Shown here in pieces: positions 1-63,904 of a stretch of 63,904 bases of DNA. The translations under genes were made by a program, and so were the position numbers. The notes under the pieces were generated by a model. It saw nothing but the letters and a program-made list of their open reading frames with translations, ran no database searches and was not told the origin of the DNA. Positions within the stretch are counted from its first letter, which is position 1, and each line of letters starts with the position of its first letter. This DNA is from an uncultured Rickettsiales bacterium. GTDB taxonomy: Bacteria > Pseudomonadota > Alphaproteobacteria > Rickettsiales > JABDBP01. The DNA is taken from NCBI GenBank assembly GCA_964450945.1, contig CAYVHI010000001.1:1-63904 (forward strand), given 5' to 3'.

Positions 1-1173
1 GGTTACGGATTTTATCTCGCCATTCCTCACGACCGCCCTCTCCTCACCGGCGCCAACAGCAAGGATGGCACCCTGCGGTGGGTTTACAATTGCACTGAAT
101 TGTTTGATGCCATACATGCCAAGGTTGGAGATTGAAAATCCACCACCCTGGAATTCTTCCGGCTTTAGTCCTACGCTTCTTGCCCTGCCGGCAAGGTCTT
201 TCATTTCATTGGAAATCTGCATTACTGTTTTTTGATCAGCATTTCTGATTATCGGGGTTATAAGCCCGCCATCTAGCGCAACAGCTACAGAAATATCTAC
301 ATTATTATATCTTATTATCGCTTCCTCGGTCCATGATGCGTTGGCGGAAGGAACAGACCTTAGCGCCAGCGCCACTGCCTTGATTATAAAATCATTCACT
401 GAAAGTTTATATGCAGATTTTCCTTCTTTACCGGCTTTTTTCACCGCTTCATCATTCAGATCTTTTCTTACTTCCATCAACTTATCAAGTTCTGCATCAA
501 TGGTAAGATAGAAATGTGGAACGGTGAGTTTTGATTCCACTAAACGTTTTGCAATTACTTTCCTAATATTGCTGTTTGGAATTGGTGTATATTCAACAGG
601 GTTCCTAATTACGCGGCCACTTCCACCGCCAGCCCTTGCAGCAATAACATCCGCCTTAATTATCCTTCCGTGCGGGCCAGTGCCGATAATCCCGGCAAGT
701 GAGACTCCTTCTGACTGTGCCACACGCCTGGCAAGAGGCGATGCTTTTAGCCTTCCATCAGATGAGGCAGAGAATGTTGGTGGTGGCGGAACAAAAACAG
801 GTATAGCAGGCGGTGAAAACGATGGGGAGGTTGTCGCCACAGCCGGAGCTTTTGTTTCTTTCTTTTCTTCTTTTGGTGCAGATGCTGGTGCCGTTTTTGG
901 TTTATAATTATCAAGTGCTTTCTTATCCTCTCCATCTTCAAGCAGAAGTGCAATAAGTTCATTAACTTTTACATTCTGTGCACCTTCTTTCACGATTATT
1001 TTCGCGATTGTCCCTGCATCCACCGCCTCCACTTCCATAGTGGCTTTATCTGTTTCGATTTCTGCAATGACTTCGCCGGGCTTTACTTTATCCCCTTCCT
1101 TTTTAACCCACTTGGAAAGGTTGCCTTCCGTCATGGTGGGCGATAGCGCTGGCATCAGGATTTCAATTGGCAT
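1..1173 (-). CDS. pdhC: Pyruvate dehydrogenase E2, dihydrolipoamide acetyltransferase (3' end runs off the window)
   Basis: Manual translation from ATG at 1173: [22 protein letters not shown]...[13 protein letters not shown] (lipoyl domain); near position 1 reads [16 protein letters not shown]. Absent from the ORF track because no stop lies in the window. Confidence 0.96.
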
Positions 1174-1236
1174 CAGTTCCTCTTGTTTTCATCACCATAA
1201 ATATCACATTTCATACCGCTTACAAATTCAAACTGT

Positions 1237-1734
1237 CTAATAATCGTAATTCTGATAATCATCACCCTCATTGCATGCATGTGGGTTTGTATAGCTGTTT
1301 AGATTAACATTAAACTGTATTTTGTTGGCAGCAAGAATCTCTGAAATTTTTTCAATGGCTTCTGGCGGTTCGATTTTATATGAGGTGCTGCCACTTACCT
1401 GATATGTTATGTTGCTTTCGCCATCTTCATATGAACCCTGCTGGCTGTAGATATTGAAATTCTGGTTTGTTGATTCAAAAGTTTTTACATCAAGCTTTTT
1501 CACTATATCTTCTATTTCATGCATTTTATTTAAAAATTTATCCTTGGCGCCGCTAACTGTTTTTTCCTTGGCATTATAATTTATTGTAAGTGATGCATTT
1601 TCTCTTACACATTTTTCTATATTGCCTTTTTTTATTTGAACTCCTACCCGCGCTGCCGGAGAAGGAGCAGCAAATATAAGCGTAGGGCTAGCCAATATAC
1701 AAGTAAGAACAAAAATTTTAACATGATTCTTCAT
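1237..1734 (-). CDS. Secreted protein, SIMPL/DUF541-like (paralog 1)
   Basis: Signal-peptide-like N-terminus; shares Cys/ASLTINY/SY-x-I pattern with 2182..2601 and 2606..3082. Family assignment is by eye. Confidence 0.6.
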   Translation of the reverse strand: MKNHVKIFVLTCILASPTLIFAAPSPAARVGVQIKKGNIEKCVRENASLTINYNAKEKTVSGAKDKFLNKMHEIEDIVKKLDVKTFESTNQNFNIYSQQGSYEDGESNITYQVSGSTSYKIEPPEAIEKISEILAANKIQFNVNLNSYTNPHACNEGDDYQNYDY

Positions 1735-1747
1735 ATAATGTACTCCA

Positions 1748-2185
1748 TTATTTCTTTGGTGTTTTTATTCTTTCCAGAGTAGCACCTTTCTCCCTGTAAG
1801 GATCTAAGGCCTCCGATATTTCTCCTGCTGCTGCAAAACCTATATGCGTTATCAGAAAACCAGAAACATTTTTAACCTGCTCCAACTCCAGAGAGCCTAT
1901 TACCGCCATAGGAATATCCATCTTGCAGGCAGGTTGGAACAATCCTGCTTCACTAGCGTTTCCGAGCCTTTGTATCTTAAGATCGGGATGTTTTCTGCTA
2001 ATTGCACTTACAACCTCATCTCTTGCCTTATAGTGTCTAAAACCTATATCCATTTCAAACCCATCAGTAATTCTTGCAACCGCAAGCCTTTTTATTTTCG
2101 GTTCAAAACTTTTGTTTCCTTCAAAAGTATGTTCATAGATTATTATAGGTTCTGTTGTATCAGGCATAGGTTTCCTATTTATCAA
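1748..2185 (-). CDS. Hypothetical protein
   Basis: 145 aa ORF on the operon strand; its start overlaps the upstream stop (ATGA). Confidence 0.65.
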   Translation of the reverse strand: MINRKPMPDTTEPIIIYEHTFEGNKSFEPKIKRLAVARITDGFEMDIGFRHYKARDEVVSAISRKHPDLKIQRLGNASEAGLFQPACKMDIPMAVIGSLELEQVKNVSGFLITHIGFAAAGEISEALDPYREKGATLERIKTPKK

Positions 2186-2601
2186 TTACATGTTTCCTGA
2201 TAACTGCGAATATTAAGATTAACCATGAATCCCTTTTCATTAAGCATTTCAGAAAATTTTTGTGCGGCCTCTGTCGGATCAATACTATAAGAAGAATTTC
2301 CGTTTACATTAATAATAGTCTCACCAGATTGGCCGGTTGCATTATTTATGCTGATGCTTTCATTCTGCACTTCAATTTTTTTAACACCAGCCTGCTTGGC
2401 TATCTCCCGTATTTCAAGCAATCTGCTATCAGCTTTCTGTTTTGCAGCAGATATAGTGTCGCTCTTATTGATGAAAGAGATTGAAACTGTAGCTTTCTGT
2501 TTCAGGCATTTTTTATTTTCACCTGCAGCCTGAGCAGAAGAAGAATTGGCTGATAAAAATAATACAGATAATAAAAATAAAAAAACTGAATTGATTTTCA
2601 T
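2182..2601 (-). CDS. Secreted protein, SIMPL/DUF541-like (paralog 2)
   Basis: Likely start MKINSVFLFLLSVLFLSANSSSAQA (signal peptide); ATVSISF...AAKQKADSRLLEIREIAKQAGV resembles the SIMPL N-terminal half. Confidence 0.65.
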   Translation of the reverse strand: MKINSVFLFLLSVLFLSANSSSAQAAGENKKCLKQKATVSISFINKSDTISAAKQKADSRLLEIREIAKQAGVKKIEVQNESISINNATGQSGETIINVNGNSSYSIDPTEAAQKFSEMLNEKGFMVNLNIRSYQETCN

Positions 2602-2605
2602 AAAC

Positions 2606-3082
2606 TTATTGCTCCCTAGGTTCCCAATCACTGTCTATTAAAGTTTTTCGGCAAGGTATTTCATTATTTTTATTTTTATAGACCTCAATACTAAAATTGA
2701 TGCCATTGGAGTTTAGTAATTCTGCAAGTTTATACATTTCCGTCTCGCCTATTCTATCAAGGCTGTAGGTGGCGCTTGCCGAAATACTAAAATCTTTTGA
2801 ATCTCCTTCATCCTCGCTATCACGATTATAATTGATGGTTGTATATTCAGATAAAAGTTTTGAAGAAGTGCCAAATTGTTTTGTCAGTTCTTCAATTTTC
2901 TTTTTCTTATTATAAAAAATATCTATTCCGGATTTTGCATTTTTTGCCGTGAAATCATTATTTATTGAAAGGCTTGCTGTGGTTATAAAGCAGTCATTAG
3001 ATTCACGATTCTCCTGTGTCGCCAGTGAATATCCTGGCATGATTGAATATAAAAAAATTAACAAGAATAATATTTTTTTCAT
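2606..3082 (-). CDS. Secreted protein, SIMPL/DUF541-like (paralog 3)
   Basis: [21 protein letters not shown] signal peptide; same Cys pair and strand pattern; start overlaps the pdhB stop. Confidence 0.6.
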
Positions 3083-4062
3083 AAACGGTTACATAAAGTT
3101 TTTGCCGCAGCAATTATTTCACTGGTTTGCGGCAGGGCCAGCTTTTCAAGGTTTACTGCATAAGGCAGCGGCACATCTTTTCCGGTAACGCGGGCAACTG
3201 GTGCATCCAAATAATCAAACGCTTCTTCCATAATTACCGCCGCAATTTCAGAGCCAATCCCAGCATAGGGCCAACCCTCTTCCACACTGATGATGCGGCT
3301 GGTTTTCTTCACTGATTCGACAATGGTTTCCTTATCAAGCGGCCGGAGCGTCCTAAGGTCAATCACTTCAGCACTTATACCTTCTTTTTCTAGTTCATCC
3401 GCCGCTTCAAGCGCTGCTTTCATGGTTATTGAGAATGCGGTTATTGTAATATCATTTCCTTCACGCACAACTGCTGCCTTGCCTATATCAACCAGTAAAT
3501 CTTTTTCTTCGGGAACCTCAAAACTATGCCCGTAGAGTATTTCATTCTCTAAAAATATTATCGGGTTTGGGTCACGTATTGCGGATTTTAATAATCCTTT
3601 TGCGCTGGCGGCATCATAGGGTGCAATAACTTTTAAACCGGGAATATGCGCATACCAACTTGCATAATCCTGGCTGTGTTGAGCGGCAACTCTTGCTGCC
3701 GCGCCGTTTGGTCCTCTAAAAACAATCGGGCATTTAACCTGCCCGCCACTCATATAATTTGTTTTTGCGGCGGAGTTTATCAACTGGTCCATCGCCTGCA
3801 TGGCAAAATTCCATGTCATGAATTCCACAACCGGTTTCAAGCCAGCCATTGCGGCACCTATTCCGAGTCCTGTAAATCCATGTTCGGTTATTGGTGTATC
3901 AATAACCCTATTTGCACCAAACTCCTGCAATAATCCTTCGGTAATTTTATATGCCCCCTGATATTCAGCAACTTCTTCACCCATAACAAATACATCTTTA
4001 TCACGGCGCATCTCTTCGGCCATCGCATCCCTTAAAGCTACTCTCACTGTTTGCTGCGGCAT
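3079..4062 (-). CDS. pdhB: Pyruvate dehydrogenase E1 beta subunit
   Basis: [42 protein letters not shown] motifs. Confidence 0.98.
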
Positions 4063-4544
4063 TATCTTTTCCTCCCACCCTCTTTATCTAGTACAATTTT
4101 AAATCTTGGGGGCATATCAAGTCCTTTTGCATCATCAAGAATCTGGTCATTAGACTGCCTAGGTCTTTCTCCTAGAATTGCCATAGTAAGTTCATTTATA
4201 ACTTGCTTGGCCACAGTTAAATCTGGAATATTATCAAAAGCTTTATAATATCTTCCAGCAACTTCCTGCCAACCTTCAAGCGCTAAATCTTGCAATCTTC
4301 TAAGTTCAAGCAAAGCTTCCTGTTCTGGAAATTCAGCGCCCTTTTTTTTAACCCCTCTCATTACAATCGCCACAATATTGGCCCCACCTATGAAATTAAA
4401 ATTATCTTGGTCTGTTTCCTGCCTCGGTCCATCTCCACACCTAGTAGCAAATTTTTCCATTTCGTCAATTTTTGCAGCAAAAGCATCTCTATTTTTGCTA
4501 AGCATTAAAATTATTTCTCGTGCACTTTCAAAAACTGTGGCCAT
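4062..4544 (-). CDS. Hypothetical protein between pdhA and pdhB
   Basis: 160 aa ORF starting 3 nt after the pdhA stop; its stop overlaps the pdhB ATG (TAATG). Confidence 0.7.
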
Positions 4545-4547
4545 ATT

Positions 4548-5861
4548 TCATCCAGTCACATCCGTCCAGAGTTCACTTTCATCAGGCAGCGGAGAATTTT
4601 CTGAGAAATCTACCGCTTCCTGCACTTTATCCTTCACGCGTTTTTCGATTTCCGCGAATTGTTTTTCTTCAGCGATTTTATTTTCGGTAAGGAATTTTTT
4701 CAGGTTATCTATAGGGTCGCGTGATTCACGGAAACTCTGCACTTCCTCTTTACTTCTGTATTTTGCCGGGTCAGACATGGAGTGGCCACGGTAGCGGTAA
4801 GTTTTCATCTCGAGAATCATCGGTCCATTACCTTCCTTCACATATTTCACTGCGGCATCACCGGCCTGTTTAACATCGAATATATCCATGCCGTCAACCT
4901 GCTTCCCCGGGATGCCGAAACCTTCGCCACGGCGAAAAAGATCGGTTGTGGCAGAAGAGCGCTTTACTGAAGTTCCCATCGCATATTCATTATTTTCGAT
5001 GATATAGATAACCGGCAATTTCCATAACGATGCCATGTTAAAAGATTCATAAACCTGGCCTTGGTTCACTGCGCCATCGCCAAGGTATGTCAGGCACAAA
5101 TTCTTTTTATTTTTATATTTCTGGGCAAATGCAATTCCGGTTCCGATTGGCACCTGTGCGCCAACTATTCCATGGCCGCCATAGAAATTTTTTGGCAAAT
5201 CAAACATGTGCATCGAACCGCCTTTGCCTTTTGAGCAGCCGCCAATCTTTCCCATCAGTTCAGCCATTATGGTTTTCGGGTCACTCCCCGTTGCTAGCAT
5301 CAAACCGTGGTCACGGTAGCTTGTTACTACCGCATCATCCTTTGTTATTGCATGTTGCATGCCTATCGCCACCGCTTCCTGCCCTATATATAAATGGCAG
5401 AAGCCGCCGATCTTTCCCATGCCATAAAGCTGCCCGGCCTTTTCCTCAAACCTTCTGATAAGCAACATTTCCTCATAGGCAATAAGCATTTCTTTTATGG
5501 AGAGAACTTTCGCGGCATCATTTTTTGCCCACTGCTTATGCAAGCTGCATAGCGTGGAGGATATTACTTTTTCGCCACCACTATTCTTTATGCTGACCAC
5601 TGATGGTGCATCTTTAGCGCCGAATAATTCTTCCACTGTGCAACCAAGCACTTTTGCGATGCTTGTGAGTGTTATGTATGTGGGGCTTTGTATCCTGCCA
5701 ACGATAATATCTCTCACCGCCGTTTCATTCAGCCCGGCGGCAAGCGAAACTTCTTTCATGTTGGTATTTTTTTGTTTTATCCTGCGTTCAAGTTCTTTCC
5801 TTAAAACGCTGCTGGGGTTTTTCCCAGCGTTAGGTTGTTCTTTTCCTGTTTCTGCTCTCAT
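4548..5861 (-). CDS. pdhA: Pyruvate dehydrogenase E1 alpha with an N-terminal XRE-type helix-turn-helix extension
   Basis: C-terminal ~320 aa: MLLIRRFEEKAGQLYGMG, GFCHLYIGQEA, GDGAVNQGQ..E..N, TYRYRGHSMSDP. N-terminal ~80 aa: SLAAGLNETAVRDII..GRIQSPTYITLTSIAKVLGCTVEEL (HTH). Confidence 0.95.
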   Translation of the reverse strand: MRAETGKEQPNAGKNPSSVLRKELERRIKQKNTNMKEVSLAAGLNETAVRDIIVGRIQSPTYITLTSIAKVLGCTVEELFGAKDAPSVVSIKNSGGEKVISSTLCSLHKQWAKNDAAKVLSIKEMLIAYEEMLLIRRFEEKAGQLYGMGKIGGFCHLYIGQEAVAIGMQHAITKDDAVVTSYRDHGLMLATGSDPKTIMAELMGKIGGCSKGKGGSMHMFDLPKNFYGGHGIVGAQVPIGTGIAFAQKYKNKKNLCLTYLGDGAVNQGQVYESFNMASLWKLPVIYIIENNEYAMGTSVKRSSATTDLFRRGEGFGIPGKQVDGMDIFDVKQAGDAAVKYVKEGNGPMILEMKTYRYRGHSMSDPAKYRSKEEVQSFRESRDPIDNLKKFLTENKIAEEKQFAEIEKRVKDKVQEAVDFSENSPLPDESELWTDVTG

Positions 5862-5949
5862 CCCTGTTGCCCCTTTGAATACGGATATTAATCGATAACT
5901 AAAAGGAATGAAATAAATAATTTTTTATTAAATATCAATATCTTGTCTC

Positions 5950-5966
5950 GTTAATCATTTTTTAAC
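5950..5966. promoter_or_regulatory. CtrA-type box GTTAA-N7-TTAAC
   Basis: gttaatcattttttaac between the divergent HTH-pdhA and the small 6010 ORF; matches the alphaproteobacterial CtrA consensus in both orientations. Confidence 0.6.
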
Positions 5967-6009
5967 TCTTTTGGTGCAGAATAAGTCCTGTAAAAACAAA
6001 GAGATATTT

Positions 6010-6192
6010 ATGATGGAAAAAACACCGGTAATATTACCATTCAAATTTACTTCGTTTGCCCCTACTAAGCCGGCGGCGGAAGAAAAAAAAGATAATATAG
6101 TCCAGCTGCGCAGGAAAATTGTTTATCTGAATCAGGTAAAATTAAAAACTGATAACAACGGCGCAAAAGAAAAACTAGATATAATCACCTGA
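6010..6192 (+). CDS. Small hypothetical protein
   Basis: 60 aa ORF (MMEKTPVILPF...), divergent from pdhA. Confidence 0.4.
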   Translation: MMEKTPVILPFKFTSFAPTKPAAEEKKDNIVQLRRKIVYLNQVKLKTDNNGAKEKLDIIT

Positions 6193-6194
6193 AA

Positions 6195-7160
6195 TTATTT
6201 TCTTCTGCCTATTTCTCTCTGATAGAGCGGAAATTCGAAACCTGTTTCCCTTTCAATGCTTTCTTTAGCATAACGCAGGTTATCCTTTGCCATTCTGATT
6301 ACTGCGGCAGATCCTGACATTACATCTTCTGTATTCTTTAACGGCTTCAATTTTCCGGCTACGAGCAAAGCGTATATTTCTGCAAATTTCTTATCAAATA
6401 TATTAAGCAGGTCTTCTCCCTCCGGTAATGGCGGTGAGTTAAGCGCCTCGGCCGGGTCAAGCCGTTCTATTATAAAATCAAGCAACCCGCCGCCCGAAGC
6501 TTCTTTTAACTGAAGTACCTTAGTTCTCAGCTGCTCTGTAATTTTGTGGTTAGGGTGTGACATATTCTTTTTCGTCTCATGCCAGGCACAGGCATAATCA
6601 ACACCTATAAACATTTGTGAAAGTCGCCTGTCCGCAATGTTTTCAATAGGCGGGGCCGCAAGAAGGGCTTTTCTTACACGCTCTGCTATAAGTGGTTTTT
6701 CTAAAAACTCTTGCAGAGGCTCAATATCAACATCAAAAAAGGCAAGTTCATCCATTGTTCCTATTGCCGCCTCCAGCCCACTTACTGTGCGTGCTATGAT
6801 GGGAAATTCTATGGAAAGGTTATAATTCTTTTCCTTTTTGCCATGAACTGCAACCTCTTCATATTCACCATTCTTGTCAGAAAGAACTATTGGATAAAGG
6901 CGTGGCTTCATGCTGATAACGCCTGAATAGAGAAGAATAAGGTCTTTAAGACCATCAATGGTAAAATCCGCCGCCTGGTCAAGCTTTCCGCTCCTTACTG
7001 CACCAAGAGCTTTTTGTAGCGGGTGATCTCTTACCGCCCTTAAGACTTCATAAATCGGTTTATTACGCTCATCTGCTGTTATGCCAAGGGTCATAACATT
7101 CACAAGGGGTTGCATTATGCTTATACTTGCTGCCAGCTCTTCCTTGTGATCATAAAGCAT
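6195..7160 (-). CDS. Hypothetical protein
   Basis: 321 aa ORF directly downstream of the LOG gene; no motif recognised. Confidence 0.7.
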   Translation of the reverse strand: MLYDHKEELAASISIMQPLVNVMTLGITADERNKPIYEVLRAVRDHPLQKALGAVRSGKLDQAADFTIDGLKDLILLYSGVISMKPRLYPIVLSDKNGEYEEVAVHGKKEKNYNLSIEFPIIARTVSGLEAAIGTMDELAFFDVDIEPLQEFLEKPLIAERVRKALLAAPPIENIADRRLSQMFIGVDYACAWHETKKNMSHPNHKITEQLRTKVLQLKEASGGGLLDFIIERLDPAEALNSPPLPEGEDLLNIFDKKFAEIYALLVAGKLKPLKNTEDVMSGSAAVIRMAKDNLRYAKESIERETGFEFPLYQREIGRRK

Positions 7161-7169
7161 AAAATCATC

Positions 7170-7736
7170 TTATGGAGCTACTTCGTTCTTCAGGTCCTCC
7201 GCAAGAAGAGGCAGGATTTTTTCCATATCCTTGGTAACGTGGTAATATTCTTCTGTTGCCTTTTTAGCAAAGCCGTTCTTTATAATATTCTTGGTCAATT
7301 TCACCCATGAATCCCAGTAGCCATCCTGATTGTAGAAAACTATAGGTTTATGGTGCACCTGCAGGATTTTCCAGGTGATGATTTCGAAAGCCTCATCCAT
7401 GGTGCCGAAGCCGCCTGGAAAAATCACGAAACCGTCAGATTCCTGGAACATGCGCCATTTTCTGGTGTGCATGTCATCCACCATGATCATTTCAGTAAGC
7501 CCCTTATGTTCGGATTCATATCTAGAAAGGAAGGAAGGAAAAACACCAGTAACGCGGCCGTTATTCTTCATAACTGAGTTGGCAACCGCACCCATAACGC
7601 CGCAGTCACCACCACCGTAAACAAGCTTTATATTTTGCTCAGCTAGCATTTTTCCGAATTTTTGCCCAGCAGTTACATATTTTTTCGCAATATTATTACT
7701 AGCGCCACAGAAGACGCATACAGATTTAATCGTCAT
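7170..7736 (-). CDS. LOG family nucleotide phosphoribohydrolase (TIGR00730-like)
   Basis: VCVFCGAS, LVYGGG..GVMGAVA, MH.RK..M, PGGFGTMDE motifs. Confidence 0.92.
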   Translation of the reverse strand: MTIKSVCVFCGASNNIAKKYVTAGQKFGKMLAEQNIKLVYGGGDCGVMGAVANSVMKNNGRVTGVFPSFLSRYESEHKGLTEMIMVDDMHTRKWRMFQESDGFVIFPGGFGTMDEAFEIITWKILQVHHKPIVFYNQDGYWDSWVKLTKNIIKNGFAKKATEEYYHVTKDMEKILPLLAEDLKNEVAP

Positions 7737-7850
7737 TCAATTCCTCAATTTTTTCGCTTTATAATTGGTGATATTTGGTTTATTCATTATCACCCATTAT
7801 ATAGGAACTTAGTTAATAATTCATTAAAGGCGGGTTTTATAAAGGAAATT

Positions 7851-8543
7851 ATGGATTTATTAAAGAACATTTTGCACCCAATACATAAGGAAGGCATTCC
7901 TTTCATTTTTATATTTGCGCTGGTTACATTGATAATGTGGGCCATCTATACCCCTCTTGGCTGGGTATGTTTTGTTGCGACATTATGGTGTATATATTTC
8001 TTCCGTGATCCTTACCGCACCACTCCCGTTCGCGCAGGTCTTATAGTCAGCCCCGCAGATGGCATAGTCCAGAAAATCGAGCGTGCAACACTGCCACCTG
8101 AAATGAGTATTGATGGAAAAATGCGTAAACGGGTGAGCGTATTCCTGAATGTATTCAACGTGCATGTAAACCGAATACCTGTTGGTGGCAAGGTTACATC
8201 ACTGCATTACTATCCGGGAAAATTCTTCAATGCATCTCTTGATAAGGCCAGTGAATTTAATGAGCGCCAATCTGTCCGCGTTACTACAAACGATGGTGAA
8301 GATATCGTTTTCGTGCAGATTGCCGGTCTCGTTGCCCGCCGCATCGTTTGCAACCTTTCTGAAGGGCAAAGCGTTTCAACCGGTGAAAAATATGGTATAA
8401 TACGTTTCGGCAGCCGTATGGATATTTATCTGCCTGAAGGTGTTGAGCCTTTAGTGATAGAAGGCCAAACCATGATCGGCGGTGAAACCATAATCGCCGA
8501 TCTTGAAAACAAGGAAAAACAGCGCTCCGGCCACCGGCACTGA
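7851..8543 (+). CDS. psd: Phosphatidylserine decarboxylase proenzyme
   Basis: PIHKEG, YFFRDP.R, SPADG, VHVNR.P, QIAGLVARRI, GIIRFGSRMD; start placed at the ATG after aaaggaaatt. Confidence 0.95.
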   Translation: MDLLKNILHPIHKEGIPFIFIFALVTLIMWAIYTPLGWVCFVATLWCIYFFRDPYRTTPVRAGLIVSPADGIVQKIERATLPPEMSIDGKMRKRVSVFLNVFNVHVNRIPVGGKVTSLHYYPGKFFNASLDKASEFNERQSVRVTTNDGEDIVFVQIAGLVARRIVCNLSEGQSVSTGEKYGIIRFGSRMDIYLPEGVEPLVIEGQTMIGGETIIADLENKEKQRSGHRH

Positions 8544-8545
8544 AT

Positions 8546-9340
8546 ATGAAAAGAAATAAAAAAAACAGGAAATTTCTTAATAAACATTCATTCCATTTCG
8601 GCAAGCTATTTCCCAATATAATCACTATTCTTGGCCTTTGCCTTGGGCTTTCAGCAATTCGTTTTGCCTTGCTCGAAAAATGGGAAATAGCCGTAGCCTT
8701 TATTGTAATAGCCGCTTTTGTAGATGGCATGGATGGCCGCATCGCCCGCATGCTTAACTCCACCAGTAGTTTTGGTGCGCAGCTTGATTCACTTTGTGAT
8801 CTAATCAATTTCGGTATTTCTCCAGCCTTGGTGGTTTATCTATGGAAAACCCATGAGATGCGCGGCATCGGCTGGGCAATAGTATTATTCTTCGTCGTTT
8901 GCGCGGCAATACGGCTTGCCAGATTCAATACAGATCTTGATGAAAGCCACAACACAGAATGGTCAAAGCATTTTTTTGTTGGCATTCCTTCCCCTGCAGC
9001 GGCCGGCCTTAGCCTGCTGCCACTTATTCTCACCTTCTTTTTTAATGAGAGGAATGAAGGTGAAACAATGGAGTTTTTCTTCACCACACCTCAGTTTGTC
9101 GGTATCTATGTATCAATAATCGCTATCCTTATGATAAGCCGCATCCCTACTTTCTCAGTTAAGAAACTTGCCATAAGAAAAAAAGAATTGGTGGTGCCAA
9201 CACTGCTTCTGGCTGCATTATTTACCATTGCATTTATTGTCGAGCCATGGCTTACTTTGCCTATAATGGGATTTTTGTATATTATATCCATTCCCTTGAG
9301 CATTTTAATGTTTTACAAGGAAAAATTTTTTAAAAAATAA
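8546..9340 (+). CDS. pssA: CDP-diacylglycerol--serine O-phosphatidyltransferase
   Basis: DGMDGRIAR...FGAQLDSLCD CDP-alcohol phosphotransferase motif, RLARFN; follows psd. Confidence 0.95.
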   Translation: MKRNKKNRKFLNKHSFHFGKLFPNIITILGLCLGLSAIRFALLEKWEIAVAFIVIAAFVDGMDGRIARMLNSTSSFGAQLDSLCDLINFGISPALVVYLWKTHEMRGIGWAIVLFFVVCAAIRLARFNTDLDESHNTEWSKHFFVGIPSPAAAGLSLLPLILTFFFNERNEGETMEFFFTTPQFVGIYVSIIAILMISRIPTFSVKKLAIRKKELVVPTLLLAALFTIAFIVEPWLTLPIMGFLYIISIPLSILMFYKEKFFKK

Positions 9341-9350
9341 GGTAAATATA

Positions 9351-10103
9351 ATGATAAATAACAGAACAAACAAAAACTCTCATCGTGGTTTTACTTTTAC
9401 AGAGTTGGCCATCTCCATGATTATCATCGGCCTCCTGATTGTTTCCGTTCTGGCCGGACAGAATCTTATAAAGGCAGCCAAGGTAAGGTCGATTGCAAAT
9501 GAAGTTGGTAATTTCCAGTCCGCTTACAATACTTTTATCCAGACATATGGCAGCATACCTGGAGATATAATCAACATAACTTCACAGGTCACCAGCACCG
9601 GTGCGTGGTATAACGGCACCGGAGAGGGCGATATCATATGGGCTGAAGGCAGCAACAACTGCACAGATTCTGCTGCCGTTGCTACAGATTGCTCCGAAGG
9701 TGCGCAAGCCTGGCGGCATCTGTTCATTACCGGCCTTGTTTCCGGCCCATTTTCAGGAACGGTAGCTGCTGATTTTGCTGATATTGGCGTTAATATCCCC
9801 GCTTCAAAATACGGCATCGGCGGGTATGGGTTTAACTATGCAACTACTTTAGATGTAAACGGCAACATATATGGAAATCATATGACTCTTGGCGTGGAAA
9901 CAGCTGGCGCCATAAATACCGGAGCTATCTTCTCACCTTCAACGGCAAGGGAAGTTGATTCAAAAATAGATGATGGCCTTCCCAATACTGGCAGGGTTCT
10001 CTCTTCCGGCCTTGCCAACTGTGCTGCCGGCGCTTTAGAAGCAGATAACTATAAGTTGAATGAGGGCGATACTATACGCTGCGCCCTTCTGATCAGGATG
10101 TAG
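9351..10103 (+). CDS. Prepilin-type N-terminal cleavage/methylation protein (pseudopilin-like)
   Basis: RGFTFTELAISMIIIGLLIVSVLAG class III signal; PGD and D.KIDDG.P.TG motifs; several Cys. Confidence 0.85.
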   Translation: MINNRTNKNSHRGFTFTELAISMIIIGLLIVSVLAGQNLIKAAKVRSIANEVGNFQSAYNTFIQTYGSIPGDIINITSQVTSTGAWYNGTGEGDIIWAEGSNNCTDSAAVATDCSEGAQAWRHLFITGLVSGPFSGTVAADFADIGVNIPASKYGIGGYGFNYATTLDVNGNIYGNHMTLGVETAGAINTGAIFSPSTAREVDSKIDDGLPNTGRVLSSGLANCAAGALEADNYKLNEGDTIRCALLIRM

Positions 10104-10144
10104 TCTGGTGATTGGTAATCTGGTATATAAATTCGCTAGGGTGA

Positions 10145-10233
10145 GTTAGAAAACGAAGAATTTTCAAAAGCCGAAGCGCAGCGTATTCAAAAATACGTGA
10201 GCATCGGAAGTTTGAAAGTTCAAGTTTTATAAC
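10145..10233. repeat. RPE-like palindromic element, family 1
   Basis: Imperfect arms gttagaaaac..ttttcaaa / tttgaaa..gttttataac around the core gcagcgtattcaaaaatacgtgagc. Confidence 0.7.
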
Positions 10234-10247
10234 CAGCCTAGTAGAAT

Positions 10248-10841
10248 TTATTTAGGCCCTAAGACCATCATGAGGATCTTACCTTCCATCTTCGGCGCAC
10301 TTTCCACCTTGGCCACTTCTGCCGTATCGTTTTCCATGCGCTTTAAGAGATTAAACCCTATTTCCTGGTGGGCGATTTCCCTTCCCTTATATTTTAATGT
10401 TACTTTTACTTTATCACCATCAGCGATGAATTCTTTTATGTGGCGGATTTTCACATTGTAATCATGTATATCTATTGTCGGACGTACTTTAATTTCCTTT
10501 ATCACCACCACTTTCTGTTTTTTCTTCGCTTCTTTAGCCTTCTTCTGCATTTCGTATTTTAATTTGCCTACATCGATTATCTTGCATACCGGAGGGGCAA
10601 CATTCGGCGAAACCTCTACAAGATCAAGCCCTGCAGCTTCGGCCATCTCAAGAGCCTGTATGATAGGGACAACACCTACCATGTTGCCATTTTCATCAAT
10701 CAACCTTACTTCTTTTACTGTTATTTCCCTGTTAGAACGTGGACCGTCTGCTGTAGATTTTGCTTGCTGTCTATTACGGTCAAATTTATTGCCCGGCCTG
10801 TTTCCCTGGAATGGCGGGCGGCTGTTAAAATTAGTATTGAT
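10248..10841 (-). CDS. infC: Translation initiation factor IF-3, non-AUG start
   Basis: [39 protein letters not shown]; the frame stays open to an ATC at 10841 preceded by AGGAGG at a 5 nt spacing. Confidence 0.93.
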
Positions 10842-10890
10842 ACAATCCTCCTGGGTTTATATTAAAATATAAATAAATTCATTGTGCTTT

Positions 10891-10978
10891 GCAGAAAGCG
10901 CCACATTTTTAAGAACCGGAGCCGGAGCGTACAAAGAGGTACGTGAGCACCGGAAGATTAAAAGTGTAAGCTTTATGC
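10891..10978. repeat. RPE-like palindromic element, family 1
   Basis: Arms gcagaaagc..cacatttttaa / ttaaaagtgtaagctttatgc; core ggagcgtacaaagaggtacgtgagcac. Confidence 0.7.
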
Positions 10979-10991
10979 AAAGCACAGGGAT

Positions 10992-12902
10992 TTATTCCGG
11001 CGCCTTCGCTTCGGCTGCTAATCTATCAATTGCTTCCGAAAGTGCAAGCACTTCTTGCTTTTCCGACCCCAGACGGCGAATGGAAACTTTCTTTTCTTCC
11101 ATTTCCTTTTTACCAACAACGAGCATTACTGGGATCTTTTTAAGCGAATTATCACGCACCTTGGCATTTATTTTTTCGGCACGTATATCAATTTCTGTAC
11201 GTATTCCGGCCTTCTCCAGCTCAGCTTTTACTTCTTTCGCATATGGATCAGCATCATTGGTGATAGTTGCAACAACCGCCTGTACCGGTGTTAGCCAGAG
11301 CGGAAACTTCCCTTCATAATTTTCAATCAGTATTCCTATGAACCTTTCAAAAGAGCCAAGGATTGCACGGTGCAGCATAACCGGCCTATGCTTTGCTCCA
11401 TCTTTTCCTATATATGATGCATTAAGCCTTTCAGGAAGCACAAAATCCACCTGCAAAGTCCCGCATTGCCAGTCACGCCCTATGGCATCACGCAAAACAA
11501 ATTCTAACTTAGGGCCATAGAATGCACCCTCGCCAGGATTTAGGGTATACTCCAATCCTGCTGCATGAACCGCCTGTTTCAGAGCTCCTTCTGCTCTATC
11601 CCATGTTGAATCATTGCCCGCTCTTTTTGCTGGCCTGTCAGAGAATTTTACTTTTATCTCATTAAAGCCAAGCTGCTTATATGTCTCTATCAACAATTTG
11701 CAGAAGGCCACTGTTTCAGCAGTAATCTGTTCTTCTTCACAAAATATATGCGCATCATCCTGGGTGAAACCACGAATTCTCATTATTCCATGCATTGAGC
11801 CGGAAGATTCATTCCGGTGGCAGCTACCGAATTCCGCCATACGGAGTGGCAAATCCTTATAACTTTTCAGGCCCTGATTGAAAATCTGCACATGGCAGGG
11901 GCAGTTCATTGGTTTTACTGCCAGTGTTTTATCTTCATCTGCCTGGCTTACGAACATATTCTCACGGAATTTTTCCCAGTGGCCTGATGCTTCCCATAAT
12001 GATTTATCAACCAGAACCGGGGTCTTCACTTCGATATAACCATTCCTCCTGATTTTTCTACGGATGAAATTTTCGAGTGTGCGGTAAATCGTCCAGCCCT
12101 TGTCGTGCCAGAAAATCATGCCTGGCGAATGTTCTTCGATATGAAAAAGTTCCATCTCCTTGCCGATTTTACGGTGATCACGCTTGTCAGCTTCCTCCAG
12201 CATGGTTAGGTATTGTTTTAGCTGTTTTTCATCTGCCCAGGCAGTGCCGTATATTCTTTGCAGCATTTCATTTTTCGAATCACCACGCCAGTATGCGCCT
12301 GCCACCTTCATCAGCTTGAAAAATTTTATCTTGCCGGTGGATGGCGCGTGCGGACCGGTGCAAAGATCAATGAAATTACCTTGCCGGTATAGCGATATTT
12401 CTTCATTCGCAGGAATGCCCTGAATGATTTCCGCTTTATATTTTTCACCCTGGGAAGAAAAGAATTTTACTGCTTCATCACGGTTCCATACTTCTCTTGT
12501 CAGTTTTTCATCACGCTTAACTATTTCATGCATCCTGGCTTCAATCTTTGCCAGGTCTTCGGTGGTGAATGGCTCTTTCCTCGAAAAATCATAATAGAAA
12601 CCATTCTCTATTGCGGGGCCAATGGTAACCTGTGTTTCAGGCCATAATTCTTTTACTGCTTCTGCCATTATATGGGCTGCATCATGGCGGATAAGTTCCA
12701 GGCCATCCGCATCTTTTCCGGTGATTATGGCAATAGCCGCATCTCCTTCGATAACCCTTGCAAGGTCACGCAACTCTCCATTCACACGAATAGCGAGCGC
12801 GGCTTTGGCAAGGCCAGCACCTATGCTTTCAGCAATCTGCATACCTGTCGTACCGGCTGGGTACTGGCGCGTGCTTTTATCTGGTAATGTAATAGTAATC
12901 AT
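10992..12902 (-). CDS. thrS: Threonyl-tRNA synthetase
   Basis: [49 protein letters not shown]. Confidence 0.98.
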
Positions 12903-12971
12903 AACGGCAGAATGTAATGGTAGAGCGGTCATAATGCAATATCTTCTAGTTATGTGAAGTTAGTAAACTTC

Positions 12972-13037
12972 GCCAGCCATGAGCGTGCGAAGCACCGTTT
13001 CATTGAAAATTTAGCAAAATTTTCTAAGAAACTACCG
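12972..13037 (+). repeat. Short repeat, family 2 (intergenic copy)
   Basis: gccagccatgagcgtgcgaagcac followed by hairpin gaaaattt-agca-aaattttc; same layout as the inserts in ubiD and thiC. Confidence 0.55.
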
Positions 13038-13052
13038 AATGGGTATAAAAAT

Positions 13053-13433
13053 TTAATCTTCTTCACTGTCGAGAAGTTCCTTCAGTGTCTCCTGCCATCC
13101 CATGGGGGTAAGAGTAACGTATACAACGCCTTTTGAAAGTTCGTTGTATAGCTTCTTTATATCTTCTGCGCTCTCCTCTTTATATTCGAGCAGATCTTTT
13201 TCAGTGAATTTCTTTATGGCCTTTCCCTGAGTATTCTTTACAGCAATGTTTTTCATAACGCCGCCACGCCTTGCTGCCATGACAAGGAAGGCGGTTGGCA
13301 CATCAACCTGTAAGTCCTCAAAAGAAAGCATGCTGCCGCCAGCCAGAACTTTCTTCACCTGCTCCTTTATGAAGGCATTTGCCTTATCGTCTAACCCGGC
13401 AAGGTAGACGTTTATGATTTCATAATCTTCCAT
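13053..13433 (-). CDS. Hypothetical protein
   Basis: Likely start MEDYEIINVY, just after the glycosyltransferase stop. Confidence 0.6.
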   Translation of the reverse strand: MEDYEIINVYLAGLDDKANAFIKEQVKKVLAGGSMLSFEDLQVDVPTAFLVMAARRGGVMKNIAVKNTQGKAIKKFTEKDLLEYKEESAEDIKKLYNELSKGVVYVTLTPMGWQETLKELLDSEED

Positions 13434-13440
13434 GTTTACA

Positions 13441-14598
13441 TTATTGCAAAACTTCCATGTATACGGAAATAGTTTTTTCAAACATTTGCTTAAGGGAATA
13501 GTTCTGCCTTACAAACTGTTTGGCTTTTTCGGTAATTTTGCGCCGTTCTGATTCATTCATGTTAAGAACTTTATCCAATGTTTCCGCCAGTTGTTTTGGA
13601 TCATTAGGTTCTACGAGAAACCCTGTTTTTCCATCTTGTATTGTTTCTTTCGCGCCGCCGATATTGGTGGCAATGCAAATCCTTTCCATGCTTGCGGCCT
13701 CTATAGGTATGCGGCCAAAAGCCTCAGGCTCGGTTGAAGGTGAAACCACAACGCTTGCCAGCGCATAAACCGAGGGCATATCATTCACCCCCCCAACAAA
13801 CCAGCAGTTATTGGTAAGTCCCATTTGTTTTATTTTTTTCTGCAATTCTTTCATGTATTTTGTGTGCGAACCCTCCTTGCCAACAAAAAGACAGCAGAAA
13901 TTCTTATGCGGCATCATGTGTAGAGCGTCGATAACGAATTTATGTCCCTTCCAGCGGCTTATGCGGGCTGGCATCATTATTATCGGCACTTCTTCAGGCA
14001 GGTTCCAGGCACGGGTGAGTTTAATTATTCTTTCAGGGTTTATATTATCTGGGTTGAAGTAATCGAAATCCACTCCGCGCGGTATTGTCCTGATTCTTTT
14101 CTCAGATACATGGTAATTTTTCTTTATATGTTCCTCTATGAATTCAGAGATGGCTATCACAGGCTTTCCTTTAACCATTATGGAATTATACTTATGCTTC
14201 CATTTTCCGCCGTTTTTATAGACTCCGTGGAATGTCGTAATGAATTCTATTCCAGTGCGGATGGAAGCAAAATAAGCGCTCCAGGCTGGTGCACGTGAGC
14301 GTGCGTGGATAATATCAACCTTTTCATTCCTTATTATTTTCTCAAGCCTTCTTATGTTGCGCCAGATAGTGAAGGGATTTTTACTATCAAGTGGCAAAGT
14401 GAAATGTTCCGCTCCGGCACGTTTCAATTCTATCTGTAAATAGCCACCGGCAGATGCCACAAGCGAGCGGAAGCCTTCTTTTGCGGCCGCACGGGCAATA
14501 TCAACAGTGCCGCGCTCAACACCGCCGGATTCAAGGTTAGGAAGCACCTGCAATAAAACGGGTTGTTTACTTTCTGATTTTTTCTTACTATCGATCAC
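13441..14598 (-). CDS. Glycosyltransferase family 4
   Basis: LQVLP.LESGGVERGT, HARSRAPAW, PEAFGRIPIEA.S (EX7E region). Confidence 0.93.
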   Translation of the reverse strand: MIDSKKKSESKQPVLLQVLPNLESGGVERGTVDIARAAAKEGFRSLVASAGGYLQIELKRAGAEHFTLPLDSKNPFTIWRNIRRLEKIIRNEKVDIIHARSRAPAWSAYFASIRTGIEFITTFHGVYKNGGKWKHKYNSIMVKGKPVIAISEFIEEHIKKNYHVSEKRIRTIPRGVDFDYFNPDNINPERIIKLTRAWNLPEEVPIIMMPARISRWKGHKFVIDALHMMPHKNFCCLFVGKEGSHTKYMKELQKKIKQMGLTNNCWFVGGVNDMPSVYALASVVVSPSTEPEAFGRIPIEAASMERICIATNIGGAKETIQDGKTGFLVEPNDPKQLAETLDKVLNMNESERRKITEKAKQFVRQNYSLKQMFEKTISVYMEVLQ

Positions 14599-14637
14599 AA
14601 TGTTATTTTCGAAAAACTTAAGAGTAACTTAACCGAA

Positions 14638-15393
14638 GTGAAGAAAAAAATCCAACCTTCTTATTTGAAAACTTCTTATGGCGCAAAACTTGCCTATCAC
14701 CATTATGAAGGTAAGAAAAATTCGCCAGGCATAATTTTTCTGGGCGGTTTTCTTTCCGATATGAACGGCACAAAAGCGATAACGCTGGATAAGTTCTGCC
14801 GGAAAAACAAAATCACCTTCACCCGCTTTGATTATAGGGGGCACGGCGAAAGTTCAGGAAAATTCGAGGAAGGGTCAATAGGTGATTGGCTTAAGGATGC
14901 TACCGAAATTTTTGACAAAATAACAAAAGGAAAAACGATAATCGTCGGCTCTTCAATGGGCGGCTGGATAGGATTGCTGTTGGCATTAAAAAGAAAATCC
15001 CTCATAGCCGCATTTGTCGGTATTGCCGCCGCGCCTGATTTTACCGAATATCTTATATGGAATAATCTTGATAAAAAAACCAGAGATGAAATCAGGACAA
15101 AGGGCGTAAAAATGTTCCCGAGCGATTGGTGCGGGACTTACCCAATCACATATAAACTTATAACTGATGGCAGAAAAAACCTGCTTCTCCACAAAAAAAT
15201 CCCGCTCGCCTGCCCAGCGCGCCTTATCCAGGGAATGAAAGATGAAGAAGTTCCATGGCAGAATGCCCTGAGGCTTGCTGACCAGATAACCTCCAAAGAT
15301 ACACAAATAATCTTCCAGAAAAACGGTGACCACAGAATGAGTGAGAAGGAAGATTTAGAACTTTTATACAGTGTAATTGAAGGCCTAACTTGA
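14638..15393 (+). CDS. Alpha/beta hydrolase
   Basis: GSSMGG nucleophile elbow, RFDYRGHGES, IQG.KDEEVP, GDHRMS. Confidence 0.92.
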   Translation: MKKKIQPSYLKTSYGAKLAYHHYEGKKNSPGIIFLGGFLSDMNGTKAITLDKFCRKNKITFTRFDYRGHGESSGKFEEGSIGDWLKDATEIFDKITKGKTIIVGSSMGGWIGLLLALKRKSLIAAFVGIAAAPDFTEYLIWNNLDKKTRDEIRTKGVKMFPSDWCGTYPITYKLITDGRKNLLLHKKIPLACPARLIQGMKDEEVPWQNALRLADQITSKDTQIIFQKNGDHRMSEKEDLELLYSVIEGLT

Positions 15394-15468
15394 CTACAAT
15401 AAGTTAGAAATGTATTTATGTGCGAAAATTCATAGAAATCGACCGCATAAATACATTTTAGAGATATT

Positions 15469-16629
15469 ATGAAACCAACAGCAAAACCAAAGAACCCATG
15501 TTTCTCATCCGGCCCATGTGCAAAGCGCCCGGGCTGGAGCATTGATGCATTAAAATCAGCGGCCACCGGTCTTTCCCACCGTGGCAAAACCGGCAAGGCA
15601 AAACTTGCCGAAGTTATAGATTTATCTAAAAAAATATTAGGAATTCCTTCGGATTACCATTTAGGAATCGTACCTGCATCTGATACCGGAGCGGTTGAAA
15701 TGGCTATGTGGAACCTGCTTGGTGAACGCGGCGTTGATATTGTTGCGTTTGAATCTTTTGGTTCTGGCTGGGCTGGCGATGCAGAGAAACAATTAAAAAT
15801 AAAAGATTTAAAAGTTCATAAAGCGGATTACGGAAAACTGCCTGATTTATCAAAAGTTGATACAAACCGTGATGTGGTTTTCACATGGAACGGCACCACA
15901 TCAGGCGTTCGTATACCAAATGCTGATTGGATAAAAGATGACAGGCAGGGTTTAACCATATGCGATGCGACATCCGCGGTTTTCGCCATGGAACTTCCAT
16001 GGAAAAAACTGGATGTGGTTACCTATTCATGGCAGAAGGCGATGGGCGGTGAAGCCGCTCACGGCATTTTAATTTTATCTCCGCGCGCAGTACAACGCTT
16101 GGAAACATACAAGCCGGCATGGCCACTACCAAAGATTTTCCAGCTTACCAAAGGCGGAAAATTAATTGATGGAATTTTTAAAGGTGAAACCATAAACACT
16201 CCTTCAATGCTTTGCGTTGAAGATGCTATTGATGGCCTGAAATGGGCTGAAAAAATCGGTGGCCAGAAAGAGCTCATCCGCCGCAGCGAAGCAAACCTTA
16301 AAGTACTTTCTGACTGGGTGGCAAAATCCTCATGGATAAAATTTTTGGCAGAGGACCCGAAAACAATTTCATGCACATCAGTATGCTTCAAGATTGTTGA
16401 TGGGTGGTATACATCTTTAGGTGTTGAAGATCAGGCTGCCAAGGCAAAAGAGCTTACATCAATCCTAGAGAAAGAAGGTGTGGCTTATGATATCGGCGCT
16501 TACCGTGATGCGCCTCCCGGAATCCGCATCTGGGCCGGTTCAACTGTTGAAACTTCTGATGTTCAGGTACTCACTAGCTGGCTCGACTGGGCATTCACTC
16601 AGGTGAAAGATAAAGCGAAAGCGGCTTAA
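15469..16629 (+). CDS. serC: Phosphoserine aminotransferase
   Basis: [48 protein letters not shown]. Confidence 0.96.
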
Positions 16630-16732
16630 AACTTAAGAATATCCTTATAAATCAATATATTATATTTAGTATACTGTAATAAACCTGTAATCTTAGTGGG
16701 TTATAATGATAAGTACATCATACCCCAAAGGT

Positions 16733-16837
16733 TATAGAACAATACAGTTCTGAAAAAAAACACTGCAACAAGTTATGCCGAAAGGCTAAAAGGCTTTAAG
16801 AGCCTCTTGTAAAGCAGATGAACTGTAATGTTCTATA
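16733..16837 (+). ncRNA. Structured 5' leader of cassette 1
   Basis: Arms tatagaacaatacagttc / gaactgtaatgttctata enclose nested stems ctgc/gcag and acaag/cttgt plus hairpins gcc-gaaa-ggc and aggct-ttaag-agcct. Confidence 0.55.
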
Positions 16838-16865
16838 TACCCTCCGGAAAAAAAGGAGGTGTATG

Positions 16866-17315
16866 ATGGCCCGCAAGAAGAAGGAAAAACCTGACCGGAA
16901 GCCAGACCCAAAGCCAGAGGCGCTGCCGCCACCCGAAGAAATCAAGGTGAAAATCAAATCGAAGATGACAGGCAACATCTTCGGTGAGACGCCGGTCTAC
17001 AAATGGCCGGAGAAGCCTGAGAACTGGCGGATGGATTGGCCGCCAGAGCGCCAAAAGGTCGACATGGCAACAGAGTTCCTTACCTTTGAACTCGTCGGCC
17101 TGCCAGAAGGTGTTCGCGGTGAAGGGGCAGCCAACTGGTTCAAACTGAAGGGAAAGGTTAATAAACCCTTCACGCTGGTGGTGATTAGGCTCGGTCAGTC
17201 ACCAAACTGCGGAGAGGTGCTGTTAGAGAAAAAGTTCGAGGTCGGTAACATCGAATTCAAGCACTCTTTCTCCTACGCCATGCAACTGCTAGAGATCACC
17301 TATACCTTCGCCTAA
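16866..17315 (+). CDS. Cassette ORF, hypothetical (149 aa)
   Basis: Preceded by aggaggtgtatgATG and followed by a hairpin at 17337..17372. Confidence 0.7.
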   Translation: MARKKKEKPDRKPDPKPEALPPPEEIKVKIKSKMTGNIFGETPVYKWPEKPENWRMDWPPERQKVDMATEFLTFELVGLPEGVRGEGAANWFKLKGKVNKPFTLVVIRLGQSPNCGEVLLEKKFEVGNIEFKHSFSYAMQLLEITYTFA

Positions 17316-17413
17316 GGTGTAAGTGAAAAACCAACCGACCTCCCACACTAAAGCCAATAGTGTGGGAAGGCCGGGCGGTAAATTCAGAAAATCTCCCATA
17401 AAACCCCCTACAT

Positions 17414-17429
17414 TTAACAAAACCTTAAC
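17414..17429 (+). promoter_or_regulatory. CtrA-type box of cassette 2
   Basis: ttaacaaaaccttaac, with a -10-like tattat 22 nt downstream. Confidence 0.6.
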
Positions 17430-17482
17430 ACTATATCTCCCTAATTTTTGGTATTATTCAGGCTCGCCCTACCATTTCAACT

Positions 17483-17627
17483 GGTTACAGAACTTTAAAT
17501 TTTGTTCTTTTCATCTCAAACATAGCTGGCCATCGGCCATAGCAACAAACCACGGCTTAAACATTGCCCTAGGTTTTGCGTCGCTATGATTTTTGAGTAA
17601 AAGAACAAAATTTAAAGTTCTGTGACC
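17483..17627 (+). ncRNA. Structured 5' leader of cassette 2
   Basis: 29-bp closing stem ggttacagaactttaaattttgttctttt / aaaagaacaaaatttaaagttctgtgacc (one G-U pair); inner catagc/gctatg multibranch. Confidence 0.65.
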
Positions 17628-17646
17628 CAAGCTGGGAGTCAGTTCG

Positions 17647-17949
17647 ATGACCGAGATCAAGGACATCTTCGTGGGCTGGGTCGGCGGGTCTGTGGCCTTC
17701 AGCCACCACGGCAAGAGCGGTACCTACACCGCGACCGCGACGTACTACGACGGCGGCGAGATGAAGCACACGTGGGTGGGCAAGGACGAGAAGTCCCCCC
17801 ACCAGCAGCACTGCTTCCCGATGTACCGTCCGCTCGGCAACGAGAAGCCGGGCGAGCCGAACCTCGGCGGCGGCATCGTCAGCGTCAAGGTGACGGACGA
17901 GGCCGGGGTGGTGGTCCTCGAGTTCGACGCGACGAAGAGCGGCATCTGA
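17647..17949 (+). CDS. Cassette ORF, hypothetical beta-rich protein (100 aa)
   Basis: Codons almost all end in G/C; nested terminator at 17963..18013. Confidence 0.75.
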   Translation: MTEIKDIFVGWVGGSVAFSHHGKSGTYTATATYYDGGEMKHTWVGKDEKSPHQQHCFPMYRPLGNEKPGEPNLGGGIVSVKVTDEAGVVVLEFDATKSGI

Positions 17950-18042
17950 TCTGAATGAACGATAACCCCGTCTGTACAAGCTTCCATAGTAAGGAAGAAG
18001 TACAGCGGGGTTAGGCGTTTTAAAGCCCTGCATCTCCTACAT

Positions 18043-18087
18043 TTCATAAAACCTTAACTTTATTAAAACCCCTAGATTTGCTATAAT
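18043..18087 (+). promoter_or_regulatory. CtrA-like box plus -10 of cassette 3
   Basis: ttcataaaaccttaac followed 23 nt later by tataat (gctataat). Confidence 0.55.
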
Positions 18088-18203
18088 TTCCGCTTCAATC
18101 ACATTGCAGGATGCAAGTGTAAGCCTGGCGGGAAAATAGGCACCCACCAGTTCCCTATAGTTTTGTGTAACTTTGAGTTCGCCCTGAAAGAGAAGGTGTT
18201 TCA

Positions 18204-18431
18204 GTGAAGGTCGAAAGGAAGTTCAGTGTCACCGTCACGTACGATGACACCAGCGAAACGGCCCACGTCACGGGCTACCACACCAAGCCGTTCTGTGTCG
18301 CCATCATGAAGGGCCGCGCTAACCTGGCCACCAAGCGCTACCCCGCCAACCAGAACCACGATGACTACTTCAAGGTCGAGACGGCCCCGAAGGAGTCGGA
18401 GATCACCATCGTGATCTACGAATCCAGGTAG
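18204..18431 (+). CDS. Cassette ORF, hypothetical (75 aa)
   Basis: GTG start after agaaggtg; GC-rich codons; strong hairpin at 18436..18483. Confidence 0.7.
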   Translation: MKVERKFSVTVTYDDTSETAHVTGYHTKPFCVAIMKGRANLATKRYPANQNHDDYFKVETAPKESEITIVIYESR

Positions 18432-18484
18432 TCAATCTACCGGCTTCCTGCTGCCAAGCCTTAAGGCAGCAGGGGCCGGTGGAT

Positions 18485-18559
18485 TTAACAAAACCTTAAC
18501 ACTAAAAAACCCTAAAATACTATATAATCTGCGGTTCATCGTACCCTCGGGTTATAGAA
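18485..18559 (+). promoter_or_regulatory. CtrA box, -10 and leader start of cassette 4 (repeat copy 1)
   Basis: ttaacaaaaccttaac...tataat; 18496..18559 is identical to 19100..19163 (64 bp). Confidence 0.7.
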
Positions 18560-18670
18560 GTCTTTCTTCTTTCAAAATCACATCATGAGCAAGCCTAGCA
18601 AAGGTTGCCTGGAATGTGTTGAAGAACAGATTATCTATAAGCCCGCGAAGAGAAAGTCAGGAGGTGTATG

Positions 18671-19006
18671 ATGGAACTGTTCAACGGGCACGGCATCATG
18701 GTGACCGACAATGGCAAGAACATCGTCATCAAGGTCACCGGCAGCACCGCCAAGGTGGCGATCACCCCGCAGTTCATCGGCTACTACGTCGATGAGCCGC
18801 CACGGGCGATCATGATGCCCAAGTGCCAGCCCGTCACCGTTACCGGGAACGACATCGGAACGCTCACCGTCATCCTGCCCAAGGTCAGGGTGGAGACGGT
18901 CATCGGCACGGACGATGGCAAGAAGTCGGTCCGCCCGGTGATGACGGCCCTGATGCTGGAGATGCCGCAGGAAACCAAGTACTTGAGCATCGAGGAAGAC
19001 AACTAA
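18671..19006 (+). CDS. Cassette ORF, hypothetical beta-rich protein
   Basis: aggaggtgtatgATG; GC-rich codons; terminator at 19019..19064. Confidence 0.75.
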   Translation: MELFNGHGIMVTDNGKNIVIKVTGSTAKVAITPQFIGYYVDEPPRAIMMPKCQPVTVTGNDIGTLTVILPKVRVETVIGTDDGKKSVRPVMTALMLEMPQETKYLSIEEDN

Positions 19007-19088
19007 GCAGTAAATGATAACCCCCTTTCATACCTTCGTAGGTATGTCGCCTCAGGGGGTTTTTCATTTTAAAAAACTCCCTGCCCTT

Positions 19089-19163
19089 TTAACAAAACTT
19101 TAACACTAAAAAACCCTAAAATACTATATAATCTGCGGTTCATCGTACCCTCGGGTTATAGAA
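19089..19163 (+). promoter_or_regulatory. CtrA box, -10 and leader start of cassette 5 (repeat copy 2)
   Basis: ttaacaaaactttaac plus the 64-bp block identical to cassette 4. Confidence 0.7.
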
Positions 19164-19275
19164 CCACCGTTCTCCAAAACATACCACACTGTGCTACATA
19201 ACTTCGTGAGTTATGGCTGAAGTGTCGGTTGGAGGCGACCTCTATACCTGTGAAAAGAGAGTTAGGAGGTGTATG

Positions 19276-19605
19276 ATGAAGCTGCGCTACGAGATGCCCG
19301 TCGAGCACCTGAGCTACAGCGTCGAGATCGAGGCGAAGAGGGTGAGCGACTGGGTGGACGAGATCATCGTCACCATCGACTGCAGCAAGAGCGCGCAGGA
19401 CGTGTGGGTGCGGATCAGGATCCTCGGCGACGGCGTGGCCACGGTCTACTGCCGGGGTCACCAGAGCACCCGCAAGGTCCTGACCCTGGACAGCTTCAAC
19501 GACAACAGCAGCACGCCGCTCATCATCGGCGGCACGATCATCATCAAGGAGATGGAGATCGAGGAGACGAGCGGTGAGATCTTCAGGATGGAGTACAAGT
19601 ACTAG
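19276..19605 (+). CDS. Cassette ORF, hypothetical beta-rich protein (109 aa)
   Basis: aggaggtgtatgATG; GC-rich codons; terminator at 19617..19665. Confidence 0.75.
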   Translation: MKLRYEMPVEHLSYSVEIEAKRVSDWVDEIIVTIDCSKSAQDVWVRIRILGDGVATVYCRGHQSTRKVLTLDSFNDNSSTPLIIGGTIIIKEMEIEETSGEIFRMEYKY

Positions 19606-19616
19606 TAGAAAATAAG

Positions 19617-19665
19617 AACCCCCCTATTACACCGCGCAAGGTGTATCGCCCAAGGGGGGTTTTTT
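19617..19665 (+). terminator. Intrinsic terminator with bulged inner hairpin
   Basis: aacccccc..tacacc-loop-ggtgta-tcgcc..ggggggtttttt; homologous to 19019..19064. Confidence 0.7.
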
Positions 19666-19701
19666 AACGCTTTGTTTTTTCTATTAATTTTCTTAAAAAA
19701 A

Positions 19702-19745
19702 CTGTCATAAAACGTACTTAAAAAGGTCATAATTCCGTCATAAAA
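19702..19745 (+). promoter_or_regulatory. Pho-box-like direct repeats
   Basis: GTCAT at 19704, 19726 and 19737 (11-bp phasing); the first reads CTGTCATAAAA. Confidence 0.45.
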
Positions 19746-19795
19746 TAATGCTACATTTTAGTATCATATACTAAGATTAAGGGAGTAATGAAGTT

Positions 19796-20257
19796 ATGTG
19801 GAGACCAGATACATTAGGATTAATAAATCGTTTTACCAGCGGAAAAATCATTGAGGATTTTAAGGAAGCATTCGAAGGACTTTCAGTAATGTTTTCGAAT
19901 TTATTTGGCGGTGGCCAGGATAAGCAAGCTCAAGGCCATGGAGATGTCAGCCCTTCCACAGCACCTAACCGTTCTGGTGGAAGAGGTCAGCAGGTTGATA
20001 GCGAGGGTTATGCTTTGAATAAGGATGGTACTCACGTAGTAGAAATAGTTGGTGATAATAGCTACACTGTAAGCAGTTATAAGGATGGAAAAGGCAACTC
20101 TATAAGCAAGGGTCAATTTGATAGGATTATAGAAGAAGCCAGGGAAAGAGCGGGTCCAATCCAAGGAACATATAGGGGTGGTGATGAGAAAGGTACCACA
20201 GTAAAAGCCGCCGCTTCTCCCGGTGAAGCAAAATCAGGCCATCGTCAAGTTTCTTAA
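19796..20257 (+). CDS. Hypothetical protein
   Basis: 153 aa ORF with host-like composition, RBS gggag upstream. Confidence 0.6.
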   Translation: MWRPDTLGLINRFTSGKIIEDFKEAFEGLSVMFSNLFGGGQDKQAQGHGDVSPSTAPNRSGGRGQQVDSEGYALNKDGTHVVEIVGDNSYTVSSYKDGKGNSISKGQFDRIIEEARERAGPIQGTYRGGDEKGTTVKAAASPGEAKSGHRQVS

Positions 20258-20385
20258 AAAAACTACTGTCTATAAGGAAGTTTTTCATTTTAAATGCCAA
20301 AATCAAACATTTCTTGATTTTTTTCCCCCAAGGCCTATAACTACGCTTCTCACATAAAATCAGACAGAAAGAAGATAGTATTTTT

Positions 20386-21963
20386 ATGCCTAAAGTATTG
20401 ATTTCAGATAAGCTAAGCCAGCAGGCTGTAGATATATTTAAAAAGAACAAGGTCGATGTTGATGTAAAAACCGGCCTCTCTGAAGATGAGCTGATTAAAA
20501 TCATCGGCGAATATGATGGCCTTGCCATCCGCTCTGCAACAAAGGTTACCAAAAAGGTACTTGAAGCTGCCAAAAAATTAAAAGTTGTCGGCCGCGCCGG
20601 TATTGGTGTTGATAACGTGGATATCCCTGCTGCAACAGCGGCGGGCATAATCGTAATGAACACACCTTTTGGCAACTCCATAACTACTGCTGAACATTCA
20701 ATCGCGCTTATGATGTCACTCGCGCGTGAGATTCCTGCTGCTAATACTTCTACTCAGGCTGGCAAGTGGGAGAAAAATAAATTCATGGGTGTTGAGCTTT
20801 ATTCAAAAACCCTTGGTCTCATTGGTTGCGGCAATATAGGCTCTATAGTTGCTGACCGCGCTCAGGGGCTAAAAATGAAAGTCGTTGTGTATGATCCGTT
20901 CTTAACGCCGGAGCGCGCAAAAGACATAAACGTTGAAAAAGTTGAGCTTGATGATCTGTTAAAACGCGCGGATTTCATATCTCTCCACACACCACTCAAT
21001 GAACAGACAAAAAATATTTTGAATAAACAATCGCTGGCAAAATGCAAGAAAGGTGTTCGCATTGTTAACTGCGCACGCGGCGGCCTGGTTGATGAAAATG
21101 CCCTCAAGGAAGCAATTGATTCCGGCCATGTTGCGGGTGCGGCGTTTGACGTATTCACCGAAGAACCGGCAAAAACAAATCCGCTTTTCGGTTCGGAAAA
21201 AACCGTGTGCACACCGCATCTTGGCGCTTCAACATCTGAAGCTCAGGAGAATGTGGCGCTCCAGGTTGCTGAACAGATTTCAGAATACTTAACAACTGGC
21301 ACAGTAACCAACGCAATCAATATGCCTTCGGTCTCCGCTGAGGATGCAGCGAAGTTAAAACCATACCTGCAGCTTGCGGATCAGCTTGGCAGCTTCGCCG
21401 GCCAGCTCACAGAGAGCGCAATAAAAGCAATCAAGATTGAATATGAAGGTTCGGTTGCGGAACTTAACACAAGGCCGATCACCGCGGTTCTTGTTAAAGG
21501 GCTTCTCACTCCGCTGGTTGAAGGTGTGAATATGGTGAACGCTCCTGTTGTTGCCAAGGAGCGCAATATAAAGATCAGTGAAGTTAAAAATGAAGAGTGT
21601 GATGATTATCAAACAATCATCCGCTTAACAGTCACAACAGAAAAGCGTGACCGTACAATCACCGGAACACTTTTCGGCGGCACAAAACCACGTATCGTGG
21701 AAGTCGGCGGCATCAAGCTTGAAGCTGGTTTAGGGCCACGCATGCTTTATGTTAATAATGAAGATAAACCGGGTTTAATCGGCAATCTTGGAAAACTTCT
21801 TGGTGATGCTGGTGTTAATATCGCGAACTTCAATCTGGGGCGTAACGATGCCAAGAATGATGCGATAGCGTTACTTGAAATCGATCAGGAAATTTCCAAG
21901 GATGTCTGTGAAAAGATCGGCAAGCTGCCAAGCGTTAAACAAGTTAAGGTGATGAAGTTTTAA
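20386..21963 (+). CDS. serA: D-3-phosphoglycerate dehydrogenase
   Basis: GRAGIGVDNVD, NTPFGNSITTAEH, GCGNIG, TPHLGAST.EAQ, C-terminal ACT domain (D.PGLIG). Confidence 0.97.
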   Translation: MPKVLISDKLSQQAVDIFKKNKVDVDVKTGLSEDELIKIIGEYDGLAIRSATKVTKKVLEAAKKLKVVGRAGIGVDNVDIPAATAAGIIVMNTPFGNSITTAEHSIALMMSLAREIPAANTSTQAGKWEKNKFMGVELYSKTLGLIGCGNIGSIVADRAQGLKMKVVVYDPFLTPERAKDINVEKVELDDLLKRADFISLHTPLNEQTKNILNKQSLAKCKKGVRIVNCARGGLVDENALKEAIDSGHVAGAAFDVFTEEPAKTNPLFGSEKTVCTPHLGASTSEAQENVALQVAEQISEYLTTGTVTNAINMPSVSAEDAAKLKPYLQLADQLGSFAGQLTESAIKAIKIEYEGSVAELNTRPITAVLVKGLLTPLVEGVNMVNAPVVAKERNIKISEVKNEECDDYQTIIRLTVTTEKRDRTITGTLFGGTKPRIVEVGGIKLEAGLGPRMLYVNNEDKPGLIGNLGKLLGDAGVNIANFNLGRNDAKNDAIALLEIDQEISKDVCEKIGKLPSVKQVKVMKF

Positions 21964-21969
21964 AACAAA

Positions 21970-22020
21970 AGAGGGAGGGGTGTTTCCCCACATGCTTTCG
22001 CATGTGGCACCCCTCCCTCT
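21970..22020. terminator. Bidirectional terminator between serA and the pilin cassette
   Basis: agagggaggggtg...cacccctccctct with inner ccacatgc-tttc-gcatgtgg. Confidence 0.7.
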
Positions 22021-22023
22021 AGC

Positions 22024-22260
22024 TTACACCGGAGGATCCGGTTTCGGCTCAGACGGTTTCAGCGCATCATTTGACCCAAGGGTCGTGACCGCCGCGATAC
22101 AAACCACTATGATCAGTGCCAGCATCACCGCGTACTCGACTTGCGTCGGGCCATCCTCGCGCTTCAAGAAATCAGTCAAGCTACGAACCAGCGGAGACTT
22201 CGGCTGTTTGCCCGACTCCTCCGGAGGACCCGTAGTTGTGACGTCTTTCTCGCCCGCCAT
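22024..22260 (-). CDS. flp: Flp/Fap-type (type IVb) pilin, cassette-like
   Basis: FLKREDGPTQVEYAVMLALIIVVCIAAVTTLG pilin motif; RBS gaaagggggtgataaacATG. Confidence 0.8.
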   Translation of the reverse strand: MAGEKDVTTTGPPEESGKQPKSPLVRSLTDFLKREDGPTQVEYAVMLALIIVVCIAAVTTLGSNDALKPSEPKPDPPV

Positions 22261-22441
22261 GTTTATCACCCCCTTTCGTTGGCGTGTATGGCGTTACCGC
22301 ACCAATCCATTGGGTACACCCCAACAGCCGTGCAGACATCAAGGGAGCATTATACCAGCCAAATATTACTGTTTTATTAATAAAATTACTTTTCTTTTAT
22401 AAAAAATACTTATTAATCAATATATTATTCAAGACGGGTCT

Positions 22442-22457
22442 TTAAACCTTTCTTAAC
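22442..22457 (+). promoter_or_regulatory. CtrA-type box
   Basis: ttaaacctttcttaac, 22 nt before the 22480 ATG. Confidence 0.55.
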
Positions 22458-22479
22458 CATAGTCAGTTACCCTATAGCT

Positions 22480-23850
22480 ATGGTTAATAATACTTTACTC
22501 GAAGATACGCTTAACAGGCTGCAGGTTGAAACGGCTAGGGTGAATTTCATCACCAAACCCGGATACATGGGTATTAAGGTGAAATTGGACCATCCTTTTG
22601 ACCACATTCTGAAAGGTTATAAAGGCGATAAGGCAACCCTTCTCAGGGCGGCGGAAATGTTATATCGGCTGGTTCCGGTTTTTCCGCGCGATGAAAAACA
22701 TTTTTTTGATGGTCTTGGTGAACTTAGAAAAATCATTGATGCAAAAAATTCTGTCAGCCTCACCAGTACCCAACTTAAAGATTTCCATACAAAATACTTA
22801 GATGGCCTTAAGGTTTTATACGAGGATATTTGTTTTAAATTCCCCCAAACCCTGCATGATGATCAATCCAAGCTGGATAAAGATTATAAATCAAGGCCAG
22901 CAATCATCATGCGCGCTCCTGATGATTCCAATCAGAGCCTAAGAACTATTAATATAAATCTGGAAAGAAGGTTCCGGTGGGAGGCATTACGCCGCGTGCT
23001 GGAGGAAGAAGGCGCACGCGTCATTGTTGTTGAACCTTCAAGATCATATATTACCGGCAGGAATGAGGTTTTCCCGCGGGATCCATTATTTATTGATGGG
23101 AGCGGAAATATCTATCTTCCTTCCGTCGGGACAAGATCAAACTTCCAAGTACTTGCCCATGAGCAGCCGGGTATTGTTGCAAAAATCATCGAGGAAGGTT
23201 TGGTGCGCTCGGAAAAACCTTATCACAAAAAAATGACAGATATGGAGATAAGAAGGAATTTAGAAACCTTCACTTCACGCTTTGTAGAAATGCAGCACTG
23301 CAGTATCGAGTGGGGCAATGTTGTCTATGATAAAACCCGCAACATTATCTTTCTGGGTGTTCATCAGGTTGAAGGGAAGATACACCCTTACTCAGCATTA
23401 AATGCCCTTGAAATAGCCAGGGTAACAGGTATCAAAGTAGTTCCTGTCCCCTTAACACAACCAAAATATTATCACCTTGATACCTTCATGCGCATCCTTG
23501 AAGATGGAGTAATTGAAATTTACCCACATGCAACCAATGAAGAAGGTATAAGAAATATTCTTGATGCAACCGGCCTGAAATATGAAAATCTTAAAATCTT
23601 AAAAGAGGGTCAGGCAAGTAAACTGGGTGCCAACTCCGTTTCTCTTCCAGATAAAAAAGTTATTCTAACCAGTGATGATGAGGAAATGGAAAGAGATCTT
23701 ATAGAAAGAGGTTTTATGCCGGTTAGTCCAAAAACATATAATCTGCCGTTTGATACTTTTGCTTACGGAGATGGCGGCGTGCATTGCCTTACACTTGAGG
23801 CTTATGCCCTACAGGAAGCATTGCAAAGAAGGAATGAAAAGGGAAAATAA
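22480..23850 (+). CDS. Amidinotransferase/arginine-deiminase-superfamily (pentein) protein with N-terminal extension
   Basis: VFPRDP, EWGNV (EGGD-like), YHLDT and C-terminal GGVHCLT with the catalytic Cys. Confidence 0.75.
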   Translation: MVNNTLLEDTLNRLQVETARVNFITKPGYMGIKVKLDHPFDHILKGYKGDKATLLRAAEMLYRLVPVFPRDEKHFFDGLGELRKIIDAKNSVSLTSTQLKDFHTKYLDGLKVLYEDICFKFPQTLHDDQSKLDKDYKSRPAIIMRAPDDSNQSLRTININLERRFRWEALRRVLEEEGARVIVVEPSRSYITGRNEVFPRDPLFIDGSGNIYLPSVGTRSNFQVLAHEQPGIVAKIIEEGLVRSEKPYHKKMTDMEIRRNLETFTSRFVEMQHCSIEWGNVVYDKTRNIIFLGVHQVEGKIHPYSALNALEIARVTGIKVVPVPLTQPKYYHLDTFMRILEDGVIEIYPHATNEEGIRNILDATGLKYENLKILKEGQASKLGANSVSLPDKKVILTSDDEEMERDLIERGFMPVSPKTYNLPFDTFAYGDGGVHCLTLEAYALQEALQRRNEKGK

Positions 23851-23851
23851 T

Positions 23852-25105
23852 TTATCCGCCTATCTTTTTAAGCCGTGCCAGATTTTTTTCTGACATTGAA
23901 AACTCAAGAATAGTTTTATCTTTTTCATCTTTCCGTTTTACATCTTCACCGTGTTCATAAATCCAGGCTATGAGTTTGCCGTTGCTGGCATCAACTTTTA
24001 TTGATTTTCTTGGTTTATCACTGGCAAGTTTCTTATCAATAACTTTAATTAGGTACTCGCATCCCGTGCCTTTTAGTGCAGAGATTGCCACATAATCCTT
24101 ATGTTCGGAATTTAAGATAAGATTTTCGGCCGCATCCTTCCCAAGTTTATCGATTTTGTTATAAACTTCGATAAATGATGAAACCATTTTTGGCTTGAGT
24201 CCCAGATCACGCAGAACTTCCCTCACATCTTCATTTTCAGCTTCGGTCATCTCACTTGAGATATCTCGCACATGGATTATAAGGTCAGCCTCAATCACTT
24301 CTTCAAGCGTGGCGCGGAAAGCGGCAACAAGCTGGGTGGGAAGATCAGATATGAAACCCACCGTATCAGATAAAATTATTTTCCGGTTTGAAGGTAGATC
24401 TATTAGTCGCATGGTCGGGTCAAGCGTTGCAAAGAGTTTATCCTCAGCCACCACTTCCGCATGGGTAAGGCGGTTGAACAGGGTTGATTTTCCGGCGTTG
24501 GTATAACCAACAAGCGCAACAATCGGATAAGGAACGCTTTTCCTTGATTTCCTGTGCAGCGCCCGCATTTTTTTTACTTTCTCAAGTTCTTTTTTGATTT
24601 TCGCGATGCGGTCGGAAATCAGTCTTCGGTCAATTTCCAGCTGTGTTTCGCCAGGGCCGGCCATCACGCCGAAACCACCGCGCTGCCTTTCCAAGTGAGT
24701 CCATGTCCTGACCAGCCGGCTTTTCTGGTAATCGAGCGATGCAAGCTCCACCTGTAGCTGGCCTTCTGATGTTCTTGCGCGGCTGGCAAAAATCTCGATT
24801 ATCATAGCAGTGCGGTCAATCACCTTGCAGTTCCAGGCTTTCTCAAGGTTCCTCTGCTGCACTGGGGTCAGCAGGCAATCTACCACCACCAGTTTTACAA
24901 AACGGTTTAGAACAAGGTTCCTTATCTCTTCAACCTTGCCTTTGCCAAGATATGTTGGCGGGTTTATTTCCCGCAAATGCACCAGCTCGCCACCAACAAC
25001 TTTCAGGTTCAGAGCTTCAGCCAAACCTTTGGCTTCCTCCAAACTATCTTCAGGTGTACGGAGTGAAACTTTATCCCTCTCCCTCATATAGGGGTGGATT
25101 ACCAA
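23852..25105 (-). CDS. hflX: GTPase HflX
   Basis: EIFASRART.EG.LQVELA, GPGETQLEIDRR, VGYTNAGKSTL, DTVGFI; exact start uncertain. Confidence 0.96.
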   Translation of the reverse strand: MVIHPYMRERDKVSLRTPEDSLEEAKGLAEALNLKVVGGELVHLREINPPTYLGKGKVEEIRNLVLNRFVKLVVVDCLLTPVQQRNLEKAWNCKVIDRTAMIIEIFASRARTSEGQLQVELASLDYQKSRLVRTWTHLERQRGGFGVMAGPGETQLEIDRRLISDRIAKIKKELEKVKKMRALHRKSRKSVPYPIVALVGYTNAGKSTLFNRLTHAEVVAEDKLFATLDPTMRLIDLPSNRKIILSDTVGFISDLPTQLVAAFRATLEEVIEADLIIHVRDISSEMTEAENEDVREVLRDLGLKPKMVSSFIEVYNKIDKLGKDAAENLILNSEHKDYVAISALKGTGCEYLIKVIDKKLASDKPRKSIKVDASNGKLIAWIYEHGEDVKRKDEKDKTILEFSMSEKNLARLKKIGG

Positions 25106-25310
25106 ACAGTTAATTACCTGATCTTTATAATCTTTTTCTTTCAGAAGCGGCTCTTATGATAAAATATCTACAGCTAAGGACATCAGGGGATTATAATTCA
25201 TTTCCATTAAATTTATCAATATTTTACATAGACCTTTTAGCAATTGCATATTATGATGCACCGCTTTTTGTTTAGCTGGTGTTATTCCTAATAATTCGCT
25301 GTGGTGCACC

Positions 25311-25390
25311 GAAAACTATGATTTTCGAGAACCGTAGCGGAGTGTATGGAATAATACATGAGCAACGGAAGCGGAGAAAATCATAATTTG
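25311..25390. repeat. RPE-like palindromic element, family 1
   Basis: Arms aactatgattttc / gaaaatcataattt; core ggagtgtatggaataatacatgagc. Confidence 0.7.
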
Positions 25391-25413
25391 CAGGTCAGCA
25401 CAGTAGAATTAGA

Positions 25414-26706
25414 ATGAGTAATGTAGCGGTAATAGGCTCGCAGTGGGGCGATGAAGGAAAAGGAAAGATTGTTGATTTCCTTTCTGAGAAAGCCGATGTT
25501 GTGGTGCGTTTCCAGGGCGGGCATAATGCTGGCCACACCCTTGTCATAGATGGGGTTACCTATAAACTCAGCCTGCTTCCTTCAGGAATTGTAAGGAAAG
25601 GCAAGGTTTCTGTTATTGGTAACGGCGTTGTTATAGATCCTGTTGCATTGCTTAATGAAATAAAATCCCTTGAAAAGATGGGCGTGTCCATTACTCCAGA
25701 CAATCTTATTGTTGCTGAGAATGCTTCACTTATCCTGCCTCTGCACAAGCATCTGGATAATTCAGCAGAAGAAATGCGTGGTGGCAGTAAGTTAGGAACA
25801 ACCGGCCGCGGCATCGGCCCGGCATATGAGGATAAGGTTGGCAGAAGGAATATTCGCGTCTGCGATCTTGAAGATATGCCAACTCTAAAAAAACGCCTGA
25901 AAGACCTGGTTGAATATCACAATGCTCTGCGCCGCGGCATCAATGCTCCTGAGTTTGATTTTGAAGAAATATTTAATGAGTTGAAAGAAATCGCGCCAAA
26001 AATCCTTCAGTTCGCAAAACCGGCGTGGCTGGTACTTGATAACATGCGCCAACGCGGCAAACGTATACTTTTTGAAGGCGCGCAAGGCATAATGCTTGAT
26101 ACCGATCACGGCACTTATCCTTATGTAACTTCTTCCAATACGGTTGCAGGAACCGCATTCTCAGGAACAGGTATAGGCGTTGGCAGCGTTGGTTATATCC
26201 TTGGCATTACCAAAGCATATTCCACCCGCGTTGGCAGTGGCCCCTTCCCTACCGAACAAATGAACGGTATTGGTGAAAAACTCGGTGAAAGAGGTAATGA
26301 ATTCGGCACAGTAACAGGCAGGAAAAGGAGATGCGGCTGGTTTGATTCAGTGCTTGTCCGCCAGGCGGTAAAGATTGCTGGCATAAGCGGCATCGCGCTT
26401 ACAAAACTAGATGTGCTTGATGGCATAAACCCGATACAGATATGCGTAGGTTATGATTATAAGGGAAAATTTTATGATTATCTTCCTGCTTCTGCAAAAA
26501 TCCAGAGTGAGATAAAACCTATATATGAAGAGATGGAAGGCTGGGATATAACCACCCGTGGTGCCCGCAGCTTCAAGGATATTCCAGCAAACGCGGTAAA
26601 ATACATCCGCCGTATAGAAGAATTGATAGAAGCGCCTGTAGCGCTGCTTTCCACCTCACCCGCACGTGAAGATACCATAGTAGTAAAAGACCCATTTGTT
26701 ACTTAG
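25414..26706 (+). CDS. purA: Adenylosuccinate synthetase
   Basis: [46 protein letters not shown]. Confidence 0.98.
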
Positions 26707-26730
26707 GTCTTCTTGAAGTAAAATCATTTC

Positions 26731-28338
26731 GTGCAGATATCAAATTTGATTAATTTCATTTACCGCCATGCTGGGATAATCGCCACAGCAACATTTATCT
26801 TTTTTATATCTTATGTAATATATCTAGCATGGGTAGTTGAAGATGCTTACATAACTTTCCGCGTTGTTGATAATTTTGTAAATGGCTACGGCCTTACCTG
26901 GAATAGTGATGAGCGTGTCCAGGCATATACCAGCCCTTTGTGGATGCTTCTGCACATACCATTCCATTTTTTCTATCAGGGTATACATAATGTAACCATC
27001 GCCATCTCGGTTATAATTACAATTGCCACCTGTTACATAATATTTCTTGCATTCAGGAAAAATTATCTGTTGCTGGCAGCAATTTTTATAGCACTTTCAG
27101 GCTCGCGCGGCTTTGTTGAATATTCAACTTCCGGCCTTGAAAATCCACTCACCCATTTCTGGCTGGCACTGTTTTACTATAATCTCTTCATAAGAAGAAC
27201 AGGATGGTACAATCTCATTCTCATCGCATCATTAGCTCTTGTCACGCGCATGGATACAATAATATTTTACCTTCCTGCCATAATTTTAACGGCACCTGAT
27301 TTTAGAAAAATAAATTTTAAAAAAATAATACTCTGCCTTTCTCCATTTCTGGCATGGAGTTTGTTCAGCCTGTTTTATTATGGGTTCATATTTCCTAATA
27401 CTAAATATGCAAAACTTGGTAGCGATGCTGATTTATGGCTTATCATACTAAGCGGCCTGCGTTATATTTTTTATGATTTTTTTGTAAATCATCTGCCGGG
27501 GTTTATTTTAACATTTATAACTTTTTTTATTTCACTTTCTTACTTCTGGTACAGAGAAAATAATCCGCAAAAGAATTATTTTATCTCTATGTCAGCCGGA
27601 ACATTCTTTTACATCATATATCTTATATGGATAGGTGGAGATTTCATGTCTGGCCGCATGTTTACAGGAATAATCCTTGTAAGCATAATTTTATCCGCCA
27701 TGTTTGTAGATTCACAAAAAAATACCAGGAAATGGACGGGCTGTTTTTTTATTTTTATCATTCTCCTCTCCATTGCAGGTGAATTTTTTGCAGAGCGCCT
27801 GCCTGCTACAACCAGAACCATAAACCGCAATACAAAACCATATGAAGTCGGTCAGGAATGGCCGGTATATGCAAAAGCAACCGGATTGTTCAATAAAGAC
27901 AACCTTAAGCCCTGGGATTTTGAATTTTACCAGCATGGCCTCTATGAAAGAGATGTGGCAAGAAATATGCCGCCAGGCGAGAAAAAAACCCGTATAGTCA
28001 TGGCAAGCGGTATGTGCGGCTATGCTGCCGGTCCAAATGTTGTCATAATTGATCTTTATGGGTTGGGCGACCCACTACTTGCAAGATTACCAGTAATGAG
28101 CAAGACAGATTGGTGGCGGGTTGGGCATTTTAACCGCAAGGTACCAGAAGGGTACCTGGAGTTTCGCAGAACCGGTGATATAAAATTAATGGATATGAAT
28201 CTCAGGCTATATTATGAACCATTGAAATTTATTATTAGCGGGCCTTTATGGAGCATGGAACGCATTATTACCATAGTGGAATTTAATCTTGGTTTATATG
28301 ACCCATACCGGGATATATATTTAAAAAAAATGGAGTAA
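26731..28338 (+). CDS. Polytopic membrane glycosyltransferase (GT-C, AftB-like)
   Basis: EDAYITFRVVDN...G.GL.WN..ERVQAYTSPLW, SGLENPL, GGDFMSGR, GH..R.VP.GY; many TM helices. Confidence 0.7.
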   Translation: MQISNLINFIYRHAGIIATATFIFFISYVIYLAWVVEDAYITFRVVDNFVNGYGLTWNSDERVQAYTSPLWMLLHIPFHFFYQGIHNVTIAISVIITIATCYIIFLAFRKNYLLLAAIFIALSGSRGFVEYSTSGLENPLTHFWLALFYYNLFIRRTGWYNLILIASLALVTRMDTIIFYLPAIILTAPDFRKINFKKIILCLSPFLAWSLFSLFYYGFIFPNTKYAKLGSDADLWLIILSGLRYIFYDFFVNHLPGFILTFITFFISLSYFWYRENNPQKNYFISMSAGTFFYIIYLIWIGGDFMSGRMFTGIILVSIILSAMFVDSQKNTRKWTGCFFIFIILLSIAGEFFAERLPATTRTINRNTKPYEVGQEWPVYAKATGLFNKDNLKPWDFEFYQHGLYERDVARNMPPGEKKTRIVMASGMCGYAAGPNVVIIDLYGLGDPLLARLPVMSKTDWWRVGHFNRKVPEGYLEFRRTGDIKLMDMNLRLYYEPLKFIISGPLWSMERIITIVEFNLGLYDPYRDIYLKKME

Positions 28339-28402
28339 TAATTCTTTTTTATATTTTTCATTCAAGTATATTAATATATCCTCTATAACAGGGTAAAAAT
28401 AT

Positions 28403-30523
28403 ATGGTTACTGAAGGAACCCAGGAAGAAAATACTCAGGAAGAATCTGCCCGGCCAGAAGCAGAAAAGGCAGCCTCGGAGCCTATTAATGAGAAGCAAGC
28501 CCATTCCGTCGGTAAAGAAAATCCATTAGCAAAGAATTTCTCCATTAATTTTGATCTTCCTATTTCTTCCCTCAGCAGCGAGTTTGCAAAAGCATACGAA
28601 GTAAAACATAAAGGAATTTTCAATAAGCCCGAACAGGAAGAAGTGGAATTATATGCCCTTGTCTTTGATAAAGGCTTCCCGGTCCGTACAAATATAATAA
28701 AGATGCTTGAAGAAAGGTTGTTTGAAGATAACGGGGTGCTGCCAAAGGTTCATGACTCAGGGCTTGTGCAGATACCCAAGATTGATTCAGAAAATTTCGG
28801 AATCATACTTGAAAAACCCAGAGGGAAAAGCCTGCGTCAGGTGTTTAAGGATACCCCGCCTGGAGAAAAAATTCTCACACAGAATATAATGATGCCTTTG
28901 CATGGCGCTCTTGGAATTTTAAGTGATGCCAACCTTATTCATGGCTCTATCAATATAGATAATATCTATTATGACAGCGGAAAAGAAAAACTTTATCTCG
29001 GCGAATGTTTCTCCGGCCCTTGTGGCTATAATCAGCCTATTGTATATGAATCAATATTACGTGCTACCTGCCATGAGTATGCAAAAGGTGTCTGCGATCC
29101 GCTTGCTGATTATTTTGCGTTAGGGGCCGTTGTCATATTCCTTGTTACCGGAAAATTACCTATGGAAGGTAAAAAGGATAAAGAAATCCTTGAAACACGT
29201 TTATTTAAAAATTCCTTCATTTCTTACAGCAGCAACATAAAACTCAGCGGGCCGATGGGTGAGCTTTTGCGCGGACTTCTTGCAGATAAGACTGATAGAA
29301 GGTGGAGTAAAGTCCAACTGGATAACTGGCTAAGGCACAAAACAAATCAAACTTCTTCCACGCCTGCAAAGGAAGCCATGCGCGGGTTCATATTCGGTGA
29401 TAAGGAATTTTTCAATTGCCGTTCCCTCGTATATGCCATGGATCATGACCATGACAGGATGAGAAACAATCTCAAAGTTGCCGATCTTGACAGATGGATA
29501 AAGCATAGCCTTCTAAACACAGAGATGGCAGCAAGGTTTGAAGATCTTCCTTTTAACAATAAGCTTTCTGAGACAGTACAACTGGATGATTTTGAGATAT
29601 CAAGGGTAATGATAGTGCTGGATCCGTATGGACCTATCCGCTTCAACGGTTATAGTATGAGTATTCATGGTATAGGGCCGTTGCTTGCATATGCCGTAAA
29701 AAATGATAAGCGTGAAATAATTACGGCAGTTGGGAATGTTTTTGCCCTTGGCCTTGTAAATTTCTGGGCAGATACAAGTGATGTACCAAAGGAAGAAGAA
29801 GACCCACGTTATCAATTCCTCCCATGGGACCCCAAGAAAGTAACAAAACTGGTTCGCAATTTCGGTATGGGTTTTGGTATTGAAAGGGCTTTATATGAAA
29901 CAAACCCAACACTCCCCTGCCTCAGCCCCATGCTTAATAAATTTTACATTACCGACCTTAAAGAGTTATTAGAAGCACTCGATAAAATTGCCGCCGAAAA
30001 TATGAACAAGGACCCGATAGACCGGCATATAGCTGCATTCATTGCATCGCGTATTGATATGCGTGATGATGTGAACATACGCACCATCGCAGAATTTGAG
30101 ATATCAAAGAGCCCTCAGGTAGTAATGCTTGCGCTCATGGTTGCTGCTCAAACCCAAAGCCGCGCAAAGAATTTAAAGCACCTTACCGAATGGGTGGCAG
30201 GCAGGCTAACCACAACCTTAAAAAAACTACACGGCAACACTATAAAGAAAGAAATGGAAAAAACCTTGAAGCGCCTCGCCAAGGAAGGCGACCTTTCGCT
30301 TCTTTTTAAACAAATTTCTAATCCTGATTATTTAAAGAAAGATAATTTTTCTTTTAAAGAGGCAAGCCGTTACTACCGCGAACTTACTGATAGGATAAAC
30401 CTGCTTTCACACCAGGAAAATACAGAGAAGCTTGCTTATCATTATGGTTTGCGGGTAGCAGTACTGATCGGCTATTTTGTCTGCACCACCGCACTTCTCT
30501 ACTTCATGGGAAAAATGTTCTAG
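28403..30523 (+). CDS. Protein-kinase-like domain protein, probable pseudokinase, with C-terminal TM
   Basis: HGSINIDNIYY, LGECFS, ADYFALG...LVTGKLP, P..RW-like region; catalytic residues degenerate. Confidence 0.7.
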   Translation: MVTEGTQEENTQEESARPEAEKAASEPINEKQAHSVGKENPLAKNFSINFDLPISSLSSEFAKAYEVKHKGIFNKPEQEEVELYALVFDKGFPVRTNIIKMLEERLFEDNGVLPKVHDSGLVQIPKIDSENFGIILEKPRGKSLRQVFKDTPPGEKILTQNIMMPLHGALGILSDANLIHGSINIDNIYYDSGKEKLYLGECFSGPCGYNQPIVYESILRATCHEYAKGVCDPLADYFALGAVVIFLVTGKLPMEGKKDKEILETRLFKNSFISYSSNIKLSGPMGELLRGLLADKTDRRWSKVQLDNWLRHKTNQTSSTPAKEAMRGFIFGDKEFFNCRSLVYAMDHDHDRMRNNLKVADLDRWIKHSLLNTEMAARFEDLPFNNKLSETVQLDDFEISRVMIVLDPYGPIRFNGYSMSIHGIGPLLAYAVKNDKREIITAVGNVFALGLVNFWADTSDVPKEEEDPRYQFLPWDPKKVTKLVRNFGMGFGIERALYETNPTLPCLSPMLNKFYITDLKELLEALDKIAAENMNKDPIDRHIAAFIASRIDMRDDVNIRTIAEFEISKSPQVVMLALMVAAQTQSRAKNLKHLTEWVAGRLTTTLKKLHGNTIKKEMEKTLKRLAKEGDLSLLFKQISNPDYLKKDNFSFKEASRYYRELTDRINLLSHQENTEKLAYHYGLRVAVLIGYFVCTTALLYFMGKMF

Positions 30524-30877
30524 TTAAATTTTTAATTGTATGGATTGTGCCGGCGGAACTGCAAACTCAGGATATTTGCTGAGTTTCTCTATTAACCTTT
30601 TGCTTATTACGATATAAGGCTCGCCAGTCTCCTTATCTTTTCCTATTTTAAAGCCGCTTGCACCAACCTTATCTTCTTTATTATTAGATCTCTGCCCGCC
30701 CTTTGCAACAAGAGTGTCTTCCAAACCTTTCATAAAATCTTTTGCATCTGGGTACATTCCAAATTTCATTGTATTTGGTCCAAGCTGTTCTGCGCTGGTG
30801 AAATGCGGATCTTTATTTCCCCTTATCATACTCATCACTAAAATATTTACATCTTCTTTAGCCATAATCTTCCCCAA
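30524..30877 (-). CDS. Hypothetical protein
   Basis: 117 aa ORF abutting the kinase stop. Confidence 0.55.
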   Translation of the reverse strand: MGKIMAKEDVNILVMSMIRGNKDPHFTSAEQLGPNTMKFGMYPDAKDFMKGLEDTLVAKGGQRSNNKEDKVGASGFKIGKDKETGEPYIVISKRLIEKLSKYPEFAVPPAQSIQLKI

Positions 30878-30968
30878 AAATTTACTATGAAGTTCTATAA
30901 TATAATATAAAAGTTAAAAAATTATTACTGAAAACACTTTTACATAACATACTGTAATATAAAAAGAT

Positions 30969-31547
30969 TTATCCAGGAGAATTCACGCCCTCCCCATCAC
31001 TGTCCCGCCCTTTGGAAAGCGAAATGACCGCAGTCCTTACTTCTTTCAGGTCTTTAACAAACATCGTAAATGAAGTGTAAGGTTCGCCAAAGGAGACAAT
31101 AGCGCCAAACTCCCCCATCTGCCTGTCATATTCTCTTCTGTTATTTTGCTGCATTACTGCTGCTGCATGATCAGTTATCGACTTTACCCCGGTTTCAACT
31201 ACACCTATATTTTCTAATGTAAAATATGCCTGGAGTTCTGTTGGATGATTCTGGTTATAAAGCAGGTTGCGCCAGCGATAGCCGCTCTCTGCCTCATGCC
31301 TGATTTTGAATCCGGCATCTAATGTGCCGGTTATGATTCTAACAAATCCTTCTAATATTCTTTCCAGTTCTTCCGGCCTTATCATTTCGGGGTGAGTAGA
31401 AAGAGGCCTATATGCATCAAGTAATCTTCCTGGCCCTTCATCGGCAATAAACATCGCCAGTTGATTGAAGGCATTGGTGCCATAAACATCAACATCCCTT
31501 ATCTGGCTGGCCTGGTTTCTTATTAATCTTTTTAATCTGTCATCCAT
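30969..31547 (-). CDS. Hypothetical protein
   Basis: 192 aa ORF downstream of dusB. Confidence 0.65.
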   Translation of the reverse strand: MDDRLKRLIRNQASQIRDVDVYGTNAFNQLAMFIADEGPGRLLDAYRPLSTHPEMIRPEELERILEGFVRIITGTLDAGFKIRHEAESGYRWRNLLYNQNHPTELQAYFTLENIGVVETGVKSITDHAAAVMQQNNRREYDRQMGEFGAIVSFGEPYTSFTMFVKDLKEVRTAVISLSKGRDSDGEGVNSPG

Positions 31548-31577
31548 AAGTCTATTCTAAACTTACTAGATTAAAAA

Positions 31578-32555
31578 TCAGTTAATGAATGATGAGAAAA
31601 ACACCCTTATCGATTCCCTTATCTGTTCTGCATCCGTCTTCTTATTTATATTATGCCTGAATTCAGCAGAACTCTTAAGGCCAGCAGAATACCAGCCGAT
31701 ATGTTTCCTGAAAATCCTAACCCCTGCATCGTTGCCATAAAGGTTTAAGGTTTCCTCAAAATGCTCAAGTATTATGGCAAGCTGCTCATTCATATCAGGA
31801 GCTATTGTTTTTTCACCGGTCTTCAAGTAATTCACCACTTCACGCAGGAACCATGGCTTTCCGTAAGCACCCCTTCCTATCATCACGCCATCCGCGCCAG
31901 ATTGCTCGAGTGCTGCTTTTGCTTTTTCTGAAGTTGTTATATCGCCGTTTACTACAACAGGAATCCCTACCGCATCCTTAACATTCCTAATAAAGCTCCA
32001 GTCTGCTGTTCCGTTATACATCTGGCATCTTGTGCGGCCGTGCACGGTTATCATTTTTATGCCCACATCTTCTGCTATTTTTGCAAGTTTCGGCGCATTT
32101 AAGTTTTTTTCATCCCAGCCTTTTCTCATCTTGAGCGTAACTGGGATTTTTACTGCCTTCACGGTTGCCTCAAGTATCTTGGCTGCCTTTTCTTCATCAC
32201 GCATCAATGCACTTCCAGCATGGCCATTTACGGCAACTTTTTTTACCGGGCAGCCGAAATTTATATCAATTATCTGCGCCCCCAAATCTTCATTGAGCTT
32301 TGCAGCTTCTGCCATTTCGGCAGGTTCACAGCCGGCAAGCTGCACAGACATTGGGAACTGTTCAACTTCAGCCCTTGCCTTCTGCATTGATTCACGGGTT
32401 TTCATTATCATTGCACGTGATGCAATCATTTCAGAAACCACGAGTCCTGCCCCATAGCGTTTTACTATCCGCCTGTAAGGCAGGTCGGTGACTCCCGACA
32501 TAGGTGCCAGGATAACATTATTTTCGAGCGCAATATTTCCAATTGTTATGGACAT
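31578..32555 (-). CDS. dusB: tRNA-dihydrouridine synthase B
   Basis: [37 protein letters not shown]. Confidence 0.96.
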
Positions 32556-32605
32556 TAAAAAATCTTCTACTATTTAGGAAATTCGGGGTATATAAACCAT
32601 AAACT

Positions 32606-33808
32606 ATGAGAAAAAGCAATAAAACTATAGCTCTGATAGTGGCTGCCGGCAAAGGGGAACGCACCGGTTTTGCCATCCCTAAGCAATATATAAAGATTGG
32701 CGGCAGTACATTGCTGCGCCGCTCTATCCTTGCTTTTGCCGAACATCCAGGGGTGGATCATGTAAGGGTTGTAATAAGAAAAGGTGATGAGGCTTTCTAT
32801 CAGGAATCGAAGGAAGGCATTAAGGTTCTAACACCCGTTTATGGAGGAAAAACCCGGCAGGAATCGGTTCGTCTTGGTCTGGAAAGCCTAAAAAACATGA
32901 ACCCGGTAAAAGTCCTTATACATGATGCCGCCAGGCCTTTCGTATCCGCAGAAATAATTGAAAACACTATTAGGGCGCTTGACAGTAACTCCGCCGTTAT
33001 CCCGGTAATTCCATTTAGTGATACCGTTAAAAAAATAGCTAAGGATGATGTTGCCGGCACCATAGAGAAATCATCACTTGCAGCCGCACAGACACCTCAA
33101 GGGTTTGATTATAAAACAATACTTGCAGCCCATAAAAAAGCGGAAAAGTTAAAATTAACTGATGATGCAGCAGTGGCGGAACATTCTGGCATAAAGGTTA
33201 AAACAGTCCGTGGCGCCAGTGATAATTTCAAGATTACAACGGAGGAGGATTTGGAAAGAGTAAGAAAAATTCATGATTCTGAAAAGATTATATGCACAGG
33301 GTTAGGCTTTGATGTACATGCCTTCAAGACGGCAAAATCAAAAAACCAAAGGATAAAACTGGGGGGCGTGGCTATCCCCTACCCGCGCGGTCTTGAGGGT
33401 CATTCGGATGCCGATGTCGTATTGCATGCAATAGTTGATGGCATACTTGGAGCGGTGGGTGAAGGTGATATAGGCGAACATTTTCCCCCAACAGACCCTA
33501 AATGGAGAAATGCCGATTCACTCATTTTCCTGCGCCATGCTCATAAGATAGCCAAAGATAAAAATGCTAAAATTCAGCATATTGATGTTGTAGTAATATG
33601 TGAAGAGCCGAAAATCACCCCGCATAAACAGGCTATGGCAAAAAATATCAGCAAGGTACTGGAAATTTCTGCAGGAATGGTTAATATCAAGGCAACTACA
33701 ACAGAAGGTTTAGGCTTTACCGGCAGAAAAGAAGGTATAGCTGCAAAAGCAATCGTTACGGTTGCAAGAGAGAGGTGTTATGTCAGAAACAGGCGCACAA
33801 AATTTTAG
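32606..33808 (+). CDS. ispDF: Bifunctional IspD/IspF
   Basis: AAGKGER....PKQY, IHDAARPF, QTPQGF, GLGFDVHAF, GHSDADV.LHA.VD, KATTTEGLGFTGR.EG. Confidence 0.97.
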   Translation: MRKSNKTIALIVAAGKGERTGFAIPKQYIKIGGSTLLRRSILAFAEHPGVDHVRVVIRKGDEAFYQESKEGIKVLTPVYGGKTRQESVRLGLESLKNMNPVKVLIHDAARPFVSAEIIENTIRALDSNSAVIPVIPFSDTVKKIAKDDVAGTIEKSSLAAAQTPQGFDYKTILAAHKKAEKLKLTDDAAVAEHSGIKVKTVRGASDNFKITTEEDLERVRKIHDSEKIICTGLGFDVHAFKTAKSKNQRIKLGGVAIPYPRGLEGHSDADVVLHAIVDGILGAVGEGDIGEHFPPTDPKWRNADSLIFLRHAHKIAKDKNAKIQHIDVVVICEEPKITPHKQAMAKNISKVLEISAGMVNIKATTTEGLGFTGRKEGIAAKAIVTVARERCYVRNRRTKF

Positions 33809-34385
33809 TTCCAAATCAGGCGATGGCCGCATAGCCACAACACTTGATAAGCTGATATGCACATTTTTTGGCATAGGTTCCATACCTTTTGCGCCAGGCA
33901 CATGGGGAACGGCCGCAGGCCTCGTACTCACCATAGTTCTGGTAGTAATTTCATATGCCATACTTGGCTCCGGCTTTGTTTTCTGGCCCATATTCATAGC
34001 ATTGCAGATAGCTCTCTTCATCGTTGCCAATAAATCCATCGAAAGATATATCGTAACCAATGGCAAGCATGACCCTAAGGAAATAGTAATAGATGAAGTG
34101 CTTGGAATTGCCGTTACCTTTACGGTCAGCAATCTAATCCTTCTTATCCTTACCAAGTTCAGCCTGTTTACCAACCAAGGTTATGGATCCCTTGCCACTT
34201 CACTGCATTATTATGTTGTGATGTTCCTGCTGTTCCGCCTTTTTGATATCTGGAAGCCTGGCATAATTGGCAAGTTGGATAAACATAATACCGGCTTTGG
34301 TATTCTGATGGATGATGTGGTTGCAGGCGTTTTTGCCGGCGTGGCTTCCCACATATTATACATAATCATCTATCTAGTTTTCTAA
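33780..34385 (+). CDS. pgpA: Phosphatidylglycerophosphatase A
   Basis: PFAPGTWGT, HDPKEIVIDEV.G, FRLFDIWKP, GILMDDVVAG. Confidence 0.94.
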   Translation: MSETGAQNFSSKSGDGRIATTLDKLICTFFGIGSIPFAPGTWGTAAGLVLTIVLVVISYAILGSGFVFWPIFIALQIALFIVANKSIERYIVTNGKHDPKEIVIDEVLGIAVTFTVSNLILLILTKFSLFTNQGYGSLATSLHYYVVMFLLFRLFDIWKPGIIGKLDKHNTGFGILMDDVVAGVFAGVASHILYIIIYLVF

Positions 34386-34862
34386 ATGAAAAGAGACCTC
34401 ATTACACTGGCTGGAAGGCTGGTTGTAAAATGCCGCAAAGGTGGCATCAAGGTTGTCGTTGCCGAATCATGCACGGGCGGCATGGTGGCAGCAGCAATAA
34501 CTTCTATTCCCGGCTCCTCAGATATTTTTGACCGCGCATTCATCACCTATTCAAATGAAGCTAAAACCGAGATGCTTGGCGTTCCGGCATCATTGATAAA
34601 AAAGCATGGGGCAGTAAGTGCCGAGGTAGCAAAAGCAATGGCCTCGGGTGCACTTAAAAATTCACATGCTGATAGAGCTGTCTCGATAACCGGGATAGCA
34701 GGGCCCGGCGGCGGTACAAAAATAAAACCCGTGGGTCTTGTTTATATAGGGATCGCAAAAAAGAAAGGAGCCGCAAAAGTCTATGAATATAACTTCTCCG
34801 GCTCCCGTGATATGGTTAGGTCTCAAGCAGTAAAATCTGCTTTTGAAATGTTATTTAGATAA
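34386..34862 (+). CDS. cinA: CinA-family (PncC-like) protein
   Basis: AESCTGG, PGSS..F....TYSN.AK, HGAVS.EVA.AMA, SITGIAGPGG. Confidence 0.93.
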   Translation: MKRDLITLAGRLVVKCRKGGIKVVVAESCTGGMVAAAITSIPGSSDIFDRAFITYSNEAKTEMLGVPASLIKKHGAVSAEVAKAMASGALKNSHADRAVSITGIAGPGGGTKIKPVGLVYIGIAKKKGAAKVYEYNFSGSRDMVRSQAVKSAFEMLFR

Positions 34863-35621
34863 TCCTTTTACTAACCCTCGAATAAGTTCTGGACTGGTTA
34901 CCTCAATAGTCAGGTGATTGCCAAAATGCACATCATACCTTCTTAATTCATAAGAATCGGCTGGAATTTTAAGTCTTTTAAAAGTCTCGGCAACTCTACC
35001 TCTTAACTCATCTTCCGGCGTCCCATTAATTGGAATAGTATTTGGATAATCACCGCTCCTTCTTGTTTGCGGGCCATTGGCTTCAATGCCATCAGCACGT
35101 AATTCTCTCACCATAAAATCTATTATGCCAGGCAGTAATTCTTCATTTCTTTTTCTGGTGTTCTCTGCATCTGCTAGCCTTACCTCCTCTATGGTTCTAA
35201 GAGCATCACCTTTTACAATCAATGTTGCGGTTACATCATCACCGTTTACTTCAAAAGAGAGACTCTTCGCATCCCTTGATCTTGGTAGCCCAGGATACCT
35301 GCTGTATTCATCAGCAAGAACCGTCTCTCCCAATATATTTTCTACCATATGCAATGTGCCTATGGTTCCTGAATCAATCGCGTTTCTTGGATAACCAACT
35401 CTTCTTGTTCTAAATATTTCTTCAAGTTCAGCGTTATCATATTGCTTCTGATTATCATTTTTCTGCATATTATCTTTAAATCTTTCTTTTGCAGCAGTAT
35501 CAATCTTAAGGCCTTTTATTTCACACATAAGGTCGCCATTGTCTGTCGTAGAGAAAATTACCTCCTTTCTTGATAACTGACCGTTTAATAATTCAGCTAC
35601 TGCTTTTGCATTCATTGTCAT
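34851..35621 (-). CDS. Hypothetical protein
   Basis: 256 aa ORF with RBS aagggag upstream. Confidence 0.7.
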   Translation of the reverse strand: MTMNAKAVAELLNGQLSRKEVIFSTTDNGDLMCEIKGLKIDTAAKERFKDNMQKNDNQKQYDNAELEEIFRTRRVGYPRNAIDSGTIGTLHMVENILGETVLADEYSRYPGLPRSRDAKSLSFEVNGDDVTATLIVKGDALRTIEEVRLADAENTRKRNEELLPGIIDFMVRELRADGIEANGPQTRRSGDYPNTIPINGTPEDELRGRVAETFKRLKIPADSYELRRYDVHFGNHLTIEVTSPELIRGLVKGLSK

Positions 35622-35885
35622 AAAAACTCCCTTTCCGAATATAAAAAATTTATGGAAGGGTTATAACAAATGAATGTTAAAGTTATATGAAACCGGTATT
35701 AAAGTTTTGTTAAACGTAAGGGTTTTAGTGTTGTTGCACCCTGGTGGTGGTGTATAAGAAATCTACATATAGAAAAAACTTTGTAAAACTATCAATATAT
35801 AGTATTATATCTATCCGGTTGATATCTTTAGAATTTATTAACCTTTGGGTTGTAGAATATCAGCTGAAAAGGGAGAGTATTACTT

Positions 35886-37139
35886 ATGATCAGCCATTAT
35901 TTAGATAGCAGCCATTTATATAACCTGATGGAGATGCAGAGGGCTGCAATTTCTCCTTTCAATGTCTTTGCCGATGTTGCAAAACATTTCCATTCAAACC
36001 CCCTAAATCCGTTTTCAAATACAGATGCTGGCCGTTCTGCTGCGGCTGCTTTTGAATTGTTCGAGCGCGTCACCCGCCATTACGGAGAACCTGATTGGGG
36101 AATTAATCATACGAAAATTGAGGGTAAGAACGTTAAGGTAAAAATCAAGAAAGTTCGTTCAAAAACATTCTGCCACCTTATGCATTTCCAGAAAGAATCG
36201 CATAAAAGGATGCCAAAACTTCTGATAGTCGCACCGATGTCAGGCCATTATGCCACACTGCTCCGCGGCACTGTTGAAGCAACCCTGCCGTTCTATGACG
36301 TATATATTACCGACTGGCAGAACCCGCGTGATATCCCTTTATCAAAGGGTCCTTTCGATCTTGATGATTATATAGATTACGTTATTGATTTCCTCGAATT
36401 CTTAGGTCCGAAAGTGCATGTCATGGCGGTATGCCAACCCTCTGTTCCAGTTATGGCCGCAGTTTCAATAATGTCTGCCGAAAATAATCCTAAGGTTCCG
36501 CTTTCAATGACGCTTATCGGCGGTCCTATTGATACTCGCATCAATCCAACTCAGCTAAATGATGCTGCTGTTCACAAGCCATTCTCATGGTTCAAAAAGC
36601 ATGTGATAACCCGCGTGCCATTCAATTACCAGGGCTTCATGCGTGAAGTGTATCCCGGTTTCATCCAGCTAACCAGTTTTATGTCTATGAATATGGATAA
36701 ACACGTGGAAGAACATACAAAATTCTTCAATCATCTGATCGAAGGTGACGGAGACAGCGCTGCTGCACACCGCAAATTCTACAATGAATATCTTTCAGTT
36801 ATGGATCTTCCTGCGGAATTCTATCTGCAGACATTGCAGGTTGTATTCAAGGAACACGCCCTGCCAAAAGGCACGTGGGTGTCTAGAGGCAGAAAAATTG
36901 ACCCGACAAAAATCAAGAAGACAGCACTTATGTGCGTTGAGGGCGAGCTTGATGACATCTCCGGCACCGGTCAGACTAAGGCTGCCATTAAACTTTGCAA
37001 GGGCCTGCCTGATAAGAAGAAAAAATATCATTTCCAGAAAGCTGTCGGCCACTATGGTTCTTTCAACGGCCGTAAGTTCCGCGAAAAAATCCTGCCTGAG
37101 ATAGTGGCATTCACCTCAAAACAGGATAAGGCAAAATAA
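35886..37139 (+). CDS. phaZ: Intracellular polyhydroxyalkanoate depolymerase
   Basis: LIVAPMSGHYATLLRGTV, DVYITDW, MAVCQPSVP, GGPIDTR, VGHYG.FNG. Confidence 0.95.
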   Translation: MISHYLDSSHLYNLMEMQRAAISPFNVFADVAKHFHSNPLNPFSNTDAGRSAAAAFELFERVTRHYGEPDWGINHTKIEGKNVKVKIKKVRSKTFCHLMHFQKESHKRMPKLLIVAPMSGHYATLLRGTVEATLPFYDVYITDWQNPRDIPLSKGPFDLDDYIDYVIDFLEFLGPKVHVMAVCQPSVPVMAAVSIMSAENNPKVPLSMTLIGGPIDTRINPTQLNDAAVHKPFSWFKKHVITRVPFNYQGFMREVYPGFIQLTSFMSMNMDKHVEEHTKFFNHLIEGDGDSAAAHRKFYNEYLSVMDLPAEFYLQTLQVVFKEHALPKGTWVSRGRKIDPTKIKKTALMCVEGELDDISGTGQTKAAIKLCKGLPDKKKKYHFQKAVGHYGSFNGRKFREKILPEIVAFTSKQDKAK

Positions 37140-37154
37140 CATTCTCCTTATAAA

Positions 37155-37958
37155 ATGTTAACATTCATAGACTCAAATCCCGTTCCAATAGAGAAGGTTT
37201 ATGAGCAGTGGAAGAAGTTTGGCCCCGATATACCGGCAGATAAATTTGTAAAACAGTTCGGCAGGGGAATTACAGGGCTTAAAAGGGAAGTTGATATATT
37301 TTCCTTTATAACAAAAGATAGAAATTTTCCCATCATGCTTGCTTTCAGAAAAATGGCTATTGATGGAACTGTTGAAGAAACATGTTCCCTTGAAATTACT
37401 GCATCTAAAGAAAAATTTTTTTTCCGGATTGACCTAGATGAGGGTAGACAGAACCGTGGCTTCGGAAAGGTTGTTCTCGCCAACATGGTGGGTTTTAACA
37501 AAATTTCCACAACCATAAAGAGGATTGAAATATATGCAGGTGGATTGATTGGTGGCGCCGTGTGGCCGATGATGGGTGCAATGCTGGAGCCAGAATCAGC
37601 CCCTATGCTCCAGAATACAATTAAAAATAGATTACAAAAATCCAAATCAGAAATAAAAAAGGTTCGGGGAGGAGAAGGCGCAATAAAGATTATTGAATCC
37701 TTTATAGCCGAACCTACAACAGAAGGTTTGTGGGCTATTATTGATTCACCCTTAAAGATAAAGCCAAAAGAAATACCCAAAGGTGTCACACCTGATGAGA
37801 ATGGCGAAATATCACTAGGGATGTTAATGTTTGCCGGCACGCTATATAGCGCCTATTTTGACCTTGATCCAAAATCTCAATCTATGACAAGGTTTAATGA
37901 ACATGTTTTGCCTAAACTTAGGGAGCTTGCTGCGAAAGAAACTTTCTGGAGAAAATAA
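37155..37958 (+). CDS. Hypothetical protein, possible GNAT-like fold
   Basis: FRIDLDEGRQNRGFGK resembles GNAT motif A (Q-x-R-G-x-G). Confidence 0.55.
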   Translation: MLTFIDSNPVPIEKVYEQWKKFGPDIPADKFVKQFGRGITGLKREVDIFSFITKDRNFPIMLAFRKMAIDGTVEETCSLEITASKEKFFFRIDLDEGRQNRGFGKVVLANMVGFNKISTTIKRIEIYAGGLIGGAVWPMMGAMLEPESAPMLQNTIKNRLQKSKSEIKKVRGGEGAIKIIESFIAEPTTEGLWAIIDSPLKIKPKEIPKGVTPDENGEISLGMLMFAGTLYSAYFDLDPKSQSMTRFNEHVLPKLRELAAKETFWRK

Positions 37959-37959
37959 T

Positions 37960-38139
37960 ATGCAAAATAAAGATATGAACTCACTGGAAGAATACTTCTT
38001 AAAAGAATTCGAGGAAAAAGAATCAAAAGGTAAGAATGCTTATTATAATTCCAAGATGATATCTGTCGCCTATGCAAGAAAACTTGGCATACCGGATGAT
38101 GAAATAGAGATAATTTATAATATAAAATTAAAACCTTAA
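37960..38139 (+). CDS. Small hypothetical protein (59 aa)
   Basis: ATG 1 nt after the upstream stop, suggesting coupling. Confidence 0.5.
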   Translation: MQNKDMNSLEEYFLKEFEEKESKGKNAYYNSKMISVAYARKLGIPDDEIEIIYNIKLKP

Positions 38140-38213
38140 AGACCGTATAAATTAAATAGGTTTTCGCGCTATTATTCCGTTGTAAAAACGAAGTTAGGCT
38201 ATATTGTTCTCCT

Positions 38214-40439
38214 ATGATAGAAATAATGGAAAAACCTGCGCGTAAAGATGCCATCTTTTCATTCCTGAATCCTGAGCAGTCTGAAGCCGTGGAGATTATG
38301 GAAGGACCGTTACTCGTGCTGGCCGGCGCTGGCACGGGGAAAACTCGCGTCCTTACCACCCGCATTGCAAATATTCTACTTTCTGGGCGCGCATTCCCAA
38401 GCCAGATTCTTGCGGTAACATTCACTAACAAAGCCGCGCGTGAAATGTCAGAGCGCATAACGAAAATTCTTTCCGAACAGGGAATCCCGCTTAACGGCAA
38501 TTTATGGCTCGGCACGTTCCACTCCATATTTCTTCGCATCCTGCGCCGCCATGCCGAGATTATAGGCTACAAAGAAAACTTCAACATCCTTGATACTGAT
38601 GATCAGCTACGTCTGTTAAAAACTCTTATCGAAGAACATAACATTGATGAGAAACGCTGGCCGGCAAAGCTACTTGCTGCCGCGATTGATAGATTAAAGG
38701 ATCAGGGGTTAACTCCTGAGAAGGCGGCATCTGGCCAGAATATGGATTTCGCCGGTGGAAAACTTATAAAACTTTATGAATCATATCAGCTTCGCCTGCG
38801 CGTTCTAAACGCGATGGATTTTGGTGATATACTTCTTAACACCATAGAACTTTTCCGGAAAAATCCTGATGTACTTTCCGAATATCAGCGCAAATTTAAA
38901 TATGTTCTTGTTGATGAATATCAGGATACCAACATTGCACAATACCTGCTGCTACGGCTGCTTGCGCAAGAGCATAAAAACATATGCTGCGTGGGTGATG
39001 ATGATCAATCCATCTACAGCTGGCGCGGGGCAGAAGTAGGAAATATTTTAAAATTTGAGGCGGATTTTCCGGGCGCGAAAATAATTCGTCTTGAGCGCAA
39101 TTACCGTTCCACACAGGCTATTCTTGCCACTGCATCTCGCGTTATTGCAAATAATAAGGGAAGGCTCGGCAAAACCTTATGGACAGAAGATAAAGGTGGC
39201 AGCAAAGTTAAAGTGGTTTCGCTGTGGGATGATAAGGCGGAAGCCAGCTACATAGCTGCTGAGATTGAGGCGCAACAGCAGCTTCACAAACATCAACTTA
39301 AGGAAATGGCAATACTTGTGCGCGCTGGTTTTCAGACTCGTTCTTTTGAAGAATGCTTCCTCTCCATGTCAATTCCTTACAAGGTGATTGGGGGTTTACG
39401 TTTCTATGAGCGCATGGAAATAAGAGATGCTATTGCATACTTGCGTGTTACCGTACAGCCAGATGATGATCTTGCTTTCGAGCGTATAATAAACACACCA
39501 AAACGCGGAATTGGCAATTCATCTATTGACCAGATAAGGGTTGTCGCGCGTGACCAGAATATTTCTCTCACCAAAGCAATTGAACTCATGCTTGAGCAGA
39601 ATCTTTTCAAACCACGTGTGCGTGAACCACTTGCCAAACTGATGGAGCAATTCGGAAGGTGGCGGCAGATGGTAATGGAAGAAAAACCGCAGCGTGAAAT
39701 CGCTGAGGCGATATTAAAAGAATCCGGCTACATACAGATGTGGAAAACGGAAAATTCTATAGAAGCACAAGGCCGTTTAGAAAACATCAGTGAATTTTTT
39801 AACGCTATAGAAGAGTTTGAAAACCTCTCAACATTCCTTGAGCATGTGAGTTTAGTTAGCGATACAGATAACATCACAGATAACAACATGGTCAATATTA
39901 TGACTCTACACTCCGCTAAGGGCCTGGAGTTTGATACGGTGTTCCTTTCCGGCTGGGAGGAAGGTTTGTTCCCTCACCAGAAATCTCTCGATGAAAAAGG
40001 CACTGCTGGTTTAGAGGAAGAAAGGCGGCTTGCCTATGTCGGCATTACCCGCGCAAGGAAAAATCTATATATCACTTTTGCTGCCAGCCGCCGCATTTTT
40101 AACCAGTGGCAAAATTCAATCCCATCCCGCTTCGTTGATGAGCTTCCGCATGAACATATTGAGATGATAAATTCAGGTGTTAATTACCGCCCGCCGGCCA
40201 CGGGGCAGAAAGTTTTTTTTCCATCCAAAAATCAGGGGCAGATGCCGGTATTTAAGGAAAAGAATAAAGAAACCTATATTCAGGCTCCAAACGCACCCTC
40301 TTTCTATTCCGGCACCCGCATATTCCACGATAAATTTGGTTATGGAACGGTGATTTCCTCGAATAGTCAACAACTTACCATACGCTTTGATAAAGCAGGA
40401 GTTAAAACCCTGATAGAGAGTTTTGTTAAGAAAGTTTAA
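38214..40439 (+). CDS. uvrD: ATP-dependent DNA helicase UvrD/PcrA
   Basis: LAGAGTGKT, LVDEYQDTN, VGDDDQSIY.WRGA, NYRST, TLHSAKGLEF, EEERRLAYVGITRA. Confidence 0.97.
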   Translation: MIEIMEKPARKDAIFSFLNPEQSEAVEIMEGPLLVLAGAGTGKTRVLTTRIANILLSGRAFPSQILAVTFTNKAAREMSERITKILSEQGIPLNGNLWLGTFHSIFLRILRRHAEIIGYKENFNILDTDDQLRLLKTLIEEHNIDEKRWPAKLLAAAIDRLKDQGLTPEKAASGQNMDFAGGKLIKLYESYQLRLRVLNAMDFGDILLNTIELFRKNPDVLSEYQRKFKYVLVDEYQDTNIAQYLLLRLLAQEHKNICCVGDDDQSIYSWRGAEVGNILKFEADFPGAKIIRLERNYRSTQAILATASRVIANNKGRLGKTLWTEDKGGSKVKVVSLWDDKAEASYIAAEIEAQQQLHKHQLKEMAILVRAGFQTRSFEECFLSMSIPYKVIGGLRFYERMEIRDAIAYLRVTVQPDDDLAFERIINTPKRGIGNSSIDQIRVVARDQNISLTKAIELMLEQNLFKPRVREPLAKLMEQFGRWRQMVMEEKPQREIAEAILKESGYIQMWKTENSIEAQGRLENISEFFNAIEEFENLSTFLEHVSLVSDTDNITDNNMVNIMTLHSAKGLEFDTVFLSGWEEGLFPHQKSLDEKGTAGLEEERRLAYVGITRARKNLYITFAASRRIFNQWQNSIPSRFVDELPHEHIEMINSGVNYRPPATGQKVFFPSKNQGQMPVFKEKNKETYIQAPNAPSFYSGTRIFHDKFGYGTVISSNSQQLTIRFDKAGVKTLIESFVKKV

Positions 40440-40467
40440 ACCTTTTTGCTTTATTATACCCATTAAT

Positions 40468-41517
40468 ATGGCAGACAGAAAAAAAATAAGCATAGATAAA
40501 TCTCGTGAACTAGTCAGGGCAGGCTCAGGTGATTATGAGGTAACAGGAATTAGCAATAATTCACATCTTCATATAATGGGAGAATCAGATGTATTGATCT
40601 CTGGCCCAATGTTTCCTGGTTCCGAATTAAAGATTGCAAGAGGCTTGATCACAATAGACAAAAATTCCGAATGCGTAGGAAAGGTAACATGCAAGAGCGG
40701 AAAAATTATCCTTGATGTCGGCTGCCATATACTTGAGGATGCACACCTCACCGCACCAAGGATTGTGGTGGCGCCACATGTTGTAATTGAAACACCGAAT
40801 CTTACCTGCCATGAGCTTGTGTTCTTACGTGAAGGAAAAATAAATAGAGGATTCTATACCGAAGGAACCACACCATTTACCGTAATCCTCGAAGGCTGGA
40901 ATACTATAGAACCCGGTGAAAAAACCGGCAACCCCACAGTGCTTGAGGCCGGGCGTGATTTCAGGATTGGGCCTGAGGTAAAATTTGGTAAACCTGGCTC
41001 TGATAGTGAAAAAATAATAGTTATGAGTAGGGCAAATATCTTTGCTGACGAAGTCGATTTTACAGATGTTAGTGTGCTGGCCGGTTTCTATGTCTCTGCA
41101 AGGAGCTTTACTGATTGTTTTGTTGAGATAACCGATAGAACCGATCTTAATCATTTTGTCCACGCAAGAACGGCAGAGAAAAGTAAAATTATCAATGTGA
41201 ATGGCCTTGTAATCATTGATGATATCGGCAAGGAGTCAGAAGTAACGGCAGAAGAAGTGCGGGCAAAAACAATTGGCGGCGGCACATTCATCAGAACAAT
41301 AAATCTTACTGCAGAAGCTATCGGCACAGCAGAAATCGTTGCAGAGGGAGAGCTCATTATTGATAATATTGGGGCGTACGCAAAAATTAAGGCGGATGTA
41401 GTAAGAGTGGAAAAAATCCATAAAGATGCAGAAGTAGAGGCAAGAAAAATATATATAGGCAAAAAACTTGTTGAAGGAAATTCATGGCCTGTAGACCAGA
41501 AACAAAGATTAGACTAA
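40468..41517 (+). CDS. Hypothetical protein with beta-solenoid-like repeats
   Basis: Periodic V/I-x-A-x-x-I pattern over the C-terminal half. Confidence 0.6.
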   Translation: MADRKKISIDKSRELVRAGSGDYEVTGISNNSHLHIMGESDVLISGPMFPGSELKIARGLITIDKNSECVGKVTCKSGKIILDVGCHILEDAHLTAPRIVVAPHVVIETPNLTCHELVFLREGKINRGFYTEGTTPFTVILEGWNTIEPGEKTGNPTVLEAGRDFRIGPEVKFGKPGSDSEKIIVMSRANIFADEVDFTDVSVLAGFYVSARSFTDCFVEITDRTDLNHFVHARTAEKSKIINVNGLVIIDDIGKESEVTAEEVRAKTIGGGTFIRTINLTAEAIGTAEIVAEGELIIDNIGAYAKIKADVVRVEKIHKDAEVEARKIYIGKKLVEGNSWPVDQKQRLD

Positions 41518-41544
41518 GATAAACAAAACACTTAGGAGTAATCT

Positions 41545-42048
41545 ATGCGGTTTTTGTTTTTATTTCTTTTCTTCATACTTGCTTACCCATCCTGCTTTGC
41601 TGCTGCTACTCCGTCGACGCAGAAAATAATAATAAGTGATTGGAGCACACTCCTTAAAGCGCTTGATGCTGAGGGTATTGATACATACTCACTTGACTGG
41701 ACAGAGGTTGATAGCGGTTGCAGCTTTTACCGCGAAAAAGGCGATGAGGCATATAATGATTGCCGGCTTAAAAAAGCGCGCGACCAGGATGATTACGCAA
41801 ATAACAATAAAACATGCTCTATACGCGCCAACAATACATATCCTGATTCACTGCTGAAGCCCGAAACCGAAAAAAGGATAATTAAGGAAAAGGACGGAGA
41901 AAAAAAAGAAACAAAGTTAATCCGTGAAGCGATAAGTCAGGAAAAACTTAATTCCCTGCGCAGAAAAGATTTCTATCAGTGTATGATTGATTTTGGCTGG
42001 TCAAACCCTGATAACTGGAAAAGCGGCAGAAGACTAACCACCGAGTAA
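41545..42048 (+). CDS. Secreted hypothetical protein
   Basis: MRFLFLFLFFILAYPSCFA signal peptide; RBS aggag. Confidence 0.65.
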   Translation: MRFLFLFLFFILAYPSCFAAATPSTQKIIISDWSTLLKALDAEGIDTYSLDWTEVDSGCSFYREKGDEAYNDCRLKKARDQDDYANNNKTCSIRANNTYPDSLLKPETEKRIIKEKDGEKKETKLIREAISQEKLNSLRRKDFYQCMIDFGWSNPDNWKSGRRLTTE

Positions 42049-42052
42049 AACA

Positions 42053-43405
42053 TCATTGTTTCGGCAGCATATCCATAAGGCCGGAACGCATAAGCTGTTT
42101 CTGATCCATCCGCCCTACTTTCTTCATCATATCTGCCATCTGGCGCTGCTGTTTTAATATACGATTCACTTCCTGAATGGTTGTGCCTGAACCGGCAACT
42201 ATCCTTTTCTTGCGGGAGCTGTTTATTATTTTTGGGTTATGCCGTTCTTTTTTCGTCATTGAGTAAATAATGGCAAGCTGGCGGTCAAACTGCTTTTCAT
42301 CAATATTAGCACCGGCAAGCTGTTGTTTTATTTTTCCGATACCGGGAAGCATATTCATTATCGATCCAATGCCACCCATCTTCTTGATGTTTTTTATCTG
42401 GTCTGCCAGATCATCAAAATCAAATTCACCTTTTTTTATTTTCTTTGCGAGTTTTTCCGCATCTTCAATTTTTACAGTCTCAACCGCTTTTTCCACCATC
42501 CCCACTATATCGCCCATACCTAGTATGCGTGAGGCAATGCGATCAGGGTAGAACTCCTCAAACTCTTCCAGTTTTTCGCCAGTACCGATAAATTTTATCG
42601 GGCAGCCAGTCGTCATCTTCATGGAAAGTGCAGCACCACCCCTTCCATCACCATCAATACGGGTAAGCACAATAGATGTCATTCCTACCTGCTCGTGAAA
42701 AGCTTTTGCCATGGTAACCGCATCTTGACCAAGCAGACTGTCTGCAACAAGAAGTGTTTCAATAGGATTGGTTTTCTGTTTGATGATTTTTAATTCTTCA
42801 ATCAGCTCCTGGTCAATATGCAGGCGGCCGGCTGTATCTAAAATCAGTATATCATAACCACCAAGCCGTGCTTCTTTCAGTGCACGCTCTGCTATGCTTG
42901 AAGGCTTCTGGCCTTCTATTATTGGAAGCGTATCAATCCCCGTTCTCTTACCCAGCACTGCAAGTTGTTCTTGCGCAGCCGGGCGGTAAATATCCAGTGA
43001 TGCCAGTAGGATTTTTTTGTTCTGTTTTGTCTTAAGGCGAAGAGCAAGTTTTCCTGATGTCGTTGTTTTTCCGGAACCTTGCAGCCCGGCCATCAATATC
43101 ACAGCCGGCGGCGTTGTATTTAAATTTAGTGGAGCGAACCCGCCACCCAGAATTTCTTTCAGCTCATCGCTTACGATTTTTATTACTGCTTGCGCCGGCG
43201 AAATACTTTTCACCACTTCAGCCCCAAGTGCTTTTGCTTTCACTCTCTCTATGAATTCCTTGGCAACGGGGAGCGCAACATCTGCCTCAAGAAGGGCAAT
43301 TCGCACTTCACGCATTGCTTCATTGATATCTTCTTCACGGATGACACCGCGGCCTTTCAGTTTATCTAAAACTTTTCCTAAATTATTACTTAGACTTTCG
43401 AACAT
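42053..43405 (-). CDS. ffh: Signal recognition particle protein
   Basis: MFESLS, GLQGSGKTTT, DTAGR, DGDGRGGAALS, RILGMGD. Confidence 0.98.
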   Translation of the reverse strand: MFESLSNNLGKVLDKLKGRGVIREEDINEAMREVRIALLEADVALPVAKEFIERVKAKALGAEVVKSISPAQAVIKIVSDELKEILGGGFAPLNLNTTPPAVILMAGLQGSGKTTTSGKLALRLKTKQNKKILLASLDIYRPAAQEQLAVLGKRTGIDTLPIIEGQKPSSIAERALKEARLGGYDILILDTAGRLHIDQELIEELKIIKQKTNPIETLLVADSLLGQDAVTMAKAFHEQVGMTSIVLTRIDGDGRGGAALSMKMTTGCPIKFIGTGEKLEEFEEFYPDRIASRILGMGDIVGMVEKAVETVKIEDAEKLAKKIKKGEFDFDDLADQIKNIKKMGGIGSIMNMLPGIGKIKQQLAGANIDEKQFDRQLAIIYSMTKKERHNPKIINSSRKKRIVAGSGTTIQEVNRILKQQRQMADMMKKVGRMDQKQLMRSGLMDMLPKQ

Positions 43406-44312
43406 AATTTTCTGCAGGATCTTGGTGTATCATCACCTCAGCATGAGGAAATTCCTTTGCAATCTGCTGCTCAAGTCCATCTGCAATTTCATGAGCTTTG
43501 TTAAGCGTTATCTTGCCATCAAGTTCCAGATGCATCTGGATGAAAGAACGAAGACCAGCAGCCCTTGTCCTTAAGTCGTGAACACCTTTCACATCAGGGT
43601 GAGCAAGCACAATATTTTTTATTCGCTCACGGTCTTTTTCATCAAATTCCCGGTCCATCAGATTCTGGAACGCACGTACGCTGATTTTCCACGCACCTGC
43701 AAAAATATAACCAGCAACAATTAACGCCAGCAGAGGGTCAATCCACATGAACCCATATTTCTGCGAAGCAAACAGAGAGATGATTATAAGTAGGTTGGCA
43801 AGTATGTCTGTTATGTAGTGATATGAGTCTGCGGTGATAACACCTGATTTGGTTTTATGGACAACATATTTCTGGAATATGACGAGTCCAAGCGTCATCA
43901 CCATGGAAATCACCATGATGATGATTCCTGTCTCTTCCTGCTGGATAGGGTGCAGGTTGAAAAACCTGCTCACTGCTTCCACCACAATAAAAAGGCCGGA
44001 ACCAACAATAAAAATTGTCTGTGCCAGCGCGGCAATATCCTCTGCTTTTCCATGGCCGAACCGGTGCTCTTTGTCTGGCGGCTGCAGCGCATAGCGCACC
44101 GCCACAAAATTAATTGTGGAAGTTGCCACATCAAGCATCGAATCAATCAGTGAGGAAAGTATAACCAGTGAATCAGTCTTCACCCATGCAAAAAATTTTA
44201 TAAGCACAATAATCGATGCAACGGTTATCGATGCAATAGTTGCAATTTTCATCAGCCGGCCTTTGTGGCCTAGATGAATTTCATTATGTGAATGGTTATG
44301 CATGTGTGCCAT
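43386..44312 (-). CDS. fieF: Cation diffusion facilitator FieF
   Basis: SLIDSMLD, HRFGHGKAE, ADSYHYITD, VHDLRTR, IQMHLELD, IHQDP. Confidence 0.92.
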   Translation of the reverse strand: MAHMHNHSHNEIHLGHKGRLMKIATIASITVASIIVLIKFFAWVKTDSLVILSSLIDSMLDVATSTINFVAVRYALQPPDKEHRFGHGKAEDIAALAQTIFIVGSGLFIVVEAVSRFFNLHPIQQEETGIIIMVISMVMTLGLVIFQKYVVHKTKSGVITADSYHYITDILANLLIIISLFASQKYGFMWIDPLLALIVAGYIFAGAWKISVRAFQNLMDREFDEKDRERIKNIVLAHPDVKGVHDLRTRAAGLRSFIQMHLELDGKITLNKAHEIADGLEQQIAKEFPHAEVMIHQDPAENYVRKSK

Positions 44313-44458
44313 ATCAAAAAAGCAATCTAGCAAACATGGGTTCGAATATAAAGCCTTAATCTTTCCTATTTTCAGGCAACAAAAAATCCCCTCTCTTTTT
44401 ATCAAAGGAGGTGATTTTTGTTTCTTTAGCAGTTACGGATTCTACTGCATTAATGGTT

Positions 44459-44492
44459 GCTATTTTTCCGGGGACGATCCCGGAAAAATAGC
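44459..44492. terminator. Perfect 14-bp hairpin, cassette terminator
   Basis: gctatttttccggg-gacgat-cccggaaaaatagc. Confidence 0.7.
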
Positions 44493-44500
44493 GCTGGACG

Positions 44501-44749
44501 TCACTTATCAAGCCTCTTATGCAGCACCTCCTCATCGTCGATCAGGTGCAGCATCACCGGAAGACCCAGCTGTTCGCGCGCTTCCGGCTCGAGAATGCGG
44601 ATACGACCGGTACGTCCGGCCGGTTCGCCGATCCGCCACTGCCTCTCCCCGAGATTACGAACGTAGTAGCGGGTGGGTTGGCGGCCTTCTCCTGGTTCCG
44701 TCTCCAGGATAAGGTCGTCACCCAGGTCAACACACGACACCGTGACCAT
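44501..44749 (-). CDS. Cassette ORF, hypothetical (82 aa)
   Basis: GC-rich; ATG after ggagg; upstream hairpin ccaaactcttg..caagagttgg. Confidence 0.65.
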   Translation of the reverse strand: MVTVSCVDLGDDLILETEPGEGRQPTRYYVRNLGERQWRIGEPAGRTGRIRILEPEAREQLGLPVMLHLIDDEEVLHKRLDK

Positions 44750-44987
44750 GATGGCAGTCCTCCAACTTGAGGTACCAACTCTTGTCAATCCTTGACCCAA
44801 GAGTTTGGACGGTATGTAGGGGCGGTCATACCCCGAGCATGCATCCATGCAGTTATTATCTATATTCTATGCCTATATCTTCAAACTCTCAATGATATTT
44901 ACACCAATTTAGTGCATTTAAGATGTTGATATAAAAGGATAAAAACTACTATTTTAATCTAAATTAGATGATAATTTTAGAGCTATT

Positions 44988-45443
44988 TTAATCTCTATGA
45001 TAGGGATGATTATTTTTTATTGACCAGACACGGTAAAGCTGTTCGGCAAGCATACAGCGCACCAGCAGGTGCGGCCATGTCATGTTGCCAAGGGAGATAA
45101 TATAATCGGCACGTTTTTTTATGGCTTCGCTGTGCCCATCCGCACCACCGATAAGAAAAGCGATGCCATCACTTGTCTGCTCACCAACCTTTTCTATGAG
45201 CCCGGCAAATTCCCTTGTGCTGTAGTGTTTGCCTTTTTCATCAAGCAGGATTATTTTACTGTTCCCGGCCGCTTTAAGTAGAAGTTCCGTTTCAGCTTCT
45301 TTAAGTTTTTCTGCTGGAAGTTTCCGCTTTTCTTCAACTTCCTTAAGCTCCACATTCCAGCGGATGCGGCCCATATAATCATTGAAAATCTCCCGCTCAG
45401 TGGCAGATTTCCATTTCCCAACAGCAATTATTCTTATTTTCAT
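44988..45443 (-). CDS. rlmH: 23S rRNA (pseudouridine1915-N3)-methyltransferase
   Basis: LDEKGK, FLIGGADG, SLG.MTWPH.LVR.ML.EQLYR, HPYHR. Confidence 0.96.
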   Translation of the reverse strand: MKIRIIAVGKWKSATEREIFNDYMGRIRWNVELKEVEEKRKLPAEKLKEAETELLLKAAGNSKIILLDEKGKHYSTREFAGLIEKVGEQTSDGIAFLIGGADGHSEAIKKRADYIISLGNMTWPHLLVRCMLAEQLYRVWSIKNNHPYHRD

Positions 45444-45530
45444 GAGAAGATTTATAATATAGAAGCAGGCAAAGGGGCAATCCTCTTCGTAAGAAGAAGG
45501 CCTTTTATAAAGACCCTATTTAATAGCTCT

Positions 45531-45899
45531 CTAGTGAGCCATTTCGGCAATCGGCATAGAAGCATCCCACATCTTCTCAAGATTATAAGTCTTGCGAAGG
45601 TCTGGCCGGAAGAGGTGGACAACCACGAATGGGTTATCAACCAATACCCAGTCACATGTAGGGAAACCTTCAGTGCCAAAGCAAGAGTACCCAGCTTTCC
45701 TCAGGCGCTCTACCAATTTTTCAGCCATAGAGCCAACATGCCTTGAGGATGTGCCTGAAGCAACAATCATAAAGTCTGCCATGTCGGATTTGCCGGAAAG
45801 ATCAATAGTCACTATGTCTTGCGCTTTATCGTTCGCTAAGGTGTCTTGGATAAAATCTCTTACTTCTTGCGCTTTGTAACCGTTTTCCTTGTTTTTCAC
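45531..45899 (-). CDS. rsfS: Ribosome silencing factor
   Basis: L..DKAQDIV.IDL, AD.MIVASGTS.RHV, DWVLVD, VHLFRP..R..YNLEKMW. Confidence 0.95.
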   Translation of the reverse strand: MKNKENGYKAQEVRDFIQDTLANDKAQDIVTIDLSGKSDMADFMIVASGTSSRHVGSMAEKLVERLRKAGYSCFGTEGFPTCDWVLVDNPFVVVHLFRPDLRKTYNLEKMWDASMPIAEMAH

Positions 45900-46027
45900 T
45901 CGTTTCCTTTTTTACTACCTGTAAAAATTCGTACAAAAAGCTTATTTCTAAACCCTTTTAGTACTTATCCTTATTATACAACAACCTGTGGATAAGTCAA
46001 TATATCTATTTGCATCATATTGATATA

Positions 46028-46594
46028 TCAGTATTTTTTATTTCTTATCTCGGTTGAGGAAATTGCCAGCTTCCTTATCTTCATGAAGCACCACGCTGGC
46101 GGTTTTCTTGAAATTAATGATTTTTCCGCATTTTCGGTGATGACCATTTTATTGAAGGTCGCAGCAACCCTGCTGTTTAACACATTAAATGAATATCCTG
46201 GCCTGTCAAAAACTGCTATTGGCACTGCCTTGAATATCTCCCTCCAGCGCTTCCATTTATGGAATGTTGCAAGTCCGTCTGCCCCCATCAGCCATATGAA
46301 CTTATGTTCGGGATGCTCTTTTTTCAATTCATGCAATATATCTATAGTGTAGGCGGAACCTATCTTTTTCTCGATATCGCTTACCAATATCCTTGGATGC
46401 CCAGAGGCTATGTTTCTTGCGCTTTTTAAGCGTTCCTCAAAATTATCCCTATCTTTTGCTGATTTTAGCGGGTTACCGATTGTCACTAACCACCAAACTT
46501 GGTCAAGACCAAGGCGCTTCATCGCCTCTATGCTGATATGCAAATGCCCCTTATGTGCGGGGTTGAACGTGCCACCTAATAATCCGATACGCAA
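46028..46594 (-). CDS. nadD: Nicotinate-nucleotide adenylyltransferase
   Basis: IGLLGGTFNPAHKGH, WLMGAD.L..FH.W, ISSTEIR. Confidence 0.95.
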   Translation of the reverse strand: MRIGLLGGTFNPAHKGHLHISIEAMKRLGLDQVWWLVTIGNPLKSAKDRDNFEERLKSARNIASGHPRILVSDIEKKIGSAYTIDILHELKKEHPEHKFIWLMGADGLATFHKWKRWREIFKAVPIAVFDRPGYSFNVLNSRVAATFNKMVITENAEKSLISRKPPAWCFMKIRKLAISSTEIRNKKY

Positions 46595-46634
46595 TTTATA
46601 TAACCCATTTTTATATTATCAATTTTTATCATCA

Positions 46635-47300
46635 TTATTCTTGAGGCTTATATGAACTTTTAATATATGCCGGCGGCACTGCAGCTTTTTTCCATGTTGC
46701 TTCGAACTGCTTGCGGAAACTATCTGTAATTGCCCTGTTCTCGATCACAAGTATCCTTTGTATCGGTTTCCACAATATTATTGCATATTTATTTTCATAT
46801 ATGAAGTGCGGCACCTGGCTGAATCTTTCTGCCGGCACCCAGCGGTAATGCTCCCGGTAATCAACAAAAAAATTATCTCCATGTAGGGAAAGCACCCGGC
46901 TGCCTATGTTATTTTCTTTCCATATTTTTAAATATTCTTTGAACTTTGTTTCACCCGCTGCGATGAAGTAACGTTCATCCACACCATTACAAAACATGAC
47001 TTGCCCTGGCTTAAGAGTTTTGTTTATATCATCAAATAATCTAAAAACCGCATCTTTTCCTTCAAATACCCTAACCTGCAATGTATCTGCCCTGAGACGC
47101 ACTCCCGGCCCCTCAATAAACTCAACCCCTCCTCCCTCCATGGCTTTCCCTATCTTTTGCAGGGATTCTGCTCGTGGCATTACTATCCGCCTTTCTATCT
47201 TATTTATGGCGTCCTTGGAAACTCCAGAATATTTTGCCAGCTCGTTCTGGTTCCACTCCAGCAATGCTCTTCCAGCCTTAATTTGCTCAACAGTTATCAC
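46635..47300 (-). CDS. XRE-family HTH transcriptional regulator with C-terminal domain
   Basis: ITVEQIKAGRALLEWNQNELA..SGVS...I..IER...GGVEFI N-terminus. Confidence 0.8.
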   Translation of the reverse strand: MITVEQIKAGRALLEWNQNELAKYSGVSKDAINKIERRIVMPRAESLQKIGKAMEGGGVEFIEGPGVRLRADTLQVRVFEGKDAVFRLFDDINKTLKPGQVMFCNGVDERYFIAAGETKFKEYLKIWKENNIGSRVLSLHGDNFFVDYREHYRWVPAERFSQVPHFIYENKYAIILWKPIQRILVIENRAITDSFRKQFEATWKKAAVPPAYIKSSYKPQE

Positions 47301-47370
47301 TTTTTTTGTCCCTCATAATACCTGCATATATTGATGTAATATAAGCCTTTTTCATTCCCCACCAATCATA

Positions 47371-47402
47371 AATACGTATTTTACGTACTATTATACGTAT
47401 AA
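47371..47402. promoter_or_regulatory. Candidate operator palindromes (TACGTA x3)
   Basis: aatacgtatt, tacgta and ttatacgtataa between the regulator and the divergent genes. Confidence 0.5.
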
Positions 47403-47469
47403 GACGCTCCATAAGCAAGGGTTTTCCTGTTATTATTAGAACATCAGAAAAACAAAAGGAGTAAACAAA

Positions 47470-47769
47470 ATGGGTTTAGGAATAGCATCAGCAAATCAAA
47501 AAGGCGTAGGGATGAAGTATCAGCCAGACCAGTTAAGTCTGGCGATGAAACCATCTCTTCCCACTCCTCCGGCACCAAAGCCGAAGAAGAAGATAAGCTC
47601 TGCTGTGAAATGGGCCCTGATACGCGCGGAAAGGGAAAAGAAAATCCGCCTGCAAATTGCCATATTGATGGCGAAAGTTGCAGGATCTGCCAGCAAATCC
47701 GAAAAGAAAAGCTGGGTTGAGCATGTGAAATCAAACTTCAATGCCAACTCATTTGCTTTAACTGCTTAA
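47470..47769 (+). CDS. Small basic hypothetical protein
   Basis: RBS aaaggag; 99 aa. Confidence 0.6.
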   Translation: MGLGIASANQKGVGMKYQPDQLSLAMKPSLPTPPAPKPKKKISSAVKWALIRAEREKKIRLQIAILMAKVAGSASKSEKKSWVEHVKSNFNANSFALTA

Positions 47770-47798
47770 TAACTATTTTTTAACTAAGGGAGGAAATT

Positions 47799-48482
47799 AT
47801 GATAAATGAGAATAACTACATAACAGCCGGGAAAGGTTACAGGAACGATCCCGTAAGCGATCTTAAGACACTAGTAGAATTTAGGAACTCAACCCCAGGC
47901 TTTGAAGAATGGTGTAATCCAGCGTTGGATAATTTACTTAATGTAATCACCAGCAGTATGACAGAAGAGACCAGGAAAGGTAAGCGTGGTCCGGAAAAAG
48001 TTAAATTCATAGCCATTGAAAAATCAAATACCGATGCATTAAGTATTGTTCTTGATGCGGTCCCGAAGGTTCTGCACTTGATATCAGGAAAGAATGGCCA
48101 TTCTTTATATGCTATAGGTAATGTAATTCAAGAAGCTTATTCTACTACTTTTACAACTGGATATAAAATGAGTTCACGGCCTAGCGATTTTGGCAGACAG
48201 GAGCTCATAGATGCTGGCCGCCAAATTGGTGGATATGACGATAATTCTGTATCCGGAAAACTGGGTAAGGCGGGCAGAGATATTTTAGATGTGCGCTCGG
48301 CTTATAATGGCCTTATGCCAACACTTATACACCTCCACTCTCAAGCTGTAGAAGTTATCTTGGAGAAGGCTTTGGGAAAAAAGGTCGATCAGCTTGAAAA
48401 AGCTCCGGCTATCGATCCTAAGGAAGGAGAGGTACGCACAGCAGGCACACCGGAAGTCACCCGTGAAGCAAAGAGGCAGTAA
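47799..48482 (+). CDS. Hypothetical protein
   Basis: RBS agggagg; 227 aa. Confidence 0.7.
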   Translation: MINENNYITAGKGYRNDPVSDLKTLVEFRNSTPGFEEWCNPALDNLLNVITSSMTEETRKGKRGPEKVKFIAIEKSNTDALSIVLDAVPKVLHLISGKNGHSLYAIGNVIQEAYSTTFTTGYKMSSRPSDFGRQELIDAGRQIGGYDDNSVSGKLGKAGRDILDVRSAYNGLMPTLIHLHSQAVEVILEKALGKKVDQLEKAPAIDPKEGEVRTAGTPEVTREAKRQ

Positions 48483-48485
48483 CCA

Positions 48486-48764
48486 ATGCCAGTAAAAAAG
48501 AAAAAAAATTTTGTGGCGCAGGTAATGGCCGGAAAAGAGCGGGTTTATTATCTGCGCTGGGAGCGCAAGACCGGCGAGCCGGTATGGTATTTCATTCAGG
48601 CAGAGCCACCCAAGGAGAAGGCTTTATTAAAAGCTCTGGAGGGAAGTGCTGCTTTCCACCCTGAACAATTCGGCAAGATACTGAGTTGGGGTTATGGCGA
48701 ACCTTCCGTTGCCTTAAAAAAAGAAATGCAGGAAAAATATAAAATCCGCTATCAGGATGAATAG
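48486..48764 (+). CDS. Hypothetical protein
   Basis: 92 aa ORF starting 3 nt after the previous stop. Confidence 0.65.
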   Translation: MPVKKKKNFVAQVMAGKERVYYLRWERKTGEPVWYFIQAEPPKEKALLKALEGSAAFHPEQFGKILSWGYGEPSVALKKEMQEKYKIRYQDE

Positions 48765-48767
48765 TTT

Positions 48768-49109
48768 TTAACTTATCAACCCTTTTTCCTTGAACAGGTT
48801 CTGCAGGTCACCGGTCTGGAACATTTCGCGGCAGATATCAGCGCCGCCAACGAACTCACCTTTCACGAATAGCTGCGGGATGGTTGGCCAGTTGTTATAT
48901 TGCTTTATGCCTTCGCGCACATTTTCGTCAGCCAGAACATCCACATCCTTATATGGAACTTTCAGGTGGTTTAGAATCTGCACAACAGTCATGGAAAACC
49001 CGCAGCGCGGCGCTTCTCTTGTCCCTTTCAGGTAAACAATCACATCATTGTTTTTTATATCCTGTTCGATCTGGGCAATAACACTGTTATCAATTGCTGG
49101 CATGTTCAT
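48768..49109 (-). CDS. grxD: Monothiol glutaredoxin Grx4
   Basis: KGT...PRCGFS, WPTIPQLFVKGEFVGG. Confidence 0.96.
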   Translation of the reverse strand: MNMPAIDNSVIAQIEQDIKNNDVIVYLKGTREAPRCGFSMTVVQILNHLKVPYKDVDVLADENVREGIKQYNNWPTIPQLFVKGEFVGGADICREMFQTGDLQNLFKEKGLIS

Positions 49110-49207
49110 AAATATCTCCTTTAATTTAAGGAAAAAGGCAGTCTAGAGCACATTTTTCCATCAAACAAGAGCTTTTTATCATTATAATGGGGTATAACCC
49201 ATTAGAT

Positions 49208-49251
49208 TTCATAAAACTTTAACACAAAAAGCCTGTTTTTTTTGCTATAAT
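49208..49251 (+). promoter_or_regulatory. CtrA-like box plus -10 of the bolA/grxD array
   Basis: ttcataaaactttaac ... gctataat (22 nt gap to tataat). Confidence 0.6.
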
Positions 49252-49256
49252 CCACT

Positions 49257-49400
49257 CATTCAAATTGCTTATATTCAGGCTTAAGGATTACCCAGAAAGG
49301 GTATTTCTTGAATATAAGCGGTTCAAAAAGTATCAGCCCCACCTGTGGGGAAGATATTCCGGTAAGATAAACTGGCGAAAGCTGTAGACTTACTTTTTCA
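49257..49400 (+). ncRNA. Conserved structured leader, motif B copy 1
   Basis: Near-identical to the reverse complement of 58330..58472 and related to 56238..56376 and 57741..57875. Confidence 0.7.
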
Positions 49401-49427
49401 TATACAACCCAATCACACAACTGTAGT

Positions 49428-49462
49428 GCCTTATCCACTTCGTGAAACGTTTTCACGAGTGG
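49428..49462 (+). repeat. Motif D hairpin (gccttatccact...agtgg) before a cassette ORF
   Basis: Copies at 49428, 49765, 50204 and (minus strand) 58260..58302. Confidence 0.75.
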
Positions 49463-49489
49463 TTTTCTGTTCGTTCGGAGCAATTTCTC

Positions 49490-49714
49490 ATGCGTCGGGC
49501 TCAGATTATGGTGGAGGATGGCGGTAAAAAACTTACCGTAACTCCCCCCGCCGGAATCAAGGTACACCTGTGGGTGTACTTTGAAGGCAAGGACCGGAAA
49601 GCCAAAAAGTTCGGGAACATCAGGGCAAAAAAGGTCCTGACGTTCGACAAGGAAGTCACCGAAGTTGAGGCTTTCCACGGCCAGCATCTCGTCGGCCAGT
49701 GGGTGAAGCAGTAG
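49490..49714 (+). CDS. Cassette ORF, small beta-rich family 1
   Basis: ATG after ggag; GGKKLTVTPPAG.KV.LWV similar to 49825; hairpin at 49720..49754. Confidence 0.7.
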   Translation: MRRAQIMVEDGGKKLTVTPPAGIKVHLWVYFEGKDRKAKKFGNIRAKKVLTFDKEVTEVEAFHGQHLVGQWVKQ

Positions 49715-49824
49715 AAACAAAGGAGTCCCGCACGTTTGTGCGGGGCTCCGCCTTCTGTTGATGCGCCTTATCCACTTCGTGAAACGTTTTCACGAGTGGC
49801 TTCTATACATTCGGAGCTTTTTCT

Positions 49825-50160
49825 ATGTCAGAGTCTTCTGTTGAAAAAGTTACCATAACGGTAACTAATGGAGGTAAGCACCTGAAGGTGCTAATCCCTC
49901 CCGGAGAGGAAATTGATCTGTGGATCTGCCTGAACGCCTTCGTGGAAGATGGTTACGGGTTCAAGGATGAAACTGCTTTCAATTTCACTGGCAGCTGCTT
50001 CGAATCTACCTACCTCTATAAAATAAGAGAGGTGGTGGTTGCCCGAAGTCGCAGGCAAGGAAAACCTCTGGGCATCTCCACTATAAGGGACACGCCAGAG
50101 AAGTGCCCAAAAGATGCAAGAATTGTCCTCGCCAAATGGACGTGGAGGAAGAAGAAGTAA
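49825..50160 (+). CDS. Cassette ORF, small beta-rich family 1
   Basis: GGKHLKVLIPPGEEIDLWI; hairpin at 50164..50198 homologous to the previous one. Confidence 0.7.
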   Translation: MSESSVEKVTITVTNGGKHLKVLIPPGEEIDLWICLNAFVEDGYGFKDETAFNFTGSCFESTYLYKIREVVVARSRRQGKPLGISTIRDTPEKCPKDARIVLAKWTWRKKK

Positions 50161-50263
50161 ACCAAGGGGCCCTGCACTAACGTGCGGGGCTCCGCCTTCG
50201 AGAGCCTTATCCACTTTTAGGGAACGTTTCCCTAAGTGGCTTCTATACTTCTCAGGAGCAAAA

Positions 50264-50506
50264 ATGCACTTTGACGATGTCCTGCTCATCGTGAGTGGGA
50301 ACACTTTCACGCTGGAAGCCGAAAAGAGCCACATTCTTGACGTAAGAGTGTGGCTTGAAGGAGCCACATACTGGGAGACGAACACCCGCTGGTGGTGCTC
50401 TCAGGGTAAGATGCAAACCGCCTTTAAAGCCGATATCAAGGCGGTCGAGGTGTGGGAAATCGTGACAGTCACTTGCATTCGCAAGTGGCCGCCCGAAAAG
50501 AAATAA
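50264..50506 (+). CDS. Cassette ORF, small beta-rich family 1
   Basis: aggagcaaaaATG; ends IKAVEVW...IRKWPPE; terminator gaaaaccc..gggttttc. Confidence 0.7.
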   Translation: MHFDDVLLIVSGNTFTLEAEKSHILDVRVWLEGATYWETNTRWWCSQGKMQTAFKADIKAVEVWEIVTVTCIRKWPPEKK

Positions 50507-50546
50507 ACCAAAGAAAACCCTCAACTATGTTGGGGGTTTTCGCATT

Positions 50547-50765
50547 TTAAACTGCTGTTTTTATTGAGATGGCGTGGATGTTTTTTCCTTTTACGGCATC
50601 CTGCACCATGCGGTGCTGCTGGATTAGCGGCTTGCCCTTAAAACCCTCCCACACTACTTTCACATCGAAATGGTCCTGGTCTCCTGCGGTATCTATCACC
50701 TCTACTGTTGCTCCCGAAAAATTATTTTCCAGAATTGACTTAAGCTCTGCTGGCGCTATTGGCAT
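50547..50765 (-). CDS. bolA: BolA family protein
   Basis: GDQDHF.V.VV...F.GK.LIQQHRMV, IHAISIKT. Confidence 0.93.
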   Translation of the reverse strand: MPIAPAELKSILENNFSGATVEVIDTAGDQDHFDVKVVWEGFKGKPLIQQHRMVQDAVKGKNIHAISIKTAV

Positions 50766-51729
50766 TTTTATTCTCCAGTTTTTTCATACGCTCATATAAT
50801 TCTTTTATGGTCGGCACATCAACTTTCAACAGGTTGGCGATTTCAATCACCGTGCCGATTATACCGTCCAGTTCCATCCTTTTTCCCTTCTCGAAATCCT
50901 GCAGCATGGAAGTTTTATGGCTGCCGGATTTATGTCCCTCCTCCAATCTTTGTTCTACTGTCATGCCGAGATCGATGCCAAGGGAATCGCTAACTTTTTT
51001 CATCTCCGTCATTATATCGGCCGCCCATTGCTTGGTTTTTTCATCCTCAACGATTTCCTTCATGCCGAGTGATGTCAAAACACTTATAGGGTTGAAAGAT
51101 ATGTTGCCCCATAGTTTCAGCCATGTCTCATTTCTTATCTTTGCGGTGATTATCGGCCGCATGCCAGCCTTCTCAAGAATGCTGATAAGTGTTTTAAGGC
51201 GCAGCGTCTCTGTTCCTTCTAGCTCCCCAAACATCAGCCGCCTGCCGCCCATATAAGTTATAACGCCTGGCGCGGTGATGCCAGTGGAAATATAGATTAT
51301 CCCACCGATTATTCGCGCTGGCTCAATCAGCTTATTCAAATTATTTTCAGGATCAGAGATTTTTAAATGCGCACCCTTAAGAGGCCCATCATAACGCTCG
51401 AAATACCACCACGGAATGCCATTCATCACAGTGACAACAGCCGTGTTTTTCCCCAGTAGCGGTTTTATGCTTTTTGCGACTGATGGAACATCATGCCCCT
51501 TAACACTCACTATCACAAAATCCTGCTCACCCAGTGTTTCAGGCTTATCTGTAGCTTTTATTTTGCAGATTGTTTCTTTTTTTTCGGAATCGATTATTTT
51601 TAGGCCGTTTTTCTGAATGGCCTTTAAATGTTCACCGCGCGCGACGATGGAAATCTCTTCACCTGTTGTGAATAATTTGCTGGCGATAACACCGCCAACA
51701 CCACCCGCCCCGTAGACACATATTTTCAT
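50740..51729 (-). CDS. panE: Ketopantoate reductase family protein
   Basis: ICVYGAGGVG, RGEHL.AI...GL, W.KLWGN..FNPIS.LT, KTSMLQD.E.G...E.D.I.G. Confidence 0.85.
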   Translation of the reverse strand: MKICVYGAGGVGGVIASKLFTTGEEISIVARGEHLKAIQKNGLKIIDSEKKETICKIKATDKPETLGEQDFVIVSVKGHDVPSVAKSIKPLLGKNTAVVTVMNGIPWWYFERYDGPLKGAHLKISDPENNLNKLIEPARIIGGIIYISTGITAPGVITYMGGRRLMFGELEGTETLRLKTLISILEKAGMRPIITAKIRNETWLKLWGNISFNPISVLTSLGMKEIVEDEKTKQWAADIMTEMKKVSDSLGIDLGMTVEQRLEEGHKSGSHKTSMLQDFEKGKRMELDGIIGTVIEIANLLKVDVPTIKELYERMKKLENKNANSASRA

Positions 51730-51768
51730 GGAAGTATCTTATACAGAAATTTTTATAAAAACAAAATC

Positions 51769-52179
51769 CTATCTATCCCAGGATTCGCCCTGGTAGCCAC
51801 CATCTCTTGGCCGGTCTTCCAAGCCGTCATCAGGGTTGTGGGGCTTTTGTTCAATCCTAAGAAATTCCCTTATTACTCTGTTGCGTGCTTCCTGTGTAAT
51901 ATTTATTACTAGTAGATTCGGACCGCCTTCAATTATGCATTCGCCGGTACTTAAAGGGTGGGATAGAATAGTCCTAAGTGCTGTTTCAACCTCCGGCTTA
52001 GCACTAACCGTGGCTCTGTAGGATTTTTCTTCTTCACCTTCTACCTCTGGCGGCGCGCCTCTTGGACGGCGGTAAACAAATGTCCTTTCCCATATTGAAG
52101 GATCTTTAAGCAATTTTATCGCTTCTTTAATACTTGGATCTTTATCATCAAATAAAGTCATATCAGGCAGCCATTTCAA
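51769..52179 (-). CDS. Hypothetical protein
   Basis: 136 aa ORF. Confidence 0.55.
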   Translation of the reverse strand: MKWLPDMTLFDDKDPSIKEAIKLLKDPSIWERTFVYRRPRGAPPEVEGEEEKSYRATVSAKPEVETALRTILSHPLSTGECIIEGGPNLLVINITQEARNRVIREFLRIEQKPHNPDDGLEDRPRDGGYQGESWDR

Positions 52180-52705
52180 GATTAGGTTCTAGAATGGCAG
52201 TAGAAGTAATTGCCTGCTGGTAAACCATGTTTGCGTTGCCGCTACCGGTATTCGAATTATCATTGGCAAATTTTAACTCGTGGGTTTTTGGCTTTCTTGC
52301 CGAAGGTGTATCTTTTAAACCCATTGTCTCATAAGTTATGCCGCCATAGCTGGGTGCGAAATTGATAACCCTGACTTTTGAAAAGAATGTGTCTGTGGCT
52401 GTTGGCTGCTGGGCAATAACTTGCGCCAGGAACAAGCTTGAGAATGTTGAAACGATTTTTTCACTGAGCGTGCCAAGAATCTCTATCTGTTCGGCTGTTT
52501 CCGTATAATCTTCATCAAAATATATCGATACTTCTGGCTGTTTCTCCTTTTTCTTCACTGAATTTTTCAGTTTTGTGCCACTGTTCGAATTAACGGCAAC
52601 CGAAGCATATGGTTCTTTTGTGACAAGCTCTTCTACCACCCTGATATCAGGATTTATGATTGGTGCGGTGGCACTTATGCCTACAAGAGGAATTTGCTGA
52701 ATCAT
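52163..52705 (-). CDS. Hypothetical protein
   Basis: 180 aa ORF with RBS-like aggtaggtaag. Confidence 0.6.
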   Translation of the reverse strand: MIQQIPLVGISATAPIINPDIRVVEELVTKEPYASVAVNSNSGTKLKNSVKKKEKQPEVSIYFDEDYTETAEQIEILGTLSEKIVSTFSSLFLAQVIAQQPTATDTFFSKVRVINFAPSYGGITYETMGLKDTPSARKPKTHELKFANDNSNTGSGNANMVYQQAITSTAILEPNLEMAA

Positions 52706-52927
52706 CTTACCTACCTAGTGTTTGAAGTTACTACCTGCTACATGCAGGGTCAAATCTATTTTTTTGAAATTTTTATTTCAGATTGAGGGAGGTATAGATA
52801 AAGGATTTTTATTCCCATGCAATTAAATTATTTTAAAATTTTTTAAACGATTGAAGAGCAAGGATTAAGATAAAAAGGGCGGAACTTGTAATTAGAAAAT
52901 ATGGAGCTATTGTAGCCACACATAATT

Positions 52928-54517
52928 ATGTTCGAATCACTAAGAGATTTTATTGACCATCTTGAGAAGGAAGGTGAGCTGAGGCGTGTGAAAACGCAGG
53001 TTTCGCCGGTTCTTGAGATGACCGAGATCGGCACCCGCCTGATAGCGGAAGCCGGCCCCGCTATGCTGTTTGAAAATGTTGTTATGAACGAGGACAGAAC
53101 GTCCGAGCGAGCCTTCAGCCAGCGAAGCGACGCCTCATTGAATTTGCAGGAGGCAAATTCAGGAGGCATACCGCAGGGTATTAAAAATAAATCCATCCCT
53201 ACCCTGATAAACCTCTTCGGCACGGTAAACCGCGTTGCAATGGGTATGGGAACCACGCCGGAAGGTCTAAGGGAGGTGGGCAAGACCCTTGCTTTCCTGC
53301 GTCAGCCGGAGCCCCCTGGTGGCTGGAAGGAAGCAGCCGGTATGCTGCCGCTCCTCAAGAAGGTTATGGCCATGAAGCCAAAAACCGTCTCAAAGGCGCC
53401 CTGCCAGGAAGTGGTTTTGACCGGAAATGAGATAGATTTAGGGATACTTCCGATTCAGACATGCTGGCCGAACGAGCCATCCCCACTTATAACCTGGCCA
53501 TTGGTGGTAACTGAGGGGCCAAATAGGAATAATCCAAATAAAGACCCTACAGATAACTATAATCTTGGCATCTACCGTATGCAGGTTTTATCTAGCAATC
53601 AAACACTTATGCGATGGCTGAAGCATCGGGGCGGCGCCCAGCATTATGGAAAATGGAAAAAGGAAAAATCCGAACCATTTCCAGTTGCAGCAGTAATAGG
53701 GGCAGACCCAGGTACTATTTTAGCAGCAGTAACGCCGGTGCCGGAAACCATGTCAGAATACCAGTTTGCCGGGTTTCTAAGGGGTAAAGGAGTGGAGCTG
53801 GTGGATTGCAAGACAATACCGCTTAAAGTGCCAGCGCAAGCGGAAATCGTTTTGGAAGGCCATGTTTCGTTCGATGACTATCGTGATGAGGGACCATATG
53901 GTGACCATACCGGCTATTATAACTCGGTAGAAAAGTTCCCGGTATTCACTCTTTCTGCCATCACCATGCGGAAAAATCCGATTTACCTTTCCACCTATAC
54001 CGGAAAGCCGCCGGATGAACCTTCCGTGCTAGGTGAGGCGCTTAATGAAGTATTCATCCCGCTCCTCCAGCAGCAGTTCCCCGAAATAGTGGATTTCTAC
54101 CTGCCACCGGAAGGTTGCTCATATAGGATTGCTGTAGTCTCTATTAAAAAGGCTTATCCCGGCCACGCCAAGCGCATAATGATGGGCATTTGGAGCCACC
54201 TTCGCCAGTTCATGTATACGAAATGGGTTGTTATTGTTGATGACGATATCAATATCCGTGACTGGAAGGAAGTTATGTGGGCAATCTCCACCCGCATGGA
54301 TTTCGGCCGCGATATGACTGTTATTGAGAATACTCCGATCGATTACCTTGATTTTGCCTCACCCGTCTCCGGGCTAGGCAGCAAGCTTGGGTTCGATGCC
54401 ACCAACAAAATTGGCGCTGAAACTGCCCGCGAATGGGGCAGAAAAATCGAGATGGAAGGAAAAGTAAAAGAAAAGATTGATAAAATCTGGGCAGAACTAA
54501 AACCTTCTAAAAACTAA
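52928..54517 (+). CDS. ubiD: UbiD-family decarboxylase with an in-frame insertion
   Basis: [63 protein letters not shown]. Confidence 0.97.
53104..53172 (+). repeat. Short repeat, family 2, in frame inside ubiD
   Basis: cgagcgagccttcagccagcgaagcgac plus hairpin gaatttgc-aggag-gcaaattc. Confidence 0.65.
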
Positions 54518-54569
54518 TTTAAAATGAAAAACCCTACAGAATCCTTTTAGGACGCTGTAGGGTTTTTCT

Positions 54570-54869
54570 TTAGACAACCCAAAGAGACTTTATTGACTCG
54601 TGTGGGTCATCGAGAAATTCCGCTTTACCAGGCTGGATGGTTTTCCAGTGGTGGAACTCTATTTGGCAAGGTTCAGGATTAGTTATCTGAACCTTACCAT
54701 GTCCTGTAATGTAGAAAATTTGCCCTGAAGAAACTTTCAGGGTTATTTCCTTTTCTACAGGAATTTTTATCCCGCCAAAAACCCAGGGGCATAAGAGACC
54801 TTCTATGTCACAGACAGTTAGGTCTTCATCTCCCAGATTCTTGATCAAGATATTTGGCATCTTCCTCAC
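54570..54869 (-). CDS. Cassette ORF, family 2
   Basis: gaaaggaggtgaggaagATG (likely start MPNILIKNLG at 54860); nested terminator at 54526..54568. Confidence 0.7.
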   Translation of the reverse strand: MRKMPNILIKNLGDEDLTVCDIEGLLCPWVFGGIKIPVEKEITLKVSSGQIFYITGHGKVQITNPEPCQIEFHHWKTIQPGKAEFLDDPHESIKSLWVV

Positions 54870-54932
54870 CTCCTTTCGGTGCCGTTAAATGCCTTAAGAA
54901 ATCCATAACAACGGGGTGGCCAATCACCTTGT

Positions 54933-55280
54933 TCATGATTCACCCTTCTTTCTGCGGTTAACAGTATCGCTTCGCCTCGAAATTGCGATGATGCGACACC
55001 GCCCCTTCCACACCTGGCCTTTCTTCAGCCACTTCTTTTCAGTAAAGAAGAGTTCGACTGAGGCCATGAAACCAAGATTCTCGACTTTTATGGGTATCTT
55101 GGCTTCTTTACACGAAACAATTACTGAGCAGGCACGGTCGAAAATGTAAAACTTTCTTGGTTCTACAATTTCCTGCCTCTGGTGCAGTAACTTCCCGCGT
55201 TTTATTACAAACCACCTAACCAGAAGTCTGTACTTCGAGCTTAGGTTTGTAATTTTGACGTTTAGGTTGCGCCTTTTCAT
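54933..55280 (-). CDS. Cassette ORF, family 2
   Basis: VKITNLS...LLVRW...KRG resembles 56506 (VLIKNVG...IHVEW..LKRKRG). Confidence 0.6.
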   Translation of the reverse strand: MKRRNLNVKITNLSSKYRLLVRWFVIKRGKLLHQRQEIVEPRKFYIFDRACSVIVSCKEAKIPIKVENLGFMASVELFFTEKKWLKKGQVWKGRCRIIAISRRSDTVNRRKKGES

Positions 55281-55320
55281 GAGGCTTTCTCCAAAAAAAG
55301 ACAAGGTTCTGAAAAAACCT

Positions 55321-55396
55321 CTTCTCTGTTCCAAGAGTGAAGGGGAGTGCCTTTTTTATACGGCCATTTCTGACCTAAGGCGAAACCCCTTCATCC
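55321..55396 (-). repeat. Motif C intergenic structured repeat, copy 1
   Basis: gaaggggtttcgccttaggtcagaaatggcc...aggcactccccttc; also at 55778..55845 and 57215..57290. Confidence 0.75.
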
Positions 55397-55401
55397 TTTT
55401 T

Positions 55402-55734
55402 TCAACCAGTCGGATTCTCTTTTGTCTGAGCGGTTGGATCCTTTAGGTGCAAGGATCCTTGCCCGTTCTCAACAACGAGACGGGCCCAGAGGGTTCCATC
55501 TGGGTGAAAGAGTTCAATCTTTCCATCCATGTGAATTTCAGTTGCTCCCGTTTTATGCGGGCGAATTTCAACAACTTGTTCCTCACAATCTGCTATGGTC
55601 ACCAATAGGACAGTAGCGCCTTTACAGTGGCCATTGTAAGCTACAACCCTGTGCGCAGTGTTGCCGCAGTGGCTACAGTGCGCACTATGGTTGTCAAACT
55701 CACCAGCCGTACCGTATTTATAACGGTACTCCAT
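55402..55734 (-). CDS. Cassette ORF, hypothetical (Cys/His-rich N-terminus)
   Basis: aaaaggagaaaaagttATG; HCSHC motif. Confidence 0.65.
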   Translation of the reverse strand: MEYRYKYGTAGEFDNHSAHCSHCGNTAHRVVAYNGHCKGATVLLVTIADCEEQVVEIRPHKTGATEIHMDGKIELFHPDGTLWARLVVENGQGSLHLKDPTAQTKENPTG

Positions 55735-55777
55735 AACTTTTCTCCTTTTGGGCGAAAGTTGTGGGATCAGAAAACCT

Positions 55778-55845
55778 CTTCTCTGTTCCGAAAGTGAAGG
55801 GGAGTGCCTTTTTATGCGGCCATTTCTGGCCTAAGGCAAACACCT
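55778..55845 (-). repeat. Motif C copy 2
   Basis: gccttaggccagaaatggccgcataaaaaggcactccccttcactttcggaacagagaag. Confidence 0.75.
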
Positions 55846-55857
55846 CCACCCCAAAAA

Positions 55858-56118
55858 TTATTTGTCCCTTGTTGACGGCCACTCCGCTAAGGGAGTGACA
55901 TCATCAACAAAGGCCCAAACTTTGACGTACACAACCTTCCGGTTATAGTATGTCTGGGTCCAGATTTCTTCTCCTTCCGGGGGAGAAACGCTGTAATACC
56001 AGCTTGGAATGGTTGCCCCTTCCAAGCCGACTTCAACATCAACCGGTTCCTTCCGGTTGATACCGTTGATCAAGACACAATTTTTTTCCTGATCAACGTA
56101 GGCCCGGATTTTTGCCAT
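55858..56118 (-). CDS. Cassette ORF, small beta-rich family 1
   Basis: gaaaggaggtgagaaagATGGC; PVDVEVG...VYVKVW...PLAEWP. Confidence 0.75.
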   Translation of the reverse strand: MAKIRAYVDQEKNCVLINGINRKEPVDVEVGLEGATIPSWYYSVSPPEGEEIWTQTYYNRKVVYVKVWAFVDDVTPLAEWPSTRDK

Positions 56119-56237
56119 CTTTCTCACCTCCTTTCTTTGGCGGTTAGATGACAAATGATCGAAGCTATCGGAAGCACGCAAGGAAACGATCCATGCATGA
56201 TTGTTTATGGTTTTTTATGTTTTTGGATTTCTATTTA

Positions 56238-56376
56238 GGAAGGCAAGGCGAACACCACGAAGGCCGTTTGTCTTGTCTGGAATGCCATGCCCACAGGTGG
56301 GTTTGGCACTTAATGAACCGCCATCTTTCCAAGAATGTTTTGCATTCCTTAACCTTAAAAAGAGGCAATTTAAGAA
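56238..56376 (-). ncRNA. Motif B copy 2
   Basis: aaattgc..ttaagga..gcggttca..acccacctgtggg; promoter box at 56409..56424. Confidence 0.65.
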
Positions 56377-56505
56377 CTTACATTATAGCAAATATGTAAA
56401 AGGTTAGTGTTACAGTTTTGTGAAATATGAAGGATATTTAAAATAAAAAACCCTCCTGGTCATCCCTTTGTCTTTTTAAGACTTAGGGTGCCGGAGGGTT
56501 CCTTT

Positions 56506-56856
56506 TTACTCTTCTTCCTCTTCGAATGGGCCGTTTTCTTTTTCCCACTCTTTTAAGGAAGTAAGTGTTAAATGTGGACAAATTGTTGTTTCCCCTGGCC
56601 TTAAAAGGTGGGGATACATACTGAATGTCCACTCCTCAACAAAAACAACCTCACCTTGGTTGGAGATTTTTGCGTTTCCACTGCCACTCTTAAAAGAGAA
56701 GCTGTGGGAAACACTTATCTCCACTGCATCCTCAACCAGTACTTTATCTTTTGGTTTGAGGTTGCAGTAACCGCCCCTTTTTCTTTTAAGGCAGCTCCAC
56801 TCAACATGGATGTTATTTCCACCCACGTTTTTTATGAGAACTTTGTTTTCTGGCAT
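56506..56856 (-). CDS. Cassette ORF, family 2
   Basis: gaaaggaggtaaaATG; nested terminator at 56452..56503. Confidence 0.7.
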   Translation of the reverse strand: MPENKVLIKNVGGNNIHVEWSCLKRKRGGYCNLKPKDKVLVEDAVEISVSHSFSFKSGSGNAKISNQGEVVFVEEWTFSMYPHLLRPGETTICPHLTLTSLKEWEKENGPFEEEEE

Positions 56857-56886
56857 TTTACCTCCTTTCAGGTTAGTGCCAAAAAA

Positions 56887-57123
56887 TCAAAATCTCTCCC
56901 AAACCGCTAACTCTTGGTAATGGGGAGAACCCATAACTTTCACCTCACAAATACGTGAGAGGAATCGCTTCCTCCACACATTTGGCTTTCTCATGTCCTC
57001 TTCATCGAGGACATAAGAAACTTCAGCTCCATCTTTTAACAGGATCTCAATCTGGACTGGCAGGTATGCTGCCAGCCCCGTAACGACTATATTTTTGCCG
57101 TTACGGGAGACTTTGATTTCCAT
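56887..57123 (-). CDS. Cassette ORF, small beta-rich family 1
   Basis: agggaggtaatATG; EIKV...V.TGL....PV, ICEVKVM...LAVW. Confidence 0.7.
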   Translation of the reverse strand: MEIKVSRNGKNIVVTGLAAYLPVQIEILLKDGAEVSYVLDEEDMRKPNVWRKRFLSRICEVKVMGSPHYQELAVWERF

Positions 57124-57214
57124 ATTACCTCCCTTAAGGTATTGTTGCAGCAACACCATAAAAAAAGAAAGAACATCACCCAGTAAAAACAACGGGGCGG
57201 CCGGATGGCCAGAA

Positions 57215-57290
57215 CTTCCCTGTTCCGAAGATGAAGGGGAGTGCCTTTTTATGATACCATTTCTGGCCTAAGGCGAAACCCCTTCATCCT
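57215..57290 (-). repeat. Motif C copy 3
   Basis: ggatgaaggggtttcgccttaggccagaaatgg...aggcactccccttcatcttcggaacagggaag. Confidence 0.75.
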
Positions 57291-57302
57291 TTTCCAAAAG
57301 TC

Positions 57303-57623
57303 TTAGCCAGTCAATTCCGGCGGCGGAATTGTTGGACTTTGAGGTGGGGGTGGCGGCGGAACATCGCTTTCCGACTTCCACTGAGCAAGAGGAGGAGGAT
57401 TCTCCTCCTCGCTGAACCCGTATCCCCAGACTGCGACGTAATTGATTGGTCGCAGCCGGGAAACACAGCCCCAGCTTTTCTCGCCGCGCTCGGGTACGCT
57501 ATGGTACCAATCGCAATGATTGGTTCCATAATACCCGATCTGGACATCTACGGGATCGATGTGATCCAGCCCCGTAATGATGACGCCGCGGTGAGTTTCT
57601 GCCACCTTGATCTCGACTGCCAT
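57303..57623 (-). CDS. Cassette ORF, small beta-rich family 1 with Pro-rich tail
   Basis: Same RBS context as 56118; PVDVQIG...INYVAVW...PLAQWK. Confidence 0.75.
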   Translation of the reverse strand: MAVEIKVAETHRGVIITGLDHIDPVDVQIGYYGTNHCDWYHSVPERGEKSWGCVSRLRPINYVAVWGYGFSEEENPPPLAQWKSESDVPPPPPPQSPTIPPPELTG

Positions 57624-57740
57624 CTTTCTCACCTCCTTTCTTTGGTGGTTAGATGACAATGGATAGAGGCTATCGGAAGCACGCATGGAAACGATCCATG
57701 CATGATGCTTGGTTTTTTGTTTTTGGATTTCTATGTGATG

Positions 57741-57875
57741 AAGCAGGCTGCGGCACTAAAGCCAGTTTATCCTGCTTAGAATATCATCCCCACAGGTGGG
57801 TCTGATACTTTTTGAACCGCCATCTTTCCAAGAATGTTTTACATTCCTTAACCTTAAAAAGAGGCAATTTAAGAA
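57741..57875 (-). ncRNA. Motif B copy 3
   Basis: Part of an ~310-bp duplication (57624..57935 vs 56119..56435); promoter box at 57908..57923. Confidence 0.65.
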
Positions 57876-58000
57876 TTTACATTATACCAAATAAGTAAAA
57901 GGCTAGTGTTACAGTTTTATGAAATATGAAGGGGTTTTTCTTTGGCCTTTAAAATGCGAAAACCCCCGTGCCTTTTAAGCTATTCGGGGGTTTTCTTCGG

Positions 58001-58210
58001 TTAGAACTGAAGGAAGATGAGCTGTTCTCCACGACAGACTGCTTCCTCCATGGAAGCGTAGATTGCGATCGTGTCGAGGAGCTTGGCCTTATAAGTCTCG
58101 TTCTTCTTCAGCTGGACGATGTTCCCGTTCACGAAGAGAACAATATCCTTCGCCGCTCCCACCTCGTAGTCCGAGATGGTGAAGTGAGGCGTCATCAGAA
58201 ACCCGAGCAT
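58001..58210 (-). CDS. Cassette ORF, hypothetical (69 aa)
   Basis: agaggatttaccATG; GC-rich codons; terminator gaaaaccccc..gggggttttc. Confidence 0.6.
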   Translation of the reverse strand: MLGFLMTPHFTISDYEVGAAKDIVLFVNGNIVQLKKNETYKAKLLDTIAIYASMEEAVCRGEQLIFLQF

Positions 58211-58329
58211 GGTAAATCCTCTACAGTTGGTAACAGTAAGCCCAACTGTTATTGGAAAGCCACTTGCTTGCGGAACAATTCCGCTGCATTAGTGGATAAG
58301 GCACGAACTTTGGTGTTGGGATTTATATT

Positions 58330-58472
58330 TGAAAAAGTAAGGCTACAGCTTTCGCCAGTTTATCTTACCTGAATATCATGCCCACAGGTGGGTTGATATT
58401 TAATGAACCGCTTTATATTCAAGAAATATCCGTGTGGATAATCCTTAAGCCTGAACATAAGCAATTTGAATG
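58330..58472 (-). ncRNA. Motif B copy 4
   Basis: Near-identical to 49257..49400; promoter box at 58505..58520; motif D at 58260..58302. Confidence 0.7.
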
Positions 58473-58533
58473 AACCAATTATAGCAAAAGAACAATACTT
58501 TTGTGTTACAGTTTTATGAAATATGTGGGGTTA

Positions 58534-59019
58534 CTATTCCTGTATAATCTCTATACAGTTAGATCCTGGGGCATCACAGTTTATATCATCTTGAACTGCC
58601 GGAGCAGAAGGCACAGCGGCCGGAGCGCTTGCTGTTGTATTGACCTCCGCAGCACTAGGGGCCGGAGCGGTATTTCTGGTGTTAACCACAGCCTGACCTT
58701 TGAATGTAGGTACATTTTGTTGGTTTGAAGAGCCGTTTTGCAGTAAAGATGGGTTACCGGCAACCCCTCTACCAAGCAATCCTTCTGCCTTGCTGTTAAC
58801 GTAGACAGCTTTTGTATTTTTTGATTGTGAGTTTAGCCTATTAAAGAATTCCGGGTCTTTATAACCTGTGATTACGCCGCCACTTGCATATGGGTTCTGA
58901 ACAGGAACATCAACACCTGCATCTGGTGTGGGCCCAGAAGGGATTGAAAGCTCCGCTCTGGCTCCGCCAGATATCAAGAAGCAGGTAATACCCAAAATAT
59001 AGCAAATTTTCTTAATCAT
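58534..59019 (-). CDS. Secreted hypothetical protein
   Basis: MIKKICYILGITCFLISGGARA signal peptide; low-complexity APA tract; C-terminal Cys pair. Confidence 0.7.
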   Translation of the reverse strand: MIKKICYILGITCFLISGGARAELSIPSGPTPDAGVDVPVQNPYASGGVITGYKDPEFFNRLNSQSKNTKAVYVNSKAEGLLGRGVAGNPSLLQNGSSNQQNVPTFKGQAVVNTRNTAPAPSAAEVNTTASAPAAVPSAPAVQDDINCDAPGSNCIEIIQE

Positions 59020-59257
59020 TTTTCCTCACTCTTATATCATTCTAACACATATTTATTAATGTAAGATTAATTTTTTGTTTCATTTTATTTCGCCCAACAT
59101 ATTGATATTGTTATATAATTCTCTTCGATAACTAGCGTTAACAATGGTTAAACTAGTTCAAATTTTAGCTATCTGATAAAAAATAGTATGGATTATGTAA
59201 TCAAAAATTCACACTTTCTGGGATATAAATCTTTATAATTAGCCCTGTTCTACTGTC

Positions 59258-59375
59258 TTTTCAGGAAGATTAGTTATGGTGCCAGAAATGGTACTGAAAA
59301 AATACTCAAAAGCACTTTAGTGCTTGAAGCCGGCCCCTTTGCCGTCTTTATGAGTTAACTAATCTTCCTAAAAAG
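59258..59375 (+). ncRNA. Structured 5' leader of the thiC-proximal cassette
   Basis: Perfect 14-bp stem aggaagattagtta / taactaatcttcct; inner gtgcca-gaaa-tggtac, actca/tgagt and aagcac/gtgctt stems. Confidence 0.6.
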
Positions 59376-59399
59376 CTAGTAGGATGGAGGATTCCAGCC

Positions 59400-59540
59400 A
59401 TGTTCGACCCGCTCGGTTTCGCCAAAAAGTCGTGGACGGAGATCGGCATCACGCTCGGCGCGGTTATCATCGGCGTGACGGTGGCCGTCTACATCGCGTT
59501 CCCGGTGATCAAGATGTTCATCGAAAACATGAAGCCGTAA
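59400..59540 (+). CDS. Cassette ORF, 46 aa single-TM peptide
   Basis: ggaggattccagccATG; MFDPLGFAKKSWTEIGITLGAVIIGVTVAVYIAFPVIKMFIENMKP; GC-rich codons; terminator cagacccc..ggggtctg. Not in the ORF track (under 60 aa). Confidence 0.65.
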   Translation: MFDPLGFAKKSWTEIGITLGAVIIGVTVAVYIAFPVIKMFIENMKP

Positions 59541-59684
59541 CGCCAAACCGGCGTTACACGGAGCAGACCCCCCGAGTGGGGTCTGTTTCATTTTAAACGC
59601 CTTGTAGTCGACATATTAATAAGAAGAAAAGAAACCTGTGGTTTACTAATTTATCTAATCTGCTAAAACAATTCCATTCCCTAA

Positions 59685-61622
<1,938 letters not shown>

Positions 61623-61625
61623 ATA

Positions 61626-62246
61626 ATGAATCTATTGCTTATTAAAGAAATAGCTATACCTGTTTTTTGTACGGCACTTGGTGCGCTTTTAAACAGATAC
61701 TTAGAGCTTAAACCAAAACTAATTGTCTACTATAGCCATATATCACATTTCAATATGGATATAAAATCAACCAAACAAATTGTTAATACTCATACAATTG
61801 TTGTAAAAAATATAGGAAAGAAAACTGCTAATAATGTTCGTATTGCTCACAACATTCTTCCTCCTGATTTTAGTGTATCTCCAGCAAATTATAGTGTTAT
61901 AGATTTGCCAAATGGGGGTAAGGAAATTTTAATTCCTAAAATCGTACCTTATGAAGAATATACTATTTCATATTTATACCTCCCTCCATTAATGTTTAAT
62001 CAAATTAACGGAGTTGTAAAATCTGACGAAGGTTTGGCAAAAGGGATTTCTATTCTTCCTGTGCCGCAACCTCCAAAATGGAAATTAAATTTATTAAGAT
62101 TTTTAGTTTTAATGGGTTTTATTTTTACTCTCTATATTATTATAGAATTGGGAAAAATATTACCCATCCCTAATATTACAGAGCAGATGCGAGGAGTATA
62201 CGGAGCGGAGCGCACGAGTGTACTTGATGGGTACATGAGGGCGTGA
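61626..62246 (+). CDS. Hypothetical membrane protein
   Basis: N- and C-terminal TM segments around a beta-rich core; the last ~23 codons come from a repeat. Confidence 0.7.
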   Translation: MNLLLIKEIAIPVFCTALGALLNRYLELKPKLIVYYSHISHFNMDIKSTKQIVNTHTIVVKNIGKKTANNVRIAHNILPPDFSVSPANYSVIDLPNGGKEILIPKIVPYEEYTISYLYLPPLMFNQINGVVKSDEGLAKGISILPVPQPPKWKLNLLRFLVLMGFIFTLYIIIELGKILPIPNITEQMRGVYGAERTSVLDGYMRA

Positions 62247-62276
62247 GCACTGGAGCGACGATGCAGATTCCTGTAA
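62176..62276. repeat. RPE-like palindromic element, family 1 (degenerate)
   Basis: Core gagtgtacttgatgggtacatgag..gtgagcac; arms ttacag / ctgtaa. Confidence 0.55.
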
Positions 62277-62384
62277 GATTAAAACTCCCCCCCTCCTTTA
62301 AAAAAGAAAACCGCCGGACGGGGCGGCGGTTTCTTGTCGAGGTTAATTTTACCAGCTAGGCTCGCTGGTCCTTTTTCGGCTTAA

Positions 62385-62519
62385 TCAGCCGAAAAAACGG
62401 TAGATTTCTTCAGCTTTCGCAGGGAGTGGAACCGGGAACTTTGCCTTTCGCCGAAGTTTCGGCGGCGGGCAGTTTTCCGGTGACACCCACGGCGTTCTTA
62501 GGCCCATTTTCTTGGCCAT
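62385..62519 (-). CDS. Cassette ORF, 44 aa basic Pro-rich peptide
   Basis: gaaaggaggatagctacaATG; MAKKMGLRTPWVSPENCPPPKLRRKAKFPVPLPAKAEEIYRFFG; promoter box 62635..62650; terminator aaaccgccg..cggcggttt. Confidence 0.5.
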   Translation of the reverse strand: MAKKMGLRTPWVSPENCPPPKLRRKAKFPVPLPAKAEEIYRFFG

Positions 62520-62717
62520 TGTAGCTATCCTCCTTTCTTGGGCGATATGCTTAAGACTTTTTAGGGCCCGTCACCCTAAAAAGTCGAAAGTCCAAACTGA
62601 ACTTAACTGAACGTTTCAGTTATACACCTAAATTGTTAAAATTTTATGAATGGAGAATTTTTTTTGACTTTAAACGGTTCGGGGCCCCACTCCTTTAGAG
62701 AGGGGGCCCCGATGTTT

Positions 62718-62972
62718 TTATACTGGTTGTTTATCCTCTGGCCAGTATGCCAGGTAGCCTCGGCTTCGTTTGGTCATCACCATGACGCAGGTGATGATTT
62801 TCTCAGAATTCCCGCCTGTCGCTTCAATCACGTCGTCGAATCCCTCGCAGGTTCCGTCATCATATTGGATGATGACATCGATTCCTGTGATTGTCAGATC
62901 AAGCAACTTGACACTGGCTTCGTGCTTGTCACTGCTGACGTTGATTGCGACGCTCTTGGTAGCCTTCGTCAT
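62718..62972 (-). CDS. Cassette ORF, small beta-rich family 1
   Basis: aggaggtgtgtgATG; ends IITCVMVM...YLAYWPED; terminator cggggcccc..ggggccccg. Confidence 0.7.
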   Translation of the reverse strand: MTKATKSVAINVSSDKHEASVKLLDLTITGIDVIIQYDDGTCEGFDDVIEATGGNSEKIITCVMVMTKRSRGYLAYWPEDKQPV

Positions 62973-63136
62973 CACACACCTCCTTCTTGATCATGAGTTT
63001 CAGATCAGTGTGGTTCTAACTTGCTACGGGCACTTTGGCCTACTAAGCAAGTAATTTATGAAGAACCAAACTTCTGTTCTGTAACCCAGTGGGTAGTGTG
63101 AACCCAGAATTATATAGGAAATATACTGGTTTTAGT

Positions 63137-63152
63137 GTTAAAGATTTATTAA
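63137..63152. promoter_or_regulatory. CtrA-type box shared by divergent genes
   Basis: Minus strand ttaataaatctttaac, with tataat 22 nt downstream, then ctgggttcacactacccactgggttacagaac (motif A). Confidence 0.6.
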
Positions 63153-63162
63153 ACTATTCCTT

Positions 63163-63768
63163 ATGTTAAAGAAAATTACCTTTGTTTTTCTTGTTTTTTT
63201 TATAGCCACATCCTGTGCGCAGGAACATCCGTTTTCGGTCAAGTGGCCGGGCCAGAAAGATGCCAATATGGAATACTCAATGGTTTTCGGCCGGCTCAAT
63301 ATTAACCCGCCGGAAGATTGTGAGATCCACCTTTCATTATTCCCTGATGTAACAACCAACCAGCAGACTGCGGATGAGCATGGAAGAAAATCGGTGAACC
63401 TGGAGCGCGGCACCCCCAACTACCGCGATATAAAAAGCGGGCTGGCGCACCCGGGCAGGTATTATGTTTTCCTTTTCTGCGATGACAGGAAATTCTATGA
63501 ACCTATACGCCCGGTGACTGTTACACCTTTAAGGCTTTTCCTTGATATCCCGAGTACGGGGGTAGAAATCTATATGGGAGACATAGCCTTGAATATAGAT
63601 ACTCCTTATGAAAAGAAATGGTTCGGGCTGGTGAAAAATCCGGTGGGGCCATCCACCACTACAGTTACCGTATCTGATAATTTTCAGGTCACTTATAAGG
63701 ATTACCGCGATGTATATAGGGAACCCCCCGGCCAAATACCGGTAAAAAGTATAGTTAGGAGATATTAG
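63163..63768 (+). CDS. Putative lipoprotein
   Basis: MLKKITFVFLVFFIATSC lipobox-like signal. Confidence 0.7.
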   Translation: MLKKITFVFLVFFIATSCAQEHPFSVKWPGQKDANMEYSMVFGRLNINPPEDCEIHLSLFPDVTTNQQTADEHGRKSVNLERGTPNYRDIKSGLAHPGRYYVFLFCDDRKFYEPIRPVTVTPLRLFLDIPSTGVEIYMGDIALNIDTPYEKKWFGLVKNPVGPSTTTVTVSDNFQVTYKDYRDVYREPPGQIPVKSIVRRY

Positions 63769-63771
63769 TTA

Positions 63772-63904
63772 CGTGGGAGTGGTTGGGCGAAGCCCAGAGC
63801 GACCCGGAAAATTATAAAACTTCGTGGGAGTGGTTGGGCGAAGCCCAGAGCGACCCGGAAAATTATAAAACTTCGTGGGAGTGGTTGGGCGAAGCCCAGA
63901 GCGA
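63772..63904 (+). repeat. 51-bp tandem repeat (two full copies plus a partial third), truncated at the window end
   Basis: cgtgggagtggttgggcgaagcccagagcgacccggaaaattataaaactt at 63772, 63823 and 63874. Confidence 0.92.

What the first reader, a model, noticed from the sequence alone, without database searches (positions are those of the whole stretch)
4548..5966. XRE helix-turn-helix fused in frame to pyruvate dehydrogenase E1 alpha
Seen: one uninterrupted 437-codon ORF with an ~80 aa HTH (SLAAGLNETAVRDIIVGRIQSPTYITLTSIAKVLG), an ~40 aa linker, then canonical PdhA. I see no separate SD+start ahead of the PdhA core, and a perfect CtrA-type box lies ~90 nt upstream. Established: PdhA normally has no DNA-binding domain; PutA is the precedent for a metabolic enzyme-repressor fusion. 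Inference: a trigger enzyme coupling pyruvate/TPP status to transcription, or a recent fusion through stop loss.
Basis: partly seen in the sequence, partly recalled or inferred. Interest (0 to 1): 0.8.

Follow-up and report, generated by a model that had tools for sequence, protein, structure and literature searches.

The report
DNA-binding head fused to pyruvate dehydrogenase
An uncultured Rickettsiales bacterium makes the alpha subunit of its only pyruvate dehydrogenase E1 as one protein with an intact repressor-type DNA-binding domain at the front, and relatives have made similar fusions independently several times, so the enzyme probably also controls genes, most likely its own operon.

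Summary
Window 4548-5861 (-) is one uninterrupted 437-codon ORF. Residues about 17-83 are an XRE/Cro-CI helix-turn-helix (HTH), residues 84-120 a linker, and residues 121-437 a complete alpha-type PdhA. The sequence is identical in contigs from at least seven independent biofilter metagenome runs, so it is not an assembly error.

It is the only pdhA in the 1.74 Mb genome. It heads the operon HTH-pdhA, orf160, pdhB, SIMPL-like ORFs, pdhC. No internal start has a Shine-Dalgarno motif.

This particular HTH-PdhA combination is unique in 5.8 billion proteins, and the sister genus lacks it. The HTH matches the consensus of a family whose members normally carry other C-terminal domains, such as Peptidase_S24 or a ~70-aa helical tail. 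So this is a domain swap, not a stop loss.

At least three other, non-homologous Cro/CI-type heads are fused to PdhA elsewhere in the same order. Two of them are as conserved as the enzyme core. One sits behind an invariant palindrome-bearing promoter that unfused relatives lack.

Best reading: a real bifunctional protein in which the E1 tetramer dimerises the HTH for autoregulation. DNA binding and any metabolite sensing are untested. The main rival is a neutral passenger domain.

The parts
4548..5861 (-). Single ORF of 437 codons plus stop: the HTH-PdhA fusion gene, and the only pdhA in the genome
   Evidence: Identical in independent assemblies.
5613..5816 (-). XRE/Cro-CI type helix-turn-helix domain, residues about 16-83. 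Predicted helices at 16-31, 35-42, 46-54, 62-72 and 76-79.
   Evidence: Pfam HTH_3 and HTH_26 above cut-off. Near-perfect match to the family consensus NMKxLSLAAGLNETAVRDILxGRxxxPTYxTLxxLAxVLGCTVxxLxG. AF2 pLDDT about 87-92. Foldseek gives about 1 A rmsd to SinR, DdrO, 434 Cro and P22 c2.
5502..5612 (-). Linker, residues 84-120 (AKDAPSVVSIKNSGGEKVISSTLCSLHKQWAKNDAAKVL). Of unknown origin, predicted disordered at its start, with no stop and no SD-led start.
4548..5501 (-). PdhA core, residues 121-437, with the ThDP motif GDG...NN and YRYRGHSMSDP intact. Homology to the sister genus's pdhA begins here.
   Evidence: 78-80% identity to G001, P0002 and P0004.
5870..5875 (-). SD-like AAGGGG, 8 nt before the ATG of the fusion ORF
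5862..6009 (.). AT-rich (27% GC) divergent intergenic region. Holds the presumed promoter or promoters, a TAATAT -10-like hexamer at 5885-5890 (-), and weak inverted repeats (GATATT...AATATC at 5884-5942). It is the candidate operator region.
   Evidence: No repeat is significant, and no regulon was found by word search.
5950..5966 (.). Perfect GTTAA-N7-TTAAC palindrome. It is either a CtrA-type box or, alternatively, a 17-bp operator for the HTH dimer.
   Evidence: CtrA orthologue in the genome.
6010..6192 (+). Divergent 60-aa orphan ORF, called as a gene in independent contigs. No family.
4062..4544 (-). 160-aa orphan ORF wedged between pdhA and pdhB. It starts 4 nt after the pdhA stop and its stop overlaps the pdhB start. 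No family, and absent from 40 relatives.
3079..4062 (-). pdhB (E1 beta)
1237..3082 (-). Four small ORFs, two of them with SIMPL (DUF541) matches, between pdhB and pdhC
1..1173 (-). pdhC (E2: lipoyl, E3-binding and catalytic domains), running off the window

Best explanation
The gene encodes a genuine two-part protein. An N-terminal XRE-type HTH head was taken from a family of two-domain regulators and has lost its own C-terminal domain. It is joined by a flexible linker of about 37 aa to a fully intact E1 alpha subunit of the pyruvate dehydrogenase complex.

Shown: the ORF is real and reproducible. It is the only pdhA in the genome. It heads the pdhA-pdhB-pdhC operon. The HTH is consensus-like and folds as a five-helix DNA-binding domain.

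Inferred: E1 is an alpha2-beta2 tetramer, so it supplies the dimerisation that the HTH lost. That places two heads on one particle, which can then bind a dyad-symmetric operator in the 5862-6009 promoter region and feed back on transcription of the pdh operon (autogenous control).

One plausible input, which is speculation, is the pool of E1 not docked on the E2 core rather than pyruvate or ThDP itself.

The enzyme part works as ordinary E1 alpha.
For: 1. The ORF is intact and identical in independent assemblies.

2. There is a single pdhA copy, and the catalytic core scores 512 bits on TIGR03182. No internal start has an SD. So active E1 alpha most likely carries the head.

3. The HTH keeps every invariant and nearly invariant residue of its family. 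It is 45-56% identical to homologues. It gives a confident five-helix model that superposes at about 1 A on DNA-bound repressor heads. Its GC content (44%) is host-like.

4. There is convergence in the same order. Class B is in 6 genomes of family f18, class D in 5 genomes of f14, and class C is P0108. Unfused sister lineages exist in each family. The heads are not homologous beyond generic HTH similarity. hhalign gives 45% probability for A vs B, 7% for B vs D, and nothing for A vs D.

5. In classes B and D the HTH has pN of 0.03-0.21, about the same as the PdhA core. Synonymous sites are saturated, and the linker is at 0.3-0.49.

6. Class B promoters carry an invariant 17-mer, TTATCCATTTTGTATAA (TTATnCA-N3-TGnATAA), between -35 and -10. 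Unfused f18 relatives keep the same promoter frame without it.
Against: No comparator exists for this particular fusion: one clonal sequence and no second species. Selection on this HTH therefore cannot be measured, and the fusion could be young.

No significant palindrome or regulon motif was found upstream.

No RNA or protein data exist.

The best-scoring dyad upstream is a CtrA-consensus box that has an obvious other owner.

XRE-like domains are used as purely structural domains in some enzymes, such as HppE and MPnS, which are among the fold matches.

Many genes of this genome lack an SD, so internal initiation at M125 is not excluded.
Confidence: 0.5

Rival explanations
1. Neutral passenger. 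A deletion or recombination replaced the 5' end and promoter of pdhA with the promoter, start and HTH head of a neighbouring or mobile regulator gene. PdhA tolerates N-terminal extensions. The head is translated but has no regulatory role and will decay.
For: The fusion is unique to one genome and absent from the sister genus. Synteny around pdhA is broken in this family, with orphan ORFs on both sides. N-terminal tails of PdhA vary freely in length and sequence across the order. No operator is detectable.
Against: The head shows no sign of decay and is almost the family consensus. Comparable fusions in three other lineages are kept under strong purifying selection, so such fusions are evidently useful in this clade.
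Confidence: 0.27
2. The head is functional but does not act as a transcription factor. It could be a structural or protein-interaction module, as in the XRE-like alpha-domain of HppE and MPnS, or an unspecific tether of PDH to the nucleoid.
For: The fold search returns HppE and MPnS, enzymes with an XRE-like domain, among the matches. Selection in classes B and D shows function but not which function.
Against: The recognition-helix residues of a bona fide regulator family are retained. The class B promoters carry a conserved dyad tied to the presence of the fusion, which points to sequence-specific DNA binding at least there.
Confidence: 0.1
3. Two products, or mainly a short one. Translation also or chiefly starts internally (M125 ATG, giving 313 aa), producing ordinary PdhA. 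The long form is minor. This is the design suggested for class B, where the native SD and ATG survive inside the linker.
For: Class B keeps cAGGAGaaa plus ATG (the native MSKA start) in all 6 genomes. In this genome many genes lack an SD. A 313-aa product is close to the shortest PdhA open frames in the order, 319-321 aa.
Against: There is no SD-like motif before any internal candidate here. No promoter-like site was found on the coding strand inside the ORF. M1 has an SD-like AAGGGG. Classes C and D also lack a conserved internal start: the position is CTT or ATA in some class D genomes.
Confidence: 0.1
4. Artefact. A sequencing or assembly error merged two genes.
For: None beyond the rarity of the architecture.
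Against: There are zero differences and zero gaps across the junction in contigs assembled independently from at least 7 runs of 4 studies. Homologues of the HTH do not end where the linker begins, so there is no 'lost stop' position.
Confidence: 0.03

Closest known systems
Trigger enzymes and enzyme-repressor fusions with an N-terminal DNA-binding domain (PutA, BirA, NadR; MocR/GabR/PdxR-type HTH-aminotransferase-fold regulators)
   Same: One polypeptide carries a DNA-binding head and a metabolic enzyme fold. The enzyme body provides the oligomerisation. The likely target is its own operon.
   Different: No E1 alpha (ThDP-dependent 2-oxoacid dehydrogenase) member has been described, as far as two full-text searches show. 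PutA uses a ribbon-helix-helix domain, BirA and MocR a winged HTH. Here the head is an XRE/Cro-CI five-helix domain. No effector is known. This comparison with named systems rests on general knowledge, not on a test here.
Alphaproteobacterial XRE regulators of the 'LNETAVRDIL-GR-SPTY' family (HTH plus Peptidase_S24-like, or HTH plus a ~70-aa helical tail; e.g. P0121, P0136, P0157)
   Same: The head is 45-56% identical, with all invariant residues kept. It has the same N-terminal position and the same helix-1 extension.
   Different: The family's C-terminal domain is absent and replaced by PdhA. There is no Peptidase_S24 match in the 437-aa protein.
HTH-PdhA fusions of other Rickettsiales found here: class B (YdaS/Cro-like, f18), class C (P0108) and class D (Cro-like, f14)
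   Same: The same architecture, with an HTH of about 60-70 aa, a variable linker of 30-45 aa, and alpha-type PdhA. The same operon position. The same order of bacteria.
   Different: The HTH heads are unrelated. Class B fuses a whole stand-alone Cro-like gene and keeps the native SD and ATG inside the linker. The window's head is a truncated two-domain regulator with no internal start signal.
HppE and MPnS (phosphonate enzymes with an N-terminal XRE-like domain)
   Same: An XRE-fold domain precedes a catalytic domain. They are fold matches at 1.3-1.6 A.
   Different: In those enzymes the domain is structural and is not known to bind DNA (general knowledge). The catalytic fold is a cupin, not a ThDP fold.

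Membership tests
Pyruvate dehydrogenase E1 alpha, heterotetrameric alpha/mitochondrial type (TIGR03182 PDH_E1_alph_y; Pfam E1_dh) | Score above the curated equivalog cut-off over the full model | tested here: met
   512.6 bits against a cut-off of 393.85, model positions 3-313 of 315, residues 124-435. E1_dh scores 361 bits.
Pyruvate dehydrogenase E1 alpha, heterotetrameric alpha/mitochondrial type (TIGR03182 PDH_E1_alph_y; Pfam E1_dh) | ThDP-binding motif GDG-X(25-30)-NN and the conserved YRYRGHSMSDP loop | tested here: met
   Read directly from the translation: YLGDGAVNQGQVYESFNMASLWKLPVIYIIENN and YRYRGHSMSDPAKYR.
Pyruvate dehydrogenase E1 alpha, heterotetrameric alpha/mitochondrial type (TIGR03182 PDH_E1_alph_y; Pfam E1_dh) | Operon partners E1 beta and E2 | tested here: met
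   pdhB at 3079-4062 (NF008854, 635 bits) and pdhC at 1-1173 (lipoyl, E3_binding and 2-oxoacid_dh domains).
Pyruvate dehydrogenase E1 alpha, heterotetrameric alpha/mitochondrial type (TIGR03182 PDH_E1_alph_y; Pfam E1_dh) | Catalytic activity | not testable with these tools
   Needs an enzyme assay.
XRE / Cro-CI helix-turn-helix DNA-binding domain (Pfam HTH_3, HTH_26) | Profile score above the gathering threshold | tested here: met
   HTH_3 scores 29.0 bits (32.1 on the isolated N-terminus) against 23. HTH_26 scores 26.8-29.4 against 22.
XRE / Cro-CI helix-turn-helix DNA-binding domain (Pfam HTH_3, HTH_26) | Five-helix lambda-repressor-like fold | tested here: met
   The AF2 model has 5 helices with pLDDT of about 87-92 over residues 21-80. 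Foldseek gives probability 1.00 and rmsd 0.9-1.4 A to SinR, DdrO, 434 Cro and P22 c2, though E-values are only 1e-3 to 3e-2 because the domain is short.
XRE / Cro-CI helix-turn-helix DNA-binding domain (Pfam HTH_3, HTH_26) | Sequence-specific DNA binding as a dimer | not testable with these tools
   No operator could be inferred.
HTH-Peptidase_S24 (LexA/CI-like) repressors | C-terminal S24 autoprotease domain | tested here: not met
   There is no Peptidase_S24 match in the 437-aa protein. Homologues such as P0121 have one. The protein is therefore not a member; only its head is related.
Trigger enzyme (an enzyme that itself controls gene expression in response to its metabolic state) | An active enzyme and a nucleic-acid-binding domain in one protein | tested here: inconclusive
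   Both domains are present and look intact by sequence and model. Neither activity has been measured.
Trigger enzyme (an enzyme that itself controls gene expression in response to its metabolic state) | Regulatory output depends on substrate, cofactor or complex state | not testable with these tools
   Needs EMSA or reporter assays with and without pyruvate, ThDP, acetyl-CoA and E2.
CtrA-controlled promoter | TTAA-N7-TTAA(C) box upstream, and a CtrA orthologue in the genome | tested here: met
   The box is at 5950-5966.
CtrA-controlled promoter | The box is positioned at the promoter of this gene and is bound by CtrA | not testable with these tools
   The box centre is 97 nt from the fusion ATG and 52 nt from the divergent orf60 ATG. 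No transcription start data exist.

The most novel reading that the evidence does not exclude
HTH-E1alpha fusions are a convergently evolved class of trigger enzyme in environmental Rickettsiales, hidden by annotation. The alpha2-beta2 E1 particle serves as the dimerisation scaffold of a Cro/CI-type head. E1 that is free, not docked on E2, or in a particular catalytic state represses the pdh operon. The window's protein is the newest and independent fourth instance, built from a truncated two-domain regulator.
Probability: 0.35. Interest if true: 0.8.

Novelty: new variant of a known kind. Interest (0 to 1): 0.62.

Why it matters
The pyruvate dehydrogenase complex is the entry point of carbon into the TCA cycle. 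Its transcriptional control in Rickettsiales, which have few regulators, is essentially unknown.

A DNA-binding head has been welded onto E1 alpha at least four separate times in one order. That would be a clear case of convergent invention of an enzyme-tethered regulator. It offers a simple, testable autoregulatory circuit.

It also exposes an annotation blind spot. For class D, NCBI records call the gene from an internal Met (332 aa) and drop a head that is as conserved as the enzyme. Domain censuses based on those records therefore miss the architecture.

Tried and rejected
1. Assembly or sequencing artefact. Rejected, because contigs are identical in at least 7 runs.

2. Divergent strains to measure selection on this HTH. 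None were found at 80% likeness.

3. RNA runs. None were found.

4. Other proteins with this head on PdhA. The region search, the full HMMER scan of 1.84 billion representatives and a word-index search of the N-terminus found none. The 150 best hits listed by the HMMER scan are mostly 70-340 aa regulators, with a few long multi-repeat proteins.

5. Stop loss of an upstream gene. Rejected. The sister genus has a TolC-like gene upstream and no HTH. The HTH family is two-domain.

6. Junction mapping by DNA and protein alignment to the sister pdhA. Homology starts only at residue about 121, and the origin of residues 84-120 is unresolved.

7. Foreign composition. The HTH GC (44%) equals that of host genes.

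8. Operator discovery. Inverted repeats in 5800-6250 are weak. A 14-mer scan of the genome with the intergenic region gave only low-complexity hits and three long matches. All three lie inside conserved coding sequences (sucA, a fadB-like gene, queA) and were judged coincidental.

9. Class B regulon. The second exact copy of the 17-mer lies inside ubiD coding sequence, where the reverse strand encodes YTKWI. It is therefore not evidence for a regulon.

10. Phage origin. PHROG hits are only generic repressor families, and the neighbouring orphans have no PHROG or Pfam match.

11. Naming the organism by genome contigs with the window protein. This found nothing. Class B genomes are labelled Rickettsiales or Alphaproteobacteria MAGs.

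12. Literature. Three full-text searches found no paper on HTH-PdhA fusions.
Full report
**What is there**

Window 4548-5861 on the minus strand is a single ATG-initiated ORF of 437 codons without any stop.

Pfam places HTH_3 at residues 26-79 and HTH_26 at 24-83, both above their gathering scores. It places E1_dh at residues 131-426. NCBIfam's equivalog model for alpha/mitochondrial-type PdhA (TIGR03182) covers residues 124-435 with 512.6 bits against a cut-off of 393.85. The ThDP motif (GDG...NN) and the YRYRGHSMSDP loop can be read directly in the translation.

The gene heads an operon:
- HTH-pdhA at 5861-4548.
- An orphan 160-aa ORF at 4544-4062, whose stop overlaps the pdhB start.
- pdhB at 4062-3079.
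- Four small ORFs at 3082-1237, two of them SIMPL-like.
- pdhC from 1173 to beyond the window edge.

A whole-genome search finds no second pdhA in the 1.74 Mb, 100%-complete assembly.

**Is it an artefact?**

No. The 1.9 kb around the gene, including the linker, is covered with zero differences and zero gaps by Logan contigs. These were assembled independently from biofilter-metagenome runs X1, X2 and X4; in X5 two contigs leave 5595-5608 uncovered. Zero-difference fragments in X6, X7 and X8 overlap the linker. The runs come from four studies. The exact 437-aa protein is called on four contigs. At 80% likeness no divergent strain appears, so the population looks clonal. No RNA run holds the region.

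**Anatomy of the head**

A full HMMER scan of 1.84 billion representative proteins with residues 1-120 gives 592 hits at E <= 1e-3, with the best 45-56% identical over about 65 residues. Most of the 150 best hits listed are proteins of 70-340 aa with the match at their N-terminus. None of those listed is a ~400-440 aa PdhA-length protein.

Inspection shows a modular family with a conserved head. The consensus is NMKxLSLAAGLNETAVRDILxGRxxxPTYxTLxxLAxVLGCTVxxLxG. The tails differ: a helical domain of about 70 aa (P0136, P0141 and others), a Peptidase_S24-like domain (P0121, P0157, P0164), or others.

The window's head keeps every invariant and nearly invariant column and is close to the consensus itself. 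The genome has its own distant HTH-S24 paralogue on contig 42, with 29% identity.

An AlphaFold2 model built on that alignment gives five helices (16-31, 35-42, 46-54, 62-72, 76-79) with pLDDT of about 87-92. Residues 1-15 and those after 82 are disordered. Foldseek superposes the model at 0.9-1.4 A on the DNA-binding heads of SinR, DdrO, 434 Cro and P22 c2.

The usual C-terminal domain of the family is absent. Homology to the sister genus's pdhA begins only at residue about 121, which is DNA position 5501. Base composition of the head (44% GC) is that of the host genes.

So the event was a joining of a regulator's promoter, start and head to pdhA. It was not the loss of a stop codon between two complete genes. 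In the only other genome of the same family (G001), pdhA has a TolC-like gene upstream and no HTH.

**Which start is used?**

- M1 is preceded by AAGGGG with an 8-nt spacer.
- The in-frame internal candidates (V88 GTG, L107 TTG, M125 ATG, M132 ATG) have no SD-like motif at -20..-4.
- No promoter-like site lies on the coding strand inside the ORF.
- SD use in this genome is only moderate: 38% of crude ORF starts have an SD-like 4-mer against 18% background.
- A 313-aa product from M125 would be about as long as the shortest PdhA frames in the order.
- A minor or additional short isoform therefore cannot be excluded.

**The wider picture changes the reading**

The full-length search turned up other proteins with HTH_3 plus E1_dh. 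A scan of 401 genomes of the same order, followed by retrieval of the long open frames, sorted them into classes. NCBI titles of members call the order Rickettsiales.

- Class B (MKLDAYLQK...GISAQAIYKYLRGERIP...VTANDFLDL) is in six genomes of family f18, spanning four genera. Other f18 genomes are unfused.
- Class D (MEIKLDV...ISRKAIEKWKERxSIP) is in five genomes of family f14. Other f14 genomes are unfused.
- Class C (P0108) has a classical XRE head and sits in an eno-ftsB-[HTH-pdhA]-pdhB-SIMPL-pdhC locus.
- The window is class A, in family f1.

Profile comparison shows only generic HTH similarity between the heads. A vs B gives 45% probability, B vs D gives 7%, and A vs D gives nothing. With unfused sisters in each family, these are independent fusions.

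At least 12 of the 370 genomes with a pdhA match carry a fusion. This is a lower bound, because only the top 150 rows were listed.

**Are such heads functional?**

In classes B and D, Nei-Gojobori counts give nonsynonymous differences of 0.03-0.17 (B) and 0-0.21 (D) in the head. That is the same as in the PdhA core (0.02-0.16). Synonymous sites are saturated (0.5-0.9), and the linker runs at 0.3-0.49. The heads are therefore translated in this frame and constrained as tightly as the enzyme.

Class B adds four further points.

1. Its head is a complete copy of a stand-alone 65-78-aa Cro-like protein that is common in free-living Alphaproteobacteria.
2. The ancestral f18 pdhA promoter frame (CTTGCA-N17-TATAA) is retained, with the HTH ATG only 8-10 nt after the -10. 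This suggests a leaderless or near-leaderless message, which is an inference.
3. An invariant 17-mer, TTATCCATTTTGTATAA (dyad TTATnCA-N3-TGnATAA), fills the spacer in all six fused genomes. It is absent from the five unfused f18 promoters examined.
4. The native SD and start of pdhA (cAGGAGaaa...ATG, MSKA) survive inside the linker in all six genomes, so long and short isoforms are likely there.

A second exact copy of the 17-mer lies inside ubiD coding sequence and cannot be taken as a regulon member.

Classes C and D have no conserved internal start. The position is CTT or ATA in some class D genomes. Even so, NCBI records of class D annotate a 332-aa product from that position and drop the head.

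**Best explanation for the window**

The protein is a real HTH-E1alpha fusion. The enzyme half is ordinary E1 alpha. The head has lost its own oligomerisation domain and is now carried in two copies on the alpha2-beta2 tetramer. It most likely binds a dyad in the promoter region 5862-6009 and feeds back on the pdh operon.

XRE regulators are typically autoregulated from their own promoter (general knowledge). A fusion that keeps the promoter and head and gains a new dimeriser would therefore create an autoregulated pdh operon at once. That would explain why the event keeps being fixed in this clade.

What signal, if any, modulates binding is unknown. Titration by docking on E2 is at least as plausible as sensing of pyruvate or ThDP.

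- I put about 0.5 on this full statement.
- I put about 0.9 on 'a real fused protein is made'.
- The main rival, at about 0.27, is a young, neutral passenger head. Only one clonal sequence of this fusion exists, no significant operator could be found, and synteny in this family is scrambled with orphan genes on both sides.
- A non-DNA role, as in the XRE-like domain of HppE and MPnS, and a mainly internal start are minor rivals.

**The CtrA-type box**

GTTAA-N7-TTAAC at 5950-5966 is a perfect full consensus.

- The pattern is enriched in the window, 11 against 4.0 +/- 2.1.
- It occurs 9 times in the genome against 0 for the reversed control.
- The genome encodes a response regulator 64% identical to Caulobacter CtrA.
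- The box lies between the fusion gene and a divergent 60-aa orphan ORF at 6010-6192 (+), and is nearer to the latter.
- It is also a 17-bp dyad of the kind an HTH dimer would bind. Its owner cannot be decided here.

**Novelty**

Enzyme-regulator fusions are a known kind (PutA, BirA, NadR, MocR-type). An XRE or Cro head on PDH E1 alpha is not described in the full-text library I searched. The specific class A combination is unique in the protein collections searched.

I rate it a new variant of a known kind. It has moderate-to-high interest because of the convergent recurrence, and it is held back by the lack of any functional or comparative test for this particular instance.

Noticed in passing
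window 4062-4544 (-): A 160-aa orphan ORF is wedged between pdhA and pdhB. It starts 4 nt after the pdhA stop, and its stop overlaps the pdhB ATG, so it looks translationally coupled. It has low GC3 (24%), no Pfam, NCBIfam or PHROG match, and no homologue in 40 relatives. It is called as a gene in independent contigs.
   Followed up: partly
window 6195-7160 (-) and 6010-6192 (+): A 321-aa orphan and a convergent 60-aa orphan lie directly upstream of the fusion gene. Neither has a family match. Together with orf160 they show that the pdhA neighbourhood of this lineage has been rebuilt with lineage-specific genes.
   Followed up: partly
L022-L027, L031 (class B genomes G095, G052, G369, G143, G211, G326), about 10-50 nt upstream of the HTH-pdhA ATG: There is an invariant promoter block GCTTGC-N8-TTATCCATTTTGTATAA-N7-9-ATG. 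A 17-bp imperfect palindrome sits in the spacer, and the start codon follows almost immediately after the -10, which may mean a leaderless mRNA. Unfused relatives keep CTTGCA-N17-TTATA but lack the palindrome.
   Followed up: yes
L041-L045 (G095:C5:148755, G211:C74:11578, G052:C2:400219, G326:C83:16487, G143:C6:153310): The same 17-mer, TTATCCATTTTGTATAA, recurs exactly or nearly so inside the ubiD coding sequence of the class B genomes. Its reverse strand there encodes the conserved YTKWI. An exact 17-mer match is unlikely by chance (about 2e-4 per genome), but the site is constrained by coding. It is unresolved whether this is coincidence or an intragenic site.
   Followed up: partly
class D proteins (cluster of P0064: P0125 and P0127 at 332 aa versus 408 aa for other sources): NCBI records annotate class D pdhA from an internal Met and drop a 76-aa N-terminal Cro-like head. 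That head is in frame, stop-free and as conserved as the enzyme. In some genomes the supposed internal start is CTT or ATA, so the start is probably mis-annotated.
   Followed up: yes
G000 contig 27, about 7808-7823 (inside sucA): A 16-nt exact match (TTTGAATACGGATATT) links the 5' leader of the HTH-pdhA gene (5874-5889, opposite strand) to the coding sequence of the 2-oxoglutarate dehydrogenase E1 gene. It was judged a coincidence, since it encodes FEYGY in sucA, but that was not proven.
   Followed up: partly
G000 contig 42, L018 1051-1722 (-): A native 223-aa HTH-S24-like regulator sits beside a chpT-like phosphotransferase gene and a cheA-like gene. It is the only paralogue of the fused head in the genome, at 29% identity.
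   Followed up: no
PDB entry 9a7f, listed: One fold match is an integrative model of the XRE regulator RghR bound to dihydrolipoyl dehydrogenase, a PDH E3 subunit. It hints that XRE heads and PDH components can also meet as separate proteins. It is a lead only and was not examined.
   Followed up: no
window 17414-17428, 18485-18499, 19089-19103: Three nearly identical TTAACAAAAC(C/T)TTAA boxes lie in the tandem cassette region and account for part of the excess of TTAA-N7-TTAA in the window.
   Followed up: no

What the first reader, a model, noticed from the sequence alone, without database searches (positions are those of the whole stretch)
16690..19665. Five tandem cassettes splitting the serC-serA pair
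Seen: five same-strand units (ORFs 16866, 17647, 18204, 18671, 19276), each with its own promoter, leader and terminator. Units 4 and 5 share an identical 64-bp promoter block, then diverge abruptly after ggttatagaa. Established: serC and serA are commonly adjacent in alphaproteobacteria. Inference: serial insertion or duplication at a hotspot, with a possible junction near ...tcgggttatagaa.
Basis: partly seen in the sequence, partly recalled or inferred. Interest (0 to 1): 0.75.

Follow-up and report, generated by a model that had tools for sequence, protein, structure and literature searches.

The report
Locked, recoded orphan mini-gene cassette array
Between two serine-synthesis genes that sit side by side in related bacteria, this uncultured alphaproteobacterium carries a row of self-contained mini-genes for proteins found nowhere else; they share regulator-dependent promoters and a folded RNA leader that hides the ribosome-binding site, and their silent codon positions are almost all G or C in an otherwise A/T-rich genome.

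Summary
Five same-strand units lie between serC and serA. Each has a -10 box preceded by a phased direct-repeat box, a 110-183 nt leader, a Shine-Dalgarno site (SD, the ribosome-binding sequence), a small ORF and a strong 3' hairpin. Units 4 and 5 share a 76-nt block (64 nt identical) that ends abruptly at GGTTATAGAA.

In 8 of 11 order-level relatives serC and serA are 40-620 nt apart. The nearest relative has an unrelated 3.5-kb insert at the same site. So this is a lineage-specific insertion at a variable site, not a serial duplication of whole units: ORFs, inner leaders and 3' hairpins are all unique.

The units belong to a genome-wide family of roughly 30 or more cassettes. The shared block is a regulatory module:
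- a perfect CtrA-type box (TTAA-N7-TTAAC);
- a -10 box;
- a 5'-terminal segment that co-varies with, and pairs to, the SD and start codon.

The four proteins searched have no relatives in 5.8 billion sequences. Units 2-5 have GC3 0.89-0.98 against a genome GC3 of 0.37, yet a low-GC type amino-acid make-up, so a simple import from a high-GC donor fits poorly.

Best reading: regulator-driven, translationally locked, stable mRNAs for orphan proteins. Protein function and the reason for the recoding are unknown.

The parts
15469..16629 (+). serC (phosphoserine aminotransferase), upstream flank
Evidence: 66-81% identical to the gene directly upstream of serA in relatives.
16675..16707 (+). Unit 1 promoter: direct repeat TGTAAT-N5-TGTAAT (11-bp period), 10 nt, then TATAAT (16702-16707). 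Pho-box-like spacing.
   Evidence: Read from the sequence. 15 of 18 matches to the E. coli Pho box consensus (own knowledge).
16713..16865 (+). Unit 1 leader: 5' segment CATCATACC pairs with the SD and start codon. Closing stem P1 is 16730-16750 / 16820-16841. SD is 16854-16859.
   Evidence: Inverted repeat I3. Minimum-free-energy fold. P(initiation region pairs with the first 20 nt) = 0.47. Weak covariance-model hit.
16866..17315 (+). Unit 1 ORF, 149 aa orphan (Lys/Pro-rich N-terminus, beta-rich C-terminus). GC1/2/3 = 0.55/0.36/0.68.
   Evidence: Only itself found among 5.8 billion proteins. No Pfam, PHROG, PADLOC or PDB match.
17330..17379 (+). Unit 1 3' hairpin, no U-tract
   Evidence: -31.7 kcal/mol, z -5.4
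17414..17457 (+). Unit 2 promoter: perfect CtrA-type box TTAACAAAACCTTAAC (17414-17429), 22 nt, then TGgTATTAT (extended -10)
17464..17646 (+). Unit 2 leader: 38-nt arms 17483-17520 / 17590-17627 form a near-perfect long stem that starts with GGTTACAGAAC. SD is 17634-17638.
   Evidence: Inverted repeat I1, 87% complementary. Fold -72.5 kcal/mol.
17647..17949 (+). Unit 2 ORF, 100 aa orphan. GC1/2/3 = 0.58/0.43/0.97.
   Evidence: Only itself among 5.8 billion proteins.
17957..18019 (+). Unit 2 3' hairpin followed by GTTTTAAAG
   Evidence: -32.8 kcal/mol, z -4.9
18043..18087 (+). Unit 3 promoter: box TTCATAAAACCTTAAC (one mismatch to the CtrA box), 23 nt, then TGcTATAAT
18094..18203 (+). Unit 3 leader, a different type: no 5'-end pairing. 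A local hairpin CTGAAA/TTTCAG brackets the SD.
   Evidence: Fold. P(pairing with the 5' end) = 0.01. Unique in the genome.
18204..18431 (+). Unit 3 ORF, 75 aa, GTG start. GC1/2/3 = 0.48/0.39/0.89.
   Evidence: No family hit.
18434..18485 (+). Unit 3 3' hairpin. It abuts the next box and has a weak U-tract.
   Evidence: -38.9 kcal/mol, z -7.1
18484..18559 (+). Unit 4 copy of the shared 76-nt module: CtrA-type box 18485-18500, TATAAT 18523-18528, 5' anti-initiation-region segment CATCGTACCCTC 18537-18548, and P1 arm GGTTATAGAA 18550-18559
   Evidence: Direct repeat D2, 99% identical. Pairwise alignment.
18535..18670 (+). Unit 4 leader. The inner part, 18560-18650, is unique. SD AGGAGG is 18659-18664.
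   Evidence: The fold pairs the first ~14 nt with GGAGGUGUAUGAUG. P = 0.66.
18671..19006 (+). Unit 4 ORF, 111 aa orphan. GC1/2/3 = 0.52/0.36/0.92.
   Evidence: AlphaFold2 single-sequence model is poor (pLDDT 43).
19012..19069 (+). Unit 4 intrinsic terminator (hairpin with a 3'-arm bulge, then UUUUU)
   Evidence: -24.7 kcal/mol, z -4.9
19088..19163 (+). Unit 5 copy of the shared 76-nt module (box 19089-19104, TATAAT 19127-19132, anti-initiation-region segment 19141-19152, P1 arm 19154-19163)
19139..19275 (+). Unit 5 leader. The inner part is unique. SD is 19264-19269.
   Evidence: (P = 0.58)
19276..19605 (+). Unit 5 ORF, 109 aa orphan, predicted all-beta. GC1/2/3 = 0.49/0.36/0.98.
   Evidence: Only itself among 1.84 billion representatives. 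AlphaFold2 pLDDT 61, pTM 0.58, eight strands. Only generic beta-sandwich fold matches, none at E<=0.001.
19614..19664 (+). Unit 5 intrinsic terminator (hairpin with a TCGCCCA bulge, then UUUUUU)
   Evidence: -26.6 kcal/mol, z -3.9
19702..20257 (+). Sixth unit: phased GTCAT half-sites (19704, 19726, 19737), 10 nt, TACATT, a short leader, and orf153 (19796-20257, 153 aa, GC3 0.30, orphan)
   Evidence: No hit in relatives' loci or in family libraries.
20386..21963 (+). serA (D-3-phosphoglycerate dehydrogenase), downstream flank
   Evidence: Pfam PF02826, PF19304, PF00389 and ACT. 68-79% identical in most relatives of the order.

Best explanation
WHAT IT IS. The serC-serA gap holds an array of six autonomous expression cassettes. 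Five have G/C-ending codons; the sixth, orf153, has native codon usage. They are one locus of a lineage-specific family of roughly 30 or more such cassettes scattered through this genome. That count is my tally from the lists of GC3-rich ORFs.

HOW A UNIT IS BUILT.
1. The promoter has no -35 hexamer. It has a -10 box, often an extended TGn form, and upstream of it a direct-repeat box with 11-bp period. This design is typical of activation by an OmpR/PhoB-family response regulator. Units 2-5 carry a CtrA-type box, TTAA-N7-TTAAC, about 22 nt upstream of the -10. Unit 1 and orf153 carry a Pho-box-like TGT(A/C)AT repeat 10 nt upstream.
2. The leader is 110-183 nt. In units 1, 2, 4 and 5 it is a long rod that opens with GGTTAYAGAAC. 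The first ~12 nt of the transcript base-pair with the Shine-Dalgarno site and start codon. The mRNA is therefore born with a paired 5' end and a hidden initiation site.
3. Each ORF encodes a small, signal-less, beta-rich protein with no relatives. Its silent codon positions are almost entirely G or C.
4. A strong 3' hairpin follows each ORF.

INFERRED MECHANISM.
- The cassettes are switched on together by a response regulator: CtrA most likely for units 2-5, with PhoB the alternative.
- They give long-lived but translationally silent transcripts.
- Translation needs an opening event. The leading candidate is RNase III cleavage of the long leader stem. A helicase, a small RNA or a protein are alternatives.

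ORIGIN.
- The array arose by insertion at a variable intergenic site.
- Its regulatory modules are kept alike by gene conversion or module exchange between neighbouring units, while the ORFs are unrelated.

SHOWN VERSUS INFERRED.
- Shown in silico: the anatomy, the synteny break, the orphan status, silent-site-only GC enrichment, 5'-end pairing with the initiation region and its co-variation, and the mosaic structure.
- Inferred: transcription start sites, regulator identity, the translational lock and its trigger, mRNA stability, and protein function.
For: ANATOMY AND REPEATS..

SYNTENY. serC and serA are adjacent in 8 of 11 relatives; the same-family genome has an unrelated insert.

GENOME-WIDE FAMILY.
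- Type-A leaders occur at C1 16.7-19.2 kb and 63-68.7 kb.
- GC3-rich small ORFs lie on many contigs, each behind a box, a -10 and a long leader.
- The composite motif TT[AC]A-N7-[TG]TAAC-N18-24-TAnAAT occurs 18 times against 2.2 in shuffles. Most copies lie upstream of a long leader and a GC3-rich ORF.

REGULATORS AND RNASE III ARE ENCODED.
- CtrA, 404.7 bits against a cut-off of 350, and PhoB, 346 against 296.
- RNase III.
- A single CtrA site at -35 is the usual design of CtrA-activated promoters (PMC11264516, abstract). TTAA-N7-TTAA is the conserved CtrA motif (PMC9437464).

LEADER LOCK.
- In 10 of 11 type-A leaders the minimum-free-energy fold pairs the 5' end with the SD and start codon.
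- Mean probability that the initiation region pairs with the first 20 nt is 0.50, against 0.085 in 200 native genes (p = 4e-7).
- The variable bases co-vary, for example CAT with ATG and CAC with GTG. Cognate pairings beat permuted ones (-7.1 against -5.3 kcal/mol, P = 0.002).
- The P1 stem co-varies, C-G in four leaders and U-A in four, and carries G-U pairs.

CODONS.
- Cassettes have GC1/2/3 of 0.58/0.40/0.87; native genes 0.52/0.37/0.37.
- Cassette proteins have Lys 8.5%, Arg 3.5%, Ala 7.2%.
- Real high-GC genes on contaminant contigs have GC1/2/3 of 0.62-0.69/0.41-0.52/0.84-0.93, with Lys 1-3% and Arg 7-8%.
- Highly expressed housekeeping genes have GC3 of 0.34-0.43.
- Only tRNA-Ala(UGC) and tRNA-Val(UAC) are present, so GCC and GTC are poorly matched codons.

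ORPHAN STATUS..

3' HAIRPINS..

NOT AN ASSEMBLY ARTEFACT..
Against: - There are no RNA data. Start sites, termination, the lock and expression itself are all predictions.
- Box identity is ambiguous. The box family grades from TTAAC to TTCAT, GTCAT and GTAAT half-sites and shows two spacings to the -10. Perfect TTAA-N7-TTAAC occurs 85 times in the genome.
- The conserved spacer (AAAAC) could reflect common descent of the promoters rather than binding needs.
- Unit 3 lacks the 5'-end lock, and unit 2 shows it only weakly.
- The cognate-versus-permuted difference is modest, because all leaders share the ACCC/GGAGG core.
- Evidence that the ORFs are selected for extra mRNA structure is weak: z -0.6 to -3.0 in the five units, mean -1.07 (p = 0.048) in 16 others, and not different from natives by rank test (p = 0.17).
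- No close relative is available, so gene conversion, rates of change and selection on silent sites cannot be measured.
- The function of the proteins is unknown.
Confidence: 0.55

Rival explanations
1. Recent horizontal import. The GC-rich ORFs came from high-GC donors, as moron-like units carried by a phage or an integrative element, and landed in an insertion hotspot. Their composition is simply that of the donor and has not yet drifted toward that of the host.
For: - GC3 of 0.89-0.98 against a genome GC3 of 0.37.
- The insert lies between genes that are adjacent in relatives.
- The proteins are orphans.
- GC3 across the family ranges from 0.23 to 0.98, as a series of imports of different ages would.
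- CtrA-regulated promoters are known in phages of Alphaproteobacteria (PMC9437464).
Against: - The compositional switch sits exactly at the start and stop codons, while promoters and leaders are host-like and shared between units.
- GC1, GC2 and the Lys/Arg/Ala content are of the low-GC type, unlike real high-GC genes in the same assembly.
- There is no homologue in 5.8 billion proteins, which include high-GC taxa.
- There are no PHROG hits and no phage or plasmid DNA matches.
- There is no integrase or transposase nearby.
- Roughly 30 or more units are spread over many loci.
Confidence: 0.2
2. Serial tandem duplication of one ancestral cassette. The ORFs, inner leaders and terminators then diverged very fast, beyond recognition, for example in an arms race. 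The regulatory ends stayed conserved or were homogenised.
For: - Box, 5' leader segment, P1 arm and SD-ATGATG are shared among units 1, 2, 4 and 5.
- Units 4 and 5 have inner leaders of equal length (75 and 76 nt) and similar terminator architecture.
- All the proteins are small and beta-rich.
Against: - No residual protein similarity by phmmer.
- Inner leaders and hairpins show no similarity to anything else in the genome.
- ORF lengths run from 75 to 149 aa.
- A 76-nt block at 99% identity next to unrelated sequence cannot come from uniform divergence.
Confidence: 0.12
3. An integron-like or other site-specific cassette-capture system, with GGTTAYAGAAC or the 3' hairpins acting as recombination sites.
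For: - A tandem same-strand array of small orphan ORFs, each followed by an imperfect hairpin.
- The hairpin of unit 2 is followed by GTTAGGC, which fits the GTTRRRY core.
- The break in identity falls abruptly at GGTTATAGAA.
Against: - There is no integron integrase. The genome has only two tyrosine recombinases of about 300 aa, neither near the array.
- The hairpins are all different, and those of units 4 and 5 carry U-tracts.
- Each unit has its own promoter.
- GGTTAYAGAAC pairs with a downstream arm, with G-U pairs and co-variation. It therefore acts at the RNA level.
Confidence: 0.03
4. Artefact: a chimeric assembly or binning error, or GC-rich non-coding DNA that happens to have open frames.
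For: - The genome is a 70-contig metagenome bin with at least two high-GC contaminant contigs.
- Unitigs break at the 64-nt repeat.
Against: - The same order, serC-u1-u2-u3, is seen in three other runs' assemblies.
- Unitigs are 100% identical across several runs, and single contigs link u4, u5, orf153 and serA.
- Three-base periodicity is strong (GC3 0.9 against GC2 0.38).
- An SD lies 6-8 nt before each start, and each ORF ends at its hairpin.
Confidence: 0.02

Closest known systems
Phage 'morons' (autonomous promoter-ORF-terminator units between conserved genes of lambdoid phages; own knowledge)
   Same: Each unit is self-contained, with promoter, ORF and terminator. The units sit between genes that are adjacent in relatives. 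Their base composition departs from the surroundings, and their cargo is an orphan of unknown function.
   Different: The array is not in a prophage: the flanks are serC and serA, and there are no PHROG hits and no phage DNA match. It belongs to a chromosome-wide family with shared regulatory modules. Only the silent codon positions deviate. The units carry long leaders that hide the ribosome-binding site.
CtrA-activated promoters of Alphaproteobacteria (single TTAA-N7-TTAAC site at -35; PMC11264516, PMC9437464)
   Same: Units 2, 4 and 5 have a perfect TTAA-N7-TTAAC box, and unit 3 has one mismatch. The box sits where a -35 hexamer would be, and there is none. CtrA is encoded in the genome.
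   Different: The distance to the -10 is about 22 nt. The spacer (AAAAC) and flanks are conserved far beyond the CtrA consensus. Related cassettes carry TTCAT, GTCAT or GTAAT half-sites or Pho-box spacing. Binding has not been tested.
Leaders that hide the initiation site through long-range pairing and need opening: the E. coli rpoS leader (opened by small RNAs), RNase III-activated messages (lambda and T7), ROSE/fourU RNA thermometers (own knowledge)
   Same: An upstream segment pairs with the SD and start codon. A long irregular stem lies between the two partners. RNase III is encoded in the genome.
   Different: The inhibitory segment is the very 5' end of the transcript. The helices (-11 to -17 kcal/mol, plus a 20-38 bp rod) are too strong for a thermometer. 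There is no Rfam match. The trigger is unknown.
5'-terminal stem-loops that stabilise mRNA against RNase E (ompA-type; own knowledge)
   Same: The predicted transcripts have 0-2 unpaired nucleotides at the 5' end, followed by a helix, and a strong 3' hairpin.
   Different: Here the 5' helix is formed with the initiation site itself. Stability has not been measured.
Integron gene-cassette arrays
   Same: A tandem, same-strand array of small orphan ORFs separated by imperfect hairpins at a variable locus.
   Different: There is no IntI and there are no attC sites. Every unit has its own promoter and leader.

Membership tests
Integron cassette array | Adjacent IntI-type tyrosine recombinase | tested here: not met
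   Pfam PF00589 finds only two tyrosine recombinases, of about 300 aa, at C25 and at C1 88 kb. None lies within 60 kb of the array. No such ORF lies within 5 kb either side.
Integron cassette array | attC sites of a common architecture after each ORF, and promoterless cassettes | tested here: not met
   The five hairpins are unrelated and unique. Those of units 4 and 5 end in U-tracts. Each unit has its own box plus -10.
Phage moron | Autonomous promoter + ORF + terminator inserted between genes that are adjacent in relatives | tested here: met
   The promoters are predicted only.
Phage moron | Located in a phage or prophage genome | tested here: not met
   The flanks are serC and serA. There are no PHROG hits and no match to 50,697 phage records.
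CtrA regulon promoter | TTAA-N7-TTAAC at about -35, and CtrA encoded in the genome | tested here: met
   Perfect box in units 2, 4 and 5; one mismatch in unit 3; absent in unit 1. CtrA scores 404.7 bits against a cut-off of 350.
CtrA regulon promoter | CtrA~P binding and CtrA-dependent transcription | not testable with these tools
   Needs gel-shift or ChIP assays and reporter assays.
Pho regulon promoter | An 18-bp Pho box (two 7-bp direct repeats, 11-bp period) 10 bp upstream of the -10, and PhoB encoded | tested here: inconclusive
   Unit 1: CTGTAATAAACCTGTAAT, 15 of 18 matches to the E. coli consensus, 10 nt to TATAAT. orf153: phased GTCAT half-sites, 10 nt to TACATT. PhoB scores 346 bits against 296. 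Units 2-5 do not fit.
Known structured RNA families (Rfam 15, including ROSE thermometers and riboswitches) | Match to a curated covariance model | tested here: not met
   No hit at gathering score in the whole window. Only a chance snoRNA-like hit at E = 0.04 in the region.
Leader that hides the initiation site (translational lock) | Upstream segment complementary to the SD and start codon, with co-variation | tested here: met
   0.50 against 0.085, p = 4e-7; P = 0.002. All in silico. Not met for unit 3.
Leader that hides the initiation site (translational lock) | Repression of translation that is relieved by disrupting the pairing | not testable with these tools
   Needs reporter fusions with disrupting and compensatory mutations.
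Type I toxin-antitoxin mRNAs (hok/tisB-like, also born translationally inert) | Small hydrophobic membrane toxin (<60 aa) with an antisense RNA | tested here: not met
   The products are 75-149 aa, polar and beta-rich, with no hydrophobic helix.
Genes imported from a high-GC donor | GC1, GC2 and amino-acid make-up shifted together with GC3; homologues in high-GC taxa | tested here: not met
   Cassettes: GC1/2/3 0.58/0.40/0.87, Lys 8.5%, Arg 3.5%. Real high-GC genes: 0.62-0.69/0.41-0.52/0.84-0.93, Lys 1-3%. No homologues.

The most novel reading that the evidence does not exclude
The cassettes define an undescribed, deliberately 'recoded' gene class. It is a regulon of orphan proteins whose mRNAs are built for storage:
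- the 5' end is clamped onto the ribosome-binding site;
- a 3' hairpin caps the message;
- A/U is purged from silent positions, so that the message survives AU-directed RNases or is read only in a particular cell state.

The ORFs are exchanged between conserved regulatory frames by recombination at the shared leader and SD segments. Earlier notes of this scan describe similar GC3-rich, leader-framed orphan cassettes in unrelated small-genome bacteria. The design may therefore be widespread and convergent.
Probability: 0.3. Interest if true: 0.85.

Novelty: new variant of a known kind. Interest (0 to 1): 0.7.

Why it matters
If the reading is right, this bacterium runs a separate expression channel for about 2% of its genes. 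The channel combines regulator-dependent promoters, messages that are made but kept silent, and a codon dialect that ignores both the genome's mutational bias and its tRNA supply.

That bears on three open questions:
- what maintains GC content at silent sites against AT-biased mutation;
- how orphan genes arise and acquire regulation;
- how CtrA-type developmental programmes are wired in uncultured, small-genome Alphaproteobacteria.

The locus is also a compact, testable model. A 76-nt module, a leader and a small ORF could be moved into Caulobacter or E. coli reporters.

Tried and rejected
LEADS THAT GAVE NOTHING
1. Rfam search of the whole window and of the region: nothing.
2. A covariance model (R1) built from six type-A leaders recovers only this genome's copies. 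It found none in 300 genomes (160 genera) of the same order. It is weak for the diverged leaders of units 4 and 5.
3. Pattern GTTCA-N2-5-TACCC-N2-5-GGTTAYAGAAC in 596 Gb of genomes and in JGI metagenomes: five hits each. Those inspected lie inside coding sequence, several in ECF sigma factor genes (LPxGYRT motif).
4. Homologue searches for units 1, 2, 4 and 5, and Pfam, PHROGs, PADLOC and PDB scans: only self-matches or nothing.
5. Structure prediction: unit 4 is unusable (pLDDT 43). Unit 5 is a low-confidence beta-sandwich with only generic fold matches.
6. The nearest relative, G001: 400 kb scanned for GC3-rich, SD-led small ORFs. None was found; its own GC3 is 0.53.
7. RNA-seq runs: none listed.
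8. Cassette-number polymorphism: only Logan contigs were available and no variant joint was seen. The higher depth of the unit 4 body is uninterpretable.

HYPOTHESES REJECTED OR LEFT OPEN
9. Translational selection as the cause of high GC3: rejected. Housekeeping genes have GC3 of 0.34-0.43, and the tRNA set does not favour GCC or GTC.
10. Selection for extra mRNA structure beyond GC content: inconclusive.
11. The TCGCCCA bulge motif as a genome-wide signal: not enriched.
12. Flanking direct repeats as target-site duplications: only a 14-of-18 AT-rich match (16665 and 19757), taken as chance.
13. Literature search for a described equivalent: none found.

Full report
1. THE OBSERVATION

The window is the first 63.9 kb of the largest contig (C1) of a 1.74-Mb, 70-contig, 41% GC genome. 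The DNA occurs in several biofilter metagenome runs from four studies.

serC (15469-16629) and serA (20386-21963) are 3,756 nt apart.

GC content rises to 0.55-0.67 inside each ORF and falls to 0.31-0.46 between them.

The shared motifs are far more frequent than in shuffled sequence.

Units 4 and 5 share 76 nt with one mismatch, of which 64 nt are identical. A pairwise alignment then drops to background straight after GGTTATAGAA. It recovers to 22/25 at the ribosome-binding site and is unrelated through the ORFs.

All five ORFs are followed by hairpins of -25 to -39 kcal/mol (z -3.9 to -7.1). Only units 4 and 5, and partly unit 2, have a U-tract.

A sixth same-strand unit, orf153, with native codon usage, fills the rest of the gap.

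2. SYNTENY

I searched 30 relatives with SerA and fetched the upstream DNA of eleven.
- serC lies 40-120 nt upstream of serA in six, and 440-620 nt upstream in two.
- It is not within 7 kb in two others.
- The only genome of the same family (SerA 79% identical) has a 3.5-kb gap. That gap holds a 608-aa ORF and a reverse-strand glycosyltransferase-like ORF, with no cassettes.

So the pair was ancestrally adjacent, and the site is variable in this family. The five genes are not an old conserved locus.

Other assemblies of the same population show serC-u1-u2-u3 in the same order. Unitigs are identical over the region. They break only at the 64-nt repeat, whose depth is about twice that of the flanks. 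No variant joint was seen, but raw reads were not available.

3. ONE LOCUS OF A GENOME-WIDE FAMILY

- The same box, leader start and ribosome-binding site recur at C1 62.3-68.7 kb on the minus strand, in at least nine units.
- Small ORFs with GC3 of 0.72-0.98 lie on many contigs. Native long ORFs have mean GC3 of 0.37, sd 0.08.
- Their upstream regions repeat the same plan: a direct-repeat box, a TATAAT-like -10, a leader of more than 100 nt, and a strong Shine-Dalgarno site. A hairpin follows the ORF, often with GTTTTAAAG after it.
- The composite motif TT[AC]A-N7-[TG]TAAC-N18-24-TAnAAT occurs 18 times against 2.2 in shuffles. Most copies lie upstream of a long leader and a GC3-rich ORF.
- Earlier notes of this scan describe such cassettes between cpaC and guaA, guaB and metE, and bolA and grxD in the same genome. 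I did not re-test those loci.

4. PROMOTERS

None of the five has a -35 hexamer.

Units 2, 4 and 5 carry TTAACAAAAC(C/T)TTAAC, a perfect CtrA box (TTAA-N7-TTAAC; PMC9437464). It lies about 22 nt upstream of the -10. Unit 3 has one mismatch. A single CtrA site at -35 is the usual layout of CtrA-activated promoters (PMC11264516).

Unit 1 has CTGTAATAAACCTGTAAT 10 nt upstream of TATAAT. orf153 has GTCAT half-sites in 11-bp phase 10 nt upstream of TACATT. Both are Pho-box-like in sequence and spacing (the consensus is from my own knowledge).

Across the family the boxes fall into two spacing classes, 9-10 nt and 20-23 nt. These differ by about one helical turn.

The genome encodes both CtrA and PhoB above the curated cut-offs.

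I conclude that the promoters depend on an OmpR/PhoB-family response regulator. CtrA is the better guess for units 2-5. This is inference.

5. LEADERS

Eleven leaders on C1 begin TTCAyC-TACCC-N3-4-GGGTTAyAGAAC. Folding each from the predicted start site gives a long rod.
- GGTTAYAGAAC pairs with GTTCTRTAACC just upstream of the Shine-Dalgarno site.
- The first ~12 nt of the transcript pair with the Shine-Dalgarno site and the start codon.

The evidence for the pairing is as follows.
- The closing stem co-varies, C-G in four leaders and U-A in four, and has G-U pairs, so it acts as RNA.
- The mean probability that the initiation region pairs with the first 20 nt is 0.50, against 0.085 in 200 native genes with SD sites (p = 4e-7).
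- The variable bases around the constant ACCC/GGAGG core co-vary. Examples are CATCGTAC with GTATGATG, CACAC with GTGTG, ATCACTT with AAGTGAT, and CAC with a GTG start.
- Cognate partners are better than permuted ones, P = 0.002.

Unit 2 has a 38-bp, 87% paired stem, a textbook RNase III substrate. RNase III is encoded.

Unit 3 has another leader type with a local hairpin around its ribosome-binding site.

No Rfam family matches. A covariance model of the leader finds nothing in 300 genomes of the order. A sequence pattern finds only chance hits in public genomes and metagenomes.

6. ORFS

The four proteins searched (units 1, 2, 4 and 5) match only themselves in 5.8 billion clustered proteins, or in 1.84 billion representatives read exhaustively. 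None of the five has a paralogue in the genome. There are no Pfam, PHROG, PADLOC or PDB matches, and no phage or plasmid DNA match.

Unit 5 folds, at low confidence, as an eight-stranded beta protein with only generic sandwich matches. Unit 4 does not fold from a single sequence.

The codon statistics are the strangest feature.

| Gene set | GC1 | GC2 | GC3 | Lys | Arg | Ala |
|---|---|---|---|---|---|---|
| Cassettes, pooled | 0.58 | 0.40 | 0.87 | 8.5% | 3.5% | 7.2% |
| Native long ORFs | 0.52 | 0.37 | 0.37 | 7.9% | 4.3% | 8.0% |
| Real high-GC genes (contaminant contigs) | 0.62-0.69 | 0.41-0.52 | 0.84-0.93 | 1-3% | 7-8% | 8-15% |

Sources: for the first two rows, for the third.

- So only the silent sites are G/C-rich.
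- Highly expressed housekeeping genes have GC3 of 0.34-0.43.
- The tRNA set has single Ala(UGC) and Val(UAC) genes, so the favoured GCC and GTC codons are poorly matched.
- Ordinary translational selection and simple import from a high-GC donor therefore both fit badly.
- The recoded ORFs fold more tightly per nucleotide than orf153: -0.31 to -0.44 against -0.25 kcal/mol per nt.
- They fold slightly more tightly than synonymous shuffles, but over the wider family this is inconclusive.

7. HOW THE ARRAY AROSE

Only the regulatory module is shared. Inner leaders and hairpins are unique in the genome. A 76-nt tract at 99% identity beside unrelated sequence indicates recent gene conversion or module exchange, not whole-unit duplication.

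There is no integron integrase. The two tyrosine recombinases are about 300 aa long and lie far from the array. I saw no attC-like common hairpin and no convincing target-site duplication. The mechanism of insertion remains unknown.

8. COMPARISON AND VERDICT

The units work like phage morons in being autonomous inserts between conserved genes, but they are not in a prophage. They work like rpoS-type or RNase III-activated leaders in hiding the initiation site, but with the transcript's own 5' end as the inhibitor.

I know of no described system that combines a response-regulator box, a lock between the 5' end and the initiation site, silent-site-only GC enrichment and orphan cargo in a chromosome-wide family. 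A literature search found none.

Earlier notes of this scan report comparable GC3-rich, leader-framed cassettes in unrelated small-genome bacteria. These are unchecked leads.

I rate the anatomy as solid, the regulatory model as plausible but untested, and the biological role as open.

Noticed in passing
window 19702-20257: orf153 is a sixth same-strand unit in the serC-serA gap, with native codon usage (GC3 0.30). GTCAT half-sites in 11-bp phase lie 10 nt upstream of TACATT, which is Pho-box-like. The leader is short and there is no strong hairpin before serA. The protein is an orphan.
   Followed up: partly
window 62300-63160 (- strand), continuing to C1 68.7 kb: A larger array, at least nine units, of the same cassette kind with the type-A leader. 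Identical terminator modules are reused between non-adjacent units, for example at C1 64.57 kb and 65.61 kb. A second leader type (ttcagttaagttcagtttggactttcgac...) occurs at 62.6 kb and 65.5 kb.
   Followed up: partly
window 63780-63904: Tandem copies of a ~51-nt unit (tcgctctgggcttcgcccaaccactcccacgaagttttataattttccggg) run into an assembly gap of Ns just beyond the window end.
   Followed up: no
genome contigs C65 and C69: Whole contigs at about 70% GC with ordinary high-GC genes (for example a methylmalonyl-CoA-mutase-like ORF). They are probably contaminants in the bin. I used them as an internal high-GC comparator.
   Followed up: partly
genome contig C10, 27-43 kb: A heavy-metal efflux and P-type ATPase island with GC3 of 0.55-0.66. 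It looks like an ordinary horizontally acquired island, in contrast to the cassettes.
   Followed up: no
window 18530-19129: The unit 4 body unitig has higher k-mer depth than its flanks in two runs: 16.8 against 11, and 14.3 against about 10. The repeat unitig has depth 30.6. This could be copy-number variation by recombination between the 76-nt repeats, or simply noise or GC bias.
   Followed up: partly
L013 4294-7824 (nearest relative, G001): The same serC-serA gap holds a 608-aa coiled-coil-like ORF and a reverse-strand 439-aa glycosyltransferase-like ORF, unrelated to the cassettes.
   Followed up: partly
window 19046-19053, 19643-19650; C1 64567, 65611, 62546: The 3' hairpins of units 4 and 5 and of two units of the second array share an unpaired TCGCC(C/T)(A/C)A bulge on the 3' arm. 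The same octamer lies just upstream of the SD in another leader type. It is not enriched genome-wide.
   Followed up: partly
whole genome: The terminator U-tracts of many cassettes are followed by a conserved GTTTTAAAG(G), for example at window 18029-18037. This may mark a module boundary.
   Followed up: no

Follow-up and report, generated by a model that had tools for sequence, protein, structure and literature searches.

Two spacing classes of a CtrA-type direct-repeat box at cassette and native promoters of an uncultured Rickettsiales bacterium

Promoters and cassettes in the window

The window, by which we mean the whole analyzed stretch of 63,904 nt from an uncultured Rickettsiales bacterium, includes a series of self-contained cassettes, each made up of a promoter, a structured leader, a strong Shine-Dalgarno sequence, a GC3-rich orphan ORF, and a terminator. 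Every unit is equipped with a promoter and terminator of its own, and a conserved element lies at a fixed distance from the −10 hexamer, features on which an integron attC reading of the cassettes was set aside. The pattern by which an initial annotation described this element, TT[AC]A-N7-[TG]TAA[CT], occurs 24 times in the window, as compared with 8.9 ± 2.9 occurrences in shuffled sequence. All nine sites at which that annotation placed the box 21–23 nt before the −10 hexamer were recovered, with gaps of 22, 23, 22, 22, 22, 21, 21, 21, and 22 nt in order from 17414 to 63137. On the forward strand, box TTAACAAAACCTTAAC occurs both at 17414..17457 (gap 22 nt; cassette ORF 17647–17949, GC3 0.97), where the −10 hexamer proved to be TATTAT, and at 18485..18528 (gap 22 nt, TATAAT; orphan ORF 18668–19006, GC3 0.92). 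The promoter with box TTAACAAAACTTTAAC at 19089..19132 (gap 22 nt, TATAAT) is a 99% duplicate of the latter. Box TTCATAAAACCTTAAC at 18043..18087 lies 23 nt before TGC-TATAAT, and box TTCATAAAACTTTAAC at 49208..49251 lies 22 nt before TGC-TATAAT in a three-ORF cassette with leader B. On the reverse strand, box TTCACAAAACTGTAAC (56382..56424, TGC-TATAAT) and two copies of box TTCATAAAACTGTAAC (57881..57923, TGG-TATAAT; 58478..58520, TGC-TATAAT) share a gap of 21 nt, and box TTAATAAATCTTTAAC (63109..63152) is followed at 22 nt by TATAAT and then by leader A.

The three sites given a gap of 10 nt are also present at that distance, with corrections of detail at two of them. The forward-strand cassette promoter near 16680 (16665..16707) consists of three phased half-sites (TTTAG at 16665, GTAAT at 16676, and GTAAT at 16687); its proximal box GTAATAAACCTGTAAT (16676–16691) is a phased direct repeat 10 nt before TATAAT (16702–16707), but falls outside the annotation's own pattern TT[AC]A. 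On the reverse strand, box TTAATAAAACAGTAAT (22349..22380) precedes TGG-TATAAT upstream of a Flp-type pilin-like gene (22024–22269), and box TTCATAAAATTTTAAC (62619..62650) precedes TATAAC rather than TATAAT; a leader paralog of the latter promoter, at position 65534 of contig C1 and outside the window, has a degenerate box at gap 23. Additional promoters with a gap of 10 nt, absent from the initial annotation, were identified at 7812, 30913, 31570, 35676, 35827, and 59055. All of those described here lie on the reverse strand: box TTAATGAATTATTAAC (7796..7827, TATAAT); box GTAATAATTTTTTAAC (30897..30928, TATTAT); box TTAACTGATTTTTAAT (31554..31585, TAGAAT), 7 nt before the native gene 30969–31547; the tandem boxes TTAACAAAACTTTAAT (35698) and TTCATATAACTTTAAC (35676), 22 nt apart within 35660..35713, the proximal one 10 nt before TATAAC; and box TTAATCTTACATTAAT (59039..59070, TAGAAT), before a secreted 161-aa protein (58534–59019). 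A variant box, GTAATCAAAAATTCAC, likewise missing from the initial list, lies on the forward strand at 59197..59239, 21 nt before TATAAT and upstream of a thiC leader. Rfam returned no family match anywhere in the window.

No homologs of one cassette protein were found among 5.8 billion proteins, and nine of ten further cassette ORFs lack a Pfam match, the tenth having sub-threshold zinc-ribbon matches only; a CsrA cassette on contig C7 is the sole clear family match among the cassettes. Cassette ORFs are almost never paralogs of one another, nor does any of them have a match on the high-GC contigs C65, C69, or C70. The cassettes are partly paralogous in that leaders are common to them in this genome. 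Searches with the leader A signature (ACCC-N2–4-GGGTTAYAGAA) gave just two identical in-gene chance matches, both in one genome, across 300 genomes of the order, and only scattered single chance matches, among the matches listed, across 185,579 species; leader A cassettes were therefore not found beyond this genome.

Spacing, orientation, and half-sites across the genome

Intergenic DNA of the whole genome contains the pattern 179 times, whereas dinucleotide shuffles give 45.3 ± 8.1 (z = 16.5; about 4-fold), and the strict form TTAA-N7-TTAAC is found 68 times against 7.6 ± 3.2 (z = 18.7; about 9-fold). Control patterns with N6 or N8 spacing were not enriched in intergenic DNA over shuffles, and counts of TTAA-Nk-TTAAC reach 85 for k = 7 but lie at 13–47 for other k. 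Half-sites of 5–6 bp, repeated directly with an 11-bp period, make up the box.

Genome-wide distances from the box to a TATAAT-like hexamer peak sharply at 10 nt, with 53 of 324 boxes against a background of 5.35 per gap (Poisson P = 5e-34 in the gap histogram), and again at 21–23 nt (43 vs. 16 expected, P = 2e-8, the copies being partly paralogous). The genome-wide histogram of N6 and N8 control boxes was flat, with no peak, and all 15 variant half-site pair types of the form KTMAY-N6-KTMAY showed peaks at 10 and 21–23 nt only. Spacing among the approximately 50 cassette promoters is bimodal, no distances falling between the two classes. The only gaps used in this genome are 10–11 and 21–23 nt, and the same is true of 60 further genomes from the order, where 44 matches fall at gap 10 and 15 at gap 11 (background 1.2). 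An enrichment analysis of single 5-mers around every −10-like hexamer in the genome proved too noisy for use. The offset between registers is 11–13 bp with a mode of 12, such that the proposal of classes one helical turn apart holds approximately; dependence on the face of the helix, as also proposed, fits a gap of 21 nt well but gaps of 22–23 nt loosely. Boxes are directly oriented in both registers: read forward, the non-TTAA columns score +3.6 to +5.8 bits, and read in reverse they score −4 to −7.5 bits; the latter scores rule out a reversed reading of the A-rich boxes.

While the initial annotation presented the 10 nt spacing as a cassette feature, it is instead a general native class of about 37 native promoters. 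These include that of ctrA itself, in which three phased TTAA half-sites precede TAAAAT at a gap of 11 nt. The 46 promoters at gap 10 are nearly all intergenic, with the hexamer mostly 7–60 nt before the gene start, and serve genes that include the Flp-type pilin-like gene (26.5 bits, under the Pfam cut-off of 32.2), FliW, a TPS exoprotein, and an RTX protein. Boxes at this gap are canonical in 28 of 37 native versus 5 of 26 foreign promoters (P = 1e-5). If the start of transcription is 7 nt downstream of the hexamer, the 5′ end of the box would lie at about −38 in this class and at −49 to −51 in the 21–23 nt class, the latter outside the Caulobacter norm.

The 21–23 nt register comprises about two dozen cassette promoters, mostly of GC3-rich orphan cassettes, with an A-rich box spacer (YAAAAYN) and often an extended −10; TGn is present in 45% of them and a T-tract in many. 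In a set of 13 non-redundant cassette promoters, the box carries 1.69 and the −10 hexamer 1.93 bits/column of information, as compared with 0.29 for the upstream flank and 0.47 for the gap. Both half-sites are TTAA in 7 of 24 cassette boxes at gap 21–23 and in 12 of the 50 cassette promoters, the others having TTCA, GTAA, or GTCA variants. These deviations from TTAA/TTAAC (TTCAT, GTAAC, GTAAT, and GTCAT) are strongly enriched on foreign ORFs. GTCA halves occur in none of the twelve sites of the initial annotation, and only in other cassettes (C1 71578, 73399, and 74509). In 30 other genomes, 6 of 10 matches to the A-rich-spacer box fall at gap 22–23 (P = 3e-5), and the examined sites of the 21–23 nt type in two other genera (genomes G059 and G295) precede native AT-rich genes.

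Candidate regulator and comparable systems

The ctrA gene, on which the initial interpretation depended, is present on contig C2, with a 262-aa product that scores 404.7 bits over its full length against the NCBIfam CtrA equivalog NF045991 (cut-off 350) and has the Brucella CtrA receiver as its best PDB match. ChpT (PF10090) was detected with 57.2 bits at C42:5104–5454; among control genomes, only Caulobacter gave a match. Four OmpR-family regulators are encoded: CtrA, PhoB (346 bits against the TIGR02154 equivalog), an OmpR-like protein on contig C6, and a KdpE-like protein. Judged from sequence, CtrA is most likely the reader of the boxes, though the best rather than the sole candidate, because most cassette boxes deviate from its consensus and some are near-perfect Pho boxes. 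The proposal that the cassettes are wired into the CtrA regulon gains from the presence of ctrA and ChpT and the enrichment of the boxes, but is qualified by the departure of most cassette boxes from TTAA/TTAAC. Eight cassette boxes score within the range of native sites (12–17 bits; training sites 12.5–22), namely 17414, 18485, 19089, 63137, 67446, 68145, 62635, and 64503, the last two retaining one canonical half. Boxes of the TTCAT…GTAAC type reach 3–5 bits by the matrix trained on canonical sites, a score attained by thousands of genomic windows.

Full-motif TTAA-N7-TTAA promoters of Caulobacter crescentus include ctrA P2, fliQ, ccrM, and cpaB, among others (Zhou et al. 2015, PMC4287350); in 32 of 44 listed promoters (PMC4287350 dataset S5) the motif has its 5′ base at −37 to −40, and in just one at −49. 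Half-sites, 11-bp period, and the position of the 10 nt class at about −38 agree with that system. Classical CtrA targets with a box here are ctrA itself, the Flp-type pilin-like gene, and FliW, so that ctrA autoregulation and pilus and flagellar control are predicted from the boxes. In contrast to Caulobacter, where the upstream class is essentially absent, about two dozen promoters here, with their A-rich spacer subtype and orphan cassettes, belong to it, and their reading by CtrA is a prediction.

A layout with two registers is known for Salmonella PhoP, the nearest precedent, and is not described as a class for CtrA. In Salmonella, a PhoP box at 12 nt is independent of the RNA polymerase alpha-CTD, a box at 21–23 nt requires it, and distances between or beyond the optima of 11–12 and 21–23 nt give little activity (PMC3335776); the architectures are also correlated with whether a gene is ancestral or horizontally acquired (Zwir et al. 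2012, PMC3335776). The similarity to PhoP architectures I and III extends to an OmpR-family reader and a direct-repeat box in direct orientation, 11–12 or 21–23 nt before the −10. However, regulator, motif, and phylum differ, the proximal distance is 12 nt there and 10 nt here, and both single-box architectures are mainly ancestral in Salmonella, whereas the upstream register here belongs to acquired genes. The E. coli PhoB layout is also similar, with two direct repeats of 11-bp period replacing the −35 element 10 bp upstream of the −10. Unlike the Pho box, the sites of the initial annotation carry TTAAC, TTCAT, or GTAAC half-sites rather than CTGTCAT. Several cassettes beyond those sites (C1 71578, 73399, and 74509) do carry GTCATAAATCAGTCAT exactly 10 nt before the −10, which agrees with the E. 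coli Pho box in position and in about 16 of 18 bases. A Pho-regulon gene context did not emerge, and a search for a native pst/phoU promoter to define the local Pho box led to a PhoU gene standing by itself, with no usable upstream region.

Proposed promoter architecture and its alternatives

The preferred model, to which we assign a probability of roughly 0.6, is of sigma-70-type promoters served by a CtrA-type dimer in two registers, the upstream one for cassettes. These promoters would be devoid of a usable −35 element and dependent on an OmpR/PhoB-family response regulator, most likely CtrA~P supplied by a CckA-ChpT relay, which would activate rather than repress them. The regulator would bind as a head-to-tail dimer to two 5-bp half-sites of 11-bp period, in either of two registers and a single orientation. 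With the box 10 (rarely 11) nt before the −10 hexamer, the dimer would occupy about −38 to −23 in place of the −35 element, and its promoter-proximal protomer would contact sigma region 4; this would be the canonical layout of Caulobacter CtrA, PhoB, and PhoP architecture I, used by native genes. With the box 21–23 nt before the hexamer, it would occupy about −50 to −35, shifted upstream by one half-site slot, and would activate via the alpha C-terminal domain, as in PhoP architecture III; this second register appears almost confined to self-contained cassettes. Given the extended −10, promoters of this register could be partly activator-independent. Several observations sit less easily with the model: gaps of 22–23 nt are 12–13 bp from gap 10, rather than an exact helical turn; cassette boxes differ systematically from native boxes and seldom have both halves canonical; Caulobacter makes almost no use of the −49 register; and TTAA-type repeats are also read by other OmpR-family regulators.

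The second of these observations bears on a reading with the same architecture in which the cassette boxes are read by one or several other OmpR/PhoB-family proteins (PhoB or the OmpR-like protein on C6) and CtrA reads canonical native boxes only. The genome's four such regulators, PhoB among them, the Pho-like GTCATAAATCAGTCAT boxes at gap 10, and the strong enrichment of variant half-sites on foreign ORFs all point in that direction, as does the common cassette box TTCATAAAACTGTAAC, intermediate between Pho-type and CtrA-type half-sites. TTAA-N7-TTAA-type repeats can, moreover, be read by other members of the family: P. aeruginosa BqsR, rather than CtrA, reads TTAAG-N6-TTAAG, a TTAA-type tandem repeat overlapping the −35 (PMC4358008). 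Nevertheless, the eight cassette boxes within the native score range, the mixed half-site boxes GTCATAAAACCTTAAC and TTAATAAAATAGTCAC, which argue for one tolerant reader, the occurrence of TTCA first halves among ChIP-enriched Caulobacter CtrA promoters, and the failure to find a native Pho promoter here to define a local Pho box leave this reading rather improbable.

Less probable still, and in our view a slight chance, is that the box at 21–23 nt represents an RNA polymerase contact (a UP-like A-tract for the alpha-CTD) or the conserved end of a mobile cassette, with the extended −10 making expression constitutive. TGn and T-tract frequencies, the partial paralogy of the cassettes, and the spacer AAAA at about −45 to −42, presumably near the proximal UP subsite, are in keeping with this. 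The half-sites, however, are invariant TTAAC/GTAAC spaced at an 11-bp period, with C and G bases among them that a UP element does not need; box and distance are identical before unrelated native genes in two other genera; and the box also stands at gap 10 in paralogous leaders (62635 vs. C1 65534). A −35 hexamer in the form of TTAACA or GTAACA was ruled out, since its spacer would be 20–22 nt. Descent of the second class from one often-duplicated promoter, combined with chance TATAAT-like hexamers in AT-rich DNA, is disfavored and the least probable account. About 15 of the 21–23 nt promoters do lie on one contig with shared leaders, and non-cassette “native” matches at that distance are mostly tandem triple half-sites or second hexamers. 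Yet flanks and gap have diverged to 0.3–0.5 bits/column while box, −10, and distance were kept; the same distances recur in cassettes with unrelated leaders and ORFs on C3, C4, C6, C7, C13, C18, C43, and C52, and independently in other genera; and the N6/N8 controls are flat.

If the two-register CtrA model is correct, box, exact distance, and −10 hexamer together would provide a sequence-only rule for the CtrA-type regulon in uncultured Rickettsiales-like bacteria, one that flags orphan genes switched on together. It would extend the experimentally established two-register logic of PhoP to a CtrA-type box, tie the upstream register to acquired genes, and offer a concrete model of how foreign genes gain regulation in a reduced genome. 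More speculatively, the box may be an evolvable “adaptor” that plugs acquired orphan genes (about 50 cassettes of one direct-repeat design) into host two-component regulons. A slot shift from 10 to 21–23 nt might then change the mode or strength of activation, and a change of one or two bases in each half-site (TTAAC, TTCAT/GTAAC, GTCAT) might switch a cassette between the CtrA and PhoB regulons, so that a symbiont could time a large private gene set, possibly of host-interaction proteins, to developmental stage. No BqsR or PmrA ortholog was identified among the genome's four OmpR-family proteins, and unlike the present case both are systems of Gammaproteobacteria. PmrA, with tandem TTAAT boxes on Legionella and Coxiella effector genes, is an instance, from intracellular bacteria, of a single regulator to which a large lineage-specific effector set is wired.

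Box frequency and spacing classes

The degenerate CtrA-type box, TT[AC]A-N7-[TG]TAA[CT], occurs 24 times in the window as compared with 8.9 ± 2.9 in shuffles, and 179 times in 134 kb of intergenic DNA as compared with 45.3 ± 8.1 in dinucleotide-preserving shuffles; for the strict form, TTAA-N7-TTAAC, the intergenic counts are 68 and 7.6 ± 3.2. The initial annotation's expectation of boxes above the shuffled intergenic background is thus borne out. Across the genome (1.74 Mb in 70 contigs, ~41% G+C, completeness rating 100%, with the window covering the initial 63.9 kb of contig C1), TTAA-Nk-TTAAC appears 85 times at k = 7 and 13–47 times at each other k within 0–15. N6- or N8-spaced versions of the degenerate pattern are not enriched in intergenic DNA.

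Among 324 boxes genome-wide, a TATAAT-like hexamer lies at a gap of exactly 10 nt in 53 (Poisson P = 5e-34) and at gaps of 21, 22, and 23 nt in 17, 15, and 11, respectively (Poisson P = 2e-8), over a background of 5.35 per gap; the gap histogram is flat for N6 and N8 control boxes. All nine window sites originally assigned to the longer class are present, with gaps of 21 nt (56409, 57908, 58505), 22 nt (17414, 18485, 19089, 49208, 63137), or 23 nt (18043). The three assigned to the 10 nt class also exist (22365; 62635, with hexamer TATAAC; and 16676, GTAATAAACCTGTAAT), although the box at 16676 mismatches the degenerate pattern; its half-sites are in phase with another, weak one at 16665. Additional window promoters have gaps of 10 nt (7812, 30913, 31570, 35676 in tandem with box 35698, 35827, 59055) or 21 nt (59197). 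The division of cassette promoters into two spacing classes is right, and it covers ~50 promoters rather than 12.

Architecture and conservation of the two classes

The 10 nt class has 46 members with the degenerate pattern, almost all intergenic and most with the −10 hexamer 7–60 nt upstream of a gene start; its consensus, TTAAyvATTynTTAAY, has a T-rich spacer. Targets include FliW, a TPS-domain exoprotein, an RTX protein, many unannotated proteins, and, in the window, a Flp-type pilin-like gene (below Pfam's cut-off). In the promoter of ctrA itself, three TTAA half-sites are in phase and the gap to TAAAAT is 11 nt. Taking the hexamer as −12 to −7, the 10 nt box would extend from −38 to −23. 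The Caulobacter TSS atlas places the motif 5′ base at −37 to −40 in 32 of 44 listed full-motif promoters, and at −39 in ctrA P2; five full-motif promoters lie one turn downstream, and just one has it at −49 (PMC4287350). With a predicted 5′ base at −38, the 10 nt class would have the canonical CtrA geometry. In 60 other genomes of the order, TTAAC-N6-TTAAC precedes TATAAT 44 times at gap 10 and 15 times at gap 11, as compared with 1.2 per gap in the background; the 10 nt class is conserved.

The 21–23 nt box reads (T)TT[A/C]A[C/T]AAAA[C/T]N[T/G]TAAC(A), with a spacer unlike that of the 10 nt class: it is A-rich in 30 of 42 promoters, as compared with 13 of 56. A T-tract and TGn usually stand just before TATAAT, and no promoter of the 21–23 nt class has a −35-like hexamer at 17-nt spacing; TTAACA was rejected as a −35 element, as the spacer would have to be 20–22 nt. 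Orientation-informative columns score between +3.6 and +5.8 bits when read forward and between −4 and −7.5 bits in the reverse direction, indicating that this box points the same way as the 10 nt box. The geometry is one of three half-site slots 11 bp apart: promoters of the 10 nt class occupy the proximal pair and those of the 21 nt class the distal pair, and a few promoters occupy all three (16665–16691 in the window, and sites on contigs C35, C5, and C58).

Over a set of 13 non-redundant cassette promoters, the box carries 1.69 bits of information per column and the −10 carries 1.93; the values drop to 0.29 for the flank upstream and 0.47 for the initial stretch of the gap. The conserved box and distance thus reflect selection rather than mere inheritance. 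Beyond the paralogs of this genome, the A-rich-spacer box has 10 matches at gaps 5–30 in 30 other genomes, six of them at gap 22–23 (P = 3e-5): four in G059 and one each in G295 and G001. Native AT-rich genes with short leaders follow the sites examined in G059 (three) and G295 (one). Such 22 nt promoters, in another family of the order, include G059:C2:1414560–1415900 and G295:C1:161200–162300; the genes behind these two are large, unannotated, and AT-rich, and on visual inspection the encoded proteins resembled secreted effectors.

Cassette cargo and the candidate regulator

Approximately 50 promoter-bearing, GC3-rich cassettes are scattered among housekeeping genes throughout the genome (e.g., C3:67.7–70.9k, C21:19.3–21.6k, C18:14.6–17.8k, C43:6.2–8.4k, C6:11.0–12.1k, C7:45039–45419); the window holds such ordinary genes as ThrRS, SerA, Ffh, UvrD, ThiC, and UbiD. 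GC3 reaches 0.97–1.0 in cassette ORFs, as compared with 0.366 ± 0.063 in native genes encoding 200 aa or more. Cassette ORFs are nearly all unrelated orphans with almost no paralogy; one cassette protein has no relatives among 5.8 billion sequences, and nine of ten further ORFs lack a Pfam match. One cassette encodes CsrA, and the same contig carries its usual partner, FliW, behind a native 10 nt promoter. The short contigs C65, C69, and C70 (69%, 68%, and 53% G+C, respectively) are probably bin contamination; no protein similarity was detected between them and cassette ORFs.

Promoters were also counted with half-sites broadened to KTMAY and split by G+C content of the downstream sequence. 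Native genes follow 37 promoters at gap 10–11, 28 with both halves TTAA, and 13 at gap 21–23, of which most are tandem sites or second hexamers. For foreign ORFs rich in G+C the corresponding counts are 26 and 24, with both halves TTAA in just 12 of these 50 promoters; foreign ORFs with any detectable box showed no gaps outside the two classes. Gene type is associated with gap class (Fisher P = 0.04) and, within the 10 nt class, with half-site type (Fisher P = 1e-5).

The genome encodes a CtrA ortholog that matches NCBIfam NF045991 over its full length at 404.7 bits (cut-off 350), confirming the presence of ctrA on which the initial annotation depended; the solved structure nearest to this protein is the Brucella CtrA receiver. 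The phosphotransferase ChpT is also encoded, with a match among 14 control genomes in Caulobacter only, and together the two support the alphaproteobacterial class assignment. The boxes are most probably read by CtrA~P: half-sites of canonical type, the 10 nt geometry, autoregulation of ctrA, and pilin and flagellar targets are all in keeping with CtrA. The proposed wiring of foreign-looking ORFs into the CtrA regulon is consistent with ctrA, box enrichment, and the 10 nt geometry; however, we infer the reader, and the case is weakened because most cassette boxes are half-site variants. Scored with a matrix built from canonical sites, TTCAT...GTAAC boxes reach just 3–5 bits.

PhoB, also encoded, may read some cassettes instead. 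In some outside the originally listed set, GTCATAAATCAGTCAT, which we take to be a near-perfect Pho box, lies 10 nt before the −10, further weakening the CtrA reading. GTCAT-N6-GTCAT boxes, which closely resemble the enterobacterial Pho box, occur at the same distance (C1:71578, 73399, 73952, 74509, outside the window; C7 ~10.9–11.9k). Mixed boxes (e.g., GTCATAAAACCTTAAC) occur as well. Sequences singled out for CtrA–PhoB comparison are TTAACCATTTGTTAAC (native), TTAACAAAACCTTAAC, TTCATAAAACTGTAAC, and GTCATAAATCAGTCAT. That TTAA-type repeats are read by other OmpR-family proteins (PMC4358008) also weakens the case for CtrA. The suggested face-of-the-helix spacing suits a 21 nt gap well, but gaps of 22–23 nt are offset by 12–13 bp, more than one helical turn, which again weakens the CtrA reading.

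The closest experimentally dissected case is the OmpR-family regulator PhoP of Salmonella, with a similar two-distance layout: activation by a direct-orientation box is independent of alpha-CTD at 11–12 nt from the −10 and dependent on it at 21–23 nt, expression is low between and beyond both optima, and promoter architecture follows gene ancestry (PMC3335776). The same two-register mechanism is proposed here, with proximal boxes at 10 nt and upstream boxes at 21–23 nt. The two-spacing observation is confirmed and much extended, and its CtrA interpretation partly supported. CtrA full-motif promoters and OmpR-family two-register architecture are already known; no description was found in the literature of a CtrA-type box with a separate, conserved upstream register that has its own spacer subtype and is strongly tied to orphan gene cassettes.

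Leaders and repeats near the cassettes

A conserved structured 5′ leader, leader A, occurs at 16708–16862, 18529–18667, 19133–19272, and 62976–63108 in the window and at C1 64365–67420. It reads GGTTCA..ACCC..GGGTTAYAGAAC ... GTTnTRTAAC, then AGGAGGTG and two start codons in a row (ATGATG or GTGATG), and has a long-range stem with apparent compensatory changes. This covarying leader starts 3–7 nt past the hexamer, indirectly favoring the assigned −10. A third leader type is common to 62519–62620 in the window and C1 65400–65530. The 450-nt region upstream of thiC (59694–61622), at 59240–59693, contains a 27-nt inverted repeat and no TPP riboswitch at Rfam's threshold.

A short inverted repeat, AAAACAG-N-CTGTTTT, lies between box and −10 in several cassette promoters, at C1 68145, 67446, and 65101 and at 49224–49245 in the window; it could be an operator or mere A-tract/T-tract pairing. 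An exact 51-bp tandem repeat, CGTGGGAGTGGTTGGGCGAAGCCCAGAGCGACCCGGAAAATTATAAAACTT, extends from 63772–63904 in the window to ~C1:64140 across an assembly gap, flanking one side of the C1 64.1–68.2 kb cassette array; one diverged copy stands on the other side (~C1:68215–68260). These repeats might be insertion borders or a binding array.
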